This document shows, in pieces, positions 1-64,000 of a stretch of 64,000 bases of DNA. Position numbers and translations under genes: made by a program. The stretch covers positions 732,673 through 796,672 of the forward strand of contig OZ025661.1 of the NCBI GenBank assembly GCA_964019335.1, in the 5' to 3' direction. The notes under the pieces are model-generated. The model did no database searches and was not told where the DNA came from. It was given only the letters and a program-made list of their open reading frames with translations. Origin of the DNA: Diplonema japonicum. Lineage: Eukaryota; Protista; Euglenozoa: Diplonemea. How positions within the stretch are numbered: position 1 is the first letter of the stretch; the number at the start of each line of letters is the position of its first letter.

Positions 1-1
1 T

Positions 2-979
2 TTGCTGGGTGTTGTAAAACACTTCAGGGAGTTGGAGCGAAACGGTGAAGAATTACCGCACAGCGGACCCGTTCCAGAATGGGGCTCGAAGGGGTATCTA
101 TGGGAAAAACCGGACCAGTTTTCCAGCCCGTCGGAGAAAATCAAACACAGTACAAAACACTTATCACAAGGAAGCGTGCGGAAATCACAGTCTGTTGTAA
201 ACTACTCGAGCTCGTTCCACACCAAACCGGGTTTTTTGAGGCTCGGTCCGCCCAGGGTATGGGGAGAAGAACGAGAATTCTCCATATCCGGCGTGGGTTC
301 CTTGGGGATGGAACTTGACAAATACCTCAGAATTATCAGCGTGGCCGCCGGTTCGAGAGCAGCGAGGTCGGGTGTTCCCAAAGGCGGTTTTTTAGTTTCC
401 GTTGATCGCGAGTATCATGACAGCTATTCTGGTGTAATGGAGAAGGTACGGAGTATTTCACGAAGTTGTACTCCGTGCATACTCACAGTGGAGATGCCCT
501 ATGTGTTGGTGCCACCGCCGGAAACTGCTGAATACCGTGTTGCGCCTGGAAAGCTTGGTATAGAATTAGACGGGCACTTGAAAATTTTGAATGTTGAGAA
601 GGATTCTGAGGCGGAGAAGTCGGCCGTGCCTGTGGGAGGGCTTCTTCGTGGTGTTGATGATATTGACACCCGCCCCTTGGAGCTGCAGGATGTTCTGTCC
701 ATCTTCGAAAAATTGGAGGGCAGGGAGTGTGTTTTGCTGATCGGAAACCCTGTCGAAAACAGTTGCAATTTTACGCCTGGGGATCTCGGGATGCGCCTTT
801 CTGACTGGCTTCAGGTCATCGAGGTGAAGAGGCAGAGCGCGGCAGAGAAGGCTGGGGTATGTGTCGACGATGTAGTGAGAAGGGTGAACGGGGAGCTTGT
901 CCTGAGCAGGCAGGAGGCCGAGGAGAGGATTAGAACTCTGAACAACGGGAAGAGACCATTCTTCATTACTGTCGTGTGA
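2..979 (+). CDS. 5'-partial PDZ-repeat protein, paralog of the gene at 5996
   Basis: Three PDZ-like repeats (GSLGMELD.., GKLGIELD.., GDLGMRLS..VIEV....AAEKAGV..DDVVRRVNG). N-terminal HFRELERNGEELP matches YFRKLARNGEELE of the next gene. Open at the window edge. Confidence 0.8.
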   Translation: MLGVVKHFRELERNGEELPHSGPVPEWGSKGYLWEKPDQFSSPSEKIKHSTKHLSQGSVRKSQSVVNYSSSFHTKPGFLRLGPPRVWGEEREFSISGVGSLGMELDKYLRIISVAAGSRAARSGVPKGGFLVSVDREYHDSYSGVMEKVRSISRSCTPCILTVEMPYVLVPPPETAEYRVAPGKLGIELDGHLKILNVEKDSEAEKSAVPVGGLLRGVDDIDTRPLELQDVLSIFEKLEGRECVLLIGNPVENSCNFTPGDLGMRLSDWLQVIEVKRQSAAEKAGVCVDDVVRRVNGELVLSRQEAEERIRTLNNGKRPFFITVV

Positions 980-1003
980 CACCCCCCTTTTTTTTATTTA
1001 ATT

Positions 1004-1430
1004 CTGAGCAGCTTTCTTAAAGAAATTTAGGCTAGAAGAAATAAAATTTTAGGTACTTTACTTCACGCCCGGTCATTTTCTAGCAAAATGGGCGGGAAAA
1101 CCGACGGTGGCGGGATGGAAGACACGCTTCCAACGGCAAGCAAAATGGCCCACAGGAAGGAGTAGGAGAGGTTTTGCCCCTACCACTCGCTCTGGACGAG
1201 CTATAGTAGGCTCAATGGAGTGATGAACCCTGTACCCAGTACCGTGTTCATGTAAGTAAAGACTCGCAACAAGCAGGCAGCAGCGAAGCCACACTCAGCA
1301 CCCAAATTCTTTGCGAGAGCAGCTCATCATTAAATAAAATGTAGTATTGAATAAAAATCAGAGCATGATTTCACTTGTGGGGTCCCCTTTTTGCACTCGC
1401 CTATCTGATTTTTATTTAATAAATAGCTAA
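1004..1430 (+). mobile_element. Non-autonomous Crypton-like (tyrosine recombinase element) derivative
   Basis: Left end TGAGCAGCTTTCTTAAAGAAATTTAGGCTAGAAG and internal CTTCCAACGGCAAGCAAAATGGCCCACA both recur near 21580-21810. Right end GATTTCACTTGTGG...AATAAATAGCTA resembles 8650-8785. Confidence 0.5.
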
Positions 1431-1731
1431 AATTACCCTATATTCACCTCTTTTTTCATCAGTGTTCTTTTTTGGGAGGGGGGGTTTTTTTTTGACCACA
1501 CCCAGGACGAAAAAAAAAATAATAATAACTGACCAAGTGGTCAATTATTATTCTACTCGTCCTTGGGTCACCTGCACTAGAATAAAATTATCAAAAATAT
1601 AAAAAAAATTAAAAAGTAATCTAAGACTTTGAAAAAAAAAAAAAGAAGAAGAAAAAGAAAGTGGGTGGTGTGCCTTTAAATGGCCCCCGATCTTCTTATC
1701 CTCCATGAGCAAGCACCCCCATGCCTTCTTA

Positions 1732-1762
<31 letters not shown>

Positions 1763-2077
1763 TCTTCATATTTTTTTTTTATTATTATTCCTAAAACAGA
1801 AAAAAAAAGAGTAAAAAGAAGAAAGAAAAAAAAAAGAAAAAAAAGAGGGGGAGAGATTACAAAATAAAAAGAAATACAATATTACACTAACTTACAAGCA
1901 TGGTCAAAAAAAAGAAAATTCTGGGAAGAGAAAAAAGAAAAAAAGCAATGCGTTAATTAGTTGTACCTGGAAGCGATTCCCTTTCTTATGATTTAGATGA
2001 CTGATTTACACCCCTGGTACTTCCTTTTTTCTTTTCTTTTCTTTTTTCTTTTGCTTTGAAACAAACAAAAACAAAAA

Positions 2078-2165
2078 CCAAATTCCAACGAAGGCCCCGC
2101 AAACTAATGTGGTTTCACTTATGGCTACATCTGTCTGCTGGCTTGCTTTGGAACCTCTAGGTTTT
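2078..2165. repeat. ~90-bp dispersed repeat, copy 1
   Basis: CCAAATTCCAACGAAGGCCCCGCAAACTAATGTGGTTTCACTTATGGCTACATCTGTCTGC is nearly identical to 5287-5375. Confidence 0.8.
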
Positions 2166-2279
2166 CGGTTTTTTTTATTTTCTTTTTTATTTATTTATTT
2201 TTATTTTATTTCCCTCCCCTGTCATTTCCTTTGAGAGCCCCGGAACTTTATTTATTTCCTCATGTTTTCTTTAGAACTT

Positions 2280-2600
2280 TACAATGGGGCGCAAGGCGAA
2301 GTGGCATGTCTTCCGTTCAAAGAACAACGCAGGGCTGCTTGTCCAGTGCAAGAATGAGAGCCTGTTGCCCAGCCTATAGGCAAGACAACATTTTACCAGC
2401 TAGGTATTTATCTTGCACAAAAGTTAGGCCTCAGCAATGCTGAGGTTTATGCGTCATACGCGTTTCCTCGAAGCTTTGCTACTGAGGGTTCGGCCTCAGG
2501 TGCGACGGCCTCACAGCTTGCTACTCATTTAAGGTGGCAAAGCGATGGCATGGCGAGTCGGTATCGAGCAGCCCACAAGCTCTGAACGATATGACTTTAA
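2280..2600 (+). pseudogene. Tyrosine recombinase C-terminal relic (Crypton-like)
   Basis: Frame from 2370 reads QPIGKTTFYQLGIYLAQKLGLSNAEVYASYAFPRSFATEGSASGATASQLATHLRWQSDGMASRY, a degenerate HxxR...H/W...Y box II with the catalytic Tyr at 2562. Confidence 0.7.
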
Positions 2601-3110
2601 GCAAGGAGTGGAAGTTACTCAGCCACAAGTACAGGTTACTCAACCACAAATAGCCCAAGTACCCGAAGTTCGTGTTTACATAATTATCAACAAGAGCAAT
2701 TGATGATTGATATTTCCCGCAAAATTGTTTCTTATTCTCTTCAGCCTTCACAAATCTCCAGGTAATTCAGCTATTCGGGAAAAGTACTCTCCAACCTGCT
2801 GCGACACTAGTAGGAGCCATTGAAGGGTGCCTCTCGCCTGAAGAGGACAGCACCTGGAGGAGTCGCAAGATATCTGAAACTGAGAGATACCTAGTACTGA
2901 CCATACTGATTATACCCCTTCCCTTTTTAGGGCGGCTTCCGTCTCAGGGAGCTTGTATGTTGATTTGAATTTTATTTGCCTTCAGCCTTACAAATCTCCA
3001 GGTAGAAATGTACTGCCAGTTGTCGTCGGGAAATAAAAAAAAAAAAAAAAAAAATATTGGATTGTTAAAGCAAAGTGAACTTTATTTATTCAAAAATCAA
3101 TAGTTATTAT

Positions 3111-4893
3111 CCCCTAAACGCCCGCGCGGACGTTTTTGTCCTTATTTCAAAATTTGCTTTTTCGCTAAGTACTTTTTTTTGAACACGGCCCCTGGACTTC
3201 AAAATATGGCATTGTTGCGCGGTTTATTTTGTCTTGGAACTACATTTTGCGTTAAAAGTTTTGTTTTAATTGAAACCGGCAGGGTTGGCTTAAAATGAAA
3301 TCAGATGGTCAAAATAGCAGCGAAAACGTGAGTCTCCCCCGACTGGTCAGAAAAAGAAGAAAAAGACGATGAGGCGGTCAAAGAGGGGCCGGAAACGATG
3401 TTTGGGTGGGAGAAATACTCCCAAAGGCCCGAAACATATCATTTCCGTAAAAAGGTGGGCTTAGGACACCTCTAGGTGAAGCGGCCAATGAGGAGGGTGT
3501 TTTTAATCTTTTTTTTTACACACGCGGTACTTGAGCTCATAGTTTCTTCCACGAACGGTCGTTTCGGTTCAAAAAAACAGCGGAATCTGAATCTTTCCAT
3601 CCCAGAGTACAAAATTTGGCTTGGGTTGGTCCTGTTAATGGGTTTACGCTCGGCACCGAACATGAAGAGCTACTGGACAACAAAGTCTAATTTAACCATC
3701 CCGGCTCTTGAGAAAATGAGCAAACCGATTCGTTGACATACAGCGCTACCTCACCTTTGACAACCTGGAAAGCATTTGGAAGGCCTGAAACTGCACCTCA
3801 TGCGCAGGTTTCTTGACATCATTGTCAACCGGTGTAGGACTGTGCGGACCCCTGGCAAGTGGTTGTCTGTTGACGACAGTGTTATCCCGACAACAATAAA
3901 AGTCATGGCACCACGAAAAAGCAACTCGGTGGGCATCAAGGTAATCGCTACATGCGACTCATAAAACTGTTACCTGGCGAATTTCAACATTTTCAGCAAG
4001 AAGTCCACAACACAGGACCTAGTCATGCGTACTGTCGACTCCTAAGGGTTTGCTGTCGACCCCTGACCTGCAAGACCAGCTCCAGGGGGGACTGGAGTTC
4101 GGCATATGAAAACCCGGAAGTGGACCATGGTCGTTTTTTATTGGGTCCTGGAAAGCTGTGTTGCCAACCCCTCCATAATCTGGAAGAAGAGCAGGGAATG
4201 TGGCAAAAATTATGGCTTCCCGAGCTTCAAAGAAGAACTTGTTGGCAAGCTTCTCACCCATGCCCCAAAAACCGATAGCACACACCCCCCGACAACACCG
4301 TCACCGACCCCCAAGCGCAAACACGCTAGCAATGAGGATTCCCTCACTCAGAAATACCCAAAACGTCTCGATTTGACCCTAAATCACACCTCCGAGACCC
4401 TGATGAACGGAACGAAGGTGAGGAGGGTGCTCTATGCTGTTCCTGGGTACGGGAAGAAGGTGCAAACGTGGTGCCCCTGTTGCAAAACCCCCTTATGCAA
4501 AACGTGTTTTTTACCCTTGCATGCTACCCCAGCTGGAAAAAAAACTCACAAGTTGCTTTTTTCATCCCACAGCCCCAAAAAGTCTCCAGACTCAATCCTA
4601 GAGTTCAGGGCACCAAATAGGGCTGAATGCTGCCCTATTTACCCCAGCCATAACTCCACGGACCCCCTACGACAAGACCCCCCAAAATCGGACATAAAAA
4701 GTACACCTTCAATCCCCCTCTTACACACATAGTTAAGTGTTCTCATCTGAATCTGGCACCTGGAATTGAAAATTTTAGTACCGTTTACCCTTTCCTTGCA
4801 CCTTCCTATGGTTGCATGCTGCCCTTTTTTTGAGTATTTAAAGCAACAACGAAAATGGGGGGGTACCGTAGATAGGCTCCGGGCGTTTAGGGG
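3111..4893 (+). mobile_element. Decayed piggyBac DNA transposon with TTAT target duplication
   Basis: Perfect 14-bp TIR CCCCTAAACGCCCG / CGGGCGTTTAGGGG flanked by TTAT on both sides. Frameshifted transposase pieces WLSVDDSVIP, GIKVIATCDS and the C-terminal CPCCKTPLCKTCFLPLH. Confidence 0.88.
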
Positions 4894-4921
4894 TTATTTA
4901 TTTCAATTTATTTTTTGCTTC

Positions 4922-4973
<52 letters not shown>

Positions 4974-4974
4974 T

Positions 4975-5096
4975 TACAAATATTTATCTTTCAAAAAATG
5001 ATTTTATAACTTTATGCAAAGCAAAAAACTTTCGCAGCTTTTTAAAAATCTTTTTTGCTCGTGTGAACAACAAAGACATATAGTCATAAAGAATTA
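4975..5096 (-). repeat. ~120-bp poly(A)-tailed retroposon-like repeat, copy 1
   Basis: Nearly identical to 10097-10220. Both are preceded by a long T-run on + (a poly(A) tail on -). Confidence 0.65.
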
Positions 5097-5220
5097 TTAT
5101 TTTTTTTTAAACAAGGAACACTTCTTGTGTAAGACTTTTTTTTTTTTCTTTCTTTTTAGGCGGGCCGTTGCTAACTTCGTTCCTATCATAGTGAATTTTT
5201 TTTTTCCCAAAACAAACAAA

Positions 5221-5286
<66 letters not shown>

Positions 5287-5287
<1 letters not shown>

Positions 5288-5375
5288 CAAATTCCAGCGA
5301 AGGCCCCCGCAAACTAATGTGGTTCCACTTATGGCTATATCTGTCTGCAGGCTGCTTGGAACTTTCCTAGGTTTT
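5287..5375. repeat. ~90-bp dispersed repeat, copy 2
   Basis: Matches 2078-2165. Confidence 0.8.
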
Positions 5376-5995
5376 TAGGTTTTTTTGTTGTTATAAAAAA
5401 TAGGCCTTGTCGGTGGCGCTCGACAAGGGCTTAGTAAAGCGAGGAGCGAAATGAACACGAGCAAAGACATCTAGTCATAAATAATATTTTTTTTTTGTTT
5501 CAATTTATTCTTTTTTTCTTTTTGGGGACCCATTCTACTACGTCTTGCTACTACAACCTAAGCCTAAGACGTAGGAAAGAAAGCTATGAAAGAAAAGAAA
5601 GAACACGGGAAGAAAGGCGCTTTAAAAAAAAAAAATCTTTTTCTTTTTTCTCTTATTACTTTTTTCACGCGAGCCGAACCATTTTTTTTTTTTTTTTTTT
5701 CCCTGGACAAGACCGGCAAGAAAAAAAAAAGAAAACACAAAAATTGAACCGCTGGCGTGCCCAGTCTGTGCGATGACAACTTCTTTCTGTTGACCTTTCA
5801 CGAGAAAGCCATCGCGTTCAATCGTCACAACACCAATCTTTCCCCCCTCCCCGCATTTTTTCCCCTCCCCCCTCCTCTGTTTCTCGCAAAAAAAAAAAAA
5901 AAAAAAAAAAAAAAACAGGTCCCCCCTTGGGGGGGTGCGTGGGGGGGTGGAGAGAGAAAGAAACCAAAAAAAAAAATAAAAATAAAAATAAAGAA

Positions 5996-7498
5996 ATGAA
6001 CGCACCCTCAAAGATATCCGTGCCGAGCCAGTTTCAAAGCAGGTTCAAGGATCTCAAGGATGTTTACGTCTGGCGGTTGGTGGACAAGGTCACGACGGAT
6101 GACACCAAGGAGGAGAAGGTTTTCGTGGTCTCTGACAAACACTTGTTTCTCTTCAACACGGAAGGGGTGATGAGCAGGCTGGCAAGGTTGTCGGACATCG
6201 AACTAGCTGCAAGGAACCACAGCGAAAACAGCGAGACGATATGCATAAAATTCTTTAAAGAACTCGCCGAACCGAGTTTAATGTTGGTCCTCAAAAGCGA
6301 CACGAGGAACCAAGGAAAGTCACAGGACCCCCTTGTCGTCATCAACTACTTCAGAAAACTCGCGAGAAACGGCGAGGAGCTCGAAGTCCGCATGCTATCA
6401 GACAACAAAAAACCCGACGAGTTCAGGCCATGGACGAAACCACCGTCGTACCACCCGCCCATCGACAAGCTGAACAAGAAACGAGAATACCTCTTCAAAG
6501 GCTCTGTAAGACCACCACAAGCCCCACGGGCACCAAACACATATCAACCGGGAGATTATGTACAACTAGCCAGACTAACAGGCGAACATGAAGAGTTCAA
6601 CGGAATGGCGGGCATTGTTTCAGAATACGACGATAAAGCCGAGAAATACAAAGTCGCCTTCCCGTACCCAGTGAACATGCAAGCAATGGACACCCGAAAT
6701 CTAGACAAACACCACTACGCCGTGGACCCGAACAGTGTTGCAAAAGAATTTCTCGTCCAACCCGGGGAACTGGGCCTTGCATTCTCAGAAGACCTGGTCA
6801 TTACCGAAGTCGAACCGGGGAAACCAGGCGCAGCCGCTGGCATCCCGCTCGGGCGGAAAATCGTCGCGATAAACCACAAGTACGTTAAAACGATCCCGGT
6901 GGTCACGGAGGCTCATCAACAAGCGAAACATCTACCTTACATTGTAACGGTGTCAGGGGAAGCGGATTTCGAAGATGAGGAGTATGGAGAAGGAGATGGA
7001 GAGGGTCATATACAACAGTTGGAAGAACAGTTGTACGCGACACGGCTGTCGTTGGAGGATGTTCATAAAAAGTTGAGAGAGACGCAGGAGGAACGGGATC
7101 GTGCGATGGAGACTGCACGTCAGACGCAGATGATGTCCCCGCCGCATGTGAGCAGGGCGCCACCGCCGCCACGGCAAAAAACGGTTGTTCGACGGCAGCA
7201 GCCGTTGGAAGAGCACCTTGGTTCGCTTTTGCTTGACCACATTTCTTCTAGGAGAAGGAGGCCTTCTTACAGTAGCAGCCCGCCGCCTTCCTCGTCGCAC
7301 CACTCGCACAGGACGCGGCTCGGTCCTTACCGCACACCCGCCGGAAGCGGGCGGACGAACCCGGTCCGGTCAACTGACCCATTGGTCTCCGCGATTATTC
7401 ATTCCACCAGGCATGGTGGTGACCCGCATTTATTCACCACCCCCAGGAGGATACGGTCGCGGGCAGGTGATTTGGACAGTTTGTCGGCCATTCTTTAG
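5996..7498 (+). CDS. PH-like + SH3/KOW-like + PDZ + coiled-coil protein
   Basis: ATG at 5996 follows an A-rich leader. PH-like N-terminus (EEKVFVVSDKHLFLFN), YQPGDYVQLARL..FNGMAGIV, PDZ (GELGLAFSEDLVITEVEPGKPGAAAGIPLGRKIVAIN), coiled coil and Ser/Arg-rich tail. Confidence 0.8.
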   Translation: MNAPSKISVPSQFQSRFKDLKDVYVWRLVDKVTTDDTKEEKVFVVSDKHLFLFNTEGVMSRLARLSDIELAARNHSENSETICIKFFKELAEPSLMLVLKSDTRNQGKSQDPLVVINYFRKLARNGEELEVRMLSDNKKPDEFRPWTKPPSYHPPIDKLNKKREYLFKGSVRPPQAPRAPNTYQPGDYVQLARLTGEHEEFNGMAGIVSEYDDKAEKYKVAFPYPVNMQAMDTRNLDKHHYAVDPNSVAKEFLVQPGELGLAFSEDLVITEVEPGKPGAAAGIPLGRKIVAINHKYVKTIPVVTEAHQQAKHLPYIVTVSGEADFEDEEYGEGDGEGHIQQLEEQLYATRLSLEDVHKKLRETQEERDRAMETARQTQMMSPPHVSRAPPPPRQKTVVRRQQPLEEHLGSLLLDHISSRRRRPSYSSSPPPSSSHHSHRTRLGPYRTPAGSGRTNPVRSTDPLVSAIIHSTRHGGDPHLFTTPRRIRSRAGDLDSLSAIL

Positions 7499-7924
7499 TA
7501 AGGGATGGGAGAAGGAAAAAAATATTGATTGAAATTTTGTCTTATCTCCGGCTGAAAAAAAAAAAGAAAGAAGCTTTTTTTTTTCACGATGTTCATTTTT
7601 TTCTCCCCCGTATTTTTTTTTTTGTTCTTGGAATTGCACATTTTGCACCCTAAGAAACTTTAAAAAAAAGAAGGGGGGGGGGGGGAAAGGGATGGGAAAG
7701 CTTGTCAGTCATTTCCCCTTATATCCTTTATTGTGTTCTCCCCCCTTTTTTTTGGGCGATGGGAGGAGAAAAGGGAAATACGTTTTCTTTTCTTTTTTCT
7801 CTCTCCCCCCCCCCCCCCGTTGTGTTTCAAAAGAAAGAAAAAAAGAAAAGAAAAGGAGAAAGGAAGGAAAGAATCAATCTGTCTTTCTTTCTTTTTATTT
7901 TTTTATTTACCTCCACCAAAATTT

Positions 7925-8785
7925 TCATGGGTGGGAGTGAAAATAAAAATTCACTTTATTTCACTCCTGACTTTATTTTCACGCTCCGGCTTCTAAAAGA
8001 AATTAGGCCCAGGAGTGAAAAAATTCTGATAGCGTTAAAATAAGAAATATTGTTTCACTCCTGGGCCTAATTTAAGCAAAACCCTCCAAAAATTCCTACC
8101 AAGGTTCCTTTAGGATGGGCAAGAACCCGACTGCACAGGAGGCAGACGCAGCAGAGTTCACCCCCTTCCAAGAGTCATACGAAAAGGAGTGGGCACGCTT
8201 TTGTGTGTTTCATAATTATAGGAAGGAAAAGAAGGGCCCGTCCGAAAGAAGAGGATTCTATTCTCTATTTCAGCGACATAAACAAGCAAGGCCTGCTGCC
8301 AGTTCAGTCCGGACGGTCCCTTATTCAAGGCTAAACTCGGTTGTGAAGAGGAATTACAACAAGCAGTTGCACGACCACCCCCGACTAAAGGTCCCCCTCA
8401 AGAGGTTCCAAGAAGGCAAGTCAACAAAAAAGGCGAACATCTTTGCCCAAGAGCAAATAACAGAATTCTTTAGCACCGAGGTATGGCATCGTCCGCCACG
8501 CTTATGCAGCGTTGATGTTCGCAGGAAACATGTGCACTACCGAGGCACATATCCGACACCTGTTGTAATTGGTACCACCTGTACCTCCCACCCACTCAAA
8601 TTTTGCTGTCGTTAAATAAAATATCGTATTTGTGAATATAAGATTGATGATTTCACTTGTGGTGGCAGTTTTGACTCGTTAAACGTTATAACACTCGCTT
8701 CGCTCGTGATATAACCGTCACTCGTCAAAACCACTGCCACCACGCGTGAAATCATAGGATCTTATATTCACTAAATAAATAGTTA
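7925..8785 (+). mobile_element. Internally deleted Crypton-like element with N-terminal tyrosine-recombinase relic (ORF 8115-8615)
   Basis: YEKEWARFCVF...YSRLNSVVKR...HPRLKVPLKRFQEGKSTKKANIF..EQITEFF resembles the N-terminal/core-binding part of eukaryotic YR elements. Palindromic ends are shared with 55770, 56147-56795 and 59820-60172. Confidence 0.6.
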
Positions 8786-8882
8786 TTTTTTATTTCTTCT
8801 TCGTCTTTCTTTCCTTCATTTCTTGCAAAAAAAAAAAAAAAAAAAAAAAAGAAAAGAAAAATACAATTTTTTTTATTTTTAA

Positions 8883-9083
8883 CCTGATACACACGGCGGA
8901 CGTCCAATTTTGCAATTTTGATCCTGGGTGGAGTAAAAACGGGCAACAACGTGCAACCAGAGCAAAGTATGTATAACAGGAAGAATTTAAATTCACATTA
9001 AAAGGTGTGGAAGAGAGATGGCAGTATTTGCAATTCAAAAAATTTTCAAACGACAATTTTATTGCGCTTCCGTGCGCATCAGG
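8883..9083. mobile_element. piggyBac-like MITE
   Basis: TTAA-CCTGATACACACGG ... CCGTGCGCATCAGG-TTAA (12/14 inverted match, TTAA TSD). Confidence 0.7.
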
Positions 9084-9957
9084 TTAAATACTAGCAGGTG
9101 CAAAGGGTGCCCCCCCCCAAAAAAAGTTTTATGACAGAAAAGAATTCAACCTTTGCACGAAAGTACAAATCTAGCATGGCTGCACAACTTTTATACAGAA
9201 AAGGGGAAGAAGAAGAAAAGCCTCCCCCCAATTAATCTCTTCACGGCACGAAGTACAAAATCTAGATATCCTCTTTTGCACAAAAAAGAAAAATAAATTT
9301 TTAAGAAGCGGAGGCAGCTTTTTGTACTATATCTCGAGTCAAAAGATGCAATATTGGGAGGGGGGGGAGGGATCCATTTTTTTCTAAAAGATTTATTATT
9401 TCCTCCGGATGGGGCTCGTCTCCCCTCTCGTCCCTTCTTTTTTTCTAAAAAGATAAAAGAGGGGGGTGAAGAAAAAAAAGAAAAAAAAAGATCTTTCTTG
9501 TTATTGGGAGTTTTTTTTTCTTTTCTCAAGTCCCATGTGCGTTGGGAGCGGGCGATGAAATATGGCAGGGAAAGGAGAATAATATATTCCCCCCCCTTTT
9601 TTTTTCTCCCTCCCCTCCTATTTATTTTTGGTTTTCCCCCCATGTGGAATTTTTCAGGTGCGCTTACAGTGTTCAAGCATGCCCCCCCTCCCCCTTTTTT
9701 TTCTCGTTAGGGAGGTCCATGTTTAAGGGGAAAAAAAGTAATAGAAGGTTGGGTATTGGGTTACGAGTGGTGGGGTTATTTTTTTTTTTTTTTTTTTTTT
9801 GTTTGTTGTTTCTCTTTTTTTTTCTTTTTTTTTCTCCCTATTATTCCCAATAGAAAACAACGCTGTCGAGACATGCGGAGGGGCATAAAAATAAGAAAGT
9901 AAGAAATAGTAGTACCCCCCCGCTTGTCACCCGTTGTGGTAGCTTAGTTTCAGTTTG

Positions 9958-9993
<36 letters not shown>

Positions 9994-10061
9994 AAAAGAG
10001 GTTAATTTTTTTTTGGCACAGGTCCTAGCAAAATGTCAATGGATGATGCCCGTCCCCTCCC

Positions 10062-10096
<35 letters not shown>

Positions 10097-10105
<9 letters not shown>

Positions 10106-10220
10106 TTTATCTTTCAAAAAATGATTTTATAACTATATGCAACTTGTGCCGAGCAAAAAACTTTCGCAGCTTTTTAAAAATCCTTTTGCGAACAACAAAG
10201 ACATATAGTCATAAAGAATT
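10097..10220 (-). repeat. ~120-bp poly(A)-tailed retroposon-like repeat, copy 2
   Basis: Matches 4975-5096. Confidence 0.65.
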
Positions 10221-10236
10221 TTTTTTTTTTTCTCTT

Positions 10237-11007
10237 GGGTAGAGTCCTAACTCGACCCCTAAGTTTCTGAAATGCTCAAATTCCGCCCCCTAGGTTTCCA
10301 AAATGCTCAAAGTCCACCCCCTAAGTCTTCAAAACGCTCAAATCCCGCCCCCTAAGTTTCCAAAGTGCTCAAAGTCCGCCCCCTCAGGTTTTCAAATGCC
10401 CTAACTAGGCCCCTACGGTGGGAAACCGCTCAAAGTCAACCCCCTAGTTTTCAAAATGATCAAAAAACCCCCCCTTAGTTTCATGAATAACCCGATTGGG
10501 TCCCCTATGTTTCATTAATGCTCAACAAGGTTGTGCGCATGCATGTTCCTTAACAATAGGCAACTTGAAAGGAAAAGAAAAAGACAGCCTGGGTAACCAA
10601 GGCTACTTCTTAGAGGGCTGCGTCGAAGGTGTCTTCCTGTGTAAAAGATTACAGCTCTGCTTTGTGGCGTCAACGATGAACGTCCCTCTGAGGTCGACTT
10701 GGTGCTTCCCGTCACCTAAGTGCAAGACCTAGGAAACTAAGGGGTCCGGATGTGAACATTTTGAAAACCAAGGGGGTCTACTTTGAGCATTTATGAAACT
10801 AAGGGGACTGAATTCACGCATTTTAAAACTTAGGGGTCGAGTATGAGTTTTTTTGAAGACTTGGGGTACTACACAGAGATTTAAGAAACCTTGGGGACCG
10901 GATCAGAAACTTTTTCCTCCTTAAAGAGAGACCTTGAACATTTCTCAAACTAAGGGGGTGGATTTTGAGCATTTCTCAAACTTAGGGGTCAAGTTAGAAG
11001 TTTTCTC
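10237..11007. mobile_element. Mutator/Foldback-like non-autonomous element with modular TIRs
   Basis: Left arm is ~31-bp tandem units (CCCCTAAGTTTC..AAATGCTCAAA) and the right arm carries the inverse units. Possible 9-bp TSD TTTTCTCTT at 10228-10236 and 11008-11016. Confidence 0.75.
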
Positions 11008-11684
11008 TTTTCTCTTTTTTTTTTTCTTTTTTGTAACTAAGGTAACTTTTTTTTTTTTTGTTTGTTTGTTTTGCTGGCTGGGCATTGTACCGCTAGGAGG
11101 AGGGGGGGTTTTTTTTTTCTGTCTTTTTACAAACCAACTGCTCCCTTATCATAGTGGTTTTCTTCTGTTTCTTTGTAAGAGGAAGGTTACCTGTTTTCCT
11201 GTTATTTTTCATTTTTTTCTTCTTTTTTTTTGGTTCTCGGTTTCTTTATCCCCCCCCCCCCCCCATTCTTTTTTCTTCTTTCCTGCAATCAGACCGTCAA
11301 TTCTAATCTTGTTTTTTTTTTTTTTTTCTTTTTTTTTTCTCTTGTCTTCTTCTTTCTTTCTTTTTTTTCTTTTCTTTTCATCCCCCTCTCCCCTGTTCTC
11401 AGAAGACTGCAAGGAACAGAGATAATATGGAAAAAAAAAAAGGAAAAGAAAAAGAAGAAAAAAAAACGAGGGGTGTCAGGGATCCCTATCGCCGCCTTTC
11501 TTTTTTTTCCTTCTCTTTTGATAACACCCCTCATCATAGTGATTTTAAAGCGGTTCCCACTCCCGTTTCCTTAATGTATAGCCACTTTTTTTCTTTTTTC
11601 TTTTTTTTCTCTTCCCCAAACAAATAAGAAAAAAAAGGAGAGGGGAAGAAAAGAAAAGAGAAAAAAAATCTGTTGTAAAAGAAG

Positions 11685-11716
<32 letters not shown>

Positions 11717-11717
11717 A

Positions 11718-14114
11718 ATGTCGGGGTTTTTCCAGTTCTTCGAGCACACTTCGTCGAAAATAGACAAATTGCTCGAGGTGGAAAACCCGAACCTGGAGCA
11801 GGTGCTCACCAACCCGTTGTGCTTCCAGGAATGCATGACGGGCAACACGAAACTTCTCGGGTTCCTGTCCCTTGAAAGCAACGTTTCAATCATGTTGGAC
11901 CTGATGCTGCTGCCACTGGACGAGGAAGTCCCATATTTGGCAGAGAATGAAGAACCAGAACCTGACGCAGACGATGAGGTACCTCATGGAGTGGACAGAC
12001 GGGCAAGGCTTGCCTACGCTGCTTCTGAGGTGTTTGTAAGTGACGCTGTGACAGTACTGGAGACGGCATCCCGAGTCCCTGAGTTGCTCCTGAAGATTTT
12101 CAAGTTTTTAGACCAAAAAAACGCGCTGGATGAAAATCGAACCTATTTCGCAAAGGTTCTGACAGCCTTGCTCCGCACCAACGTATTCGCCGCCAGGGTA
12201 ACAGGCTGGCTTTACATAGCCAAGGAAACGGGTGAGTTCGACATCATAGCTAGCATCACTAGGCACATTTCTGTCGTTGGTGTACAGCAATGCCTCCTGA
12301 CATTGTTGACACCCATTGACATCATGGATGTCCCCCCTTCAAGAGCCTTCGTGAACTGGAGCATGGCCAACGGTTTGTTAGAAAGCATCATGGCGATCCT
12401 CGAAAACAAAACGGAGTCGGAAGAAGCCGACCAAGATAAAGCAGGTATTCTCTGGGTGGCTGTCGGGATCCTCTCTCTCGACACATATGGGCACCACCCC
12501 GAGATGCAAGCTGCACTAGTACCTTTCATCACCTGGTTGTCATCCCACTCTCATGAAGATTCTTCCCCCTTCGTTCCTGCCGTAGTCGACCTTCTCACAG
12601 AAAGATGCAGAAGCAACCCAGACTCATCAATAATCCCTCTGGCCTCGGACATCCTTCACCGGGTGGCCCGCGCCTACACATTCCAGACCATCTACGCATC
12701 TGGTCAGTGCACCGACTCCAGGGTCATGACCTACGGTTTGGAAAAGCTGTTGGAGGTTTGAAGAAAAAAAAAATATGGGTGACAGAAAAAAAAAAATTTT
12801 TTTTTTTGAACAGAGAGCAAGTGATTTCAAGAGTCTTTTGGAGAAGCCGCCCGCGGGTGTGCAACCTATACAGCTGCAGACAATCTCGATTAAACTGCCA
12901 TTTGGTATGCGAAAAAAAATAAAAAAATAAAAAAAAGGTTTAATGCGATTGAAAATATTGGAGCTAGTTAGAGCCATCGGGCTGGTTGAGCTGCCAGAGG
13001 TTTACATGTATGGAAAGAAGGGAGGGAAGAAAAACAAAACAAAACAAAAAAAAAAAAAAAAAAAAAAAAAAGGTGGTTCCTTGATGAAGGAATCCTCCCC
13101 CTCCTCCTGGAAATCTTCGATCAGCACCCACACAACAACTTGGTCCACAGCCTTGTGACTGGCACCATAAGGTCTTTGGTGTCTTCGAGCAACCCCGAAG
13201 TGGTAATGAGCACAAAAAAGAAAAAAAAGAAGAAGAAGAAAAAAAAAAACTACAGATAAAACGATTAAAAGAAACTGTCGACCCGGCAATGTGGGTGGCG
13301 AAGATGTACGAAGCAGGAAAGGATCCGGGTCGCGGTAGCTTTTCCGGGTTCATCTTCGAGCTCGCAAAGGTGATCTTAGAGAGGGGCGACCCGATTCTAA
13401 AAGAAGGGTATGTACTTTCTTTCTTTTTTGTATCTCAACAACAGCGTGGAATGTTGGGAAGACCTCAAGGTGGAGATCGGCGAGGAATCAGACCGCAGGA
13501 TCGCTTCCAGCATCGACATCGATTTTAACGCGGCGAGGTGGAGTGAGGCAGGAATGGGGAGGCCTCCTGGCGGAGACGACCAAGACGACAGTGAGGAAGT
13601 GGTGTGCTTAAAGCTTCCTGGAATGCCACCTCCTCCCGCATTGGGGCAGGCATGGGAGGCGAACCCGGTGACAGAGCCTAGAGAACAGGGCATGGACTGG
13701 GGTTTCACACCTCAGGTTCCAAGCCCCTCCCAAGGCGTGGCAGAAGCGACAAACGGTGTAGGACAGGGAACCGAACAAGACTGCCCCGAGGAGGTAATCA
13801 TGTTCCCCCCGCCTACCGATTTCGCCGCCTCCTCTCTCCCAGACCCTCCAGCACCTACTGTTTCGTCATCTCCGCCATGTGTTCCTGCAACCTCGGAACC
13901 ACCTTTGAGGAATTTTGAAACGATGATGGCTACAATCTTGGCTGACAATGTCGACCTGTTTGGTGGGGCTGGTCCCAACAGCGGGAACCAACAACGACCG
14001 GGCTCTGCGAATTCCGAGGAAAATATGACGCTGGCTCAGCTCAAGGTATGTGGAAGGTGAAAGGAACGGGGGAAATAATAATAATAATAATAGAATCAAA
14101 CCTGGGTGATTGGG

Positions 14115-14145
<31 letters not shown>

Positions 14146-14270
14146 CCGTTGTGGTAGTTCCTGTGGCTTCTCCTTCTCCCTCTTCCTCCTCCACTGGCCC
14201 ACAGCCAGCCCCGGTAGCATCCACAACTCCCACCGCACCTGTTGCAAACGCAGGCTGGCAACAGTTTTAG
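11718..14270 (+). CDS. SAPS-domain protein (PP6/SIT4 phosphatase regulatory subunit), 7 exons
   Basis: N-terminal IDKLLE..LEQVL...FQEC...NTKLLGFL and AYAASEVF. Removing introns 12756-12813, 12905-12937, 13008-13072, 13203-13255, 13408-13444 and 14046-14093 gives a continuous frame with PFGLMRLKILEL and FDQHPHNNLVH, ending at TAG 14270. Confidence 0.85.
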
Positions 14271-15341
14271 ATTTTTTTTTTCTTTTTCTTTGGGGAAAAA
14301 AAAGTGTTTTTTTTTTTTTTTTCTTTTTCTTCACAAGGGGCAGACCTGGAAGAAGAAAGAAAGGAAGAAGGAAGAAGGAAAAAGAATTATGAAAAAAAAA
14401 AAAAAAAAAAGAATAGTGTGGCACTCCCCTTATCTTCTCTTCCCTCTTCACCCCCCACTCCGCCCCTCTGTTTTACGCTTCTTGATCTAAATATTCGTGA
14501 ATAGGCTTCGCAAAAAAAAAAAAAGAGAGAAAAAAAGGGTGTGAAGAGAGACCTTTACCGGTAGAATGGAACAAATCATCAGCTTGCGCTGGTCACGCTT
14601 CCCTGCTGTTTGTGGAGGGGCACCTTGTATACACTGGACACAGAAGCGGTGTTCTTATCTTTTCTTTCCTTTGTGAGTTTTTTTTTTTTTTTTTTTCTTT
14701 TTTTTTTTTTTTTTCTTGCATACAGTTGAGGGGAAAAGAGTGAAAAAAAAAAAAAAAAGGGAGGGTGCAGTTGTGCTTTCACTTTTACTGTTCCTTTTGA
14801 ATTTACTTTTTGAAAGAAAAATGGGTCGAACGAGTTGCCCCTATCGTGTTGTCAAATTGCTGAGCCTCAAATACAAAAAAGAAGAAAATCCCCCTTTACG
14901 GCCTTTTTCCTTGTAGTTCTCCACCCCCACACTTTTTTTGTTTTCTTGTCCCCTTTCTTTTTGCGTCCCTACTTATCTGTTCAAATATGGTTCTTGGTTT
15001 AACTCTGTTATTTGGTTATTCTTTTCTTTTGCTTTCTTCTTTCCCCTCCCCCTTTTTCTTTTCCTCCCTTCTTTTTTCATTCTCTTTACTTGTCATTGCT
15101 CGTCTCGTCCATCACTTCTGATGTTGCTGTCTCCTGGTGCCACGCCTTCTTCTTCCCTTCCTTCTCGTCGGCTAGTTCCCACTGAACTCCCTGTGGAAGT
15201 CTGTTTAGGCCGCCCACATGGGCTTAGGGGTGAGCAGGGTTGCTGGCTGCACATGTGTGCTTCCAGGTGGGTCTCGTCTTGGGCCCGCCTTACTCGCGTA
15301 AGCGGAATCGAAGTATTTATTCCCCGCCCAGCGATTGTAAC

Positions 15342-15412
15342 GCGTAAATGGTCTAGTGGTAGAATGGCTCCCTGCCACGGAGTCGGCCCGGGTTCGATTC
15401 CCGGTTTACGCA
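15342..15412 (+). tRNA. tRNA-Gly(GCC)
   Basis: Acceptor stem GCGTAAA/TTTACGC, anticodon arm GCTCC-CTGCCAC-GGAGT, GGTTCGATTCC, followed by a T6 terminator. Confidence 0.96.
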
Positions 15413-15447
15413 TTTTTTAAAACCTTGAAAACAGGGGGTTTTGGGGG

Positions 15448-18111
15448 ATGCATTTTGAATCCCGTAATGATCATGATCATACCATAGTTGACGTGACAGG
15501 CGAGAGCACGAGGGATGGGTGGTTTTTAAGCAGGTGGTACCAACGGTTTTTGAACTATATATTGAGGCCAGGAGACGACGCGGATGTAAAAATTAGGAAA
15601 GGTGTTATTCTACCGGTGGTACTTATATTTGGACTAATACAAGCCTTTTTCACGTACAGGAACCTGTCTTCAGGATTCTGGCCAAATGTCGTGACAAATG
15701 GAACACGAACCATGATCACACTGACTATTAGCGTGTACATTCTATACACAAGAAAATTCCCTCTACCCCTTTTGGAATGGGGTACCTTATCCCTCGTCAT
15801 TACCTATGCATTCATTGGGGACGCTTTGGGGTACGGGCAGTTTGAAATGTACACCACTATCGTTATTTTTACAGATTCTCTGCTGTTGTCGGGAGCTACT
15901 CCGCAGTTCATAACTTTTTCAACCACTGTTATATGCGTGCTTCTTACAGTGAAGACCGTGGAGGAAGCCTTTCGGTTCGGGATGTACGAAGCAATACCTT
16001 CGTCGTGGGCGCAAAACCGCGAACCGTACCCAAGCCAAGGTGTTTCGTGGTTCTTAGTTGTCTGGAGCGTTCGGGTCGGTGTCTTCGTGGCCGATTTTCT
16101 AATGACGAGACGCTTCGCCTTGAAGATGAGGTTGGAGCAGCAGCGGTCTGCGAACGCTGTTGCCATGGCACAAAAGGTTGCAAACGCATTGGTCCGGTTC
16201 GATTTGGAAACCGCGGAGCAGCTCGTGAAAACCGCGGAACAGTCGGAGCTGAACACCGCCTTCGTCGGTCTCCTCACGAACCTGAAACAGTACAGACCGT
16301 ACCTCCCGGATGCGCTCTTCACAGACTGCGGGTCTTCCCAGACTTCAGGTCACAACAGGCACACAACTGCGTATAAGATAAGGCAGGTCCCTGCTGGGAA
16401 CGAACGAAGCGACGACCCAGTCACCATTGTCTTCACTGACATCCAATCGTCGACTGACATATGGGAGAAACACACCACCGCAATGCGCAGCGCTATGCAG
16501 ATCCACAACCATGTTATGAGGGAGTGTATCTCCGAGACGAACGGGTACGAGGTCAAGACGATCGGCGACGCCTTCATGGTGGCCTTCGACACAGTCATGG
16601 AAGGCATGCGGTTCAGCCTCCTCGCACAGCAACAACTTGTCGACGCGGAATGGCCTCCGCACCTTCTCGAACACCCACTGTGCCGTCCCGTCGGCGACCC
16701 CGAAGACGGGACCCTATGCTGGAGAGGCCTCCGCGTTCGAATCGGTGTCCACACAGGCCCTGCCAGATTGGAACTGAACCCCGCTACAGGACGGACCGAT
16801 TACATGGGCCCAACTGTCAACAAAGCAGCCCGGGTGGAATCTGCATCCGCAGGCGGTGCTGTAGCGTTCACGGAAGAAGTCCGAGCAGAGATATGCTTGG
16901 AACAATGGGTCGACGTGGCCAAGCCGACAATCTTAAAAATGGGGATCGTGGACTTGAAGGGTGTGGGCGGTGTTGCGTTGTACATCGCCATCCCGGGAAA
17001 CCTCACAAAACGGCAAGCTGAGGTAGAAAAGGTGGTGGAGGCGAAAAAAGCCGGAGCCAGGGTAACCTCACACGAGTCGAGCACACGAGGCGGCAGCACA
17101 GTGTTCACGCCGATGGAAAAAATTTCGGTGCTGCGGAACAAAATGTCGATGAGCATGGCGACCACGATGCACATTCAGGTCGATTTCGGGTGTCTGCTTC
17201 TTTTTAAATGCGCCGTCGACGCGGTCAACGAAATAGTCAACATGGTGCTCGAGGGGATGGAACGGACGGAGGGGCTGCTGTGCTACATATGCAGCAACAG
17301 TTTGGTCTTGAGCTGGAACGCGGGACGGTCATGTGCAATGCACGTTGCACAAAGCGCCAAGTTCGTCTCCCACTTCCACGCATCTGTCACAGGCTCGCTG
17401 TGGGAAAAGTACATCGGGGTAGGTCTATCGTCTGGAAGGGTTTTACACGGAACGCTGGGCAGCATGAAACAACGGTTTGTGACGTCTGTAGGTTCCACAG
17501 TCGAAGAAGCAAGGGCGTTGGCAGAAGCTGCCACACAGCTTTACACGTTTTGCTTGTTGACTGGGGAATCTTCGGCTGGAACCGACACCTCCTTGCAGAT
17601 CCACACGAGGCCCGTCGCATTGTGGGAGACGTCAAAAAAAATCCCGTCCAGCCCAGTCTCGAGCCCGACAATGGTTGTAAGTTGCACGAGCACACCACCA
17701 CAGATGAGCCTGGCAAACCCGTTGAGATCACCAGCGCAGGTTACTTTGAACAGAGTGGACCCTACACCAGGTAGGATTATATATGAGTTGAACTTGAAGA
17801 CTTTCAGTCTTGTGGATGGGGTGTGGAACCTCTTCGATGGAGTTGTCGCACCCGAGTGGGGAAACAGGTACAAGGAGGCCTTCTTCAGCAAGGACACCGA
17901 GATGCTCCTTGAGATGCACGACACGAACTACAGCGACCGGACGCTTCGGAAGGTTGTGAAGTTCCTGCAAGGGGATTTCGAGATCGCTAGGCCGGCTAAG
18001 AACGGCCTTGTCCTGCCTTCGGACCCTGCAGAGGGCTGGGTGGGCGAGTCGTCCGGTACTAATCTTGCTGTTCGGCGTGCAGCTGTGTTTCAAAGCATAT
18101 TGGAAAAGTGA
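15448..18111 (+). CDS. Multi-TM receptor-type class III adenylate cyclase with a degenerate second cyclase domain
   Basis: Several N-terminal hydrophobic helices. Motifs IVFTDIQSST, EVKTIGDAFMV, GLRVRIGVHTG and DYMGPTVNKAARVES, then a degenerate repeat (IGVGLSSGRVLHGTLG). Confidence 0.9.
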   Translation: MHFESRNDHDHTIVDVTGESTRDGWFLSRWYQRFLNYILRPGDDADVKIRKGVILPVVLIFGLIQAFFTYRNLSSGFWPNVVTNGTRTMITLTISVYILYTRKFPLPLLEWGTLSLVITYAFIGDALGYGQFEMYTTIVIFTDSLLLSGATPQFITFSTTVICVLLTVKTVEEAFRFGMYEAIPSSWAQNREPYPSQGVSWFLVVWSVRVGVFVADFLMTRRFALKMRLEQQRSANAVAMAQKVANALVRFDLETAEQLVKTAEQSELNTAFVGLLTNLKQYRPYLPDALFTDCGSSQTSGHNRHTTAYKIRQVPAGNERSDDPVTIVFTDIQSSTDIWEKHTTAMRSAMQIHNHVMRECISETNGYEVKTIGDAFMVAFDTVMEGMRFSLLAQQQLVDAEWPPHLLEHPLCRPVGDPEDGTLCWRGLRVRIGVHTGPARLELNPATGRTDYMGPTVNKAARVESASAGGAVAFTEEVRAEICLEQWVDVAKPTILKMGIVDLKGVGGVALYIAIPGNLTKRQAEVEKVVEAKKAGARVTSHESSTRGGSTVFTPMEKISVLRNKMSMSMATTMHIQVDFGCLLLFKCAVDAVNEIVNMVLEGMERTEGLLCYICSNSLVLSWNAGRSCAMHVAQSAKFVSHFHASVTGSLWEKYIGVGLSSGRVLHGTLGSMKQRFVTSVGSTVEEARALAEAATQLYTFCLLTGESSAGTDTSLQIHTRPVALWETSKKIPSSPVSSPTMVVSCTSTPPQMSLANPLRSPAQVTLNRVDPTPGRIIYELNLKTFSLVDGVWNLFDGVVAPEWGNRYKEAFFSKDTEMLLEMHDTNYSDRTLRKVVKFLQGDFEIARPAKNGLVLPSDPAEGWVGESSGTNLAVRRAAVFQSILEK

Positions 18112-18150
18112 AAAATGAAATACAAAAAAAGGGGGGGGGGGTGAAACAAT

Positions 18151-18410
18151 AGAACGGGAGTAACTTTTTTAAGTTTCGTTCTGACCGTTTTCAGCCCTAA
18201 GATTTTTGCCCAAGAAGAAAAGTTCCCCCCCACCACCCTTCACCATTTACACTAACTTGATTTAAGTTCACCTGTTTTTAAATACTAGTAATCCAAAAGT
18301 GCCCAAATTGGGTTGGTAGGGAGTGCTCTGCAGCTCTATCCCGAACATGGAATAGTTTTAAAAGTTAGGCTGGACACGTTAATGTAAACTTAAAAAGTTA
18401 CCCTGTTCTG
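18151..18410. mobile_element. MITE with ~25-bp TIRs
   Basis: AGAACGGGAGTAACTTTTTTAAGTTT ... AAACTTAAAAAGTTACCCTGTTCT. A solo end AAAGTTACCCTGTTCT also occurs at 59701. Confidence 0.55.
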
Positions 18411-18946
18411 AGGTACCCCCACCCCCCCACCCCCCCTTTCGTCTTTTCGTTTAGTAGTTAGGCTTCTCATTCTTGAATAAGCAGGCTTGTTTACCCTAAG
18501 TGGGTGGGGTTTTTTTCTTCTTTTTTTTTTCACGCACACCCTCCCTCCACTCCCAAAAAAATAAAAAAAAAAGTATGGAATGCGGGTTATCTCATCCTTT
18601 AATCCGTATTTTTTATTTTATTTATTTATTTATTTCCTTTATGACACGCACACCCCAAATATATATGGGCAATCTATCACAAAAAATGCAGTTTTTTTTT
18701 TCTTTCCCCTATATCAAATTCAAGAGAAAAAAAGAAAAGAAGAGGAGGAAGAAAAAAAAAAACACTTGACGAAATGAAATTGTTAATTGCCAGCACGGTT
18801 GACCAGCTAGCACAATGGCGTCTAATGTTAAGTTTTTTTCTTCTTCTTTTTTCTCTTACCTTTTCTCACTTTCCTGTCCTCGGGGTGGGGGTTAACGAAT
18901 GTTGGTTCTAAGCCAACCCTCTTTAACCGACAACCTATTATGTGAT

Positions 18947-18987
<41 letters not shown>

Positions 18988-19405
18988 CCAGGTGGTGGGG
19001 ATAACATGGAAATATAAAGAAGTACATCAGATGTGTTGTTCGCTGTTGACCTCCTCGTCGGTCATCACCGGTAGCGCCCAAGTGGAAGAAGCAGATGCTC
19101 TGGGTGGCGAACAGGCAGCAAACTACACGGGCTCAGAATCTTGGTTACCCGGGGCGCCCCGGCTAGGGTTGAGCTGCACACCGCACGCATTAAGGACACG
19201 ACGCGGAACGCAGAAGAAGCTACAGCTAGGCCGAGGTGCGCCCCCTGTAATCAAGTAAATGGTGCTTGTGCAGGGTGCCCCCACCGGCTTCCTTTAAATC
19301 ATCGAGTTTTTTTTTTCCAATTTTACTTACAGGCCTGTTGATCTCGCGCAAGCGATTATCATCCCGACACTGGAACTCACTCTCCTATTCCGCCCGGCAC
19401 CCAAT

Positions 19406-19442
<37 letters not shown>

Positions 19443-19461
19443 CTTTTTTTTTTTTTTTTAA

Positions 19462-21237
19462 CCCATAATACTCCAAGGCGCAAATATTTGTCGTTTTGAA
19501 AAATCGTTTTTTTCTCTAAGTACTTTTTCGTCCCCACGACCCCTGGATCTCCAAGAACGACTATAGTGAGGAGTTATTTTCAACTGCAATTCATGCTGCG
19601 CTGCATCACTTTACCTTGTTATCCACCCACCAAGTGGGTCCCAAATCCGAGTAGATAGGCTAAAAACGCAAAATAACGGGTGTGCATACTGTGCCCAAAT
19701 TGTTCCCAAAAAACGCAAAGGTAAAGTCAAAACAGCTACGGACGAGGTCTAACCTTCATGGGTAAGGGAGTTGGTACCCATAGAGACCATACAATAGGCC
19801 AGTGGGGAGAAAAAAAAGCTGTCCCGTGGTACGCAGAAACCTGACGACGCAAAATGGTTATTCCTTCGGTTTTTTTATAAGAAGCTCACAGACGTCATCC
19901 AAGAAGAGACAAACAAGCAAAAGGACGCTGAGATTGATAAAATTTCGACCCAGGACTCCACCGCTTACTCGGATTGAGCATTGCGATGGGTTTACGGCGT
20001 GCCCAGAATCAGCAGTCGTATTGGTCCATAGGACCCATGAAAATCCCCCTTTTCAGTAACACGATGCCCAGGAGACGCTACTGGGAAATCAAAAGTAGCC
20101 TCCACTTCACTCACACAGAAGAGTCAAACGGTGATATGTTGTGAAGATACGAGGGTTTCTGGACAGAATTGGTGACAAGTGGGCAAAAGCAGCAGTGCCA
20201 GGAAAATAATTAAGCATTGACGAGACACTCGTACCTTCACGGGGCAATTGGGGGGCTGCGGGTCTACTGTCCTCTCAAGCGTAAAAGATATGGCATAAAA
20301 ATCTACTGCCTAAACTGCGCGAGCACGGGTTATCTTTTGCGTTTTCACATCCACGCCACCAAAATCGAGGGGCACGCACTTGAAGATTTCAGTGTTGTGG
20401 AAAAAGCGGGGCTGGGGTTAACAGAGCCTTTCCGGGGAAATGACAACACGGTAGTTTGCGATAGCTACTTTTTGACTGTGGGTCTGGCCGAAGCCCTGTG
20501 AAAGAACTGTGAGGGGCTTGCATTTCGTTGGGTGTTGCGGACTCTTCTGGTGGACCCTAGAAGACAATAGTTAACTGCCATGCACTTCAAATAAAATATG
20601 GTTCAGGGATGCCAGAGAGATACACCACCCTGGCTGCTTTTAAAGAGCGCTTTCGAGAGAGCCTAATTGATGGGTCCAGCGTTGCAAAAACACCACTCCC
20701 GGCACCCAACTAGTGGAGCACACACCCCCTATACCCCAGATAACACCAAACGTGACCGCTAGCCACTCAAAGGGGGTCTGCAGGTTGAAAGGATGCACAA
20801 AACGCACAATCTACAAATGCTACACCTGAAACCAACACCTCTGTCCAAATAAGTGCTTTTTTTGTACCACTCTTCCATCACCCCAAAAAGGCTTCTTGAC
20901 GATTTCGAGGCCGATATTCCACCCGCAAATAGGCACTTCTCTCGGTCTGAGACATCTGAGGGGTCCTGATGCTGCCTTTTTTGTCCCAGGATGCTCAATT
21001 TACACCCCCCCGTGCACAACCCATTTTGACATGGTCGTTTTTGAGCACCCTACGGCCATTCAACTCTTCACCCCCTTTGTATTTTTATTAATTTTTGAAC
21101 TTTTTTTTTTAATTTTCCTGGTCCAAAGAACCCGTTTTACCTGCAAACGGGGGTTAAATGCTGCCATTTCCCCCCTCAAATTATGAAAAGGAGCAAAAAA
21201 GGGACCCCTATGTAGATAGGCCCCGGAGTGTTATGGG
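19462..21237 (+). mobile_element. Decayed piggyBac DNA transposon
   Basis: TTAA-CCCATAATACTCC ... GGAGTGTTATGGG-TTAA. Relics VYCPLKRKRYGIKIYCLNCASTGYL and VVCDSYFLTVGLAEAL. Subterminal motifs are shared with 3111-4893. Confidence 0.88.
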
Positions 21238-22089
21238 TTAAACTGTTTCCCCCTCCCCTTTTTTTTGTTTCTTTTTCTCGAAATCCTATCCATCCCCCTG
21301 AAAAAAAGTACCTTTTACCCCCACCGCAGAATGAATTCTCAGGTTCACTTCAAACCGGTGGGAAATCTTTCATTTTGTTGCAATTTTTTCAACTCGAAAA
21401 AAAGAAAGAAAGGAAAAAAAGAAAAGAAAAAAAAAAGACCCATCCATCTGGCGTACATTTGGGTGTAGTTTGGCGGTCATCCGTCGCGCTTGAGCAGGGG
21501 GGGGGGGGGAAGAAAAAAAGAAGAAAAAGAAAACACTAGTGGCGTTAATGTGTGCGTCTCTCTTTTTTTTTTTTTTAAAATTCTGAGCAGCTCTCTTAAA
21601 GAATTTAGGCTAGAAGAATAAAATCAGGTTTCACTTTATTTTACGTCCAGGTCCGTCCGTGAGAGACCTGGGCGTGCGTGAAATAAAGTATCTGATTTTT
21701 TTTTTTTCTTAGCTCATGTTTTTAAGCTAAGCGTTGTGCCAAGGGCATCAGCCTCGAGAACCGTGATAGAAGACATTCTGCTTCCAACGGCAAGCAAAAT
21801 GGCCCACACACTCGCTCAAACCCCAATAGGAAAACAAAGAGGCCAGAAAATCAACAAATTTCTGCGGTATTTGTGCCATGGTTGGTGCCCACCGTGGACT
21901 GGGGATCCTACACGTGCCTGTCACCTTTCTGCTGTTGCATCTTGGTGTCGGCTGTCGGGGTTTGCCTTTCAGTCATGGAAAGAAGAAAAAAAAAAGGGAA
22001 AAAAAGAGGGATCCTTGGCAACCGTGCTCCTACATTCATAAATTTAAAACTAAAAACAAAAAAAACAAAAAAAAAAAAAAAAAAAAAAA

Positions 22090-24775
22090 AGCAATTTATC
22101 GCCAACAAATAATGAGTCATTATTAAAACACTCGTTCCCGAATTTAAAAAGCAGTAACGAGTGTTAAATAATGGCTTATTTGGCGGCAAGTAAATCGTTT
22201 TATTTCACTCTTCGTCATTTGAGTCACTCTTCACTGTTTGCACTGCTGTTTTTTTATTATTATTTTTTTTCCCCCACGCAGGTCAGCTTTTTGGGGATTT
22301 TCCTAAGGTAATACAGGGCAGCTATATCGCTGTGGCATTTTTAAGGTGAAGTAAAGCACTTATTCCCACTTTTAAGGGCCGGAATGGCCTCAGATGGCCA
22401 AAGTAGTCAAAATACCCCATCCCTACAAAAAGATTTCAAGGGGTTGAGTGCATTTTTTCTTTCCACTCTGAAGCGCCATTATTTAACTGCAAAAAATAAA
22501 TTATGGCCATTTCGCGTTAAATTATGAGTCCCTTAGTGAGTGAAGAAAATGACGGAGAGTGAAATAAAAAAAAAACAACAAAAAATGGCCCCCTAGGGAT
22601 TGCTTCTCACTGATCCCTTGTGCCTCTGTCTGAGTCTCTTCGCAGGGGTGAGAGGGGGGGTTTTCTTCTTTTTTTTTTCTCTATTCATGTGCTGTGTTCG
22701 CTGCTATGACGTGTTCTTTCTTTCCCTCCTCTCCCCAGCTGTGTTCGTTTTCTCTCTTTTTTGTCCCCCCCCCTTTTTTTTGTATGATCTGAAAATATGA
22801 ATCAAAAGAATTCAGGGAGGGTCACATTCCCTTTTTTTTCACGAAAAGGCGAAAAAAAAGAGTTTCGGGGGGGGGATATAATTTTTCCACATGCGAAAGT
22901 TGATGTGTTTGCGAAAAATCACCCCCCCCCTAAATGGGCCATGTGAACGATGAACGTTTATTTTTTTAGTTTCTTCTTTATTATTTATTTCACTCTTCGT
23001 CGTTTTCTTCACTCACTAGGGGGGGCCTCATAATTTAACGCGATAATGGCCATAATTTAACTACCGGATTTGTATTTATATTGTTCAGTTTTAATAATGA
23101 TCTGGGGATTTAGTGTACTGTATAAATTATGTACCTTTTTCGGATTTTGGACCCAACTTGCGACTTTACAAAACAATACAAAAAACTATTTTATTATTTT
23201 TGGCCTGACCCCCCCCCCCCCCCCCCCCCCCCAGGACAGGCCCCACTAAAATCAAAGCCACGTTTGTGGCGTACAAGATCTACTTTTTGGTTTCCATTTC
23301 AAAACAAGGTACGCGGACGCCCTGAAGGCCCAGATAAAGAAAGAGCGGAAAAGACACAGAAGAGAAGCCCTTCTTACTGCTGTTGGTCCGGCTTCTGTTC
23401 CCGTTAGTCCTGTGCCGCGCCTGGTGCTTCTGTTGTTGCCGGTCCCGTTGCTTCTGTTGCCAACCCCGTGGCCTCCCCTGCTGCCCCGCAGCGGCACCAA
23501 GCCAAGTGACCCCAAGCCAGCGAACGAACAACGTGACGAGGGTGCCCTGCCCCAACTGCAGCGCAACCCTCAAGCAGGTTAGAAAGGGGACCAGTGTGGT
23601 AGTGCACGGAATGCTCTGGTGAGCATGACATGAGCACCCGCGGGAGGGTCTGCCCGTCCTGCGACTATGTGGTGTGCTTTACGTGCAGGACTGGGCAACA
23701 GTGAACTAGAATTGCGGTAATACCACCCCCCCTCCCCGGCTGGGGGGTATTTTGTTTTTGTCTTGGGATTTTTTATTTTTAGGGATATTTTCTGGGATTT
23801 TTTTTATTTTTTGTAATTTTTATGTTCTGTTTTAATGGTGTTCTGTAAATATTATGTACCTTTTTCGAATTTTTTGCCCAATTTGGGACTTTTCACATAA
23901 CAATATAAGTACAAATCCGGTAGTTAAAATTATGAGATTTTGGAGTTAAAATTATGGGGCTTCAGAGTGACCTGCCCTGCAGGGCCCTCGTGCAAAAAAA
24001 TTCAGGAACTCGAGTTAAATAATGACTCATTATTTTGTTTGAATATAGCTATTAATTCCCCTTTTCCAAGGCTTTCAAAAATAACAGCCGTGTAAAGCAC
24101 GCGCTGTTTATTTTGCCTTTGAGGAAACAGAGGATACTGTCGAATGTAAAGCTTTAGTGGCCTGGTAACCAGACGGCCCTAAAGGTAAGACACACCTCGT
24201 ACTTTCCCCCCTTTTTTCTGTTTTATTATTTCACTCTTCGTCATTTTCTTCACTCACTTGGGGCCTCATTATTTAACGCGACACGGCCATAATTTAACGC
24301 GAAAAGCACATAAGTTAACACGAAATCGCTTTGTTAAATTATGAGACTTTGGAGTTAAATAATGGGGCTTCAGAGTGAAAAAATGGGTCTTGTCGTGGAA
24401 AAAAAATGTACCCAACCACCTTGAAAAATCTTTTGGGGTGGGGGTATTTTGACTGTTTTTGGCCATCTGAGGCCATTCCAGCCCTTAAAAGTGGGAATAA
24501 GTGCTTTACTCCCCCTTTAAATGCCACGGCGAAATAGCACCCCATATTACTTTAGGAAAATCCCCAAAAAGCTGACCTGCGTGGAAAAAAACAGCAGTGA
24601 AGAGTGAGTGACTCAAATGACGAGAGTGAAATAAAACGACTTACTTGCCGCCAAATGAGCCATTATTTAACTCTCGTTACCGTTTTTTTGCACGAGGGCC
24701 AGCAGGGCCCACGTGCAAAAAAATTCGGGAACTCGAGTTAAATAATGACTCATAATTTGTTGGCAATAAATAGCT
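22090..24775. repeat. Composite foldback region of long (~450 bp) inverted arms, related to Crypton-like ends
   Basis: About 22090-22570 is the reverse complement of about 24220-24775. Partial extra copies lie at 22980-23060 and 23925-24050, and arms end in AATAAATAGCTA. Confidence 0.7.
23061..23923. mobile_element. Nested non-autonomous TIR element (TTAA TSD) carrying a GC-rich Cys-rich fragment
   Basis: 24/25-bp TIR CTACCGGATTTGTATTTATATTGTT, with TTAA on both sides. Confidence 0.8.
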
Positions 24776-25513
24776 ATTTATTTTTCTTCTCTCTTCCTCT
24801 TCCTACCACTCACCTTGTTCGCAAAATGAGTCCCCGGGAGGTATTTAGACCATAGAGTCTAGCACATGTCCATTCTTGACATTGATAAAAAAAAAGAAAA
24901 AAAAAAAAATGGGGTGAGTGGGGAGTTGGGGCTGATCCCGTAGCCCCATGGATTTTTTGTTTTGTTTTGCGGTGTGTGTTTTTTTTTTCTTCTTTTTTTT
25001 TTTTTTTTTCTCTTCTCTTTTTGTTTTGTTTTTTTTTGTTTTCAACAGTTTTGTATTCTTTCTTTGTTCCAATATTTGTTCAACCCTCCCCACCCCGTAT
25101 CTCGCTTTAATATCATTTCATCAATGAGATCTTATCACACAACATGAAGAGTGCGGCTTCTGCGAAGATGGTTTCATGCCCCCCGTGGGATCTTGCGGAG
25201 GTCAATTCGGTCCCAAAGGAAGCAGATCACCTAGCCCCACTTGCACCTCCGACTCCTGTCCTTGCATGAAACGCCAGATACAAAGCCGACCCCCTTGGAT
25301 CTTGAAGCCGTTAAACTTAAATTTTTCGGGGGGCTTTGCAACACGAGGGACAATAAAAATTGCCTGTTGCAACAAGTGAGGTGGGTCGATTTCAAAAAAC
25401 CCCCCAAAAAAAATGAGGCCAATGAGCCCTTTAAAAAAATTCTCATGCCTCTGACCAATTGGGGCGTAGTTTATGTGTCGATACCTAAAATATTTTCATC
25501 GGAAGTATTTCCG

Positions 25514-26151
25514 AAGGCTCGATGATGTCGGGAGGAAGGACCTGGCTGGGCTTCACCAGGAGGCGGCGGTGCTGATCACGGGCTGCTGGAGTGGCTCCGG
25601 AGGGTACAAGCTCCTAGCTGACTGCTTCCCCTCGAAAGAATGGCGGAGGGTGCTGCGGCGACGATGACGGCGAAGGCCTTCTGCTGGCAGTCTTCCCCGG
25701 TTCACAGGGAGACGGTCAAGCTGAAGCAGGCGAACAGGCTGGGGTGTGGGTGGCTGCGCTCTGGCTACCAAGCACTGCGTCGATGCGGGTTGGAACCAAA
25801 GGTGCACTTCGAGTACCTGTCGGCTACGCCCCTGGCGGCCCCGTGGCAGACAGGCATGGTCGACTTCAGGGCTGACCTCCCCGGCGGGGTCACGCGATCG
25901 TCGCCAGACGCGGACAGGCGGAAGGCGGCCGAGGCTGCTCTTGCGGCTCTCCCCCCGGGCATCCATGCCTACACGGATGGCTCGGCGAAAGGCTCATGAT
26001 ACCTTCACTTTGATTTTTGATTTGAGCTCTGCTTTTCAACTCAGCTTTGTTGATTTTTTCTTCCTTTCCCCTTTTTCCTTTTATCCTTTTCAAACCTTCT
26101 CTGATGCTCCCGACCCGGCAGTGGAACAGATATTATTATTATTATTATTAA
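25514..26151 (+). mobile_element. Chimeric truncated non-LTR retrotransposon (family B ORF2 fragment + family A-type 3' tail)
   Basis: 25514-25985 is almost identical to the minus-strand ORF2 copies (with a 7-bp deletion). It then switches to ...GGCAGTGGAACAGA(TAT)n. Flanked by AAGTATTTCCG. Confidence 0.85.
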
Positions 26152-26184
26152 AAGTATTTCCGTCTGCTGGACTACAGGAGGTCC

Positions 26185-26916
26185 TTGCCGGGGGGCAAGA
26201 CAAAGAGGAAGGCTACGGCGATAGAGTTCCGTAGGTTCTTCGGAAACAGTGTCTGGTGGGAACTGTGGTGTGCGGCTGGTGTCAGGGACAGGGACATAAA
26301 GCAGAAAGAGGAAGAGAAAAAGGAAAAGAGAAAGAAGGATAAGGAAGAAAAAAAGGCGACAGACGGAGAAAGCGGGGAGCAGCTGAAGGCGCTGATGGAG
26401 AGACTGGAGGTGATGGAGAGGAAACTAGCGGAGAAGGAAGAGAAGGGGGAGGAAGAGGAAATGATGTTGAGGCACCTGGAGTCAAGAATGGAGACCCAGG
26501 AAGAGGAGATGGGGAAGGTACAGGGTAAGGTGGAAGCGGTCGAAGGTCAGGTTGGTAACCTGGCACAAGCCATCGAGAGAATGGCGACAGTGCAGACGGA
26601 GCGGCTGGTGGCCATGGAGAGGAGGCTGACGGAGACTGGTGCGAGCCAGTATAATAAAATCCTCCTCCTCCTGACAACAGGAGGCAATAGGATGGAGGAA
26701 GAAGAAGAGTCAAGCCCCGAGCCACCACCGCACTGCCACGAGAGACCGGACGAATCTCAGTCCGGCATCGACTACTCACCCACCCAAACTGAACTCCCCT
26801 CCACACCTGTGAGAAAGGTGGGAAACGCGACCTCGCGCCAAGCCACCATGGCCACTACTCCCTCTCATTCAAACCCGTCAGCCCCCCTGAACGCCAAGAA
26901 GAAAGTCTCTCATTAA
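26185..26916 (+). CDS. Family A ORF1 (coiled-coil, probably 5'-truncated)
   Basis: Glu/Lys-rich coiled coil upstream of ORF2. The frame runs back to the insertion junction. Confidence 0.7.
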   Translation: MPGGKTKRKATAIEFRRFFGNSVWWELWCAAGVRDRDIKQKEEEKKEKRKKDKEEKKATDGESGEQLKALMERLEVMERKLAEKEEKGEEEEMMLRHLESRMETQEEEMGKVQGKVEAVEGQVGNLAQAIERMATVQTERLVAMERRLTETGASQYNKILLLLTTGGNRMEEEEESSPEPPPHCHERPDESQSGIDYSPTQTELPSTPVRKVGNATSRQATMATTPSHSNPSAPLNAKKKVSH

Positions 26917-27253
26917 CGAAAGACCTGATTTTAGCGAAGGTCAGAAAACTAAATAAAAAGATTAAAAAAAAAAGAAAGTGTCGCATCAACCAAAAGAACT
27001 TAAAAGAAAAGGGCAAAAAAAAGATTTTAAAAAAAAAAAAAGCCAAAGCCCAAGAAAGGGGAAAAAGAAAAGGCAACCCCACAAACAAAAGAGTGAACAA
27101 TAAACGAAGAGAACAAAACAACGGCGGAAAGCAAGGAAGAATAAAGCGAAGACGAGGACTACTTGGCTACAACACGCGGCTAAATCCTGGCCGGCCCCGA
27201 ACGGGGGTGTCCAAGCAAGACAAGGCGTTAGTGGCGGCGATGATAGGTCAGTT

Positions 27254-30200
27254 ATGGCCGGCCCCCCCCAAGTACGACCCTTCATCCGAAACCCGGGGTG
27301 CGGGGGTGACCAATACGGTAAGTCAAGCAAGAGCACGAACAGACGACGAGGAGGAACAGGACCACATGGAATGGATATCCTAAGCTGCGGAGACGTCGAG
27401 AGTAACCCCGGTCCTAACATGAAAATAAAGACTGATCAGCCACGCAACCCGAAGCTGAGAGTGTTGTCGGTGAATGCACACTCGGTGAGAGGGAAAATGG
27501 TGGAGCTCGAGAAAAGTATAGAAGAACTCGAGCTTGATGTGGTTATGATACAGGAATCATGGCTAAGAACCGAGGACGAAATCGAACTACCGGGCTTCAA
27601 CCTGTTCAGGAGAGACAGGGTGGTGCTAAACGAGGACGGGGAGGTGAAGAGGGGAGGTGGCCTGGTGACGGCGGTCAGGAGAGACCTGGATGCTGAGCAG
27701 ACGTTCATAGGAGAACGTGATGACAGGACGGAAAGACTGGACGTATCCGTACAACTCACCGAAACAAGAAAACTGCTCTTGGTCAACATCTACCGCCCCC
27801 CATCGTCCACTAAAGTCAAAGGCGACTTGGCAGTCTCCAATCTCCCTTCTGGTCAGGATGTGCTGATATCGGGTGATTTCAACGCGCACTCTGACATGTG
27901 GGACAGTACCGCCAAGAACAGTGACCTGAAGGGAGGTGAACTGGAGAAATGGATGGTCAGGACGAACATGCTGCCACTCAACAGACCAAAGTGCCCCACA
28001 CACTTCTCAACGAGAGGAACCTTCACCACGACCGACATAATGATAACGGACGCGGGGTATGACCCAGGCTCGTGGAGGGTACTGGACTCAATAGGTTCCG
28101 ACCACTTTCCCATGTTCTACGAATGGGAAGTGGGACAGCAACAAAAGGAAGGAAGGAAAAAACCGCCCCAGAAGCTGGTATGGGAAAAAGCTGACTGGGG
28201 CAAATTCAGGACTATCGTAGAAGAGAGGACATCATGCCTTCTAAAGAGCAAGGACGTGGAGGTGGTGAGTAAGGGACTCATCGACCTGCTCATGGCAGCT
28301 TCTAGGGAGAGCATACCTAGAAAAGGGCCGAAACCTGCTAAGGCGTGGTGGACTCCTGAGATAGACAGCAAGGTAAAGGAAAGGAACACCAAACTAAGGG
28401 AGTACGTAAGCAAGGGCGAGGACGATCCGGTTGCCTTAGCGGAGGTAAGGTTACTCCAGAAAGAGACAAGGGAGTTAATACAAGCCTCTAAACAAAAGAG
28501 GGACGAAGATTTCCTGGATGAACTGGGAAGGAAGAAAACGTCCAAAGACACTTTCGCTTTCATAAGGCAGCTTGACGGGAGTGCAACGAAACCCGGAGTC
28601 TCGGTTCTCAGGGAGAACGGTACAAGATACGCAAGTAACAAGGCGAAAGCAACAGCCTTGTGCGAACACTACGCAGCAAAATGTACACCGAAAATAGGAC
28701 AATCCTCTAGAGAAGCTCTGGAATCCCTAAAAAACGAGGTGAAGAGAGAGACCCAGCAAGAACAAGCAGAAGCAGTCACGACGAGTGAGGTGCTGGGCGA
28801 GATCGCGAAGCTAAAGAAACGAAAAGCCCCGGGACCCGACGGCATCTACAACGAATATCTCAAAAAAATGGGGCCAAAAGGAGTGGAAGTTCTGAAACAT
28901 CTCTTCAATCTCTCTTGGAAGGAAGGGAAGGTCCCGTCGGAGTGGAAGAGAACAACAATCAGACCACTCAGGAAACCCAACAAAGACCCGAGCAGAGCCG
29001 ACTCCTACAGGCCCATATCCCTGACGAGCAACATCGCGAAAGCCATGGAGAGGGTGGTGAGAAGCAGGATGGTCTACCTTCAAGAGACCAGGAAGGTAAC
29101 CCCACCACACTGGACACAATCCGGCTTCATGAGAGGCCGATCAACCACAGAGAACATACTCTTCGCTGCGAAAACTCTACAGGGTTTCAAATACAACAAC
29201 ACGGGGAAAAGGGGAGGTCTGCTCTTTCTGGACCTTAAGGGGGCCTTCGACACGGTGTGGCATGAGGGACTCATAGCAAAGATGGAGAATAACGGATATC
29301 CCGAAGAATACACAAGATGGGTAAAGAGCTACCTCAGCAAGAGAAAAGTGGCGGTGGAGGTGGAAGGCACGCAAGGGGTCTCCAGGGAGTTTAAGGGGGG
29401 AGTCCCTCAAGGAACTGTCCTGGCACCTCTACTCTTTACCATCTATGTGGATGACCTGACCAGAGTGCTAGAAGAACGAGGCATACGTGCTTGCACGTAT
29501 GCAGATGACATCATGGTCGTGGTCGAAGGCAAGAAGGACAAGGAGGTCGAGAAAAAGGCACAACTGATTGTTGACTTGGTGGAACAGTGGGCTGAGAGGT
29601 GGTCGATGCAGCTGGCACCCGAAAAATCGAACATCCTTTGCAACGGAGTCTCGAGGAAACTGAAGGTATCTTTCGGAGACGGGACAGGATTGAAACAGGT
29701 AGACAAGGCGAAGTACCTGGGGGTCACGCTAGACGCTAACGCGTCCTTCGAGGCTCACGTGGGTGAAGTCAAAAACAAGACGCGTAGGCGCTTGGGATAC
29801 TTGTACAGACTGTCCAGCAAGAAGGGTGGGTTGAGAAGGGACATGCTCAGAGCGATCTACCTAACGTACGTGTTCCCACTGACTAGATACGGCCTGGGGG
29901 TCTACGGCAAGTCGCTGCGGAAGGACCTTTTTGACGACCTGAACGAACTACATGAAACGGCGGCGAGATTTATCACAGGGCTCCCTGGGAAGATCTCCAA
30001 ACATATAGCAGTGGTAGAGGCAGGACTACAACAATTGGACACAGTAGTCAAGACGGACACCCTGCTGTTGTACGAGGAATGCATACGGAAGTCCAACACA
30101 GTGGGGTGTGTTGCTGCACTTGCTGAGGAGCTCGACGAGGACACCTGGGCAGGGAGGATGAGGAGGGATGCAAAGAACCTGGACCCTCCGCAGAGGGAAT

Positions 30201-31225
30201 GCACCCCGGTAGGCCCATCGCCCATTAAAGCAGACCACATGATCCCCCCCTGGCATGACCTGATGTTGGATCTGAGACCCTATCTGATCGAAGACAGCAG
30301 ACGCTCGGACCCGAAGGAAAAAAGGCTAGAAGTGGCGCTGAGGACGATCGCAGCACTCCCGAAGGATTCCATGAGGATTTACACCGACGGCTCCTCGCCC
30401 AACAACAGGAGAGGGGGAGCGGCAGCAGTGATGAGGGTGAGGGGAAAAGAGGAAGTGGTGAAGGGGTCTGCAGGTGAGTACTGCAGCTCTTTCAGAGCGG
30501 AAACCAAAGCATTGCTGCTGGGCTTGAGAGGTGCGGCAGTGGCGACGAAGAAAGTCATCCGGACGAAAAAGACCATCCCTTTAATACTGCTCACTGATTC
30601 TCAATCACTGATCCTGAGCCTACAAAAAGGCCCTCAGTCAGCAACCTACTGTGACGAGGTATTCATCTGGCAGCATATCAGGATACTGAATGACAGAAAT
30701 CTGTCGGTGACGATACAGTACATCCCTGCCCACGTAGGTGTCGAGGGCAACGAGAGAGCGGATGAGGCTGCTTCTAAGGCTGCTAAGGAACACACAACGG
30801 CTGGCACTCACTATTCTCTGACGGACTACAGAACAACAAAGTCCTACGTTAAGAGAATGATCTACAAAGAGTGGAGGGAACTGTGGGAGGACAGTGGGAA
30901 GGACAAGGCATACAGAGAACGTACTGGAGGCCGATTTCACTCTTTGAGAGGCCTGGCCTCGAGAAGGGGTGAGATACAGGTAATGAGGCTCCGTGCTGGC
31001 CAGTCCGAGCTCACCAGGGGATACCTGAGACGCGAAGGGGCGAGGGAGGTGGACGTGAAATGCACTTTCTGTGGAGAGGTGCAAAACCTCACGCATCTTC
31101 TGAGTGAGTGCAGGGGGACCGAGGTGGAGAGGGCGAGGCACCTGGGTTCGCACTCCATCACCGAACTCCTGACCGATGAATCCCCTAGAGTTGAGTCTTT
31201 CTTGAAAGAGATTGGCTTGCTGTAG
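27254..31225 (+). CDS. Family A ORF2: 2A peptide-APE-RT-RNase H-CCHC
   Basis: GDVESNPGP; SVNAHS, IQESW, GDFNAH, GSDH; PQGTVLAP, YADD; YTDGS, TDSQS, PAHVGVEGNERAD; CTFC..LTHLLSEC. Intact 1323 aa. Confidence 0.95.
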   Translation: MAGPPQVRPFIRNPGCGGDQYGKSSKSTNRRRGGTGPHGMDILSCGDVESNPGPNMKIKTDQPRNPKLRVLSVNAHSVRGKMVELEKSIEELELDVVMIQESWLRTEDEIELPGFNLFRRDRVVLNEDGEVKRGGGLVTAVRRDLDAEQTFIGERDDRTERLDVSVQLTETRKLLLVNIYRPPSSTKVKGDLAVSNLPSGQDVLISGDFNAHSDMWDSTAKNSDLKGGELEKWMVRTNMLPLNRPKCPTHFSTRGTFTTTDIMITDAGYDPGSWRVLDSIGSDHFPMFYEWEVGQQQKEGRKKPPQKLVWEKADWGKFRTIVEERTSCLLKSKDVEVVSKGLIDLLMAASRESIPRKGPKPAKAWWTPEIDSKVKERNTKLREYVSKGEDDPVALAEVRLLQKETRELIQASKQKRDEDFLDELGRKKTSKDTFAFIRQLDGSATKPGVSVLRENGTRYASNKAKATALCEHYAAKCTPKIGQSSREALESLKNEVKRETQQEQAEAVTTSEVLGEIAKLKKRKAPGPDGIYNEYLKKMGPKGVEVLKHLFNLSWKEGKVPSEWKRTTIRPLRKPNKDPSRADSYRPISLTSNIAKAMERVVRSRMVYLQETRKVTPPHWTQSGFMRGRSTTENILFAAKTLQGFKYNNTGKRGGLLFLDLKGAFDTVWHEGLIAKMENNGYPEEYTRWVKSYLSKRKVAVEVEGTQGVSREFKGGVPQGTVLAPLLFTIYVDDLTRVLEERGIRACTYADDIMVVVEGKKDKEVEKKAQLIVDLVEQWAERWSMQLAPEKSNILCNGVSRKLKVSFGDGTGLKQVDKAKYLGVTLDANASFEAHVGEVKNKTRRRLGYLYRLSSKKGGLRRDMLRAIYLTYVFPLTRYGLGVYGKSLRKDLFDDLNELHETAARFITGLPGKISKHIAVVEAGLQQLDTVVKTDTLLLYEECIRKSNTVGCVAALAEELDEDTWAGRMRRDAKNLDPPQRECTPVGPSPIKADHMIPPWHDLMLDLRPYLIEDSRRSDPKEKRLEVALRTIAALPKDSMRIYTDGSSPNNRRGGAAAVMRVRGKEEVVKGSAGEYCSSFRAETKALLLGLRGAAVATKKVIRTKKTIPLILLTDSQSLILSLQKGPQSATYCDEVFIWQHIRILNDRNLSVTIQYIPAHVGVEGNERADEAASKAAKEHTTAGTHYSLTDYRTTKSYVKRMIYKEWRELWEDSGKDKAYRERTGGRFHSLRGLASRRGEIQVMRLRAGQSELTRGYLRREGAREVDVKCTFCGEVQNLTHLLSECRGTEVERARHLGSHSITELLTDESPRVESFLKEIGLL

Positions 31226-31565
31226 GGGGTGACCATGAGATAAATTAAGACATTTTTAAAACATTTTTATAAAACATTTTTTGAAAGATAAATTTTATTT
31301 TACGTGGGATGGTAGAGTTTCCTCTATTAAAAGCATTAGGCTCATGAGCGAGACAAGTAAGGTGTTGAGTAGGGAAAAAAGAAAAGAAATGAAATGAATG
31401 AGAGAAAAAAAAGAGAAAAAAAAAAAAAAAAAAAAAAAAGGAATAAATAGTGCTTCGAACAATCCTCCCTTCACTCCCCTCCCCTAGTGTATTTTCGTTC
31501 CCTGCCAAAAAACCCCTCCCTCCTTTTAAGACGGTACAGTGTATTGAAAAGAAAAAAAAAATAAA

Positions 31566-31602
<37 letters not shown>

Positions 31603-32150
31603 AAAAAAAAAAATAAAAAAGAAAGAAAAAAAAACTATATAAATAAACAACAGAAAGAAAGAAAAACAATTCAAGCCCCAACGACAAACAAAAACCGGCA
31701 TGGGGACGGCTCGGGGCCGGTCGAAGGCAAGAGTCGCCCCGAAATCCTTAAGACGATCCTTCCTATTGAGGGGGATGCGCTACCAGGGGAAAGGAAAAAA
31801 GGTGGCCATGGGCAGGACAGTCGAAGGAATGTACTAGGGGGCCAAGAGGCAGACTGACTGCGCCATAGGCGATACAAAAGGAGAAGATTTTGACCAAGAA
31901 AGAATGGAACAATGGAATATCTGAAAGGAAGTATACACACACTCCCCTTACTGAATACCGTCTTGCTTCACCCTGTGATTTGCCAGGCACAATTATGTCA
32001 CCCTGTGCAACACAGACTTTTGATGTTTCAAACCTCTTTATCTTCTCTCCACCTTTTGTCTCCCCCACTGGCAGTGGAACAAATATTATTATTATTATTA
32101 TTATTATTATTAAAAGTATTTCCGAAAAAAAAAAAAAAAAGAAAAGAATC

Positions 32151-34349
32151 ATGTCGACCTCCAACAAGAAGAAAAAGAGGCCCGCTCACCACAAGTCCAG
32201 GACGGAAGAAATCCTGGAGAAAGCCCGCGGTGAGCGGGTAAAGGACAACGCCGCCGCCAGGGCGAAGCGCACGCGCGAGGAGGTGGAGAGGAAGCGCGCA
32301 GAGGGGGTCACGCCGGTGGTGACACCCTCCCCCGGGCAAGGGAAGAAGGCGGCCAGAAGGGCCAGACAGAAGGCAGCAGCTGCTGACGCTGCCACCGCCG
32401 CCGCTTCGGGCTCCGACGACTCTGTCGTCTTAATTAGCGAGTCGCCGGGCGTTGTCACCTCGTTCACGGTCGACACGCCAGAGGTCAGGAGGGCGAGGAT
32501 GAGGACTGCTGCCGCCGACACCACTGCCACTGCTCCTGCACCTGCTGCTGCCGACTCCCCTGCTCCTGCACCTGCTGCTGCCGACACCACTGCTCCTGCG
32601 CCTGCTGCTGCCGACTCCCCTGCTCCTGCGCCTGCTCCAGCCTCTACTGCTGCCGTGTGGTCTACTGCCGTCCTCACTGCCGCTGCCTGCGACACCGCCC
32701 TCCCCATGTCGGACTCTGACACCGACGAGAAGGACACGGCCCCCGCTCCCGCACCGGCCCCGGAGCCTCACTGGGATCTGGTCCCCGACACGTGGGACGC
32801 CCCCATCTACACCAACACTGCTCCCCCTGAGGAGGTGCCCCGCGCCGTCGTCGCTCTCGACGACCTCCAGCAGGTGGACGCGATTCGCACTGCGAGGCCC
32901 ACGGCCTCCCTGACCTTCGTCCTCTTGACGGAGGTTGCCGGTTCGACCACCCCATGCACCGTCATCGTACTCGCCGGCCAGCGTGTCGTGCACAAGGCCG
33001 TGCACACCTTCTCGGTCGGGTCGAACCCCCCCTCCTACACCCCACTCGCTTCTTTTGATGGCGGCTCTGAGGTAGTGTACGTCAGCGTGAAAGCTGACAG
33101 CGTGAACGCGGCGAAGGCCAGGGTTCGGGACCTCGTCGCGACCCAGGGCGTGGCGGTGGAGGAGCAGGCGATCTTCCGCCCGAAGAAGATCGACGGGAAC
33201 GAGCCGCGGGCGCGGCACTGGAGCCACGAGGTGGGCCTGCGGCTCCCGGCGGCATCCGTCCATGCGGTACTCCGGGCCTCGGGCGACGGCTGCATGGTCA
33301 GGACGACCGAGCGGCGCGGGGGGTACACCTACGTGCCCATCGTAGCGGAGGGGAGGGCGGAGGCCTTCCAGCTGGCGAAGGCACTGGGCGGGTTGTCCCT
33401 GGGGGTGGCCCATCGCAAGGGTTGGACCGTGAGGTGCCTGCCGGAGACGGAGCAGCGTCTGAGGGAGGCCCTCGCCAAGCAGAGGACAAAGCGTCGGTAC
33501 CTGCTCACCGGAGCCCCGCTGTCTGTTACCAGGGCAGCCTTCGACGGGATGATGGACCACATCGGTTGGAAGCCGTCGTCCATCATCCGACGCTCTGACA
33601 CGGCGTTCCAGGGCACGAGGCAACTCGTGTTCTTCATCGTCGCCGACGCCCCGCCCCCCAAGGCCAGGACATGGCTCTTCGGCTCTCGTCTCGTTCGACT
33701 GCACGACGCGGAAGACCACCCGAGCGTCACGCTCCCGCCCCGCACCAACAAGAAGGCTCCACCCGCGGCTCGGACGCCGGTTGCGGCAACCACGGCCCAG
33801 ACGCCGACGCCGGCCCCTGGCCCCACGGTGCAGTCCACAGGGCTGCCGAGCACCAATCCGTGGTCATCTCCACCGAGCTCGGTTGCCCCTCCGCCACTTG
33901 GCACTGTGACTCCGGTCTCCTCTGCGGCTTCCCCGACCACGACACCTCCCCGTGACTCCCAGAAGAAGAATCCCGCACCGGAACCAGAGGTCCCGGCGCT
34001 CCTCGCGCTGATCCAGTCGATGCAGGCGACCATCGACGGTCTGCAGGCGACGGTCCGCGACCTCCAGGAGAGGATGGCAGCGTCACTTGGCGCGCCGGCG
34101 TCATCTGCAGACGGAGCTGGGCGGACGGCAGTGGCTGGGAAGGGCAAGGGCGGCAAGGCTGGGTCCAAGGCAGGGACGAAGGGGCACCAGGCGCAGGGCG
34201 TAAGCACGCCAGGCCCCTACCCGACATCGACGGAGCAAGGGGGCGGAAGGGGACGCGCCCAGTCGCTGGCTGGCGACTCTGCTTCCCCCAACGGGGCCGG
34301 CCGTGGACGGGCAGCCTCTGTGGGCCCGGCCCCCGCCCCTGCCAATTGA
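32151..34349 (+). CDS. Family B1 ORF1
   Basis: ATG at 32151. Basic N-terminus, Ala/Pro tandem repeats (32505-32650), and a C-terminal half homologous to 46086-46913 (FQGTRQLVFFIV, RTWL, DHP). Confidence 0.85.
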   Translation: MSTSNKKKKRPAHHKSRTEEILEKARGERVKDNAAARAKRTREEVERKRAEGVTPVVTPSPGQGKKAARRARQKAAAADAATAAASGSDDSVVLISESPGVVTSFTVDTPEVRRARMRTAAADTTATAPAPAAADSPAPAPAAADTTAPAPAAADSPAPAPAPASTAAVWSTAVLTAAACDTALPMSDSDTDEKDTAPAPAPAPEPHWDLVPDTWDAPIYTNTAPPEEVPRAVVALDDLQQVDAIRTARPTASLTFVLLTEVAGSTTPCTVIVLAGQRVVHKAVHTFSVGSNPPSYTPLASFDGGSEVVYVSVKADSVNAAKARVRDLVATQGVAVEEQAIFRPKKIDGNEPRARHWSHEVGLRLPAASVHAVLRASGDGCMVRTTERRGGYTYVPIVAEGRAEAFQLAKALGGLSLGVAHRKGWTVRCLPETEQRLREALAKQRTKRRYLLTGAPLSVTRAAFDGMMDHIGWKPSSIIRRSDTAFQGTRQLVFFIVADAPPPKARTWLFGSRLVRLHDAEDHPSVTLPPRTNKKAPPAARTPVAATTAQTPTPAPGPTVQSTGLPSTNPWSSPPSSVAPPPLGTVTPVSSAASPTTTPPRDSQKKNPAPEPEVPALLALIQSMQATIDGLQATVRDLQERMAASLGAPASSADGAGRTAVAGKGKGGKAGSKAGTKGHQAQGVSTPGPYPTSTEQGGGRGRAQSLAGDSASPNGAGRGRAASVGPAPAPAN

Positions 34350-37300
34350 AGGGGTCCCGCTGAGCAGGGGGGGCGTCAGATCGACGACCACGCCCCCTCT
34401 CCTGGTCTCCCGCGCATACAGCCGAGGAGACACCTTCCACATCACTTGTACGACGTCCTCCCTTCCTTGATCCCTTCCTTACTTGAACGGATGTCGGCCA
34501 GGGACCTGCTGGGGCTGCTTGGGCTGGTTGAGACGAACCCCGGTCCACCTAAGAAGCTCCCACCCCCGAAGCCGAAGGGACTCAGGGTCCTGTCCTGGAA
34601 CTGCAACGGTCTTGCCGCCAAGTGGTCAACCGTGTCCTACCACGCTGTCCTACTGACGCTGGATATCATTATGATCCAGGAGACACACCTTAGGGAGGGG
34701 CATGAGACACCATACCTGCCTGGATACACGTCCTACAGGAGGGACCGCACAACACCGGTGACGGACGGCTCTGCGACGAGAGGCGGTGGTGTCATCACGT
34801 ATGTCCGTGACTGCCTTGCCTCGGAGGAAGCTCCTTTCGTACTCCCTGAAGGTGACAGTGTCACTGAGCGATTAGACGTGAGGATCTCCTGTGTGAAGCG
34901 CGTCCCGGTCACCCTCTCCAACGTGTACCTCACGCCTGTGAGTATAAGCAGAGGAACAAGGGACCCCGAGTACCTACGGCCGGGCAGCCTACCTGTGGGG
35001 AAGAACACGATCGTTGCTGGCGACTTCAACGCACACCACAGCTCTTGGGATGCCAAGGTGACAACGCCCAACGAAAGGGGGAACGTGGTCAGGGACTGGC
35101 TTGACACCCACGGCTACACCGTCTACAACAACCGAGACGAGCCGACGCGGGACTCACCGCCACGCGTTCTGGACCTGGTGGTGGGACGTTGTGCGGAACT
35201 GGAGCCGAGGACGTTGGGGACGTGGGGCTCTGATCACAGCCCGGTTTCCTTCCGCCTGCCGCTTGAGGACGCCTACTGCTCGGAGCGACCCTGCCCTACC
35301 TGGAACTTCAAAAAGGCCAGGTGGGACGACTTCACCGCGGCCGCCGCTGCCCTTCTGACCAAGATCGACACGAAGGCCCACATTGACTCCTTCACGAAGG
35401 AGGTTACAGAGGCTCTTCTGCATGCAGCTGACGACCACATTCCGCTTTGCGGAGTGCGACGAGGCCCGACCCCCTGGTGGACGGCCGAACTCGAAGACGC
35501 CTTCGAAGAACGGAACGCCCTGCGGGATCGCTTCCTCAAGTCGGCTGAGACTGAGGACGACAGCGTGGCGGCGGTCTACAAGGCGAAGGTCAAGGAGGTA
35601 AACCAACTCATGACCGAGTCGAAGCGCGCGGCCTGGGGTGAGATGGCGGCTGACCTCAGTCGGAGCAAGGACCTCGGGTCTGCGTTTAGGGCGGTGAAGA
35701 AGCTGGACGGCAGACACCGCAGACCGCACCTTCCCATTCTCGAGGGGAGGTTCGTGACGGACAAGGCGAAAGCCGACCGCCTGGGGGCTCACTTCGGCAA
35801 GCTCTACGGCCAGGGTGGTGATGGGGACGCGGTGGACGTAGCTCCTTCGACGAACGTGCTTGGGTGCCACGCCTTTACGGTGTATGATCTCACCCGCGGT
35901 CTGGGAAGGATGAAGACACGCAGTGCAGCGGGTGATGATGGCATCTTCGCGGAGATGCTTCTCCACCTCGACCAACCCTCGCTCGGGGTTCTACTTCTGC
36001 TCCTCAATCGCTCATGGCAGGCGGGGATCGTGCCGGGTGCCTGGAAGAAGGGGGTGATTGTTCCAGTGGCGAAGGCAGGGAAGGACGCCACGTTGCTTGC
36101 ATCGTACCGTCCCATATGTCTCACTAGCTGTCTTTGTAAGCTGCTTGAGAGGATGATAGAGGAGAGGCTTACCTTTCTCCTAGACTCTAGCGCGTCGGGC
36201 GTTGAGGGTCTCCACGACAGCCAGGCTGGCTTCAGGAGGGGCCGCTCCACGGAGGAGCAGGTGGCGTCCCTGACCGGGTGCCTGTCGAGGAACAAAGACA
36301 GTCGGCGTCTGTCGGCTGCCCTGCTGTTTGACTTCTCATCTGCGTTTGACCTGGTTCAGCACGAAGCTCTCTTGGGCATGATGCGGAGGAAAGGGATCCC
36401 TGAGCCCTTCGTCGAATGGACGCGCTCCTTCCTCTGCGGTCGTACGGCGGCGGTCACGGTGGGTCGTTCGCGAGGGTCGACGACGAAGGTGAGGAGAGGG
36501 GTGCCCCAAGGGTCTGTGCTGGGACCCGTCCTTTACACCATCTACGTCGACGAGCTAGCCAGGTTGCTGGTTGGGATGGCGGACCTGTCGGTTCTTTATG
36601 CCGACGATGTTGCGGTGGTGGTCTCAGCCGGGCAGGGCGACCTGGCTGGTCTTGAGCGAGGGGCCCAGGCTGTGATGGACGCGGTTGAGGGCTGGTGTGG
36701 GAGACGGGGCATGCTGCTGAGCTCCAGCAAGTCGCAGGCAGTGTGCGTTCCCTATCAGAAGCGGCTTAATGTCTACTTCTCTTCGTCGCGTGTCCCGCTT
36801 TGCCCGGGGGCCTTCCAGGACCCTGTCCTTAATCTTGGGGTTGGGGTCTGTGGGACCTTGTCTGGCGTCCGTGAGCTGTCTGGCTTTCGGGTCGTGGAGG
36901 CGGGTGGCAAACGGTCCTTCGACATTCCCGCCGCCATCCGGAGGTCCGACATTGGTTACATGGCGGCTCGCCCCTTGCCTCTATGTGGGTCGGCGAAGTA
37001 TCTTGGGGTCACTGTAGACTCTGGGCTCACGTTTGACGAGCATGCGGGGGATGTCCTGAGGAGCGCTGACAAGAGGCTGAGGGTACTAAGGCTCCTGTCG
37101 GGCACGACCTGGGGGTGCAAGAAGGCCACGCTCCGATCTCTGTACCTCACGTACGTTCTCCCGCTACTCCGGTACTGCATGGGTGTTTACTTTGCCAGGC
37201 TCAGGGACAGCAGGGTGGAGGAGCTTGTTGGGCTCCACCAGAGAGCGGCGGTGCTGATCTCGGGTTGTTGGCACGGCTCGGGCACGGCGAAGGTTGTTGC

Positions 37301-38657
37301 TGAGGCAGGTCTGCTACCCCTCCGACAGATGGCTGAGGGAGCTGCGGCGGTGTTGACGGCGAAGTCGTTCTGCTGGAGGACCTCCCCGGTTCACCGCGAG
37401 GTCCTTGAGCAGAAGCGGATGACCGGTATGGGCAATGGGTGGCTGCGTGCGGGTATCCTTGCGCTACGACGCTGCGGACTGCAGGGGTGGACGACGCAGG
37501 AAGGCTTCAGGAAGTACGACACCTTCGAGCTACTGACTGCCTCGCCCAAAGTAGCACCGTGGCACGCGTTCCTGGTGGAGTTCAGAACTGCCCTTCCCGG
37601 CAGGGTCACGCGTTCGTCGCCGGACGTGGATAAGCGGAAGGCGGCCGTGGAGGCTCTGGCTGCCCTTCCACCGGGTATCCATGCCTATACGGATGGTTCT
37701 GTCGTACGGGACCGCCAGAGGTGGAGGGGCGGCGCCGGGGTCTACTTGCAGCTCCCCCGCCCCCACGAACCCGTGTCCGAGAGCTTCGGCGTCAGCAATT
37801 TCTGCTCTTCCTTTCGGGCGGAGGGTCTGGCTGTCAAGGTGGCTCTGGACATGGTGGCCGCGCTCCGGAGCGAGCACCCCACGTTGGCAGACAGCCGGCT
37901 GTCGATCTGTACCGACTCGCTCTCTCTCCTTGATCAGCTGAGGGCAGGTCCTTCGCGGCAGAGGGAGAGGCTCGACCACGAGACCTGGGAACTGCTGGTG
38001 GCCGCGGCACGTGCACAAGGTGCACCAGTCATTCTCCAGTTTGTGCCGTCCCACTGCGGGGTTCCTGGCAACGAGGCGGCAGACAGGCTGGCCGGGGAGG
38101 GCACGAAGCGCGAGCTGACTCGCCCCTCTCTCGACTACAGGTCGGTCAGGGCCCTGGTCCGTCGCCAGATTCAGCAGAGGTCTGCGGTCATTGTCGGGGA
38201 GGTGGCCCCGAGGTACGCGAGGGCCACGGGGCTCCGAGCGGCGTGCTTCCCCCAGTCCCTCCCCAGGCTAGCGGAGACGGTCATCTCGCGGCTGAGGGTA
38301 GGGCACTCCGCTCTCTTCTTCGGCTTCCTGCAGGCGGCTGGACCGAACAGGAAGAAGGCTGAGCTCAGCTGCCCAGCGTGTGGAGCAAAGATGTCCAGGG
38401 AGCACGTTGTTGGGGGGTGCGCTGTGGTTGGACGGGGTTCGCTCGACGCTCCCAATGGACGCCCCTCGCTGGTGGAGTGCCTGTCAAAACGCGTGACGCA
38501 GGTATTCACCCTCATCGCCGACTCTGGCTTGCTTGACTGGGCCAGATCCGGGGTCTTCACGTCGCCGTCTGCGGCAACGGCAGGTACCGCTGCCCCTTCG
38601 TTCATCCCGCCGGCTGTCTCCCTTGACGCCGGCCCTGCGGCCCCCGTGTTGCGCTGA
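34350..38657 (+). CDS. Family B1 ORF2: 2A-like-APE-RT-RNase H-CCHC (in frame with ORF1; first ATG at 34491)
   Basis: LVETNPGP; SWNCNG, IQETH, GDFNAHH, GSDH; PQGSVLGP, YADD; YTDGS, TDSLS, PSHCGVPGNEAAD; CPAC..SREHVVGGC. Confidence 0.95.
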   Translation, partial: RGPAEQGGRQIDDHAPSPGLPRIQPRRHLPHHLYDVLPSLIPSLLERMSARDLLGLLGLVETNPGPPKKLPPPKPKGLRVLSWNCNGLAAKWSTVSYHAVLLTLDIIMIQETHLREGHETPYLPGYTSYRRDRTTPVTDGSATRGGGVITYVRDCLASEEAPFVLPEGDSVTERLDVRISCVKRVPVTLSNVYLTPVSISRGTRDPEYLRPGSLPVGKNTIVAGDFNAHHSSWDAKVTTPNERGNVVRDWLDTHGYTVYNNRDEPTRDSPPRVLDLVVGRCAELEPRTLGTWGSDHSPVSFRLPLEDAYCSERPCPTWNFKKARWDDFTAAAAALLTKIDTKAHIDSFTKEVTEALLHAADDHIPLCGVRRGPTPWWTAELEDAFEERNALRDRFLKSAETEDDSVAAVYKAKVKEVNQLMTESKRAAWGEMAADLSRSKDLGSAFRAVKKLDGRHRRPHLPILEGRFVTDKAKADRLGAHFGKLYGQGGDGDAVDVAPSTNVLGCHAFTVYDLTRGLGRMKTRSAAGDDGIFAEMLLHLDQPSLGVLLLLLNRSWQAGIVPGAWKKGVIVPVAKAGKDATLLASYRPICLTSCLCKLLERMIEERLTFLLDSSASGVEGLHDSQAGFRRGRSTEEQVASLTGCLSRNKDSRRLSAALLFDFSSAFDLVQHEALLGMMRRKGIPEPFVEWTRSFLCGRTAAVTVGRSRGSTTKVRRGVPQGSVLGPVLYTIYVDELARLLVGMADLSVLYADDVAVVVSAGQGDLAGLERGAQAVMDAVEGWCGRRGMLLSSSKSQAVCVPYQKRLNVYFSSSRVPLCPGAFQDPVLNLGVGVCGTLSGVRELSGFRVVEAGGKRSFDIPAAIRRSDIGYMAARPLPLCGSAKYLGVTVDSGLTFDEHAGDVLRSADKRLRVLRLLSGTTWGCKKATLRSLYLTYVLPLLRYCMGVYFARLRDSRVEELVGLHQRAAVLISGCWHGSGTAKVVAEAGLLPLRQMAEGAAAVLTAKSFCWRTSPVHREVLEQKRMTGMGNGWLRAGILALRRCGLQGWTTQEGFRKYDTFELLTASPKVAPWHAFLVEFRTALPGRVTRSSPDVDKRKAAVEALAALPPGIHAYTDGSVVRDRQRWRGGAGVYLQLPRPHEPVSESFGVSNFCSSFRAEGLAVKVALDMVAALRSEHPTLADSRLSICTDSLSLLDQLRAGPSRQRERLDHETWELLVAAARAQGAPVILQFVPSHCGVPGNEAADRLAGEGTKRELTRPSLDYRSVRALVRRQIQQRSAVIVGEVAPRYARATGLRAACFPQSLPRLAETVISRLRVGHSALFFGFLQAAGPNRKKAELSCPACGAKMSREHVVGGCAVVGRGSLDAPNGRPSLVECLSKRVTQVFTLIADSGLLDWARSGVFTSPSAATAGTAAPSFIPPAVSLDAGPAAPVLR

Positions 38658-39397
38658 AGTGAGTAGGGTGAGATCAACATTTCAATTCTTTTAGTGCTTA
38701 CGTTCCCTTCCCCTCTCTTCCACTCCCTCTCATCCTTTTCTTTATCATCATCCGGCGTCTGGCCTTTCTCTTACCAGTATGCCCGTCCCCTTTTAAACTT
38801 TTAAATTTTTAAAATTAACATCCTCTTGTTATCGTGTGCCCTGACATTGTAGTCAAAAACGGATGGCCCGGCCTACTCTGAAGTTGCCCAGATGAGTCCT
38901 CTCATCTTCGCACGAACGAGTGTGGTACGGCCATCCCCTCCCCCCGCCAGCCGGAGTGCAGCGGGGAGAGCAAATGCTTCCCCTATCATCCCCATGCGCA
39001 CACGCACACTCGCTTCCCCTTTTGATTTTGAGAGATTTTACTCTCACCCTTTCATGTTTCGCTCAATGGAGCAAATCCCTCTCGAGGGGGCGACCGGGGC
39101 CAGTTCCGGTCACCAGAGGTCCCAGTTGAGAAAAACGACGAACTGGGGTCAAGGTCCCCGTCCGAGTCACGTAGGTCTACGCGGCTTGGAATTAAAGTAA
39201 TTCAGCCCTCTTCGGCTGTTCCAAACAGGTGCACGGGTTGGCGGAGTCCACAGCTCCATCTGATTGCAGAAGAACTGGTCTTCGCCCTCCCTGTAATATT
39301 TCCATGCTTCCCTTCACCTTTCCCCTTCCCAGGTGTTGCTCCCCCATGGTGGCACCTATTGGTATTTTGAAAAAAAAAAAAAAACCACAGGTTTTTA

Positions 39398-39518
39398 GGG
39401 GTCGAATACACACACACACATGAAAATGTAAGCCCGACCCGAGTGTGTGTGGTGGCTGCTCACCTCCCAGTGGTGGCCCTGGGCAACGTGCACGCAAGGT
39501 GCACGGCCAAGAGGCAGC
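39398..39518 (+). ncRNA. HDV-like self-cleaving ribozyme 1
   Basis: P1 GGGGUC/GGCCCU (G.U at +1), P2 GCUGCUC/GAGGCAGC, P3 ACC/GGU, L3 UCCCAGU, J1/4 GG-GCAAC, P4 GUGCAC/GUGCAC, J4/2 GGCCAA (catalytic C at 39507). Confidence 0.8.
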
Positions 39519-39629
39519 TTCCCTCTTGTTGTGTGGGGTGAGTCGTGTGGTGACGCTGGACCCCTGGCCGAGCAAAACGAGGGGGGTGGCTGGAGCGAAG
39601 ACGGTCTGTTTGGCACAAGCCGCTATTAA

Positions 39630-39754
39630 GGGGTCCGATTACACACACACATGAACATGTAGACGAACGCGGTGTGTGTGGTGGCTGCCCACCTCCACGG
39701 TGGTGGTCCCTGGGCAACGCGCAGGTGGTGAAGGTTGCGCGGCTGAGAGGCAGC
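39630..39754 (+). ncRNA. HDV-like self-cleaving ribozyme 2
   Basis: P1 GGGGUCC/GGUCCCU (one U-U), P2 GCUGCCC/GAGGCAGC, P3 ACC/GGU, L3 UCCACGGU, GG-GCAAC, P4 GCGCA/UGCGC, J4/2 GGCUGA (C at 39743). Confidence 0.78.
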
Positions 39755-40967
39755 TCGAGAGGAGGAGCAGGGGAACGGTGTTGCGTTGGGCGGCCGAGGG
39801 CCGGAGCCGGAGCGCCGTGTTGGATGGCATCCCCTGGGGAAGCCTCCTGCACGCCAGAACGAGGACCGGATCCGGAGACGCCGTTTGATGGTTTTCCTGG
39901 GGAAGCTGACCTGAACGCCCGAGCGAAGTGGCCTGAGCGTGGGGAGCACTGTTTGCCGACAGAAAACAAGATTAATGCAAAATGTCCAGAGTGCGCAACA
40001 GTGTTTTCCACGTGAGGGGTTCGATTTCAAAGTGGGTCCTCCAGCCACCAGAGTTGTAGGCTGGGTTCCCGCGGAGAGAGAATCGGAGCGGAGGCGTCAA
40101 GTACGGTGGACCACCTCAAGGGATGTAAGTCCATTGTGTGACACAGTCTCTCGGTGAAGGTCCGACTTCTGGTGGGTAGGCAGGCAGAACCGTATAGGGG
40201 TGTAAGGAACACCATTGTGTGACCTGTCGCACACGGGGAAAGCCCAAGGCCGGTGGGTTATCTGCCAACGTGTCCCCCTCCTCTACTTCGCCTCTCACAA
40301 CCTCTTCCTCCCCGCTGACGATTGACTCCACAGCACTCGCCGGCCTACCTGGTGCGCCCGCGTCATTACGCGATAGGGAGTCTCGTTGGAAAAACATCTT
40401 TCGCAGCTGAGAAGGGGGGTTTTTTTTTTTAGAAATAGTAACCAGTAATTCTTTTTTCCCCCTCCCCCATTGGTTTCCCTTTCTTTTTATTTTCCCTACC
40501 AGGCTCCTTTTCTAGTTATGCATTCCTCCCTTCTTTGTGGAAGTTGAGTTCTGAACTTGACTTTTCCTTTTACATTTCCTTTTTCAAATTTATATTTTAG
40601 GCTCCCACAGCCCAACAAAACCAGCAGATGGTGGGGTCCCTGTGGCTGGATAAATCAAAATTAGGGATCTCATCGCCGTCCTTTAATATTTGGGGTTGTC
40701 TTTATTTGGTGACAGCCGAAGCCTTCGAGGCCCAAGAGCTGCGTGGCGGGGGAATGGGGAAAAATAAGAAAGGTGGATGTCGGGGGCCCAGGAAAATATA
40801 CAAGAGGTCGAGCAAACGAGCAAGAGGTCCCCCCCGATATGGCTCAGTAAGAGAGACTGTTTTAACCTTCCCTTCCCAATTTTTATGGTTTCAACTTTCT
40901 CCGCCCCCCATCCCCCCCCCGCCTGGTAGTGGAATAATTATTATTATTATTAAAAGTATTTCCGAAG

Positions 40968-41050
40968 CCTCTCGTAGCTCAATTGGTAGAGCGCGCGACT
41001 GTAGAATAATAGCCATCGCGCGGCCGCTGGTTCGATTCCGGCCGAGAGGA
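40968..41050 (+). tRNA. tRNA-Tyr(GTA) with 10-nt intron (41005-41014)
   Basis: Acceptor stem CCTCTCG/CGAGAGG, D arm GCTC-AATTGGTA-GAGC, CGCGA-CTGTAG[AATAATAGCC]A-TCGCG, GGTTCGATTCC, T6 terminator. Confidence 0.95.
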
Positions 41051-41135
41051 TTTTTTGGATGTCAGAAGAGGAATTTCTGATATAAGTGCACTTTAAACAA
41101 AAAAAAGTGTTTACTTCCCGCCCGGCGATTGTAAC

Positions 41136-41206
41136 GCGTAAATGGTCTAGTGGTAGAATGGCTCCCTGCCACGGAGTCGGCCCGGGTTCGATTCCCGGTT
41201 TACGCA
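41136..41206 (+). tRNA. tRNA-Gly(GCC)
   Basis: Identical to 15342-15412. Confidence 0.96.
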
Positions 41207-41278
41207 TTTTTTAATCCCTATCATAAAATGGTGGTGAAAAAAGGTGGGCAAGTAAAAAAGGGAAGACGGGAAAAAAGA

Positions 41279-41350
41279 AGGGCACGCCCGGGTTCGAACC
41301 AGGGACCAATCGGACTGCAGCCGAACGCTCTACCACTGAGCTACGTACCC
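41279..41350 (-). tRNA. tRNA-Cys(GCA)
   Basis: Reverse complement is GGGTACG-TA-GCTCAGTGGTAGAGC-G-TTCGG-CTGCAGT-CCGAT...GGTTCGAACCCGGG-CGTGCCC-T. Confidence 0.93.
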
Positions 41351-41792
41351 CTGCAAGATTTTTTTTTTTTTTTTTTTCAAAATACCAATGCAGGGCCGCC
41401 ATGGAGAGCAACACCTGAGAAAAGGGAAAAAAAGGTGAAGGGAAACCATGGGGAAATAGGGAGGGCAAAGGACCAGGCTTCTGCAAGCAGGAGGAGCCCT
41501 GGTCCCCCACCAACCCGTGCTCTGCTTTGGGACAGCCGAAGAGGGCTGAATTACATTATTCCCTCAGTCAAGTGAGAGAAAAACGGGGGCCTACCTTCCA
41601 GCTGGATGTCCTTCTTTGGCTGGAACCTCCGGCGGAAAGCCCCCCAGGGAGGTATTGCTCCTATTGAGCGAATCATTGGTGAGTGTGAAAATAAAAAAAA
41701 AGGGGAAATGGGAAACAGTGAGAGGAAGGTGAAGGAAGGGAAAGGAAAGTGGAAAACACAACATTTCACTTTACACACACGCGGGCGATCCC

Positions 41793-44700
41793 TTAGCGCA
41801 GCACGGGGGCCGCGGGACCGGCGTCAAGAGAGACCGGAGGAGGGGGCGGCACGTTTGAAGGTGCAGTGACGTCTGTAGACGCCAGGGATGATGGCGAGGT
41901 GAACAGTCCGGAGCGTGACCAGGCGAGCAGGCCAGACTCAACAACGAGGTCGTAGATCTGGGTCACGCGTCTCGACAGGGAGAAGGCTAGGGAGGGAGTA
42001 CCAGCAGGAGTGTCGATCGCCCCCCTCCCGATCACAGGGCACCCACCGACAACATGCTCCCTGGACATCGGTGCTGCGTGGCAGGCTGGGCACCGGAGCA
42101 CACCCTTGTGCTTCCTGTTCGGGCCAGCAGTCTGCAGGAAGCCGAAGAAGAGAGCCGAGTGACCAATCCGCAGCCGCGAGATGACCGTTTCAGCTTGTCT
42201 GGGGAAGCCAAGGGGGAAGTGCGCAGACCGAAGCTCGGTCGCCACCGCGTAGTTGTGGGCGAGGGATGTTATGAGCTCCGCGGACCTCCGCACCACCCAC
42301 CGTCGCACCAGGGCCCTCACTGATCGGTAGTCAAGGGAGGGCCTGTCCTGCTTCCGCTTCGTTCCCTCCACGGCCAGAGCGTCAGCCTTCTCGTTCCCGT
42401 CCACCCCACAGTGGGAGGGCACAAACTGGAGGACCACCGGTGTCCCCTGCGTGCGCGCCGCGGACACCAGCCGGCTCCACGTCTGGTGGTCGAGCTTCTC
42501 CCTCTGTCGCGTTGGGCCAGCTCGCAGCTGCTCGACGAGGGAGAGGGAGTCGGTGCAGATCGACAGCGGGGACTTCGCCAGCGAAGGGTGTGTTTTTCGG
42601 AGGGTAGCCACCATATCCAGCGCCGTTTTCACAGCCATGCCCTCTGCCCGAAAAGATGAACAGAAGTCGTTGACGCCATGGCACACAGACACAGGGGTCA
42701 GGGGGGGAGGCAGCTGCAGATAAACCCCAGAGCCACCTTTCGCCTTCTGTCCGACCTGTACAACCGAGCCATCCGTGTAGGCATGGATGCCCGGGGGGAG
42801 AGCCGCAAGAGCAGCCTCGGCCGCCTTCCGCCTGTCCGCGTCTGGCGACGATCGCGTGACCCCGCCGGGGAGGTCAGTCCTGAAGTCGACCATGCCTGTC
42901 TGCCACGGGGCCGCCAGGGGCGTAGCCGACAGGTACTCGAAGTGCACCTTTGGTTCCAACCCGCATCGACGCAGTGCTTGGTAGCCAGAGCGCAGCCACC
43001 CACACCCCAGCCTGTTCGCCTGCTTCAGCTTGACCGTCTCCCTGTGAACCGGGGAAGACTGCCAGCAGAAGGCCTTCGCCGTCATCGTCGCCGCAGCACC
43101 CTCCGCCATTCTTTCGAGGGGAAGCAGTCCTGCCTCAGCTAGGAGCTTGTACCCTCCGGAGCCACTCCAGCAGCCCGTGATCAGCACCGCCGCCTCCTGG
43201 TGAAGCCCAGCCAGGTCCTTCCTCCCGACATCATCGAGCCTGCTGTAGTAGACCCCCATGCAGTAGCGCAGCAGCGGGAGGATGTACGTAACGTAGAGAG
43301 ACCGCAGAGTGTCCCTCTTGCTGCCCCAGGACGTGCCGGACAAGAGCTTCAGCACCCTCAGCCTTTTGCTGGCCCGCCGTAGGATGTCCTGTGCGTGTTC
43401 ACCGAACGTGAGCCCAGAGTCCACCGTAACCCCAAGGTACCTCGCGTGTTCAGATAGAGGCAGGGGACGGGCCGCAACGTAATCCACGTCGGGCCGTCGC
43501 ACGGCTGCATGCATGTCCCGCACGCAGCGGATCCGCACACCACCCGCCTCCACAACCTGAAGGCCCGCCAGCTCCTGGTCCCCGGAGATCGTGCCATCGG
43601 CGTTCACCCCCAGGCCGAAGAGTGGGTTCTGGAAGGCACCTGGCTGAAGGGGGACTCGTGACGAAGTGAAGTAGACCCCGAGACGTTTCTGGGGGGGGAC
43701 GCAGACTGCCTGCGTCTTGGACGTGCTCAGCAGCATGTCACGCTCCCTGCACCAGTCCTCAACCGCATCCACCACCGCCTGCGCCTTCCGCTCCAGCCCA
43801 GCCACGTCCCCTTGTCCAGAGGAGATCACAACCGCCACGTCGTCGGCGTAGAGCACCGAGACGTCCGCCAGTCCCTCCAGTCTCCTGGCGAGTTCGTCGA
43901 CGTAGATGGTGTACAGGATGGGACCCAAGACAGAGCCCTGGGGGACACCCCGTCGCACCTTCGTCGTCGACCCCCTCGACCGTCCAATCGTGACCGCAGC
44001 AGTACGGCCGCATAGAAAGGACCGCGTCCACTCCACGAAGGGTTCGGGGAGACCCTTCCCTCGCATCTTGTCCAGCAGGGCACCATGGGGCACCAGGTCG
44101 AAGGCAGAAGAGAAGTCGAACAGCAGAGCGGCCGAGAGACGTCGATCGTCTTTGTTCCTCGACATGCACTCAGTGAGGGTTGCCACCTGCTCCTCCGTGG
44201 AGCGGCCGCGTCTGAAACCAGCCTGGCTGTCGTGGAGTCCCTCGACTCCCGTCCCGTCCGCGTCAAGAAGAAACGTGAGCCTCTCCTCGATCATCCTCTC
44301 CAGCAGCTTGCAGAGGCAGCTGGTCAGGCAGATCGGCCGGTAGGAAGCCAAGAGAGTCGCATCTTTTCCAGGTTTCGGTACCGGGACGATCACTCCCTTC
44401 TTCCAGGCACCGGGGACGACACCCATCAGCCAGGAGCGATTGAGGAGTAGAAGGAGGACACTGAGGGAGTCCGTGTTCAGGTGTAGGAGCATCTCCGAGA
44501 AGATTCCGTCTTCCCCGGCCGCGCTGCGCGTCTTCATCCTTCTCAGGCCGCGGGTGAGGTCGTCCACGGTGAAGGCTTGACACCCGAGTCTGCTTGCAGA
44601 AGGAGCGGCGTCCTTCGAGTTCCCGTCACCACGCCTGCCGTAGAGCTTAGCGAAGTGCGCCCCCAGCCGGTCGGCCTTCGCCTTGTCCGACACAAATCTT

Positions 44701-46085
44701 CCCTCGAGTACAGGAAGGTGTGTCTTTCGGTGCCTGCCGTCCAGCTTCTTCACCGCTCTGAACGCAGCCCCGAGGTCCTTGCTCCGGCTGAGGTCGGCCG
44801 CCATCCTTCCCCATGCCTCACGCTTCGTCTCGTCAAGGAGTCGGTTGACTTCCTTCACCTTCGCCCTGTACTCCTCCACCACCACGTCCGCCTCTTGAAG
44901 CAGGAGTTCGCGCAGGGTGTTCCGCTCTTCGAAGGCGTCCTCGAGCTCAGCAGTCCACCAGGGGGTCGGGCCACGTCGCATCCCACAGAGGGGAATGTGG
45001 TCGTTCGCCGCAGTCAAAAGGGCTTGTGTAAACCCCTTCGTGACAGAGTCAATCGGAGCCGCCGTGTCAACACCAGCAAGCAGGCGGGCAACAGCAGCAG
45101 TGTAGTCATCCCATCTGGCTTTTTTGAAATTCCAGGTGGGGAAGGGGCGCTCCGAACGGTAGACGTCCTCAAGAGGCAGGTGAAAGGATACGGGACTATG
45201 ATCGGAGCCCCACGTGCCCAGCGTCTTCGGCTCAAGCTTCGCGCAGCGCCCCACAACCAGGTCCAGAACGTGTCGTGACGAGTCCCTCGTCGGTTCGTTG
45301 CGGTCGTTGTAGACGGAGTACCCGTGGGTGTCCAGCCAGTCCCTGACCACGTTCCCCCTCTCGTTCGGCGTCGTCACCGTGGCGTCCCAGGAGCTGTGGT
45401 GAGCATTGAAGTCACCCGCTATGACTGTGTTCTTCCCCATGGGAAGGCTGCCAGGCCGCAGGTACTCAGGGTCCCTCGTGCCTCTGCTCGCGCTTACCGG
45501 TGTAAGGTAAACGTTGGAGAGAGTGATCGGCTCACGCTTCTCGCAGGAGATCCTCACATCCAGTCTCTCAGTGACACAGTCCCCAGCCGGGAGTACGTGC
45601 GGAACCTCCTCCGAGGCAAGATCGTCGCGGACATACGTGACAATACCACCACCCCTCGTCGCAGTGCCGTCAGTCACCGGTGTCAACCGATCCCTCCTGT
45701 ATGACCTGTACCCAGGCAGGTGTGGCGTGTCGTGCCCTTCCCTCAGGTGCGTCTCCTGTATCATGATGATGTCCAGCGACAAGAAGTCAGCATGGCGAGA
45801 TACGACGGTCCATTTCGCAACGAGGCCGTTGCAGTTCCACGAGACAACCTTGAGACCCTTAGGCGACGGGGGCGGCAGCTTCTTGGGTGGGCCAGGGTTT
45901 GTTTCGACCAGCCCAAGCAGCCCCAACAGGTCCCTGACGGACATCCTCCCGAGTAGGGTGGGGATCAGTGCAGAGAAGTCGGTGAAGAAACAGAGAGGTA
46001 GGAGTCTCCTTGGGAGGATGCGAGGGAGACTAGGAGAGGGAGCATGGTCGTGGATCTGCTGCTCCCCCTGTTCTGCGGGGCCCCT
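41793..46085 (-). CDS. Family B2 ORF2: 2A-like-APE-RT-RNase H-CCHC (first ATG at 45944; frame open back to the ORF1 UGA)
   Basis: Same motifs as B1; 1383 aa from the ATG. Confidence 0.95.
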   Translation of the reverse strand, partial: RGPAEQGEQQIHDHAPSPSLPRILPRRLLPLCFFTDFSALIPTLLGRMSVRDLLGLLGLVETNPGPPKKLPPPSPKGLKVVSWNCNGLVAKWTVVSRHADFLSLDIIMIQETHLREGHDTPHLPGYRSYRRDRLTPVTDGTATRGGGIVTYVRDDLASEEVPHVLPAGDCVTERLDVRISCEKREPITLSNVYLTPVSASRGTRDPEYLRPGSLPMGKNTVIAGDFNAHHSSWDATVTTPNERGNVVRDWLDTHGYSVYNDRNEPTRDSSRHVLDLVVGRCAKLEPKTLGTWGSDHSPVSFHLPLEDVYRSERPFPTWNFKKARWDDYTAAVARLLAGVDTAAPIDSVTKGFTQALLTAANDHIPLCGMRRGPTPWWTAELEDAFEERNTLRELLLQEADVVVEEYRAKVKEVNRLLDETKREAWGRMAADLSRSKDLGAAFRAVKKLDGRHRKTHLPVLEGRFVSDKAKADRLGAHFAKLYGRRGDGNSKDAAPSASRLGCQAFTVDDLTRGLRRMKTRSAAGEDGIFSEMLLHLNTDSLSVLLLLLNRSWLMGVVPGAWKKGVIVPVPKPGKDATLLASYRPICLTSCLCKLLERMIEERLTFLLDADGTGVEGLHDSQAGFRRGRSTEEQVATLTECMSRNKDDRRLSAALLFDFSSAFDLVPHGALLDKMRGKGLPEPFVEWTRSFLCGRTAAVTIGRSRGSTTKVRRGVPQGSVLGPILYTIYVDELARRLEGLADVSVLYADDVAVVISSGQGDVAGLERKAQAVVDAVEDWCRERDMLLSTSKTQAVCVPPQKRLGVYFTSSRVPLQPGAFQNPLFGLGVNADGTISGDQELAGLQVVEAGGVRIRCVRDMHAAVRRPDVDYVAARPLPLSEHARYLGVTVDSGLTFGEHAQDILRRASKRLRVLKLLSGTSWGSKRDTLRSLYVTYILPLLRYCMGVYYSRLDDVGRKDLAGLHQEAAVLITGCWSGSGGYKLLAEAGLLPLERMAEGAAATMTAKAFCWQSSPVHRETVKLKQANRLGCGWLRSGYQALRRCGLEPKVHFEYLSATPLAAPWQTGMVDFRTDLPGGVTRSSPDADRRKAAEAALAALPPGIHAYTDGSVVQVGQKAKGGSGVYLQLPPPLTPVSVCHGVNDFCSSFRAEGMAVKTALDMVATLRKTHPSLAKSPLSICTDSLSLVEQLRAGPTRQREKLDHQTWSRLVSAARTQGTPVVLQFVPSHCGVDGNEKADALAVEGTKRKQDRPSLDYRSVRALVRRWVVRRSAELITSLAHNYAVATELRSAHFPLGFPRQAETVISRLRIGHSALFFGFLQTAGPNRKHKGVLRCPACHAAPMSREHVVGGCPVIGRGAIDTPAGTPSLAFSLSRRVTQIYDLVVESGLLAWSRSGLFTSPSSLASTDVTAPSNVPPPPPVSLDAGPAAPVLR

Positions 46086-46913
46086 TCAATTGGATGGACC
46101 CATGGAGGCAGAGCGCCCCTTGACCCCATTGGTGAAGAGATCTTTGGTCTCCGCGAACGACCTGGCCCGCCCCCTCGTACCCAGGTTCGTCACCGCAGCC
46201 TCAGAGGTCGTAGCGAGAGGAGGAGCCCCCTTCTTCCCCTTCCCCTTCCCTTTCCAGACACTGTCGTGTGTCGTCGTCACCCCCGGTGTAGGGTCCCGCG
46301 GCACTGCCGTTCCCGTCGTCAGCGTGGCCGCCTGCGGCAGGAGGAGGCGGAGCGTCGTCCGCAGATCGGAGATCATCTCCTGCTGAGAGTCGATCGTCCT
46401 CTGCAGCCCGACGATCGACTCCTTCAGCGTGGCGACGAGCTCAGTGAGAGCGGCGACCTCAGGCGACCCGGAAGGGACCCCCTCCTTGTTTCCCGCAGAC
46501 ACGTTGCGGGGCGGTGTAGGGGACGTCACAGTGTCGAGCTGGGGGGGAGCCACCGAGCTCGGTATGGACGCCCACGGGCTGGTGGGAGGAAGCCCAGTTG
46601 CTTTCACCGCAGGGCCAGTCTCCGAGGGTGTCGACGCCGATACAGGTGCCGGGTCAGGTACAGGTGTAGGCGCAGGTGCAGGTACATGAGAAGATGTGGG
46701 TGCCGGGGTCGAGGACGTTGCAAGCGCAGGTGCAGATGCAGGTGTCGTCCTGTTGATGAGAGGGGGCGGCTTGACGGTCGGGTGGTCGTCCGCATCACGG
46801 AGGCAGACAAGGCGCCCCCCAAGGAGCCACGTCCTGGACTTCGGGGGCGGGCTGTCGACGACGATGAAGAACACGAGTTGCCTCGTGCCCTGGAACATCG
46901 TCTGCGTGCGCCG
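46086..46913 (-). CDS. Family B2 ORF1, C-terminal part
   Basis: Homologous to B1 ORF1 (RR..T.FQGTRQLVFFIV..PPPK.RTWL). Ends AAT TGA. Confidence 0.8.
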   Translation of the reverse strand, partial: RRTQTMFQGTRQLVFFIVVDSPPPKSRTWLLGGRLVCLRDADDHPTVKPPPLINRTTPASAPALATSSTPAPTSSHVPAPAPTPVPDPAPVSASTPSETGPAVKATGLPPTSPWASIPSSVAPPQLDTVTSPTPPRNVSAGNKEGVPSGSPEVAALTELVATLKESIVGLQRTIDSQQEMISDLRTTLRLLLPQAATLTTGTAVPRDPTPGVTTTHDSVWKGKGKGKKGAPPLATTSEAAVTNLGTRGRARSFAETKDLFTNGVKGRSASMGPSN

Positions 46914-46927
46914 CCTGCAAGATTTTT

Positions 46928-49146
46928 TTTTTTTTTTTTTTTCAAAATACCAATGCAGGGCCGCCATGGAGAGCAACACCTGAGAAAAGGGGAAAAAAAG
47001 GTGAAGGGAAACCATGGGGAAATAGGGAGGGCAAAGGACCAGGCTTCTGCAAGCAGGAGGAGCCCTGGTCCCCCACCAACCCGTGCTCTGCTTTGGGACA
47101 GCCGAAGAGGGCTGAATTACATTATTCCCTCAGTCAAGTGAGAGAAAAACGGGGGCCTACCTTCCAGCTGGATGTCCTTCTTTGGCTGGAACCTCCGGCG
47201 GAAAGCCCCCCAGGGAGGTATTGCTCCTATTGAGCGAATCATTGGTGAGTGTGAAAATAAAAAAAAAGGGGAAATGGGAAACAGTGAGAGGAAGGTGAAG
47301 GAAGGGAAAGGAAAGTGGAAAACACAACATTTCACTTTACACACACGCGGGCGATCCCTTAGCGCAGCACGGGGGCCGCGGGACCGGCGTCAAGAGAGAC
47401 CGGAGGAGGGGGCGGCACGTTTGAAGGTGCAGTGACGTCTGTAGACGCCAGGGATGATGGCGAGGTGAACAGTCCGGAGCGTGACCAGGCGAGCAGGCCA
47501 GACTCAACAACGAGGTCGTAGATCTGGGTCACGCGTCTCGACAGGGAGAAGGCTAGGGAGGGAGTACCAGCAGGAGTGTCGATCGCCCCCCTCCCGATCA
47601 CAGGGCACCCACCGACAACATGCTCCCTGGACATCGGTGCTGCGTGGCAGGCTGGGCACCGGAGCACACCCTTGTGCTTCCTGTTCGGGCCAGCAGTCTG
47701 CAGGAAGCCGAAGAAGAGAGCCGAGTGACCAATCCGCAGCCGCGAGATGACCGTTTCAGCTTGTCTGGGGAAGTCAAGGGGGAAGTGCGCGGACCGAAGC
47801 TCGGTCGCCACCGCGTAGTTGTGGGCGAGGGATGTTATGAGCTCCGCGGACCTCCGCACCACCCACCGTCGCACCAGGGCCCTCACTGATCGGTAGTCAA
47901 GGGAGGGCCTGTCCTGCTTCCGCTTCGTTCCCTCCCAGGCCAGAGCGTCAGCCTTCTCGTTCCCGTCCACCCCACAGTGGGAGGGCACAAACTGGAGGAC
48001 CACCGGTGTCCCCTGCGTGCGCGCCGCGGACACCAGCCGGCTCCACGTCTGGTGGTCGAGCTTCTCCCTCTGTCGCGTTGGGCCAGCTCGCAGCTGCTCG
48101 ACGAGGGAGAGGGAGTCGGTGCAGATCGACAGCGGGGACTTCGCCAGCGAAGGGTGTGTTTTTCGGAGGGTAGCCACCATATCCAGCGCCGTTTTCACAG
48201 CCATGCCCTCTGCCCGAAAAGATGAACAGAAGTCGTTGACGCCATGGCACATAGACACAGGGGTCAGGGGGGGAGGCAGCTGCAGATAAACCCCAGAGCC
48301 ACCTTTCGCCTTCTGTCCGACCTGTACAACCGAGCCATCCGTGTAGGCATGGATGCCCGGGGGGAGAGCCGCAAGAGCAGCCTCGGCCGCCTTCCGCCTG
48401 TCCGCGTCTGGCGACGATCGCGTGACCCCGCCGGGGAGGTCAGCCCTGAAGTCGACCATGCCTGTCTGCCACGGGGCCGCCAGGGGCGTAGCCGACAGGT
48501 ACTCGAAGTGCACCTTTGGTTCCAACCCGCATCGACGCAGTGCTTGGTAGCCAGAGCGCAGCCACCCACACCCCAGCCTGTTCGCCTGCTTCAGCTTGAC
48601 CGTCTCCCTGTGAACCGGGGAAGACTGCCAGCAGAAGGCCTTCGCCGTCATCGTCGCCGCAGCACCCTCCGCCATTCTTTCGAGGGGAAGCAGTCCTGCC
48701 TCTGCTAGGAGCTTGTACCCTCCGGAGCCACTCCAGCAGCCCGTGATCAGCACCGCCGCCTCCTGGTGAAGCCCAGCCAGGTCCTTCCTCCCGACATCAT
48801 CGAGCCTGCTGTAGTAGACCCCCATGCAGTAGCGCAGCAGCGGGAGGATGTACGTAACGTAGAGAGACCGCAGAGTGTCCCGCTTGCTGCCCCAGGACGT
48901 GCCGGACAAGAGCTTCAGCACCCTCAGCCTTTTGCTGGCCCGCCGTAGGATGTCCTGTGCGTGTTCACCGAACGTGAGCCCAGAGTCCACCGTAACCCCA
49001 AGGTACCTCGCGTGTTCAGACAGAGGCAGGGGACGGGCCGCAACGTAATCCACGTCGGGCCGTCGCACGGCTGCATGCATGTCCCGCACGCAGCGGATCC
49101 GCACACCACCCGCCTCCACAACCTGAAGGCCCGCCAGCTCCTGGTC
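46928..49146 (-). mobile_element. Second family B2 copy, 5'-truncated (RNase H/CCHC/3' UTR)
   Basis: Nearly identical to 41364-43580 with a few SNPs. Bounded by CCTGCAAGATTTTT. Confidence 0.93.
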
Positions 49147-49160
49147 CCTGCAAGATTTTT

Positions 49161-49680
49161 CCAATAATAATAATAATAATTATTCCACTACCAGGCGGGG
49201 GGGGATGGGGGGTGGAGAAAGTTGAAACCATATTGGGAAGGGAAGGTTAAAAACAGTCTCTCTTACTGAGCCATATCGGGGGGAACCTCTTGCTCGTTTG
49301 CTCGACCTCTTGTATATTTTCCTGGGCCCCCGACATCCACCTTTCTTATTTTTTCCCCATTCCCACGCCACGCAGCTCTTGGGCCTCGAAGGCTTCGGCT
49401 GTCACCAAATAAAGACAACCCCAAATATTAAAGGACGGCGATGAGAGTCTGAGTAACCCCAAATATTAAAGGACGGCGATCAGAGTCTGAGCTGAGGAGG
49501 AGCGTGCCTTGGTCTGTTGACGCGTTGGCGGAAGCGTTCGCGACTGCTTCGTCCTCGACCTTCTGGGCATCTGCCTCCTTGGCGGCCGCCAACGTCAAAG
49601 CTTCCTCCTTTTTGGCAGCGGCCTCCCTCTCCGTTGCGGCAGCGGCTGCGGTTGCTGCGACCTTCTTCTTCTCCTTTTAA
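49161..49680 (-). mobile_element. Truncated/chimeric (TAT)n-tailed element plus probable ORF1 fragment
   Basis: 49161-49446 is the reverse complement of about 40667-40950, followed by a ~38-bp junction duplication. The minus frame KEKKKVAATAAAAATEREAAAKKEE...LLLSSDSD resembles the B1 ORF1 N-terminus. Confidence 0.65.
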
Positions 49681-49716
49681 GTAAACAAACACCAACACAT
49701 TTTTTCTAAAACAGGA

Positions 49717-51385
49717 ATGAAAATAAGAAAGGGTGCAACGATGACGGACGTTGTGAATAATTTGTCCCTAGTCCAAGGTCTGCTGGACGAGGTGAAGAAC
49801 GCGCAGCAGGAACGGATCAAAATATTGAAGGAAAGCAGCGAAAAGGGAAGGGCTAAGCGAGCCAGCGCAGCGGTGGAAACAGGTGTGATCGAGCTTGCAA
49901 GGTCCGCGGGTGTGGAGGCGGCGATGACACAAATATTCGACGTATTGCTTAGATTCGGAGAAGACCAAGTGGGCAGCGCCATCGAATGTTGGTTACAACA
50001 CGCTCCAGAGCTTGTAAGGAAATGCGTTTATACAAATGCCCCTGTTCCGGAAGCTCTTCCGACTCTAACTTACCCGCTCCCGGAAGGGTACCTGGCTGGG
50101 AAAAAACCGACTCTTGTGAAAACCACCGAAAAAGTACCCCCTGCAAGACCAACGATGACCTTGCAGATTCCGTATTTTAACCAGTTCTTACCTCACGCAT
50201 CGGCACAAAAGGAACCGGAGAAGGAGAAGGAGAAAGAGCCGGAACCCGATCCGGAGCCTTCCGTCCCCGCGCCAACCGGAGCTACGAACCGGGCTGTGAA
50301 CCGGTTCAAACAGCGTGCGAGGCTGCGGGAGGAGCTGGTGCAGAACTTTTACAACACCCTTCAGGAAACCGTGAAGGATTTTCGGCCGCCGGAGGGTGAC
50401 GACGGGGTCACCCCCATCGGTAAAGGCTCCCACGCACAGATCTTCAAAGTGACCCCCAAAACCGGACAAGTCTTCGCGAGAAAAATCGTCAAGATCACAG
50501 GGGATAAAAGCGTTTTTTCCACAACCGAAGAGCTAAAAGACAGGATCCAGAAACTCGAACTGGAGATCTTTGTCTCGACGCTTGACTGCCCTTACCTGTT
50601 GAAAAGCCTTCGCATCGGTGGCGTGATGTACCGAGAAGTGTACATCGATCTACCATTGATGGACTGTGACTTGCGAAAGTTGCTTCAACTGTGCGCCACC
50701 CCTGTGTCGGAGCCCGTTGTCGGGATGGTGATGGTTCAAGTTGTGGCTGCGTTGGTTTTTTTGCATTCCAAGGAGGGGAAACCCAGCAAAGGCCGTGTCA
50801 TTCACAGGGACATCAAACCTGATAATATTCTTGTCAACCGCAAGGGTGAGGTCCGCCTGATTGACTTTGGGGTTGCAAAGAGCATCTCGTCTACACCCGA
50901 CCGGCACACCTTCGCTGTAGGTAACCTTCACTACATGGCACCAGAGATGATGAATCCCAATTATGACGGTAAGTATAGCACGCCAGTGGACTTGTGGTCA
51001 GTTGGGATGATCATCTTCCACATGATCGCAGGGCGGTACCCCATGCCATACAGCGAGCACACTCTGTGCCAAAAGATCATGACCTTCGACTGGAACAACC
51101 CTTCGGACTGGAAGAAACCTGCCACTGCCTCCGAGGATGTTCTTGGTATAGAATGGGGAGGGGAGGAAGGGAGGGGAAAACGCAAATTTTAACAGACTTT
51201 ATCGAAAAGCTCCTCTCCACAGACCCCGATGCGCGAGTCACCGCAGAAGAGGCTCTGCGACACCCGTTCCTCATTCACTCTCAGAACGTATGGATAGGTG
51301 GGAGGGGGGGGGGGGGGGGGGAAATAATCAGGAATCGGACAAATCGCTCATTGACTGGATTGACAAGTGCCTCGAAGCACGCTGA
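49717..51385 (+). CDS. STE7/MAP2K-like Ser/Thr kinase (2 introns near the 3' end; start uncertain)
   Basis: IGKGSHAQIFK, ARK, VIHRDIKPDNILVN, DFGV, YMAPE, DLWSVG. Splicing from about 51147 and about 51288 gives DFIEKLL..DPDARVTAEEALRHPF..LIDWI, ending at TGA 51385. Confidence 0.85.
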
Positions 51386-51630
51386 GTCAATAATAATGGA
51401 GGGCATTCGTTGGGGTTTTTTTATTTTTTCCTCTTCTTTTAAGAAGAGGAGGTGGGGGACTATGAGATGTATGTTTTTTTTTTTTTTTTTTTTTTCTTTT
51501 TTGGTAGAGCGGGTAAAAGAAAGAGGAAGAAGAAATTTTGAAAGAAGAAAAAAAAGAAGAAGAAAAACGTTCCACCTTTTTTTCTTCCCCCCCCCCTTTT
51601 TTTCATGAAATAAAAAAAAATCGTCAGTGG

Positions 51631-51668
<38 letters not shown>

Positions 51669-51671
<3 letters not shown>

Positions 51672-52897
51672 TCCGTACCCAAAAGTCCACCCCTTGTTCC
51701 TTCAAGGCTCTCAGCGACCCCTGTAAGAACTGTTGAATCGATCGCAGACCAGTATGAACTCGGAGCGGTTCTCGGCGAGGGAAAGTTCGGAAAGGTGGTC
51801 CAAGGGGTTCACAAGGAAACCGGAAAGGTGCGGGCGATAAAAGTAGTGAAAACCGAGAGCCTCGACGAGAGGGCAAGCGAAGGCTTGGCACACGAGAGGG
51901 AGATCTTGAGGAGGGTAAAACACGCGAATATAATAGAACTCCACGAAGTGGTCGTCACCGGGACGGAGATATGCCTCACAATGGAGAAGCTGGACTACGA
52001 TCTCTACGAGTACATCAAACAGTTCAAACAACCGATGAAAGGCCTTCCGGAAACCGATGCAAGGTCAATAACCTCACAACTCCTGTCCGCGGTGGGCCAC
52101 CTCCACGACAACGGCATCGTCCACAGAGACATAAAACCCGAGAACATCCTCTTGAACAACCCGGGCGAGGTCCGTCTTGCCGACTTTGGCCTTGCAAAGG
52201 TCGCGACCACTACTAGCACCCCAGTCGGCACTTCTTACTACATGGCACCTGAAATCGTACGAGCTATTGAAATCCTAGGACACACCGCAAAGCGCGCCAC
52301 CAGCATCGACGAGGTGAAGTATGTCGACATGTGGTCTTCAGGGTGTGTTCTGTACATTCTCCTGTCAGGAAGACCTCCGTTCCTCGGCGGTGTCAGCGAC
52401 CGTGCAAAAAGAATGAACCTGCTCAGACAGATAAACCGCGGCGTGATGTTCCCTACCGAACGGTGGTCTGGAACCTCTGTGTCGGCTCAGTCCCTGGTTC
52501 GATCGCTTTTAGACCAGGAAATCACTGACCGGCTGACAGTCCGGCAGGCTCTGAACCATGATTGGTTCAAGATCGATGGGGAACCCACATCGCAAGGGGA
52601 AAGCAGCCCCGACGCTGTCGTTACACCAGACGAGACAGAGGACCCCACAAAGGCCGAGGTCTCGGAGCACCTTACCACAATGCAAAATGAAGTAGCACGG
52701 GAGCTTGGGGAGCTGGACATGGACGGTACAATGCCCTCCATTAATATTCCGGCACTGAGCACACGTATGTAGAGGGTAGAAGGGGGAAAAAAAAAGAAAA
52801 ATCAGGTAAACCAATCAAACTCCCTCCAAAACCATCGCCCAAAATGGTGCGTCCTAGACCCGTTGCTGCCCCTGATGCTGCAGCGTCTGGGAAATGA
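51669..52897 (+). CDS. CAMK-group Ser/Thr kinase (intron 52765-52805)
   Basis: LGEGKFGKV, AIK, HRDIKPENILL, DFGLAK, YMAPE, DMWSSG..LYILLSGRPPF. Confidence 0.9.
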
Positions 52898-53131
52898 AGG
52901 GGGAAAAAAAGGGTCTTTTTCCCTAGCCCCCTTTCTCCGTTTTTCTTTTTCGTTTTTTTTTTTTTTTTTTCCCTCATCCCCTCACCCCATCCCCATAGCT
53001 CCGTCTTTTTTGCGAATTCCCCCCTTTTTTGTTTCGTTTTGGCAAAAAAAAGGGGGCGAAAAAAGAAGGTTGGGAGAGAAAGAGGGAGGGGGGAGGGAAG
53101 AGCGACAAAAAAAAAAAGAAAAAGAAAATAA

Positions 53132-55423
53132 ATGGTATCGCAATCCCCACGAGGATCGTCAAGGCCGACCACTCCGCGTCCGTGCACGCCGCCACCGACC
53201 GCAGCGGCACCGACCACTGAGGTCCTCGTGGCTGAGTATCAAAAACTATACAGCGGCAAAGGCTGGTCTATAAAAAGATGGGAAGAAACGACAACCGGGA
53301 AACGGATCCGGGACAAGCAAGAGTACGAGATCGGATCCACGGCGCAATGGGCCGACGACTGGGAGGTGAAGGAAGAATGGACATACTGCTCAGATAAAAA
53401 GGGCAGCTACACAGCAGGAGACCAGGGCGGGAAAATCTACCGAAAACGGGTTTGGAAACGCGAGTTCTGCTGGATAGTAGAAGGCGAGAAACAAGAGATA
53501 TACATCCACGAAAACCAACGATGGTTCCCAATCAAAGGATGGAGCTCCGAGCACAGGCTCCCGTCGGACAAGCAACAATGGACAGATATGTACGGACAAC
53601 CAGTGAAAAAAGAGTACTTGGAACCCCCATCAAGAGGATCCTGGGTCTCCGAGTGGGAAATACGGTATCAAGGTGCCGACAGGGAAGGATGGGAATACGC
53701 ACATGCGAACCACCACTCGTACCATCTCAAACAAAAACCAACAGACTGTATAAGGAGGAGAAAGTGGGCGAAGCTGTACAGAACCGACGACGACGTCGAG
53801 TACATCCCAGGAGACTCGGAGGACCGATGTGGTCTGTGCGGGAAACCGTTCACCGTTTTACGACACGAGCACCACTGCAGGCTGTGCCACATCGCATGCT
53901 GTGCAAAATGCAGCGGGACAAACGTAAGCGTTCCCGGATACGAAACCGAACAGCGAGCATGCGACCGATGCTGCAAAAAACACGACGTGCCTGTCGGAGA
54001 GTGGTACGTGGGCAAGTCCCTCCACTCCTCCATGAAAAAAGCCCGCGCGGCGAGGATGGTATCCGGCGTTGCCTCTCACGACACAACCCCTGCAAAGTAC
54101 AACACTGACTCCGAATCCTTCGGTACGCTCCACCTAACCATCAGAGAATGCAGATCCCTCTCCGCAGCATGGGTCGGCGACGCTGGCACACCAAACCCCC
54201 ATGTCGAAGTATCGTTATCAGGATCGTTTGTCAAAACCCCCGGTAAGACTCAGACCCGAAACCCAAAATGGTCGAAAGCTGAGTCGCACTTTCAAATCCC
54301 AACACCTGACCCAACAGCGACCGTTTTCTTCAGTGTGTATGATGTCTCTGCGATGGGCGTGTACTCGCAGGCCCCTCTTGGCCGAGCGGCGATACCGCTT
54401 CCCGACATCGATAAGGAAAAAGGTTTCGGGTCTTGGATTGAACTCCTTCCCCCCGGAGAACCCGAAGTCAACGGTTACGAAAAAGACCCGCCCAGCACAT
54501 TTCGAACCGTCTCCCCCGTCTCTGAAAAACTCGGAATGCACGATCCGAAAAAATCCCTCGGTTTTATTTTCATCAACGCTGAATGGAAGCGAAACGATGC
54601 CCCGCTGTATGGTATACTGGACACGGCGTACTGGAGAGGAAAACCGGGAGAAGGCGGGTACGAGACCACGGTGGAACAGTTGCCACAACAATTTCTCGAC
54701 ATCCACAAGGTCAAGGACAACGCTGCGAGGCTGCACTTGGAGTTCGGTTTGCCGACCCTCTTGAAATTCCTTTGGGTGAATCAAACAGCCGCCTTCGGTT
54801 CGGTTCCGGTGATCGCATACATTTGCTTTTGTTTTGCCTTCTGGCAGACACCCATGATAATCTGTGGCCTCACAATACTCAACGGGGTGCTTGCCAAGGT
54901 GCGGGGCCCCGTTAAGGAGTACATCCTTTATGAGGAAAACAACCCTTTTGGAAAGCCGTCTTTGTGGAAAAAACTCAATAGAATACCCACCGCCCTCCGG
55001 GCCGCGCAAAAGCTTCAAAACCCTTTAGGTCAAGCGGCTACTTTTTTTTCCCGGGCATCGTCCCTGTTCACCTATTGCGATCCGGCTGTTTCTACAACAT
55101 CTACTGTAGTTATGGTGTGCTTGAGTGGTTGTTTTTCGATGCTGTTGCTTGTGCTCTCGTTGCTTCCCATCCAAGTGTATCTCTTTCTGTCACTGTCCTG
55201 GCTTGTGGTCCACCCTCATGTCTTATCTCGTCCTCGGGGTTCAGATGGGTTGCAAGACGACTGCGAGGGTCAGAAAAATTCACGGTTTTTCACAATCGCT
55301 TCGGAGGTGGCAGAGGCCGTCAAAAATTTTTATGGTCACGTGCCTGATGATGCGCAACTCGCGCACAGGGCCATCTGCAAAATGCAATTGCGGGACAGAC
55401 CCGTCTCGATCCCAATTAAATAG
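53132..55423 (+). CDS. Dysferlin/Pex24-like + FYVE + C2 + C-terminal TM (MCTP/PRT_C-like) protein
   Basis: IHENQRWFPIKGWS...GWEYA...CIRRRKW; CGLCGKPFTVLRHEHHCRLCHIACCAKCS..RACDRC; C2 (GTLHLTIRECRSL..NPHVEV..TRNPKW); hydrophobic C-terminal segments. Confidence 0.85.
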   Translation: MVSQSPRGSSRPTTPRPCTPPPTAAAPTTEVLVAEYQKLYSGKGWSIKRWEETTTGKRIRDKQEYEIGSTAQWADDWEVKEEWTYCSDKKGSYTAGDQGGKIYRKRVWKREFCWIVEGEKQEIYIHENQRWFPIKGWSSEHRLPSDKQQWTDMYGQPVKKEYLEPPSRGSWVSEWEIRYQGADREGWEYAHANHHSYHLKQKPTDCIRRRKWAKLYRTDDDVEYIPGDSEDRCGLCGKPFTVLRHEHHCRLCHIACCAKCSGTNVSVPGYETEQRACDRCCKKHDVPVGEWYVGKSLHSSMKKARAARMVSGVASHDTTPAKYNTDSESFGTLHLTIRECRSLSAAWVGDAGTPNPHVEVSLSGSFVKTPGKTQTRNPKWSKAESHFQIPTPDPTATVFFSVYDVSAMGVYSQAPLGRAAIPLPDIDKEKGFGSWIELLPPGEPEVNGYEKDPPSTFRTVSPVSEKLGMHDPKKSLGFIFINAEWKRNDAPLYGILDTAYWRGKPGEGGYETTVEQLPQQFLDIHKVKDNAARLHLEFGLPTLLKFLWVNQTAAFGSVPVIAYICFCFAFWQTPMIICGLTILNGVLAKVRGPVKEYILYEENNPFGKPSLWKKLNRIPTALRAAQKLQNPLGQAATFFSRASSLFTYCDPAVSTTSTVVMVCLSGCFSMLLLVLSLLPIQVYLFLSLSWLVVHPHVLSRPRGSDGLQDDCEGQKNSRFFTIASEVAEAVKNFYGHVPDDAQLAHRAICKMQLRDRPVSIPIK

Positions 55424-55769
55424 GAGGAAGGAGGGGCTGGGTTTCAATTGGGGCGGCTCTTGCTCTTCATTCCTCGTCTTTCTTCCCTTTTTTTTTCCCT
55501 CCTGAATTCGTTAGCCATTCGATGCCGGTGTGTGTTTCTTCTTCTTTTTTTTCTTTTTTTTTTCGATACAATAGCTTCTCCCCTTACCCTTTTTTGAAAA
55601 AAAAAGAAGGAAAAAAAAAAAGTGAAAGTAAAAAAGCTGGGGGGGGGTTTTTTGTTTTTTTGGGGGGGATTGTTTTTTGGCGTCACCCCCCCTTTTTTTG
55701 TATGTTGAAAAGTTGAGAATGAAAACAAAACAAAGCAGAAAAATAACAAATGAAACATTTCCCCCACGC

Positions 55770-55905
55770 ACTCAAATTTTGCTGTCGTTAAATAAAACAA
55801 CGTGGTTTCACTTGGTGGCAGTGACTTGTTGAACGTCATTACTCGTCAAAACCACTGCCACCACGTGAATGATGGGATCTTATATTCGTTAAATAAATAG
55901 TTATT
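55770..55905 (+). repeat. Solo right end of the Crypton-like family
   Basis: CAAATTTTGCTGTCGTTAAATAAAA and CTCGTCAAAACCACTGCCACCACG...GGATCTTATATTC match 8597-8785. Confidence 0.7.
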
Positions 55906-56146
55906 ACATTCGTCCCGCAACTTCTGCACTTTATGCGCACTGAACTGAAAGGCGGGTAAACAACAAAGAATCGGTGCTGCAAGGAAAAGAAGGAAAAAAA
56001 AAAAAAAAAAAACCTTTCTTCATCTCAACCTCTTCTGAACTTTCCAAAGCGCTTTTTTTGTTGTATCTGCAAACAAAAAGTGGTGGTGGAGGGGATACTG
56101 CAATTACACACTTTCCTGGACAAAATAGCGGTTTCCATGTTGAAAA

Positions 56147-56795
56147 ATAATAACTATTTATTAAATGAAAATAAGATTGCATTATTTCACGCGTGGTGAC
56201 AGGGGGTTTAACGAGAGAGGATCTTACTTCACGAGCGAAGCGAGTGTAGTAATAATTTCGAGTTAAACCCGCCACCACAAGTGAAATAATGCACTTATTT
56301 TCATTTAATATGTTGTTTTATTTAATAAGAGCCGGGTTTGAAAGGGTGGGAGGTTACAGGTGCAGGGTACAGGTTACAAGAAGAAATCAAAACTGAGAGG
56401 CAGCAAAAAAAGTTGGGTATTACAAGCTACAAGGGGATTTCAAGTTACCAGTTCTCGTTAGTTCTAACATTAATGTTGATGTCGCTTATCCCTGTGCATC
56501 GCTACCGCTGGAACCATCTGAGGTTGCATGTATGGTGGATGCGGGGGGTTGAGCAGACTGACTAGCACCCCCGAGACGTGTAATCCTCCCCATCGCCTTA
56601 GGCTTTCTTCCTATAGTTTTCTGTGTTTCTAAGGAGTTTGGCTTAAAATAGGTGCAGGAGTGACATAATGTAACATTATATCACTCCTGTACATTATGTC
56701 ACTCCTGAGCCTTATTTCTCTATAAGCTGGGAGTGAATATAATGTTGAGCGTGATATAAAGTGAAATATTATTTTCACTCCCACCCTTGGCTCGA
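56147..56795 (-). mobile_element. Non-autonomous Crypton-like element (inverted)
   Basis: Ends are the reverse complement of those of 59820-60172 and 7925-8785. Confidence 0.6.
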
Positions 56796-57145
56796 ATTAA
56801 ATAAAAAAAATTAAAATAGCAAAAAGACTTTCATTCTTCTCCCCCCCCCCCATTTTTTGCCAACAACAAAGCCTAATCGAGGAACGCATTATTACCGCAG
56901 ACTCTGTTGACTGTATTTTTATTTTATTCTTCTCGAAACTTTGAGGAAAAAAAAAAAAAAAAAAGAAAAAGAAGAAAAAAAAAAAAAAAAAAGCAAACAC
57001 AACATAACAACCGCAAACAACAACAAAACTTCTCCCACTGAGGTTCGATTAATCCCCCCTCCAAGTCCGCGTGCACCCCCCTTTTTTTTGTCTTCCGCAA
57101 ACCCAAAAAAAAAAAAAAAAAAAAAAAAAAAAGAAGAAGGGAGGG

Positions 57146-57192
<47 letters not shown>

Positions 57193-57194
57193 CC

Positions 57195-59552
57195 ATGCAA
57201 TCGATGATACTCCTCTTTCTAGCGCTTGCCGCAGGGGAAGGCGAGCCCTGTGAAGGCAACACCACAAGCTGCACGGATTCACTAGAGAACTTTGACCGTG
57301 CGACAAAGGCATACATGGTGGGCGGTCTGGTCAGCATCGTGGGAAGCTTGGCAATGCTGGTAAGCTACTTCAAGGCCTCCTTGAAGCAAAAACTGCCCCC
57401 GGCCGACCTCCTCCGCAACAAAACCCTCTGCGACATGGGAAACAGCGTGGCGTTCGTGGTCCCAGTCTTTGTGAAGAACCACTACCTGACAGACATGTGC
57501 AAGGTGCAGGCAGTGATTATACAGTTTTTCTCAACGGCTTCGCTTGTGTGGTGGGTGTGCTTCTCAGTTGAGCTTCTGTGGTCGGTTCAAAACCCGTTCA
57601 CAAACCATGCATCTCATCTGGGTTACTACCACCTTTCTGTTTGGGTGTCTTCGCTTATCTCAACTGCTGTTCTACTCAATTCTGACGATATAGGTCTGAC
57701 TGAGTTCGATTTCTGCTGGGTGGAAGGTTCCACCACGCACCTCTCACTCTCCTTCACTATCTTCTACGGTCCCGTAATGCTCGGGTATCTGTTCTCCCTG
57801 ACGGTTCTGATCTGGGTGTCGTCGATCGCCAAGGTCGCCATCCCCGCATCGCACAAAATCCGAACGGTTGCAATCTCTCAAGGGCAGTGGTACATCGGTC
57901 TTATCGGGGCTTTCTGGACGTTCACAGGGATGGTTTGGTTCGGTGGGTTCGGCGCCGGGAACAAAGACTCTTTTCCTTTAATTATACTGATGGCAGTGTC
58001 GATTGCATCGAGAGGGCTTGTTGCACTGGCTGTTTGGTTGAAAACATCCCAACTCGCATTGAAAGGATACACGGCATCGCCGGTTCTGCTCCCACCGGTG
58101 TCGCGAAGCAGCAACGCGAGGATGAACAGCTTACGATCTCCGTTGAAAACACCGATTCTCCCTCACGAGAGTATACAAAGCCATCCGGACGATGAAAGTC
58201 GAACAGAAGTCCCGGACGCCACGGAGTGCAGGGAGAGCGTTCCGTTGAAATGGGCTCTCCGACGAGACGTGATGATCGCATGCCAGCAAGGCATCAGCAC
58301 AATGACCGAGATGTTGATGGAAGAGCTGCGCTCCGTCCCGTGCAAGGTCGTGAGCGATGCGGACTTCACACAAGAGGTTATCCGCCAGGTTGACAGGGAA
58401 GACTCCGACAGTGTTCGGTTTACTTTTTACGACTATGCTCCAAAGGTTTTCCACAGTATCCGAATCGGTACCGGGATGACACCAGACACATACCATTCAA
58501 TCTTTAGTTTTACGGACATCGACGACAGGATGATGGAGAAGTTCTCAGATGGCGGTTCGTCAGGGTCTTTCTTCTACTTCACACCGGGGAAGGAGTTCAT
58601 CGTCAAAACCGTCACACAAGCGGAGGCAAAGCTTTTAAAATCGTTCCTCCCCGACTACTACGACCATCTCTCACAGAACACCGACACGCTCATCGTTCGC
58701 TTCTACGGCCTCTACGCCATCAAAATGCACAGAGGCGCAAGAGTGACCCACTTCGTGGTAATGGACAACGTGTTCCTCACAAAACGTCACGTCGATGAGG
58801 TGTATGATCTGAAGGGTTCGTGGGTCGACCGGGGGCCTGTTAAAAAAAGAGAACCGTCTGAAGGGGATCTGTCACCCGGTTCGATTTCGAAGTCGCGTGC
58901 TTTCTTCTCGATGTTGGGGTATGGTAAGGCCGGGAAACAGCAGAGCAGGGTGATGAAAGATATGGATATTTCGGGTGTGAAGCAGCTTGTTTTGGATGGT
59001 GATGTCGGAGCAACTCTTTTAAGGCAAATCGAAGAAGACACAAAGTTCTTCATACGGCATAACATCATGGATTATTCATTGTTGTTAGGGATTCACCGTG
59101 GGCCTTTCAGCGACCTTCGAGTGCCGAAAGATGACCTTGCTGTGGATTTGTGTGCTCCTCATGATAGTACACAATCGCCATTGAGCAGCAGGAAGCACCG
59201 GCAGAACACCTACGCACCTCCGTCGAGTTCTGATTTCTCCGATTTTTCCACCCCGAAACCCCGTCCTGCCATTCACCGCCGTAATGAAGGCGGGCTTTAT
59301 TCTGCTTGCACTACCGAGTCGCAGCACAATGGTGACAGCATGTATTTCATGGGTATCATCGACATTTTGCAGACGTGGACGCTTCAAAAGAAGGTGGAGA
59401 GGCTCTTCAAAACCGTCTTCCTCAAGAAGGACCCTGTTGGGATGTCCGCCATCGAGCCTTACCGGTACGGGAAGAGGTTCATCACAAGATGCTCGGAGCT
59501 GTTTCTGAACCCTGACGTGCACGGTGCTGAGTCGGCCATTAGCATCGATTGA
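57195..59552 (+). CDS. GPCR-PIP kinase fusion (7TM + phosphatidylinositol-phosphate kinase)
   Basis: Signal peptide and about 7 hydrophobic helices of cAMP-receptor-like type (CKVQA..IQFF..AS..W, FCWV). PIPK motifs DYAPKVF, GGSSGSFFYFT..FIVKT, YDLKGS, MDYSLLLGIH, MGIIDILQ. Confidence 0.9.
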   Translation: MQSMILLFLALAAGEGEPCEGNTTSCTDSLENFDRATKAYMVGGLVSIVGSLAMLVSYFKASLKQKLPPADLLRNKTLCDMGNSVAFVVPVFVKNHYLTDMCKVQAVIIQFFSTASLVWWVCFSVELLWSVQNPFTNHASHLGYYHLSVWVSSLISTAVLLNSDDIGLTEFDFCWVEGSTTHLSLSFTIFYGPVMLGYLFSLTVLIWVSSIAKVAIPASHKIRTVAISQGQWYIGLIGAFWTFTGMVWFGGFGAGNKDSFPLIILMAVSIASRGLVALAVWLKTSQLALKGYTASPVLLPPVSRSSNARMNSLRSPLKTPILPHESIQSHPDDESRTEVPDATECRESVPLKWALRRDVMIACQQGISTMTEMLMEELRSVPCKVVSDADFTQEVIRQVDREDSDSVRFTFYDYAPKVFHSIRIGTGMTPDTYHSIFSFTDIDDRMMEKFSDGGSSGSFFYFTPGKEFIVKTVTQAEAKLLKSFLPDYYDHLSQNTDTLIVRFYGLYAIKMHRGARVTHFVVMDNVFLTKRHVDEVYDLKGSWVDRGPVKKREPSEGDLSPGSISKSRAFFSMLGYGKAGKQQSRVMKDMDISGVKQLVLDGDVGATLLRQIEEDTKFFIRHNIMDYSLLLGIHRGPFSDLRVPKDDLAVDLCAPHDSTQSPLSSRKHRQNTYAPPSSSDFSDFSTPKPRPAIHRRNEGGLYSACTTESQHNGDSMYFMGIIDILQTWTLQKKVERLFKTVFLKKDPVGMSAIEPYRYGKRFITRCSELFLNPDVHGAESAISID

Positions 59553-59819
59553 GAGAGAAAACCAAAAAAAATAAAATAAAAATAAAGTTCTAGATATTTT
59601 TTTTTCTTTATGTATGTTTCAGGGTGGTGTTGATCGGGGGGTTTTTTTTTTCAAAAAAAAGGGGGAAAATATAAATTAAAAAAAAAAAGTAAAATAAAAT
59701 AAAGTTACCCTGTTCTTTTTTTTTTTCCCCCCTCTTTCTTTTCTTTCTTTTTTTTCCCTCGTCCATTGGGCTTAGAATATGCATGTTTTTGTTTTTGTTT
59801 TGTTCTCTTTTTTTTTATG

Positions 59820-60172
59820 TAACTCGAGCCAGGTTTCCAAGGGTGGGAGTGAAAAATAAGATTTTTTTTACTTTATCCCAGTTCCAAGATATAAAGGACA
59901 ACGGCTTCGCTGCAACAAACATTTGGGCAAGTTGCAGTAAGATCAACCAACGAAACCAGAGAAATGATGAGCTTGCCACGCCAAAAAATGATTTTTAGAA
60001 GGGCGCCTGTCCTCTCACCCTTTCAAACCCGGCTCTTGTTAGATAAAACAACTTATTAAGTGAAAATAATTAAACATTATTACAAGTGTGGTAGCAGTGA
60101 GTTTATCCCTACTCGTTAAACCCTCTGCCACCACGTGTGAAATAATGGTATCTTTTCACTTAATAAATAGTA
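59820..60172 (+). mobile_element. Non-autonomous Crypton-like element
   Basis: GGGTGGGAGTGAAAAAT left end, relic FQDIKDNGFAATNIWASCSKIN, palindromic right end ...TAATAAATAG. Confidence 0.6.
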
Positions 60173-60364
60173 TTTTTTTTTTAAAGGGGGGAAGGGGGAG
60201 GGAAAAAAAATAAAGAAAAGAAAGAAACAAACAAAAAAAAAAGAGAAAGAAAAAAAAAAGAAAATCGCCCCTTAGCTTAAAAATTCCATCACTCAAGGCA
60301 ATTTCCCACCCTTTCCTCTATTTTTTTTTCTTTGTTTAGTTAACATTCATTCCGTCTCTTTTGC

Positions 60365-60417
<53 letters not shown>

Positions 60418-60509
60418 TGACTCCAAGCCCTTTGTGCGCGTTTTTTTTTTTCATAAAAAAAAGGAAACTCTTTCCCACTGTTCCTATGTTGTGTTCGCCT
60501 CCCACCCCT

Positions 60510-60548
<39 letters not shown>

Positions 60549-60736
60549 AAAACACACCACATTTTTTTTTCTTCTTTTATATACCGCCAACCCCCATCCA
60601 CCCCCCCCCCCCCCCCCCCTTCATTATGTGAAGTCTTATTTTTTCTCTTTTTTTTCCTTGATCAAAGATTATATAAAAAAAAAAAACCAAGGGGGGGAGG
60701 GGAGGGGGAGGAAGGAGAAAAAAAAAAGAGAGGGGC

Positions 60737-60823
60737 ATGGGAGGTGGGCAAAGCAAGAAAGGAGGATGCTGCACAGGGGACAGCAAAGCAAGCCCCAATG
60801 AAAAAATAGTACAGCGGAAACAA

Positions 60824-60854
<31 letters not shown>

Positions 60855-62507
60855 AACAGACCACCGTCGTTGTCGCAAGACGGCCCTCAAGCGAGAAAAA
60901 AGCTGCCGCACCCACACCACCCCCAAAACAACACCAGGAGCCTGTACCAACAGCGGTGGTCGCTCCTTACCAATCAAACAGCTTGAACCAGTCAAACATG
61001 AAATGGTCGAGCGAAGGAGAAGGAAGCATACCAGATGAACGAGGTGAAGGGCGATTCCTCCCTACCATACCGCAAGCAGCCATCATCCCTCCTGTGCCGA
61101 AACGGCACGGAAGATCCATTGACAGCACCACGTCCAGCGGGAGCTTCACAGGGCAGCACCGGCATTCTATCCCGGAACAGCACCAGAAGAAAACCCGGCC
61201 CATACCAACTCCTCTAAGCCAGCCTGATCATTCGTCCGGGCAAGCCCATTCTTCAACATCTTCTCCGCACGGCGGGACCGGTTCTTCTTCACATTCCCCC
61301 AACCACCCCGGTTCCGGAACTCCGTTAAAATCCGCGAAGTTGAACTGGAAAAAAGGTGAGATTATAGGACGGGGAACCTTCGGTGTGGTGTGGCTAGGGT
61401 TGGACCTGGACACAGGGCGGCAGATTGCGATTAAGGAGATGGATTTCCCACCGGATCTGCAGACGGACGAGGGGGCAATAAAGAGGCTGAAAAGCGTGCA
61501 GCGCGAACTGAATTTTTTGAGAAATATCACCCACGCCAACATCGTGCAGTACCTGGGGATGGAGAGGCGCGACCTCACCGTCTGCATCCTGATGGAGTAC
61601 GTCCCGGGCGGCTCCCTCCTGACGCTTTTAAAAAAATTCGGGAAGATACCCGAAACGGTGTCGCAAAAATACACCCGGCAAATTTTAAGCGGCCTCGCCC
61701 TCCTGCACTCCAAGGGTGTCGTCCACCGTGATATCAAAGGAGCAAACGTTTTGGTTGGAATTGACGGAAATGTGAAACTTGCGGATTTCGGAAACGCTCG
61801 ACAGCTGACCGAAGATGGTGAAGCACAGTCTTTAGGCGGTTCGCCTTACTGGATGGCACCCGAGGTCATACAAATGACAGGGCATTCCACTCCCGCTGAT
61901 GTTTGGTCTGTTGGGGCCACCGTTCTTGAAATGGTAACAGGGAAGCCTCCATGGTCAGAGTATCCACCGGTACCGGCGTTGTACCAAATAGGACACACAA
62001 GTAACCGTGTTCCCCGACCGGGTCCTGGGGAAGGGTGTAGTGCGGATTTGCTGGAGTTTTTGGATAAGTGTTTCCATCGGACGCCGATGCTTCGTTATAC
62101 TGTGGCGCAGCTTTTGCTGCTGTCTTGGGTGGTCGACCCTGAGGCGGGGCTCGGGCCTCGTGCGTACACCTCACCCACTGAAAAAATTAATTACAGTGAT
62201 GATGAAGATGATGGAGGTGTCGCTCGGCAGGATGACACAGCACCTCACACCCCGCAACCTATAGCTACTACGTCACCTTCTAACATGAGTTTGAGCCGCC
62301 GAAGGCTGTCTGCTTCACGGGGTAGTCGGGATACTGCCACGACGCTGACTCAGGATGACATGCTGTCAGGGTATGGGAGGAAAAAAAAAAAAAATAAATA
62401 AAATAAAATAAAATAAAGGCACAAAAATTCCCTCGGTTGCCTCACCATGTTGGCGCGGAACAGGAATTCCACACATTCTGTTGGCGGGCTTGCTGTGAGG
62501 TAAAAAG

Positions 62508-62544
<37 letters not shown>

Positions 62545-62596
62545 CAGCAACAACCGGTACGGCTCTCTTAGTGAAGGCGCGGAGGACGATGATTGA
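60737..62596 (+). CDS. STE11/MAP3K (NPK1/MEKK-like) kinase with predicted N-myristoylation/palmitoylation; introns 62371-62418 and 62500-62547
   Basis: MGGGQS..GCC; WKKGEIIGRGTFGVV, HANIVQYLG, MEYVPGGS, HRDIKGANVL, GSPYWMAPE. The spliced frame ends at TGA 62596. Confidence 0.9.
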
Positions 62597-62933
62597 ATTT
62601 CCTTTTTTTTTTTTTCTTTTCTTTGCGACAAAATGCCACCTGCAATTTTTTTTTTTCTTTCTCTTTTATGTTCTGTTCGGTTATGGCTTTTTTATTTTAT
62701 TTTTTTTATTTTTTATTTTTATTTGGGCGCTCCCTAAAAAAAAAAAATGAAAAAGAAAAAAAAAAGAAAAAACATCCCATCCCCCCAACTTCGAGTTTTA
62801 TTGCTTTTTCTTTCTTGTATTTTTGTGTGCTACATTTCTTCTCCTTCTTCTTTTGCTCTCGGTGCATACAGGTGGCCCCCCTTTGTTGCCAACAGATTCC
62901 TCCCCATTCTCCTTCCTCTCCCCCCCCCCCCTA

Positions 62934-63108
62934 GGGCTATGCTGGCATGGAAACGCGTTTCCATGCATTTTTTGAAAAAAAGGGAAACGGAAACGTTTCC
63001 TTATGTTTCCTTAAGAAGGAAGCCGTTTCCATAAGAATTTTGAAAAGTATGAAAACGGAAACGGGAACGGAAACGGAAACGTTTCCACGTTTCCTGCCAG
63101 CATAGCCC
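62934..63108. mobile_element. MITE with GGAAAC-rich interior
   Basis: TA-GGGCTATGCTGGCA(T)GGAAACG ... CGTTTCCTGCCAGCATAGCCC-TA. Confidence 0.75.
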
Positions 63109-63110
63109 TA

Positions 63111-63552
63111 GGGGGGGTCATATGGTCCTTAAAAAGGGCCACTTTTTGCCCCTTTTCAGGCTCTTCGCCAAGGGCATTTTGGGCCCTTAAAAAAATTGTA
63201 ACCACCCCAAAAGTGCCCACAAATCACCCAAACCCCCGTTTCCCGATGGTTTCCGGCCCCAGAAGTGCCCAGAATCATGTTCTAATTTTGGGGCCCCCGT
63301 TTGGTACTTTCCCTATGTAATCCTAGGGGCCCCTATTTTATGTTCCCTAGGATTACATAGGGAAAGTACCAAACGGGGGCCCCAAAATTAGAACATGATT
63401 CTGGGCACTTCTGGGGCCGGAAACCATCGGGAAACGGGGGTTTGGGTGATTTGTGGGCACTTTTGGGGTGGTTACAGTTTTTTTAAGGGCCCAAAATGCC
63501 CTTGGCGAAGAGCCTGAAAAAGGGCAAATAACGACCCCCTTATGACCCCCCC
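63111..63552. repeat. Near-perfect ~440-bp palindrome (hairpin MITE)
   Basis: Arms of about 210 bp are reverse complements around an ~18-bp spacer near 63327-63345. Confidence 0.85.
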
Positions 63553-64000
63553 CCCCCCCCCCATCATTTATTACCAAGTAGTTGGTTGCCTTGTGTCATG
63601 CTTCGTTGCTGTCTGTCGAAAGAAAGAAAATAATTAAAAAAAGAATCGGGATTTTGATAAACGGAAACACCGGTTAAACTACTACACACTCAAATAAAAA
63701 AAAAAGAAATCTTTACAGTTTATATAAGAAGAAAAAAAAAAAAGGAAAACAAAAAAAAAGGCAGAGGGCAATTAGGGCGAAGGCAACAAAGAAATCCCAA
63801 GCAGAGCAAGGGATCCCCCCCCTTTTTTTTTGTTTAGCCCTCATCCTTCCCTCGTATGCTCTAAATCTAGGGAAGAAAAAAAGAAAAAGAAAGAAAGCCT
63901 TAATTCACCTTTCATGTGTGCCGACAAACTTTTTTTTTCTTACCCCATTATTACGAAGCACAAAGCTGTCACTAAGACTTTTTCTCTCTCTTTTTTTTTT

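Follow-up and report, generated by a model that had tools for sequence, protein, structure and literature searches.

The window analysed here is a 64-kb stretch of Diplonema japonicum contig OZ025661.1, a single locus that is present, whole or in part, in 20 of 23 sequencing runs among those listed; no RNA run is among its listed holders, a composition that carries no information on expression. Rfam calls four tRNA genes in it. Three are clustered: tRNA-Tyr(GUA), intact and with a short intron (40968-41050, + strand), tRNA-Gly(GCC) (41136-41206, +) and tRNA-Cys(GCA), also intact (41279-41350, - strand). A second tRNA-Gly(GCC) lies at 15342-15412 (+). Two of the four, Tyr and Cys, are occupied by arrays of non-LTR retrotransposons, and the upstream regions of both tRNA-Gly genes are empty, the second of them serving as an internal control.

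Two arrays built between copies of tRNA upstream sequence

The sequence AAGTATTTCCG, which corresponds to positions -14 to -4 of tRNA-Tyr, occurs four times in the window (25503, 26152, 32114 and 40954), and CCTGCAAGATTTTT, from +1 to -13 of tRNA-Cys, occurs three times (41350, 46914 and 49147). Both are found on the + strand only, against chance expectations of 0.03 and 0.0004, respectively. Every copy lies at an element junction, and all pieces are oriented as their tRNA, with the arrays on opposite strands, so that the motif counts and orientation given in the initial annotation are confirmed. Its estimate of about seven elements resolves into six insertion units bounded by target copies and about nine element pieces.

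The left array comprises three units over 15.4 kb in front of tRNA-Tyr, with tails toward the tRNA (all features +). Its outer end is marked by a target copy spanning -14 to -1 (25503-25516), the last 2 nt of which are common with the element. Since an un-inserted tRNA-Tyr is joined to related left-array flank in contigs of all four of four runs, this copy is shown to be the displaced native upstream of tRNA-Tyr. Unit L1 (25515-26151) is a chimera of a 471-nt internal ORF2 piece, nearly identical to family B2 but for a 7-nt deletion, and, from 25986, the 3′ terminus of a different family with an (ATT)n tail; a loose contig end lies at this joint (25984) in run X2. After the second target copy (-14 to -4; 26152-26162) comes L2 (26163-32113), a family A element 5′-truncated in ORF1, with an ORF1 remnant to 26916, an ORF2 frame (27104-31225) containing APE, RT and RNase H, a 2A motif at 27389-27415 and an (ATT)n tail. 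The third copy (-14 to -2; 32114-32126) precedes L3, which begins with a family B1 element (32127-39384). Here ORF1 (32151-34349) ends in TGA and the ORF2 frame (34350-38657) continues in the same frame, with a 2A-like motif at 34521-34547 and a poly(A) tail at 39370-39384. This tail is followed by a 13-nt spacer (39385-39397) that differs from the Tyr target and is likely a target footprint brought from another locus, and then by a first HDV-like ribozyme (39398-39519) with about 100 nt of further sequence (39398-39626); beyond 39626 other copies differ, and loose ends occur there in three of four runs. The last part of L3 is the non-coding, (ATT)n-tailed element C (39630-40953), headed by a second HDV-like ribozyme (39630-39755); another copy begins at 39629. 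B1 and C thus sit between one pair of target copies, the fourth of which (40954-40967) adjoins tRNA-Tyr.

The right array, in front of tRNA-Cys, has three units over 8.3 kb, again with tails toward the tRNA (all features -). The target copy adjoining tRNA-Cys (-13 to -1; 41351-41363) merges with the poly(A) tail of R1 (41364-46913), a B2 element 5′-truncated in ORF1, whose ORF1 TGA (46088-46086) is followed by an intact ORF2 frame (46085-41793); over 1383 aa, its product shows 5 differences relative to a protein from a D. japonicum transcript. A further target copy (46915-46927) separates R1 from R2 (46928-49146), a B2 element 5′-truncated in RT that differs from R1 at 10 of 2217 nt. Beyond a copy spanning -15 to -1 (49148-49162), the outermost unit R3 (49163-49680) is chimeric, combining a 66-codon B2-type ORF1 piece of 86% identity (49676-49479) with a short tandem duplication and the final 287 nt of C (96.5%). 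It lies directly next to a host kinase gene, at its leader (ATG at 49717, +); an outer target copy was sought there and is absent, the best match having 5 mismatches in 15. The suggestion that each insertion regenerates its target through the TSD agrees with the duplicated targets, while the right array lacks the outer duplication. R3 is the sole clearly more diverged unit. Private amino-acid changes number four over 1383 aa in R1 and four over 595 aa in R2 and, with L1 and R3 also compared, no clear inner-young, outer-old gradient is seen along the arrays.

Tails end at -14 to -16 before tRNA-Tyr and at -13 to -15 before tRNA-Cys, blurred by A and ATT runs, which refines the 13-15 bp first given. 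At the other end, the 5′ junctions range from -4 to about +1, and target duplications measure 11-15 bp. Measured from GGAA, the nick occupies the same spot in both targets; measured from +1 or from the A-box, it is shifted by 1 base. Families A, B1 and B2 and their non-coding partners use the same two spots, B2 and C sequences are found in both arrays, three units are chimeric, and element pieces are absent from the other 40 kb of the window. These junctions support genuine target-primed insertions with duplicated targets.

Element families, their proteins and lineage

In families A, B1 and B2, a single ORF carries APE, RT and RNase H (Pfam PF03372/PF14529, PF00078 and PF00075), preceded directly by a 2A-like peptide: GDVESNPGP in A and the variant GLVETNPGP in B1 and B2, with the canonical form present in relatives P0045, P0063 and P0224. 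The ORF2 products of A and B are about 30% identical. B1 and B2 end in poly(A), A and C in (ATT)n. ORF1 encodes 733 aa in B1 and 951 aa in B2; it matches no Pfam family, its Atlas leads are all under 0.9, and it has two matches among 1.84 billion representatives, one of which is B2's own ORF1. Transcript proteins matching the elements exist, and ORF1 and ORF2 of B2 belong to one Trinity gene. Family B likely passes the ORF1 UGA by readthrough into ORF2. For family A, a -1 frameshift at an in-frame G GGA AAC (26820) was considered, but strong downstream structure is absent and the A-rich linker resembles host leaders, so that trans-splicing is equally likely.

The two HDV-like ribozyme candidates head the non-coding part of L3 and score 25.9 and 22.5 bits with Rfam RF02682, against a cut-off of 44. 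Their P1-P4 helices pair by hand and P4 covaries; a loose descriptor found one of the two copies and also matches shuffled DNA. The genuine 5′ termini of A and B are absent from the window.

Taken together, APE-RT-RNase H, the 2A-like peptide and the candidate HDV-like ribozyme on the non-coding partner indicate one diplonemid, Ingi-related lineage. A and B form one clade with support of 0.988 (1020 columns, 55 proteins), but of only 0.34 in a larger RT-only tree (310 sequences). Clade-mates in D. papillatum are annotated 'Tbingi protein', and it is through this label that the RT sequences are tied to ingi/L1Tc, trypanosomatid references being absent among the listed matches of the protein searches. 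The Ingi/I-group assignment of the initial annotation is borne out for the domains and the Ingi relationship; Ingi elements themselves have a single ORF, without the ORF1 of 733-951 aa seen here. Distant relatives were found at 80 metagenome loci (best segment 22-40% identical). No credible tRNA lies near these loci, the one ARAGORN call (default threshold) having an implausible 1.1-kb intron; this absence is uninformative, as only 15 of the 80 extend to the C-terminal part of ORF2 and most are collapsed elements. Element tail patterns gave 0 matches in viral contigs, and neither PMC7650587 (tRNA information) nor D. papillatum supplement 2 (tRNA rows) contained tRNA data.

Insertion in front of tRNA genes

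The tie of these elements to tRNA 5′ ends is beyond chance. With about 300 copies (a rough figure from contig depth) and a genome of 35-118 Mb (PMC12621601), the chance of both given tRNAs being struck in a 4-bp window is p about 1e-10. On balance we favour the view that, at this one locus, young elements inserted repeatedly 13-16 bases before two tRNA genes under guidance from tRNA gene position, most likely because they dock on the start complex of RNA polymerase III. The evidence for such steering includes the following: the six units occupy two spots, all tail-to-tRNA and on opposite strands, with the other 40 kb free; B2 and C occur in both arrays although the duplicated targets agree at only 9 of 16 positions; and GGAARDAT, the motif common to both targets, occurs 20 times in the window, which is chance level, with only 2 of the 20 at an array junction. 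Against it stand the two empty tRNA genes among the four in the window, at least one empty tRNA-Tyr with a near-identical target, and the lack of a clear age gradient along the arrays.

A sequence of events can be proposed on this basis. The protein-RNA particle of the element would be held at the assembled tRNA gene, where, as the junctions suggest, APE would cut the template strand at some -13 to -16, its exact place adjusted by the local GGAA, and the tail would prime reverse transcription at the nick. The other end, as the 5′ junctions show, joins at -4 to about +1, which duplicates 11-15 bases, leaves the tRNA whole and offers the same spot again; A, B1, B2 and the non-coding partners all use the two spots. 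The HDV-like ribozymes might cut element 5′ ends from read-through RNA of the stacks, with missed cuts, template jumps or deletions producing the chimeric units, and the family B enzyme would be made by UGA readthrough from ORF1 and released at the 2A-like site.

A rather unlikely alternative is a local hot spot for loosely specific Ingi-type elements, most genomic copies of which would lie elsewhere. Open chromatin or Pol II termination, together with a weak GGAA preference, would admit the first copy, and the duplicated target and element tails would then draw more. Kinetoplastid Pol II does terminate just upstream of tRNA genes (PMC6597758), and tandem L1Tc repeats flanked by one repeated 9-nt target are described in the available part of PMC5814959. 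The number of B2 3′ ends, which may be 160-240, comes near the size of a full tRNA complement (211 genes in D. papillatum). Two contig joints also lead from the interior of family A into B elements beside GGAAAA runs (26337 to 34052, and 31798 to 41527); these may reflect insertion at sites other than tRNAs, template switching or deletion. A hot spot does not readily account, however, for two independent first insertions within 2 bp of each other relative to +1 and in the same orientation to the tRNA, or for the absence of stray copies elsewhere in the window.

It is unlikely, too, that DNA sequence alone directs insertion, with ORF2 reading the A-box/D-arm of a subset of tRNAs and cutting at the upstream GGAA, a host factor being unneeded. 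R1, Tx1 and R2 elements, which read conserved RNA genes, provide the model for such a mechanism. Sequence specificity is described for APE elements in the Tx1 and R1 clades (PMC4640811). The initial annotation held that the two targets share only GGAA..AT.T, but this was incomplete: tRNA-Tyr and tRNA-Cys also have a common A-box/D-arm from +7 (GTAGCTCA.T-GGTAGAGCG) and are near-identical from +7 to about +25, whereas tRNA-Gly differs and both Gly genes are empty. Together with a nick aligned on GGAA, this also fits sequence reading. Arguing against it are the 1-base shift in nick-to-A-box spacing between Tyr and Cys, the existence of the un-inserted Tyr copy, and the use of the same spots by A and B despite their divergence in ORF2. 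At other loci, a new element begins a short spacer after a C tail, and three such spacers do not resemble the Tyr target (12 of 57 spacer rows being listed). One resembles -16 to -6 of tRNA-Gly, which would weakly oppose sequence reading, although it was picked post hoc and 13 of 4000 random 10-mers score equally. The contig-joint evidence as a whole draws on the 15 of 61 joints, 12 of 57 spacer rows and 24 of 614 loose ends among those listed.

An assembly artefact or segmental duplication is very improbable: short-read contigs show homopolymer-type differences (10 gap letters over family A), leave the arrays unspanned among the contig pieces listed and, like the right outer end without a target copy, could be read in its favour, but the units vary in family and in where they are truncated, 10 sites distinguish R1 from R2, matching transcript proteins exist, and contigs of three runs from three studies continue from the left flank 30 letters into L1, a hint only, as they stop at 25544, one letter short of the bridging criterion. 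Nothing points to an artefact of assembly.

Beyond steering by tRNA gene position at this locus, a broader proposal is possible, if doubtful when taken as one joint claim. Independently of the cases in yeasts and slime moulds, a diplonemid Ingi-related lineage would have come to dock genome-wide, tail first, on the Pol III start complex. Its several divergent families, together with ribozyme-headed passengers, would share the site, move whole stack pieces between tRNA genes, contribute to the repeat blocks that separate polycistronic gene clusters, and obtain their enzyme through UGA readthrough of a retrovirus-like kind and subsequent release at the 2A site.

Comparison with other tRNA-associated elements

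Elements that target the upstream side of tRNA genes have been described from fungi and dictyostelids, and a further convergent case is put forward here from one locus; if true, a case in Euglenozoa would add a third eukaryotic supergroup to this convergence. Beyond the precedents that it named, the initial annotation missed Dp_NLTR-A (PMC5006619) and tandem L1Tc (PMC5814959), and Dp_NLTR-A of Dictyostelium purpureum, as far as the available text describes it, is the closer precedent. It encodes RT and RNase H and lies 2-6 bp upstream of tRNA genes in 16 cases, and Pp_NLTR-B, with RNase H after RT, lies 39-64 bp upstream (PMC5006619, in part). Both resemble the diplonemid elements in being non-LTR, with RNase H after RT, and directly upstream of tRNA genes. 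Dp_NLTR-A differs in its amoebozoan host and in being unplaced by its authors in any RNase H-bearing clade (same source, as available). Its domains match those of the diplonemid elements, whose tRNA-proximal end is at 13-16 bp and whose 5′ junction is at -4 to +1 of the duplicated target.

TRE5-A and TRE3, in the available parts of their descriptions, share with the diplonemid elements the APE type, two ORFs, orientation-specific insertion near tRNA genes and repeat arrivals (PMC5391098, PMC5911963). TRE5-A requires the B box and inserts about 50 bp upstream with its 5′ end facing the tRNA (PMC5391098), whereas in the diplonemid arrays it is the 3′ tail that points to the tRNA, at 13-16 bp; TRE5 is filed under L1, and the diplonemid elements have RNase H and a 2A-like motif, with a partner headed by a candidate ribozyme. 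Ty3, Tj1 and DGLT-A also insert close to the Pol III start site, about 13-16 bp ahead of the mature tRNA, but are integrase-based LTR elements; from the accessible portions of PMC5006619 and PMC5911963, DGLT-A inserts about 15 bp before tRNA genes in either orientation and Ty3 is tethered by TFIIIB.

With ingi/L1Tc, the likeness lies in APE-RT-RNase H with a 2A-like motif before APE and, including RIME/NARTc, in an HDV-like 5′ ribozyme, here a candidate, and a short non-coding partner (PMC5814959, PMC12278014, PMC3708506, PMC3894237, each available in part). Tandem copies between repeated targets are likewise common to L1Tc (PMC5814959, in part) and the diplonemid arrays. tRNA-gene targeting is undescribed for ingi/L1Tc in the available parts of these four papers, and families A and C end in (ATT)n rather than in the poly(A) of ingi/L1Tc, which B1 and B2 share along with a short target duplication. 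An Ingi-related lineage with an orientation opposite to TRE5-A would allow direct comparison with the loosely specific ingi/L1Tc, and an APE-type element inserting harmlessly at a fixed distance from tRNAs would interest work on targeted gene insertion. The ORF1-UGA-2A-ORF2 layout suggests a testable solution to the open question of ORF2 translation in non-LTR elements and may be an intermediate between two-ORF and 2A single-ORF forms. Finally, the available text of PMC5006619 recognises targeting by repeated insertion at comparable distances from tRNA genes, a pattern seen here as six units at two of the four tRNA genes.

Element arrays upstream of tRNA-Tyr and tRNA-Cys

There are four tRNA genes in the window: tRNA-Tyr (40968, + strand; with an intron), tRNA-Gly (41136, +), tRNA-Cys (41350, −) and a second tRNA-Gly (15342, +). 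The initial annotation had reported repeated copies of two short motifs, four from the upstream flank of tRNA-Tyr and three from that of tRNA-Cys; both were confirmed where it had placed them, with no further copy on either strand of the whole window (chance expectations 0.03 and 0.0004). Each motif is the native sequence just upstream of its tRNA gene; both genes are intact, and every copy stands between element sequences. Contigs from all four runs compared have T at 41009, as against A in the tRNA-Tyr intron of the window. The two tRNA-Gly genes have 31 nt of upstream flank in common, and the 110-nt stretches that contain them (15311–15420 and 41105–41214) match at 96%. From the first of these genes it is 36 nt to the first ATG of an ORF for an adenylate/guanylate cyclase.

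The left array (25515–40953) comprises three insertion units bounded by four target copies, which duplicate the motif at unit borders. In the first unit, an internal piece of non-LTR family B2 carries the tail of a different, (ATT)n-ending family; the second is a 5′-truncated family A element. In the third, family B1 (ORF1 of 733 aa, ORF2, poly(A)) is followed by a 13-nt spacer that differs from the Tyr target, then by a predicted ribozyme (ribozyme 1) with about 100 nt more, and finally by element C, which is non-coding and 1.3 kb long. The right array (41364–49680) also has three units: two B2 elements, one truncated in ORF1 and the other in RT, which differ from each other at 10 sites over 2217 nt, and a chimeric unit that joins a B2-type ORF1 piece to the final 287 nt of C and has no target copy at its outer end. 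No element pieces were found in the window beyond the two arrays. Tails end at −14 to −16 at tRNA-Tyr and −13 to −15 at tRNA-Cys, and the 5′ junctions lie between −4 and about +1, with microhomology of 1–3 nt at several of them. This geometry is that of target-primed reverse transcription with 11–15 bp duplications. A short way to the left of the left array are nested inverted-repeat, MITE-like elements (22070–24795; arms 50–85 nt, 83–94% complementary), and contig depth at 24500–25133 far exceeds that of the unique flank.

Contigs from four runs in three studies were aligned to 24500–43500. In all four runs the left flank is joined directly to tRNA-Tyr, with 9 other letters intervening, so a Tyr gene without the insertions, whether a paralogue or an allele, exists with a related flank; target copy 1 is therefore native upstream DNA displaced by 15.4 kb. 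In three runs, contigs reach from the flank 30 letters into the first unit, a hint only, short of the bridging criterion. Rough copy numbers in runs X1 and X3, taken as single-contig depth relative to the flank (depth is not copy number, and run types are unrecorded), were about 8–10 for A, 21–48 for B1, 26–30 for C, 160–240 for the 3′ part of B2 and 7–8 for Tyr. The order of C tail, short spacer and next element recurs in at least three spacer rows (three among the 12 listed of 57), so further stacks exist elsewhere, at targets of a different kind. One such spacer resembles −16 to −6 of tRNA-Gly, a post hoc choice for which 13 of 4000 random 10-mers score alike. Two joints run from within family A into B elements and may represent off-tRNA insertions, template switches or deletions.

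Selection of the insertion site

Chance is ruled out as the cause of the insertions at these tRNA genes: for two given genes p is about 1e-10, and with 200 loci allowed for it is still 1e-8 to 1e-7. The upstream motif alone is insufficient, since an array junction is found at just 2 of the 20 GGAARDAT sites. We lean towards a factor-guided position relative to the tRNA gene as what steers insertion, and such positioning best explains the use of both spots by three protein families and their passengers. By analogy with Ty3, DGLT-A and TRE5-A, the elements might be tethered to the Pol III complex (PMC5006619, PMC5391098). Against position-based aiming, no clear age gradient was seen along the arrays; a local hot spot is a possible, though doubtful, alternative. 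The nick also follows GGAA more exactly than +1, and the A-box is common to Tyr and Cys and differs in the empty Gly genes, again counting against aiming by position; that the tRNA DNA is read directly seems unlikely. An artefact is highly improbable.

Targeting upstream of tRNA genes is as such not new, and one non-LTR element that shows it, Dp_NLTR-A, also bears RNase H; it lies 2–6 bp from the tRNA (PMC5006619). No report of such targeting in diplonemids, other euglenozoans or Ingi was found in literature searches that covered mainly open-access papers. The arrays are a real and clean example of a strategy already known, apparently undescribed so far; supergroup, lineage and orientation are new, and the translation signal is unusual.

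Element families and their relatives

APE, RT and RNase H domains are present in ORF2 of all three families, with identities of about 30% between A and B and 74% between B1 and B2. At 5 of 1383 residues the B2 ORF2 departs from transcript proteins that carry the Diplonema japonicum label in EukProt; the family is therefore transcribed, and the host is this species or one very close to it. The next relative of this ORF2 is from D. ambulator (42–43%). The full 951-aa ORF1 of B2 belongs to the same Trinity gene as the matching ORF2 transcript. In a whole-ORF2 tree of 55 hand-chosen proteins, A and B cluster with D. japonicum, D. ambulator and unlabelled EukProt proteins (support 0.988), inside a clade that also holds D. 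papillatum proteins (support 1.0), annotated as ‘Tbingi protein’. In RT-only trees, support for grouping A with B was 0.997 with 179 proteins versus 0.34 with 310. The elements resemble Ingi in domains, 2A-like motif and predicted ribozyme, but their ORF1 does not fit Ingi (PMC3894237, PMC3708506). As the trees, moreover, contained neither a reference ingi nor L1Tc, the elements are best termed Ingi-related rather than Ingi.

Tails are swapped between families A and C: contigs of run X2 join 27232 and 32034 in A to 40889 and 40874 at the 3′ end of C. Elsewhere, a near-perfect palindrome occupies 63136–63537 (193-nt arms, 97% complementary, 16-nt loop), with shorter, related ones at 8576–8791 and 56145–56362.

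Ribozyme-like folds and translation signals

In the third left unit, C and the piece preceding it each have an HDV-like fold at their head, with a weak Rfam match in both cases. By the rules of this fold, P1–P4 pair in full, the first pair is G-U and P4 covaries. One element that follows a C-tail spacer in the contigs begins at 39629, 1 base ahead of the predicted cut of ribozyme 2, the second fold. In L1Tc, such a ribozyme frees copies from tandem co-transcripts (PMC5814959).

In both B1 and B2, ORF1 stops at a TGA that shares its reading frame with ORF2; the first ATG of ORF2 lies 48 codons downstream. Between B1 and B2, codons 1–26 past the TGA have pN 0.10 and pS 0.47 (0.10 and 0.59 at the APE start), a pattern reversed in shifted frames, and both carry a hairpin 3′ of the stop with paired changes. 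Together, the in-frame TGA, the coding-like signal and the hairpin suggest, from one sequence pair, UGA readthrough of ORF1 followed by release at a 2A-like site; RNA structure, a restart at a non-AUG codon or trans-splicing may also play a part. In the partial gene model of a D. papillatum relative, about 520 residues ahead of APE are open. Among 20 of 47 literature matches, judged by title, there was no case of readthrough in non-LTR elements.

Within 26793–27170, family A carries a slippery heptamer, G GGA AAC, which lies in frame at 26820, where ORF1 overlaps a −1 frame. The frame of the window copy is uncertain owing to about 10 gap letters relative to the contigs, some in the A-rich linker of this stretch. 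A long A-rich tract lies immediately 5′ of the first ATG in six of eight host ORFs checked (5996, 11718, 51669, 53132, 57195, 60737), and B1 ORF1 has a similar one; A-rich splice tracts are described for D. japonicum (PMC12621601). Among the host sequences, 57042–59552 encodes a PIP5 kinase fused to a GPCR-like domain.

Follow-up and report, generated by a model that had tools for sequence, protein, structure and literature searches.

Element B, an ingi-like LINE of Diplonema japonicum, keeps a 2A-like peptide with Leu at the consensus Asp position behind the in-frame UGA of its first ORF, where the peptide may act as the second of two brakes, a stem-aided minority readthrough of the UGA being followed by a leaky, Leu-bearing 2A. 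We give this reading a probability of roughly 0.45. The window (the whole stretch of DNA analyzed, 64 kb) contains three APE-RT-RNase H frames, A (27104-31225), B1 (34350-38657), and B2 (46085-41793). B1 and B2 share 75% nucleotide identity from 34342 onward, with a dS of 0.93 across ORF2, and all cassette comparisons rest on these two independent copies. Besides APE-RT-RNase H, the B elements have a poly(A) tail and a target duplication. From its Met, the B2 ORF2 matches a D. japonicum transcript protein at 1378 of 1383 residues, the next relatives being from D. ambulator. ORF1 is present and transcribed, with sizes of 732 to 951 aa, and a search for its relatives spanning proteins of 402 to 1281 aa gave one match. 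The B1 ORF1 core likely comprises RRM-type folds in tandem, with a coiled-coil-like stretch toward the C terminus, a weakly supported fold (low-confidence structure model, pLDDT 52; RRM and ACT matches with E values of 5e-4 to 1e-2; atlas 0.79-0.82). The features are as follows.

27389..27415, forward strand: canonical GDVESNPGP of element A, a third, distant APE-RT-RNase H element that provides an in-genome control
32151..34349, forward strand: B1 ORF1, 732 aa, with low-complexity ends and a conserved core; 59% identity to transcript-derived P0009
34347..34349, forward strand: ORF1 stop TGA, in frame with ORF2, context CCAAT-TGA-AGGGG common to both copies; P0009 terminates at the identical codon
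34349..34368, forward strand: predicted 5' arm of a long-range stem, pairing with 34505-34520
34350..34490, forward strand: spacer of 47 codons under coding selection, no indel, no stop; 30 of 47 residues identical between B1 and B2, dN/dS 0.22
34369..34397, forward strand: predicted hairpin in which two pairs changed in a compensatory way; its pair probabilities are 0.84-0.99 in B1 and B2 alike
34491..34547, forward strand: 2A-like 19-mer M1-P19, with atypical Gly8, Leu10, and Leu12; AUG common to both copies is position 1
34505..34520, forward strand: predicted 3' arm of the long-range stem, inside 2A codons D5-L10; one compensatory pair (34364 with 34509) in which both substitutions are synonymous
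34521..34546, forward strand: predicted hairpin, G11-L12 codons pairing with P17-G18-P19 codons (34521-27 with 34540-46)
34548..38657, forward strand: B1 ORF2 body by domain matches, with APE (about 34590-35237), RT (36096-36782), and RNase H (37680-38105)
41793..45887, reverse strand: B2 ORF2 body (APE-RT-RNase H by domain matches), terminating in TAA
45888..46088, reverse strand: second copy of the cassette, in B2, with TGA 46088-86, spacer, AUG 45944, and GLVETNPGP 45914-45888
46089..46914, reverse strand: B2 ORF1, 5'-truncated

Both copies encode MS(A/V)RDLLGLLGLVETNPGP just upstream of the endonuclease; the ORF1 TGA lies in the same frame, about 66 codons farther upstream. An earlier note on this DNA had described a variant 2A, GLVETNPGP, directly before APE in both copies, with Leu in place of the consensus Asp, and we confirmed both points. 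The motif lies at 34521-34547 (+) in B1 and at 45914-45888 (-) in B2, in each case 11 residues before the LRVLSW/LKVVSW strand opening the APE domain; the Pfam Exo_endo_phos match starts at residue 81 of the stop-to-stop frame. NPGP occurs only three times in the six frames of the window, once per element and each time just before APE, and the pattern [VI]ExNPGP had a chance expectation of 0.005 in the six-frame window and did not appear in 30 Markov simulations. Homology to 2A peptides was further backed by a profile of 53 related 19-mers, which gave 25.7 bits to B1, 25.2 to B2, and 34.7 to element A, the next best of 75,619 window 19-mers scoring 0.0 bits; positions 4 to 11 of B scored 3.5 bits, between the 10th and 25th percentile of the relatives. 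Compared with class A 2A peptides such as F2A and P2A (PMC12846837), 11 of the 19 B residues match F2A in register (D5, L6, L7, L9, G11, V13, E14, N16, P17, G18, and P19), which includes the DLLxL cluster and VExNPGP, so the Leu-rich upstream segment (L6, L7, L9) and the Gly at position 11 are both present. B differs by Gly8, by Leu10, and, within the core (D/G/C/N)(V/I)ExNPGP, by its Leu at position 12, which also lies outside the rare T and V; the remaining constrained positions match. Between the copies, M1-P19 is identical at 18 of 19 residues (dN/dS 0.04), and GLVETNPGP accumulated five synonymous and no replacement changes. The same 18/19 identity is reached by 155 of 1404 ORF2 windows, most of the others lying inside enzyme domains, and the 17 codons adjoining the 2A upstream are identical at only 6. 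V13, E14, and T15 are unchanged as residues though the predicted RNA is unpaired there, and third bases vary over V13-E14-T15-N16. From its sequence, the motif is a 2A-derived peptide under purifying selection. Directly after it, PKKLPPP(K/S)PKG (34548-34580) is identical at 10 of 11 residues between the copies; as a matter of speculation, a longer pause might result from the Pro-Pro behind the skip site, and the basic stretch might be a nuclear signal.

To place Leu12 among related peptides, 270 proteins were fetched and 6 B-family or duplicate rows were removed; 190 of the remaining 264 matched the APE pattern. A 2A-like motif upstream of APE was present in 63 of these, giving 62 distinct peptides and 53 full 19-mers. 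Position 12 of the 62 distinct peptides was D in 56, G in 3, N in 2, C in 1, and L in none; Gly8 and Leu10 were absent from the 53 19-mers and are thus as unusual as Leu12. A quick, midpoint-drawn RT tree of 49 of the 171 RT-bearing rows, with no named ingi or L1Tc sequence among them, grouped B as the sister (SH-aLRT 95) of D. ambulator elements whose motif reads GDVHKNPGP, and further D. ambulator relatives read GDVHRHPGP and GDVHPNPGP. Since none of the 62 peptides has Leu, the sister elements read GDVHKNPGP, and element A keeps GDVESNPGP, Leu12 is probably a derived state. LLG-LLG-LV is encoded by an imperfect 9-nt tandem repeat, which is a possible mutational route to Leu12. A metagenome scan reduced 278 pattern matches to four loci, all distant APE relatives at 28-29%. 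The diplonemid relatives P0002, P0011, and P0273 (D. ambulator) and P0012 (Flectonema) have His in place of the Glu, as DVHK, DVHR-H, DVHP, and DIHP, and His14 occurs in 14 of the 62 peptides overall; P0002 also has a duplicated 2A-plus-partial-APE unit. The 2A core of element A itself is canonical; its position 5 is Met, an open stretch of 100 codons rich in Lys and Arg lies upstream, and the upstream ORF of the element (26152-26916) sits in a different frame.

Readthrough upstream of the 2A, as proposed in the earlier note, gained indirect support from coding selection on the spacer and from a predicted, possibly conserved RNA structure after the stop. The context CCAAT-TGA-AGGGG is kept in both copies even though ORF1 can hardly be aligned toward its end, and the spacer that follows has the same length in B1 and B2. 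Its dN/dS of 0.22 (Fisher p 5.6e-5) is specific to the ORF2 frame, the other frames giving 1.18 and 1.33, and falls to 0.15 in the first 30 codons (p 3.5e-4). In these 30 codons, third positions account for 12 of 18 changes (p 0.004), or 8 of 12 at unpaired sites (p 0.019); over the whole spacer this bias is modest (19 of 40, p 0.044; p 0.10 at unpaired sites only), and an open spacer frame by itself has a chance of 0.31. The stop is present in mRNA, given that the transcript-derived ORF1 terminates at the identical codon, and ORF1 and ORF2 come from one Trinity gene. The arrangement is thus a conserved in-frame stop, present in mRNA and followed by coding-constrained sequence, as in programmed readthrough. 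UGA-AGG, found in both copies, is outside the listed UGA readthrough contexts (UGACUA, UGACGG). Because frame-specific coding selection suggests that the spacer is translated, UGA readthrough into ORF2 is likely. Stop-codon reassignment was rejected, as TGA terminates the B1 ORF2 and two of seven host ORFs, the B2 ORF2 ending in TAA; an assembly error at the ORF1 stop was rejected on the evidence of the transcript.

The predicted RNA links the region after the stop to the 2A codons. The RNAalifold consensus is a 172-nt multibranch stem of 44 pairs (3 compensatory, 4 one-sided, 0 broken), in which codons R4 to L12, the last being CTG (34524-26) in both copies, are all paired, with the nucleotides that directly follow the TGA and with the codons of PGP. 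Among 41 ORF2 windows, this one ranked first in consensus energy and in conservation index (0.82, the next being 0.73). A codon-aware null, in which synonymous resampling kept both proteins, gave a z of -3.18 (0/300) for this segment, which was picked after inspection, and -1.89 to +1.18 for 20 control windows. A pair-shuffle control with the two sequences was not significant (72/500), single-sequence folds were no better than shuffles (z of -0.27 and -0.61), and the pair probability of helix 2 was 0.6-0.8 in B1 and 0.01 in B2. The best supported long-range helix (34353-58) would sit inside the ribosome during stop decoding, where 11-12 nt are covered. With an Asp codon at position 12, the predicted energy of the small hairpin would rise from about -10.5 kcal/mol to somewhere between -3.6 and -8.5 kcal/mol, making it less stable. 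The earlier note had suggested that the D-to-L change tunes the fraction of fused product. Such tuning is possible, but because codons R4 to L12 are predicted to pair, RNA structure may instead explain Leu12, Gly8, and Leu10; we infer that these residues were fixed since their codons serve the RNA stem, weaker skipping being the price or a by-product. Neither the spacer nor the 2A codons had descriptor or Rfam support for an HDV-like ribozyme, which was therefore rejected, and Rfam DUF3800-XI matches over both motifs (E 0.07 and 0.31, below gathering) reflect only the G11-P19 hairpin.

Published data bear directly on what a Leu12 2A can do. In the F2A structure, D12 hydrogen-bonds G3636 of 28S rRNA and the D12A variant is inactive (Li et al. 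2026, PMC12846837); position 12 tolerates D, G, C, N, and, in rare cases, T or V, Leu not being among the enriched variants in the accessible part of that report. In the available portion of a saturation mutagenesis study, no D12 substitution got to the activity threshold of 0.6 in P2A or F2A, and 139 of 1,969 natural single-change peptides were highly active (bioRxiv 2026.09.24.754024). One tested natural GLVExNPGP, GLVEANPGP, was classed as "falloff only, reduced protein," with the upstream product released, a class that is a classifier call for a 20-mer in human cells; three other Leu12 peptides shown in the accessible part of the same source, without Gly11, were non-skipping (Snell and Matreyek 2026). 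Many of the LINE 2As assayed are described as inactive or weak, and those of L1Tc/ingi-type LINEs include natural core variants with reduced activity (PMC3708506). From these data, weak skipping is predicted for the B 2A. The efficient release of a free Pro-starting ORF2p put forward in the earlier note is consequently doubtful, and efficient skipping appears quite improbable; the balance is somewhat in favor of a measurable action on the ribosome, be it skipping or fall-off. Leu12 also occurs in viral ORFs, in at least 8 of 2,465 rows of Dataset S1A (PMC12846837), as seen from 16 of the 40 possible L-octamers, with three in one contig. IMG/VR contig L020 has two in-frame LVEKNPGP copies, and L008 (720-745) and L010 (1501-1526) are identical at 13 of 19 positions at the motif, their ORFs being otherwise barely alignable and the only other match standing at 27%; relatives of L010 were looked for and not found. 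These three small IMG/VR contigs are candidates for a Leu12/Lys15 2A subclass. A viral pattern scan gave six loci, of which L005 and L006, in contigs of 24-50 kb, may be due to chance, and L007 reads Phe.

Under the two-brake reading, most ribosomes would terminate at the UGA and produce ORF1p, and a minority, delayed by the predicted stem, would read through and translate about 65 residues. These would meet a 2A with an intact helix and NPGP but without the Asp anchor, leading to a pause and partial separation of ORF2p. At the Gly-Pro site, the outcome would be a free Pro-starting ORF2p (1370 aa, 149 kDa), fall-off leaving ORF1p with a tail of about 66 residues (83 kDa), or an ORF1-ORF2 fusion of 2168 aa. 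The net effect would be a double throttle that keeps ORF2p scarce, which fits the down-regulation proposed for the L1Tc 2A (PMC3708506). The stronger version, where the RT of a retrotransposon is made via readthrough and then StopGo, with one 50-nt stretch serving as both stem-closing RNA and working Leu12 2A, is tentative and on the doubtful side.

Two other explanations, which we consider about equally unlikely, each dispense with one of the two signals. ORF2 could start at AUG 34491, by structure-aided termination-reinitiation in the style of SART1 and L1 or from its own trans-spliced mRNA, leaving one recoding signal and an ordinary N-terminal LINE 2A. The in-frame AUG common to both copies is indeed position 1 of the 2A, and AGs at 34425 and 34428, also common to both, are compatible with trans-splicing. 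However, the coding selection acting on the first 30 spacer codons lies upstream of the AUG and of both AGs, the -3 base of the AUG differs between copies (C and A), and the stop is 141 nt from the AUG, a distance of the kind that lowers SART1 reinitiation. Alternatively, readthrough could be real and the 2A inert on the ribosome, so that an ORF1-ORF2 fusion would be the product and the motif would persist as linker and RNA stem. The three positions absent from relatives, the intolerance of D12 to mutagenesis, the complete pairing of the R4-L12 codons, and the poor record of LINE 2As in assays all speak for an inert 2A. Against it, the V13-E14-T15-N16 residues are unchanged in an unpaired stretch with varying third bases, the L6/L7/L9/G11 register is intact, and a plain linker would have no need of ETNPGP.

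Other ways of using the same sequence are far less probable. The Leu codon might be a CUG start made by the D-to-L change, at which ribosomes that stop at the UGA and shunt over the stem would reinitiate (34524). This CTG has G at -3 and +4 in both copies and lies 4 nt beyond the 3' base of the predicted stem, but a CUG start leaves the coding selection on the spacer and M1-G11 unexplained, the codon is paired in the predicted hairpin, and we found no supporting case; we regard it as very improbable. Slightly less probable still is that the peptide made from the AUG is a dual 2A/signal sequence or that selenocysteine is inserted at the UGA. Peptides that serve as both 2A and signal sequence are known (PMC4981915), and Leu12 extends the hydrophobic run LLGLLGLV (mean hydropathy 2.8); this run nonetheless has only 8 residues, two of them Gly, and secretion of an RT makes little sense. 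As for selenocysteine, a simple SECIS pattern scan gave nothing in either 3' UTR.

With L1Tc/ingi and other APE-type LINEs (Odon et al. 2013, PMC3708506), B shares a 2A directly before APE, an APE-RT-RNase H ORF, and, for L1Tc and ingi, a euglenozoan host. It differs from them by its Leu at position 12 and by an ORF1 in frame through the UGA; the accessible part of that report describes no readthrough, and ingi-clade elements, like most 2A-bearing LINEs, are without ORF1 there. For that reason, B is called ingi-like and is not filed as an ingi member; at the B1 5' end and in the spacer, the 77-nt ingi 5' promoter/ribozyme signature gave no descriptor or Rfam match. Alphavirus opal readthrough (PMC13517186) similarly places a UGA between a non-catalytic ORF and a polymerase, with a coding-embedded stem of about 170 nt. 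The extended stem of Sindbis starts at +16 and spans 177 nt, and helix 2 of B is predicted at +17 within a span of 172 nt. In contrast to alphaviruses, where a protease later separates the polymerase, B is a cellular retrotransposon that would use a 2A; its context is UGA-AGG and its structure is predicted from two copies. Elements of Cordylochernes also have a 2A between ORF1-like and ORF2-like domains (Snell and Matreyek 2026), yet within one protein, with no stop or readthrough mentioned in the accessible portion of that source, whereas B has an intervening UGA. As in SART1 and L1 termination-reinitiation, B presumably has a bicistronic LINE mRNA with structure downstream of the ORF1 stop, but its spacer is open and under coding selection, and there is no overlapping stop-start. 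In the openly accessible full-text literature searched, there was no report of element B or of LINE readthrough stacked on a 2A. A 2A before APE was thus already known, and the readthrough-plus-2A stack and the overlap of stem and 2A codons, not found in that literature, appear new here.

How LINEs synthesize ORF2p from a bicistronic mRNA is unsettled, the known routes being reinitiation and, in ORF1-less elements, N-terminal 2As. If true, readthrough into a 2A would add to these routes to ORF2p and could represent a step between elements with two ORFs and those with a single ORF and a 2A. Were the Leu12 2A to work, it would put to the test the cryo-EM model that requires D12 to contact 28S rRNA, for which the canonical 2A of element A is a control from the same genome; an RNA stem written in 2A codons would clearly exemplify constraint at the RNA level on a 2A sequence.

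Several other features of the window were observed. Two 80%-identical repeats outside B1 (39398-39519 and 39630-39755) have an HDV-like ribozyme layout; they match Rfam RF02682 at 25.9 bits, below the gathering score of 44, and the loose descriptor also matches about 15 other sites. A host gene (57042-59552) joins a GPCR-like membrane region to a PIP5 kinase. The retroelements are stacked just 5' of tRNA genes (25503-49160). At element junctions, the 11-mer that occurs 5' of tRNA-Tyr (40968) is repeated at 25503, 26152, 32114, and 40954, and a 13-mer directly 5' of tRNA-Cys recurs at 41351, 46915, and 49148. This arrangement suggests tRNA-targeted insertion and recalls the TRE elements of Dictyostelium. 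A 287-bp repeat, 97% identical at 40668-40952 and 49165-49446, is inverted around the tRNA cluster and B2 and ends in ATT repeats; it is possibly a SINE-like element.

What the first reader, a model, noticed from the sequence alone, without database searches (positions are those of the whole stretch)
39398..39754. Tandem pair of HDV-like ribozymes heading a non-autonomous element
Seen: two diverged units each show the full nested double-pseudoknot pattern (G.U first pair, P3 ACC/GGU, L3 starting UCC, GG-GCAAC as in genomic HDV, P4, GGCnrA, P2). P4 differs in sequence but stays paired, and J1/2 carries an unusual (AC)n...(GU)n microsatellite hairpin. In unit 1, CGACCC in J1/2 could compete for the P1 5' strand. 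Known: single HDV-like ribozymes define the 5' ends of R2, L1Tc/ingi (Pr77) and SIDERs. Inference: they would excise this element from read-through array or polycistronic transcripts, and double cleavage would free a ~232-nt RNA with 5'-OH and 2',3'-cyclic phosphate ends, which could be circularised.
Basis: partly seen in the sequence, partly recalled or inferred. Interest (0 to 1): 0.85.

Follow-up and report, generated by a model that had tools for sequence, protein, structure and literature searches.

The report
Two ribozyme-headed retroposons joined by accident
The two hepatitis-delta-type self-cutting RNA motifs look real, but each is the head of a different 1.3-kb non-coding jumping element that lands in front of tRNA genes; they sit side by side only at this one site, so this is a new example of a known strategy, not a new double-ribozyme device.

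Summary
Observation confirmed. Both units (39398-39518 and 39630-39754) have the full HDV-like double-pseudoknot layout with the catalytic C at 39507 and 39743. Support: weak Rfam HDV hits, pairing kept across about 27 genomic copies, and P1/P4 covariation against two further ribozyme families in the same genome. Cleavage itself is untested.

The units are not one tandem device. Unit 1 heads family A (1262 bp, about 8 copies). Unit 2 heads family B (1323 bp, about 14 full copies at 98-100%). A and B share only the ribozyme (81% over 117 nt) and the last 36 nt. Both are non-coding, end in (ATT)n, and insert 9-16 nt upstream of tRNA genes with 7-13-bp target duplications. All full copies start at the predicted cleavage G.

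In the window, only the first 229 nt of A are present, fused through TAA to a complete B. This junction is unique in the 62.5-Mb genome, so the "232-nt excisable RNA" is a by-product of one chimeric insertion.

B borrows the 3' end of an (ATT)n-tailed LINE whose full-length copies lack the ribozyme. Earlier notes of this scan already reported ribozyme-headed retroposons on other DNA of this genome, which they take to be a diplonemid.

The parts
32112..32126 (+). Upstream copy of AAAAGTATTTCCGAA. The same 15 nt lie between the B tail and tRNA-Tyr, so this looks like a target-site duplication around the whole stack.
32127..39384 (+). Full-length poly(A)-tailed LINE (ORF1; ORF2 with APE, RT and RNase H) with an A-rich leader and no ribozyme. 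The poly(A) is at 39370-39384.
39385..39397 (+). CCACAGG, a target duplication that is native to a tRNA-Val locus elsewhere on the contig, plus TTTTTA filler before the family A 5' end.
39398..39518 (+). Unit 1: the HDV-like ribozyme of family A. Predicted cleavage is 5' of G39398 and the catalytic C is 39507.
39398..39626 (+). First 229 nt of family A (full length 1262 bp elsewhere). It is cut off at its 3' side here.
39627..39629 (+). TAA filler between A position 229 and the B 5' end. Other copies carry similar 1-4-nt fillers.
39630..39754 (+). Unit 2: the HDV-like ribozyme of family B. Predicted cleavage is 5' of G39630 and the catalytic C is 39743.
39630..40952 (+). Complete family B element: 1323 bp, no long + strand ORF, tail GGTAGTGGAATA(ATT)n at 40925-40952.
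40952..40966 (+). Downstream copy of AAAAGTATTTCCGAA, the leader of the tRNA gene.
40968..41050 (+). Intron-containing tRNA gene (anticodon GTA, Tyr by my reading). It is the insertion target.

Best explanation
The window holds a stack of non-LTR retroelements that were inserted one after another just upstream of a tRNA-Tyr gene.

Unit 1 and unit 2 are the 5'-terminal HDV-like self-cleaving ribozymes of two different non-coding, non-autonomous retroposon families. Family A is 1262 bp and family B is 1323 bp.

Proposed mechanism (inferred):
1. These elements lie downstream of other elements and of host genes, so they are transcribed as part of longer read-through RNAs.
2. The ribozyme folds into the nested double pseudoknot. 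The (AC)n/(GU)n hairpin in J1/2 acts as a P1.2-type clamp.
3. The RNA cuts itself 5' of the first G, which gives the element RNA a defined 5'-OH end.
4. The reverse transcriptase of an (ATT)n-tailed LINE recognises the shared 3' tail and copies the RNA at a nick 9-16 nt upstream of a tRNA gene.
5. It runs to the cleaved 5' end, adds 1-4 extra bases, and the copy is sealed with a 7-13-bp target duplication.

The side-by-side arrangement arose once. While B was being inserted at tRNA-Tyr, its 5' junction became joined to position 229 of an A sequence copied from a tRNA-Val locus 76 kb away. The likely route is template switching onto an uncleaved LINE-A read-through RNA, or gene conversion.

Shown: the anatomy, the copy boundaries, the duplications and the pairing. 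Inferred: cleavage, read-through transcription and the template switch.
For: Fold:
- All HDV core elements are present in both units.
- Both units give weak Rfam HDV hits.
- 98% of cells pair in the double pseudoknot over 15 distinct copies. Two pairs change on both sides: P4 U-A to C-G, and the outer P2 pair as C-G, U.G or U-A.
- Two more ribozyme families in the genome have the same architecture. Family C has P1 GGUGGUG/CAUCACC against GGGGUC/GGCCCU here. P4 sequences are unrelated but always paired.
- The core pattern occurs 818 times in the genome, against 19 for the reversed control.

5' ends:
- 13 full B copies and 6 A copies begin at the predicted cleavage G, and their upstream flanks are unrelated.
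- TSDs are present, with 1-4 nt of filler before the G.

Separate families:
- Searches show two families. A and B share only 117 nt of ribozyme and the last 36 nt.

Partner LINE:
- The last ~70 nt of B match the 3' end of an APE-RT LINE at 94.6%.
- Two full-length copies of that LINE start GGTAGGGAAGGCT + poly(A) + ATG, and the ribozyme model finds nothing there.

tRNA targeting:
- Copies lie upstream of tRNA-Pro, Leu, Lys, Thr and Tyr genes.

One-off chimera:
- The junction is unique in the genome.
- The LINE-poly(A)/CCACAGG/TTTTTA/A junction is explained by two ordinary insertions at the tRNA-Val locus.
- The window is identical to that locus over the last 835 nt, including the poly(A) length.

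J1/2 hairpin:
- A known activating role for such hairpins is described in PMC4908430.
Against: - There is no cleavage assay and no RNA end data. The runs that hold the stretch are Logan contigs of unknown kind and cannot show starts or ends.
- Rfam scores are below gathering for all HDV families.
- B's P1 has a U.U mismatch, or a shifted register without the G.U first pair.
- Covariation within A/B is thin because the copies are close relatives. The stronger covariation comes from families C and D, which I aligned by hand.
- A sharp common 5' end could also come from a transcription start at the same G.
- The template-switch origin is inferred. The tRNA-Val LINE copy is 5'-truncated, so the model needs homology-mediated resolution against the resident full-length LINE.
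Confidence: 0.8

Rival explanations
1. A designed tandem double-ribozyme unit. The two ribozymes work together to excise a ~232-nt RNA with 5'-OH and 2',3'-cyclic phosphate ends, which is circularised, as in retrozymes or deltavirus-like agents.
For: - Both motifs look intact, and at this locus a read-through transcript would in principle be cut twice.
- Head-to-tail stacks of ribozyme-headed elements exist: contigs of run X7 show B-tail to B-head joints, and so does the flank of L010.
- SIDER2 elements of Leishmania carry two tandem ribozyme signatures (PMC4035085).
Against: - The junction is unique in 62.5 Mb.
- The 229-nt piece is simply the front of a 1262-bp element that continues elsewhere.
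- No copy of a 232-nt unit exists on its own.
- No RNA data show circles.
Confidence: 0.05
2. The shared 5' end is set by transcription initiation from an internal promoter at the first G. The HDV-like fold is inactive or vestigial, or it has a dual promoter/ribozyme role as in Pr77 of L1Tc.
For: - Genomic copies show only where the RNA begins, not how.
- Pr77 of L1Tc is both an internal promoter and a ribozyme (PMC3383444).
- The J1/2 insert shares the motif AUGAAAAUGUAAG between families A and C, so it could be a DNA-level or protein-binding signal.
Against: - Base pairing, not just sequence, is kept across families with different P1 and P4 sequences.
- The catalytic C, L3 UCC and GG-GCAAC are invariant in intact copies.
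- A pure promoter would not need the long-range P1 and P2 complementarity.
Confidence: 0.12
3. Chance resemblance: GC-rich repeat sequence that happens to fit a loose HDV descriptor.
For: - A purely structural descriptor that allows G.U everywhere hits about 15 other places in the window.
- Rfam scores are below threshold.
Against: - With the conserved core letters required, only these two places hit. Shuffles give 0.045 per window.
- The predicted cleavage site coincides with the repeat boundary in 19 copies.
- There are 818 core matches in the genome against 19 in the control.
Confidence: 0.03

Closest known systems
L1Tc/NARTc and SIDER elements of trypanosomatids (L1TcRz in the Pr77 hallmark)
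   Same: An HDV-like ribozyme occupies the first ~80-130 nt of non-LTR retroposons, including short non-coding ones, in Euglenozoa. It frees the element RNA from co-transcripts. SIDER2 even has two tandem signatures (PMC3185411, PMC4035085).
   Different: - Here the core is close to canonical HDV (CUGGGCAAC, L3 UCC) and carries a 50-60-nt structured J1/2.
- The presumed autonomous partner lacks the ribozyme, whereas L1Tc and NARTc share Pr77.
- Insertion is aimed at tRNA gene leaders.
- The tandem here is two different families fused once.
- No trypanosomatid RT is among the top 120 protein hits. The nearest named ones are from Diplonema papillatum at 33%.
R2 and R2-derived SIDEs of insects
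   Same: - A 5' HDV-like ribozyme cuts the element out of a host co-transcript at the exact 5' junction.
- Non-autonomous derivatives keep the ribozyme and the 3' RT-binding end (PMC3774820, PMC3414825).
- Both are site-specific.
   Different: - R2 targets 28S rDNA and is co-transcribed by Pol I.
- SIDEs are internal deletions of R2. A and B share only about 36-70 nt of 3' end with their LINE, and nothing at the 5' end.
Large HDV-like ribozymes with a J1/2 peripheral domain (drz-Agam-2-1)
   Same: A stable helix (P1.2) in J1/2 pinches P1 and P2 together. In drz-Agam-2-1 it speeds cleavage by nearly 1000-fold, with the effect levelling off above ~4 kcal/mol (PMC4908430). The (AC)n/(GU)n hairpin here is predicted at about -15 kcal/mol.
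   Different: - The helix here is built from a dinucleotide microsatellite whose length varies between copies.
- Its loop holds a small conserved hairpin.
- Its activity is untested.
Retrozymes (hammerhead-bearing non-autonomous retroelements that form circRNAs)
   Same: These are non-coding retroelements that carry their own self-cleaving ribozyme and depend on another element's RT (PMC4918200, PMC7229834).
   Different: Retrozymes use hammerhead ribozymes in repeated or tandem units and have documented circular RNA. Here there is one HDV-like ribozyme per element, no repeated unit, and no evidence of circles.
tRNA-gene-targeted LINEs (TRE elements of Dictyostelium; from my own knowledge)
   Same: Non-LTR elements integrate at a fixed short distance from tRNA genes in a fixed orientation and pile up there.
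   Different: As far as I know, TRE elements have no ribozyme-headed parasites. This genome is an unrelated lineage.

Membership tests
HDV-like self-cleaving ribozyme | Nested double pseudoknot: P1, P1.1, P2, P3 and P4 in the canonical order | tested here: met
   All helices were located by hand. 98% of cells are paired over 15 distinct copies, against 32-60% in the slid controls. P1 and P4 covary with families C and D.
HDV-like self-cleaving ribozyme | Catalytic C in J4/2, L3 starting UCC and pairing with the GG after P1 | tested here: met
   C39507 and C39743 sit in GGC(C/U)(A/G)AGA. L3 is UCC... and GG-GCAAC is invariant in intact copies.
HDV-like self-cleaving ribozyme | G.U wobble as the first pair of P1, at the cleavage site | tested here: inconclusive
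   Met in unit 1. In unit 2 it is met only if a U.U mismatch inside P1 is accepted. The other register gives G-C first and an extra U before P1.1.
HDV-like self-cleaving ribozyme | Score above the Rfam gathering threshold for an HDV family | tested here: not met
   Scores are 25.9 and 22.5 bits against 44 (RF02682), and 19.8 against 50 (RF00094). The models lack the long J1/2 and mis-place P1, so this says little about the fold.
HDV-like self-cleaving ribozyme | Mg2+-dependent self-cleavage 5' of the first P1 base | not testable with these tools
The reads tools gave only contigs of unknown kind.
Ribozyme-terminated non-LTR retroposon (R2 / L1Tc type) | The element's 5' boundary coincides with the predicted cleavage site | tested here: met
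   13 B copies and 6 A copies start at the G, with 0-6 nt of filler and unrelated flanks.
Ribozyme-terminated non-LTR retroposon (R2 / L1Tc type) | Target-site duplications and a 3' end shared with an autonomous LINE | tested here: met
   TSDs are 7-13 bp. B's last ~70 nt are 94.6% identical to the tail of an APE-RT LINE.
Ribozyme-terminated non-LTR retroposon (R2 / L1Tc type) | The autonomous partner carries the same 5' ribozyme | tested here: not met
   Two full-length copies of the (ATT)n-tailed LINE begin GGTAGGGAAGGCT + poly(A) + ATG, and model R1 finds nothing there. Only two copies were examined.
Retrozyme-like tandem ribozyme unit giving circular RNA | The ribozyme-to-ribozyme unit recurs as a conserved repeat | tested here: not met
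   The A(1-229)-B junction is found once in the genome.
Retrozyme-like tandem ribozyme unit giving circular RNA | Circular RNA with a back-junction at the cleavage sites | not testable with these tools
   No run on record as RNA holds the stretch.

The most novel reading that the evidence does not exclude
The HDV-like ribozyme is a portable 5'-processing cassette that parasites of ribozyme-less LINEs have picked up. At least four retroposon families share it, with about 800 cores in the genome. Because these elements stack head to tail in front of tRNA genes, read-through RNAs are cut into unit-length pieces with 5'-OH and 2',3'-cyclic phosphate ends. That is the substrate of the RtcB-type tRNA ligase. 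Some elements, or accidental short units such as the 232-nt piece here, could then exist as circular RNAs: an HDV-ribozyme counterpart of retrozymes in a free-living protist.
Probability: 0.1. Interest if true: 0.8.

Novelty: new member of a known kind. Interest (0 to 1): 0.45.

Why it matters
HDV-like ribozymes at the 5' ends of retrotransposons are an established theme (R2, L1Tc/ingi, RTE). This finding adds a canonical-looking, J1/2-expanded version in what earlier scan notes take to be a diplonemid. I found no paper that combines HDV-like ribozymes with diplonemids.

Two points go beyond a new host:
- The ribozyme sits on the non-autonomous parasites, while the LINE that lends them its tail lacks it.
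- The elements are aimed at tRNA gene leaders, where stacking makes read-through transcription and self-excision a necessity.

The A-B fusion is a natural record of a chimeric retrotransposition event that passed through an uncleaved ribozyme. The sequences are ready-made substrates for cleavage assays.

Tried and rejected
- The Rfam gathering scan found only tRNAs.
- A purely structural HDV descriptor was too loose, with about 15 chance loci. A first tightened version missed both units because I had placed P2 one base off and allowed too little spacing. I corrected this. That descriptor is post hoc, so it is not an unbiased test.
- My first P2 column assignment in the count of structure pairs was off by one and gave nonsense. 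I redid it.
- MAFFT could not align families A-D in register at P1. I therefore compared the families with a parser rather than with the count of structure pairs.
- Simple derivation of the window stack from the tRNA-Val locus, or the reverse, is rejected. That locus has a 5'-truncated LINE but a full A. The window has a full LINE but a truncated A.
- I looked for the ribozyme at the 5' end of the (ATT)n-tailed LINE. There is none.
- Public runs gave no run on record as RNA, only contigs. Contig ends at 39630 are expected at any repeat boundary and prove nothing.
- Two metagenome pattern scans found nothing.
- I did not verify the species name given in earlier notes. The nearest named RT relatives are from Diplonema papillatum.

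Full report
**What is there**

- Unit 1 runs from G39398 to C39518.
  - P1 GGGGUC pairs with GGCCCU (39475-39480), starting with G.U.
  - P2 GCUGCU (39455-39460) pairs with GGCAGC (39513-39518).
  - P3 is ACC/GGU, and L3 is UCCCAGU.
  - The two G after P1 can pair with the CC of L3 (P1.1) and are followed by GCAAC.
  - P4 is GUGCAC-GCAAG-GUGCAC.
  - J4/2 is GGCCAAGA, with C39507 in the place of the catalytic cytosine.
- Unit 2 runs from G39630 to C39754 and has the same plan.
  - P4 is different (GCGCA...UGCGC).
  - P1 is GGGGUCC/GGUCCCU: six pairs and a U.U mismatch, or six unbroken pairs in a register one base over.
- Between P1 and P2, both units carry a 50-55-nt insert. Its (AC)n and (GU)n runs form a hairpin predicted at about -15 kcal/mol.

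**Is it more than chance?**

- The Rfam gathering scan sees only tRNAs.
- The permissive scan puts HDV-F-prausnitzii (25.9 and 22.5 bits) and HDV_ribozyme (19.8 bits) on the 3' two thirds of both units. All are below threshold. P1 is mis-assigned because those models have no room for the long J1/2.
- A loose structural descriptor of my own hits many places.
- With the conserved core letters required, it hits only these two places. It hits 0.045 loci per shuffled window, and no shuffle had two. The descriptor was written after seeing the sequence, so it is a sanity check only.

**Two families, not one device**

- Searching the window's genome (62.5 Mb, 132 contigs) with 39385-39765 splits the query cleanly. 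About eight places match only the first 242 nt. About fifteen match only from 39628-39630 onward. Only the window itself has both.
- Family B is 1323 bp (39630-40952). It has about 14 full-length copies at 98-100% identity.
- Family A is not 232 nt. Four full copies continue past 39626 with CGGGGCACCGG... for another kilobase, 1262 bp in all.
- A and B share only the ribozyme (81% over 117 nt) and the last 36 nt.
- Neither has a long sense-strand ORF.
- Both end in GG(C/T)AGTGGAA(C/T)A...(ATT)n.

**The 5' ends**

- Thirteen full B copies and six A copies begin at the predicted cleavage G, behind unrelated flanks.
- Where both flanks can be read, there are 7-13-bp target duplications. Between the upstream duplicate and the G lie 1-4 extra bases (TTA, TA, A, GATC, TTTG), up to 6 in family A.
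- This is the pattern expected if reverse transcription runs to an RNA 5' end at that G and adds a few bases. It is the same genomic signature that supported ribozyme processing in R2 (PMC3774820).
- It does not by itself exclude a transcription start at the same base.

**Targets and partner**

- B copies lie 9-16 nt upstream of tRNA-Pro, Leu, Lys, Thr and, in the window, Tyr genes, in the same orientation.
- The last ~70 nt of B match the 3' end of an APE-RT LINE with the same (ATT)n tail at 94.6%.
- I followed that LINE upstream through three sets of copies. Two full-length copies begin GGTAGGGAAGGCT, then a poly(A) run and the ORF1 ATG. The ribozyme model finds nothing there.
- The poly(A)-tailed LINE in the window also begins with an A-rich leader and no ribozyme.
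- On this evidence the ribozyme belongs to the parasites, not to their LINEs. This rests on only two full-length copies.

**Comparative support for the fold**

- I built a covariance model from five family A copies and one B' copy (P1, J1/2 hairpin, P3, P4). It recovers 27 A/B-type copies in the genome, plus weaker hits that turned out to be two further families.
- Family C begins GGUGGUG, pairing with CAUCACC. Its P4 is CCCGAG...CUC(A)GGG around a 28-nt loop, and its J4/2 is GACGAACA.
- Family D has P1 GGGGCU/GGCCCU, P2 GAUG(G)CUG/CAGCAUC and a G/C-only P4, and is followed by an ATG.
- Against A, family C changes both partners at three P1 positions and one partner at two more, and it keeps all pairs. 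P4 is unrelated in sequence in all four families, yet it is always a hairpin in the same place.
- On the model-fitted alignment of 15 distinct A/B copies, with P2 and P1.1 added as pseudoknots, 98% of cells pair, against 32-60% in the slid controls. Two pairs change on both sides: P4 U-A/C-G, and the outer P2 pair as C-G, U.G or U-A. P2 and P1.1 were not part of the model, so their counts are not forced by the fit.
- The core pattern GCTG-N3-4-ACCTCC-N3-6-GGT occurs 818 times in the genome, against 19 for the reversed control. Most hits are family C.

**How the two units came to be neighbours**

- The window stack reads in this order:
  - an older (ATT)n-tailed element;
  - AAAAGTATTTCCGAA;
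  - the full poly(A) LINE;
  - CCACAGG and TTTTTA;
  - A(1-229);
  - TAA;
  - B;
  - AAAAGTATTTCCGAA-G;
  - tRNA-Tyr.
- The piece 'LINE poly(A)-CCACAGG-TTTTTA-A' is native to a tRNA-Val locus 76 kb away on the same contig. There, AACCACAGGCAACAG flanks a 5'-truncated LINE, and (A)AACCACAGG flanks a complete A. That is two ordinary insertions.
- The window matches that locus at 99.2% over 2321 nt. All 19 differences lie upstream of 38792. The last 835 nt are identical, including the poly(A) length.
- Neither locus can be the plain parent of the other. One has the full LINE and the other has the full A.
- My best reading is as follows. B was being copied at tRNA-Tyr next to a resident LINE. At the B 5' end, the reverse transcriptase added TTA on the cDNA and jumped onto an uncleaved LINE-A read-through RNA from the tRNA-Val locus at A position 229. 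The event was then resolved by homology with the resident LINE. Gene conversion is an alternative. Either way, the tandem is a single historical accident.

**RNA evidence**

- No run on record as RNA holds the stretch. The holders are Logan contigs of unknown kind.
- Laid on 38600-41400, they show no usable starts or ends. Contigs that begin at 39630 are expected at any repeat edge.
- One run (X9) has 30-60 times more depth on A and B than on the LINE 3' end. Three other runs show the opposite ratio. This would fit an RNA library with abundant A and B RNA, but it cannot be relied on.
- Contigs of X7 join the B tail to the B head through 6-9 bases, so B-B stacks exist.

**Comparison with what is known**

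- The closest systems are L1Tc/NARTc/SIDER of trypanosomatids (PMC3185411, PMC4035085) and R2 with its SIDEs (PMC3774820, PMC3414825).
- The structured J1/2 corresponds to the P1.2 peripheral domain that accelerates drz-Agam-2-1 by nearly three orders of magnitude (PMC4908430). It is therefore not odd in kind.
- No searchable paper combines HDV-like ribozymes with diplonemids. The D. papillatum genome paper mentions LINE and SLACS-type ORFs but no ribozymes.
- The RT of the window's LINE has its nearest named relatives in D. papillatum, at 33% identity. This agrees with the earlier notes that call this genome a diplonemid. I did not verify the species.
- Earlier notes of this scan had already described ribozyme-headed retroposons on other DNA of this genome, including a 1.33-kb one that is probably family B. 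The present finding is another sighting, plus the chimeric junction.

**Verdict**

The ribozyme reading is well supported by sequence and comparison, but cleavage is untested. The 'tandem pair heading one element that frees a circularisable 232-nt RNA' is not supported. It is a new member of a known kind, of moderate interest.

Noticed in passing
window 41277-41378 and 41793-45944 (- strand): A second poly(A)-tailed APE-RT-RNase H LINE lies on the - strand. Its poly(A) (41358-41378) ends about 7 nt upstream of tRNA-Cys (41277-41351, - strand). The tRNA cluster is therefore flanked by inward-pointing stacks on both sides.
   Followed up: partly
whole genome: The HDV core pattern GCTG-N3-4-ACCTCC-N3-6-GGT occurs 818 times, against 19 for the reversed control. 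Most hits are GCTGTTGACCTCCTCGTCGGT (family C, a short abundant retroposon).
   Followed up: partly
J1/2 of families A and C: window 39418-39431; L065 and L066: Inside the J1/2 loop is a small hairpin with a GNRA loop. It reads CAU-GAAA-AUG + UAAG in A and in one C copy, and UAU-GGAA-AUA + UAAG in other C copies, with one closing pair changed on both sides. B has the loop GAAC instead. It could be a tertiary contact or a protein site.
   Followed up: no
L091:2648-2730 (G000:C36): The 5' leader GGTAGGGAA(G/C)GCTT + A-run of the (ATT)n-tailed LINE is present twice in tandem in one full-length copy.
   Followed up: no
run X9 on window 39352-40855: Contig depth on A and B is 2000-8000. It is 75-160 on the LINE 3' end and about 10 on unique flank. 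Runs X6-X8 show B at or below LINE depth. This is either an RNA-like library with abundant A and B RNA or a strain with many more copies.
   Followed up: no
window 49166-49232 (- strand): Another copy of the (ATT)n-LINE/B-type 3' tail (95.5%) ends here. It directly abuts the start of a - strand LINE fragment (ORF 49164-47359 with RNase H), so this is further stacking away from any tRNA that I saw.
   Followed up: no
L012, L013, L014, L015, L016, L020 (B copies): Six full B copies have no tRNA detected by ARAGORN within 200 nt downstream of their tail. Their targets may be other small-RNA genes, older elements or degraded tRNAs.
   Followed up: no
window 31000-32111: A further non-coding element has the A-type tail (CTGGCAGTGGAACAAATATT(ATT)n) and is 75% similar to an internal part of A. 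In this stack it sits directly upstream of the LINE.
   Followed up: partly
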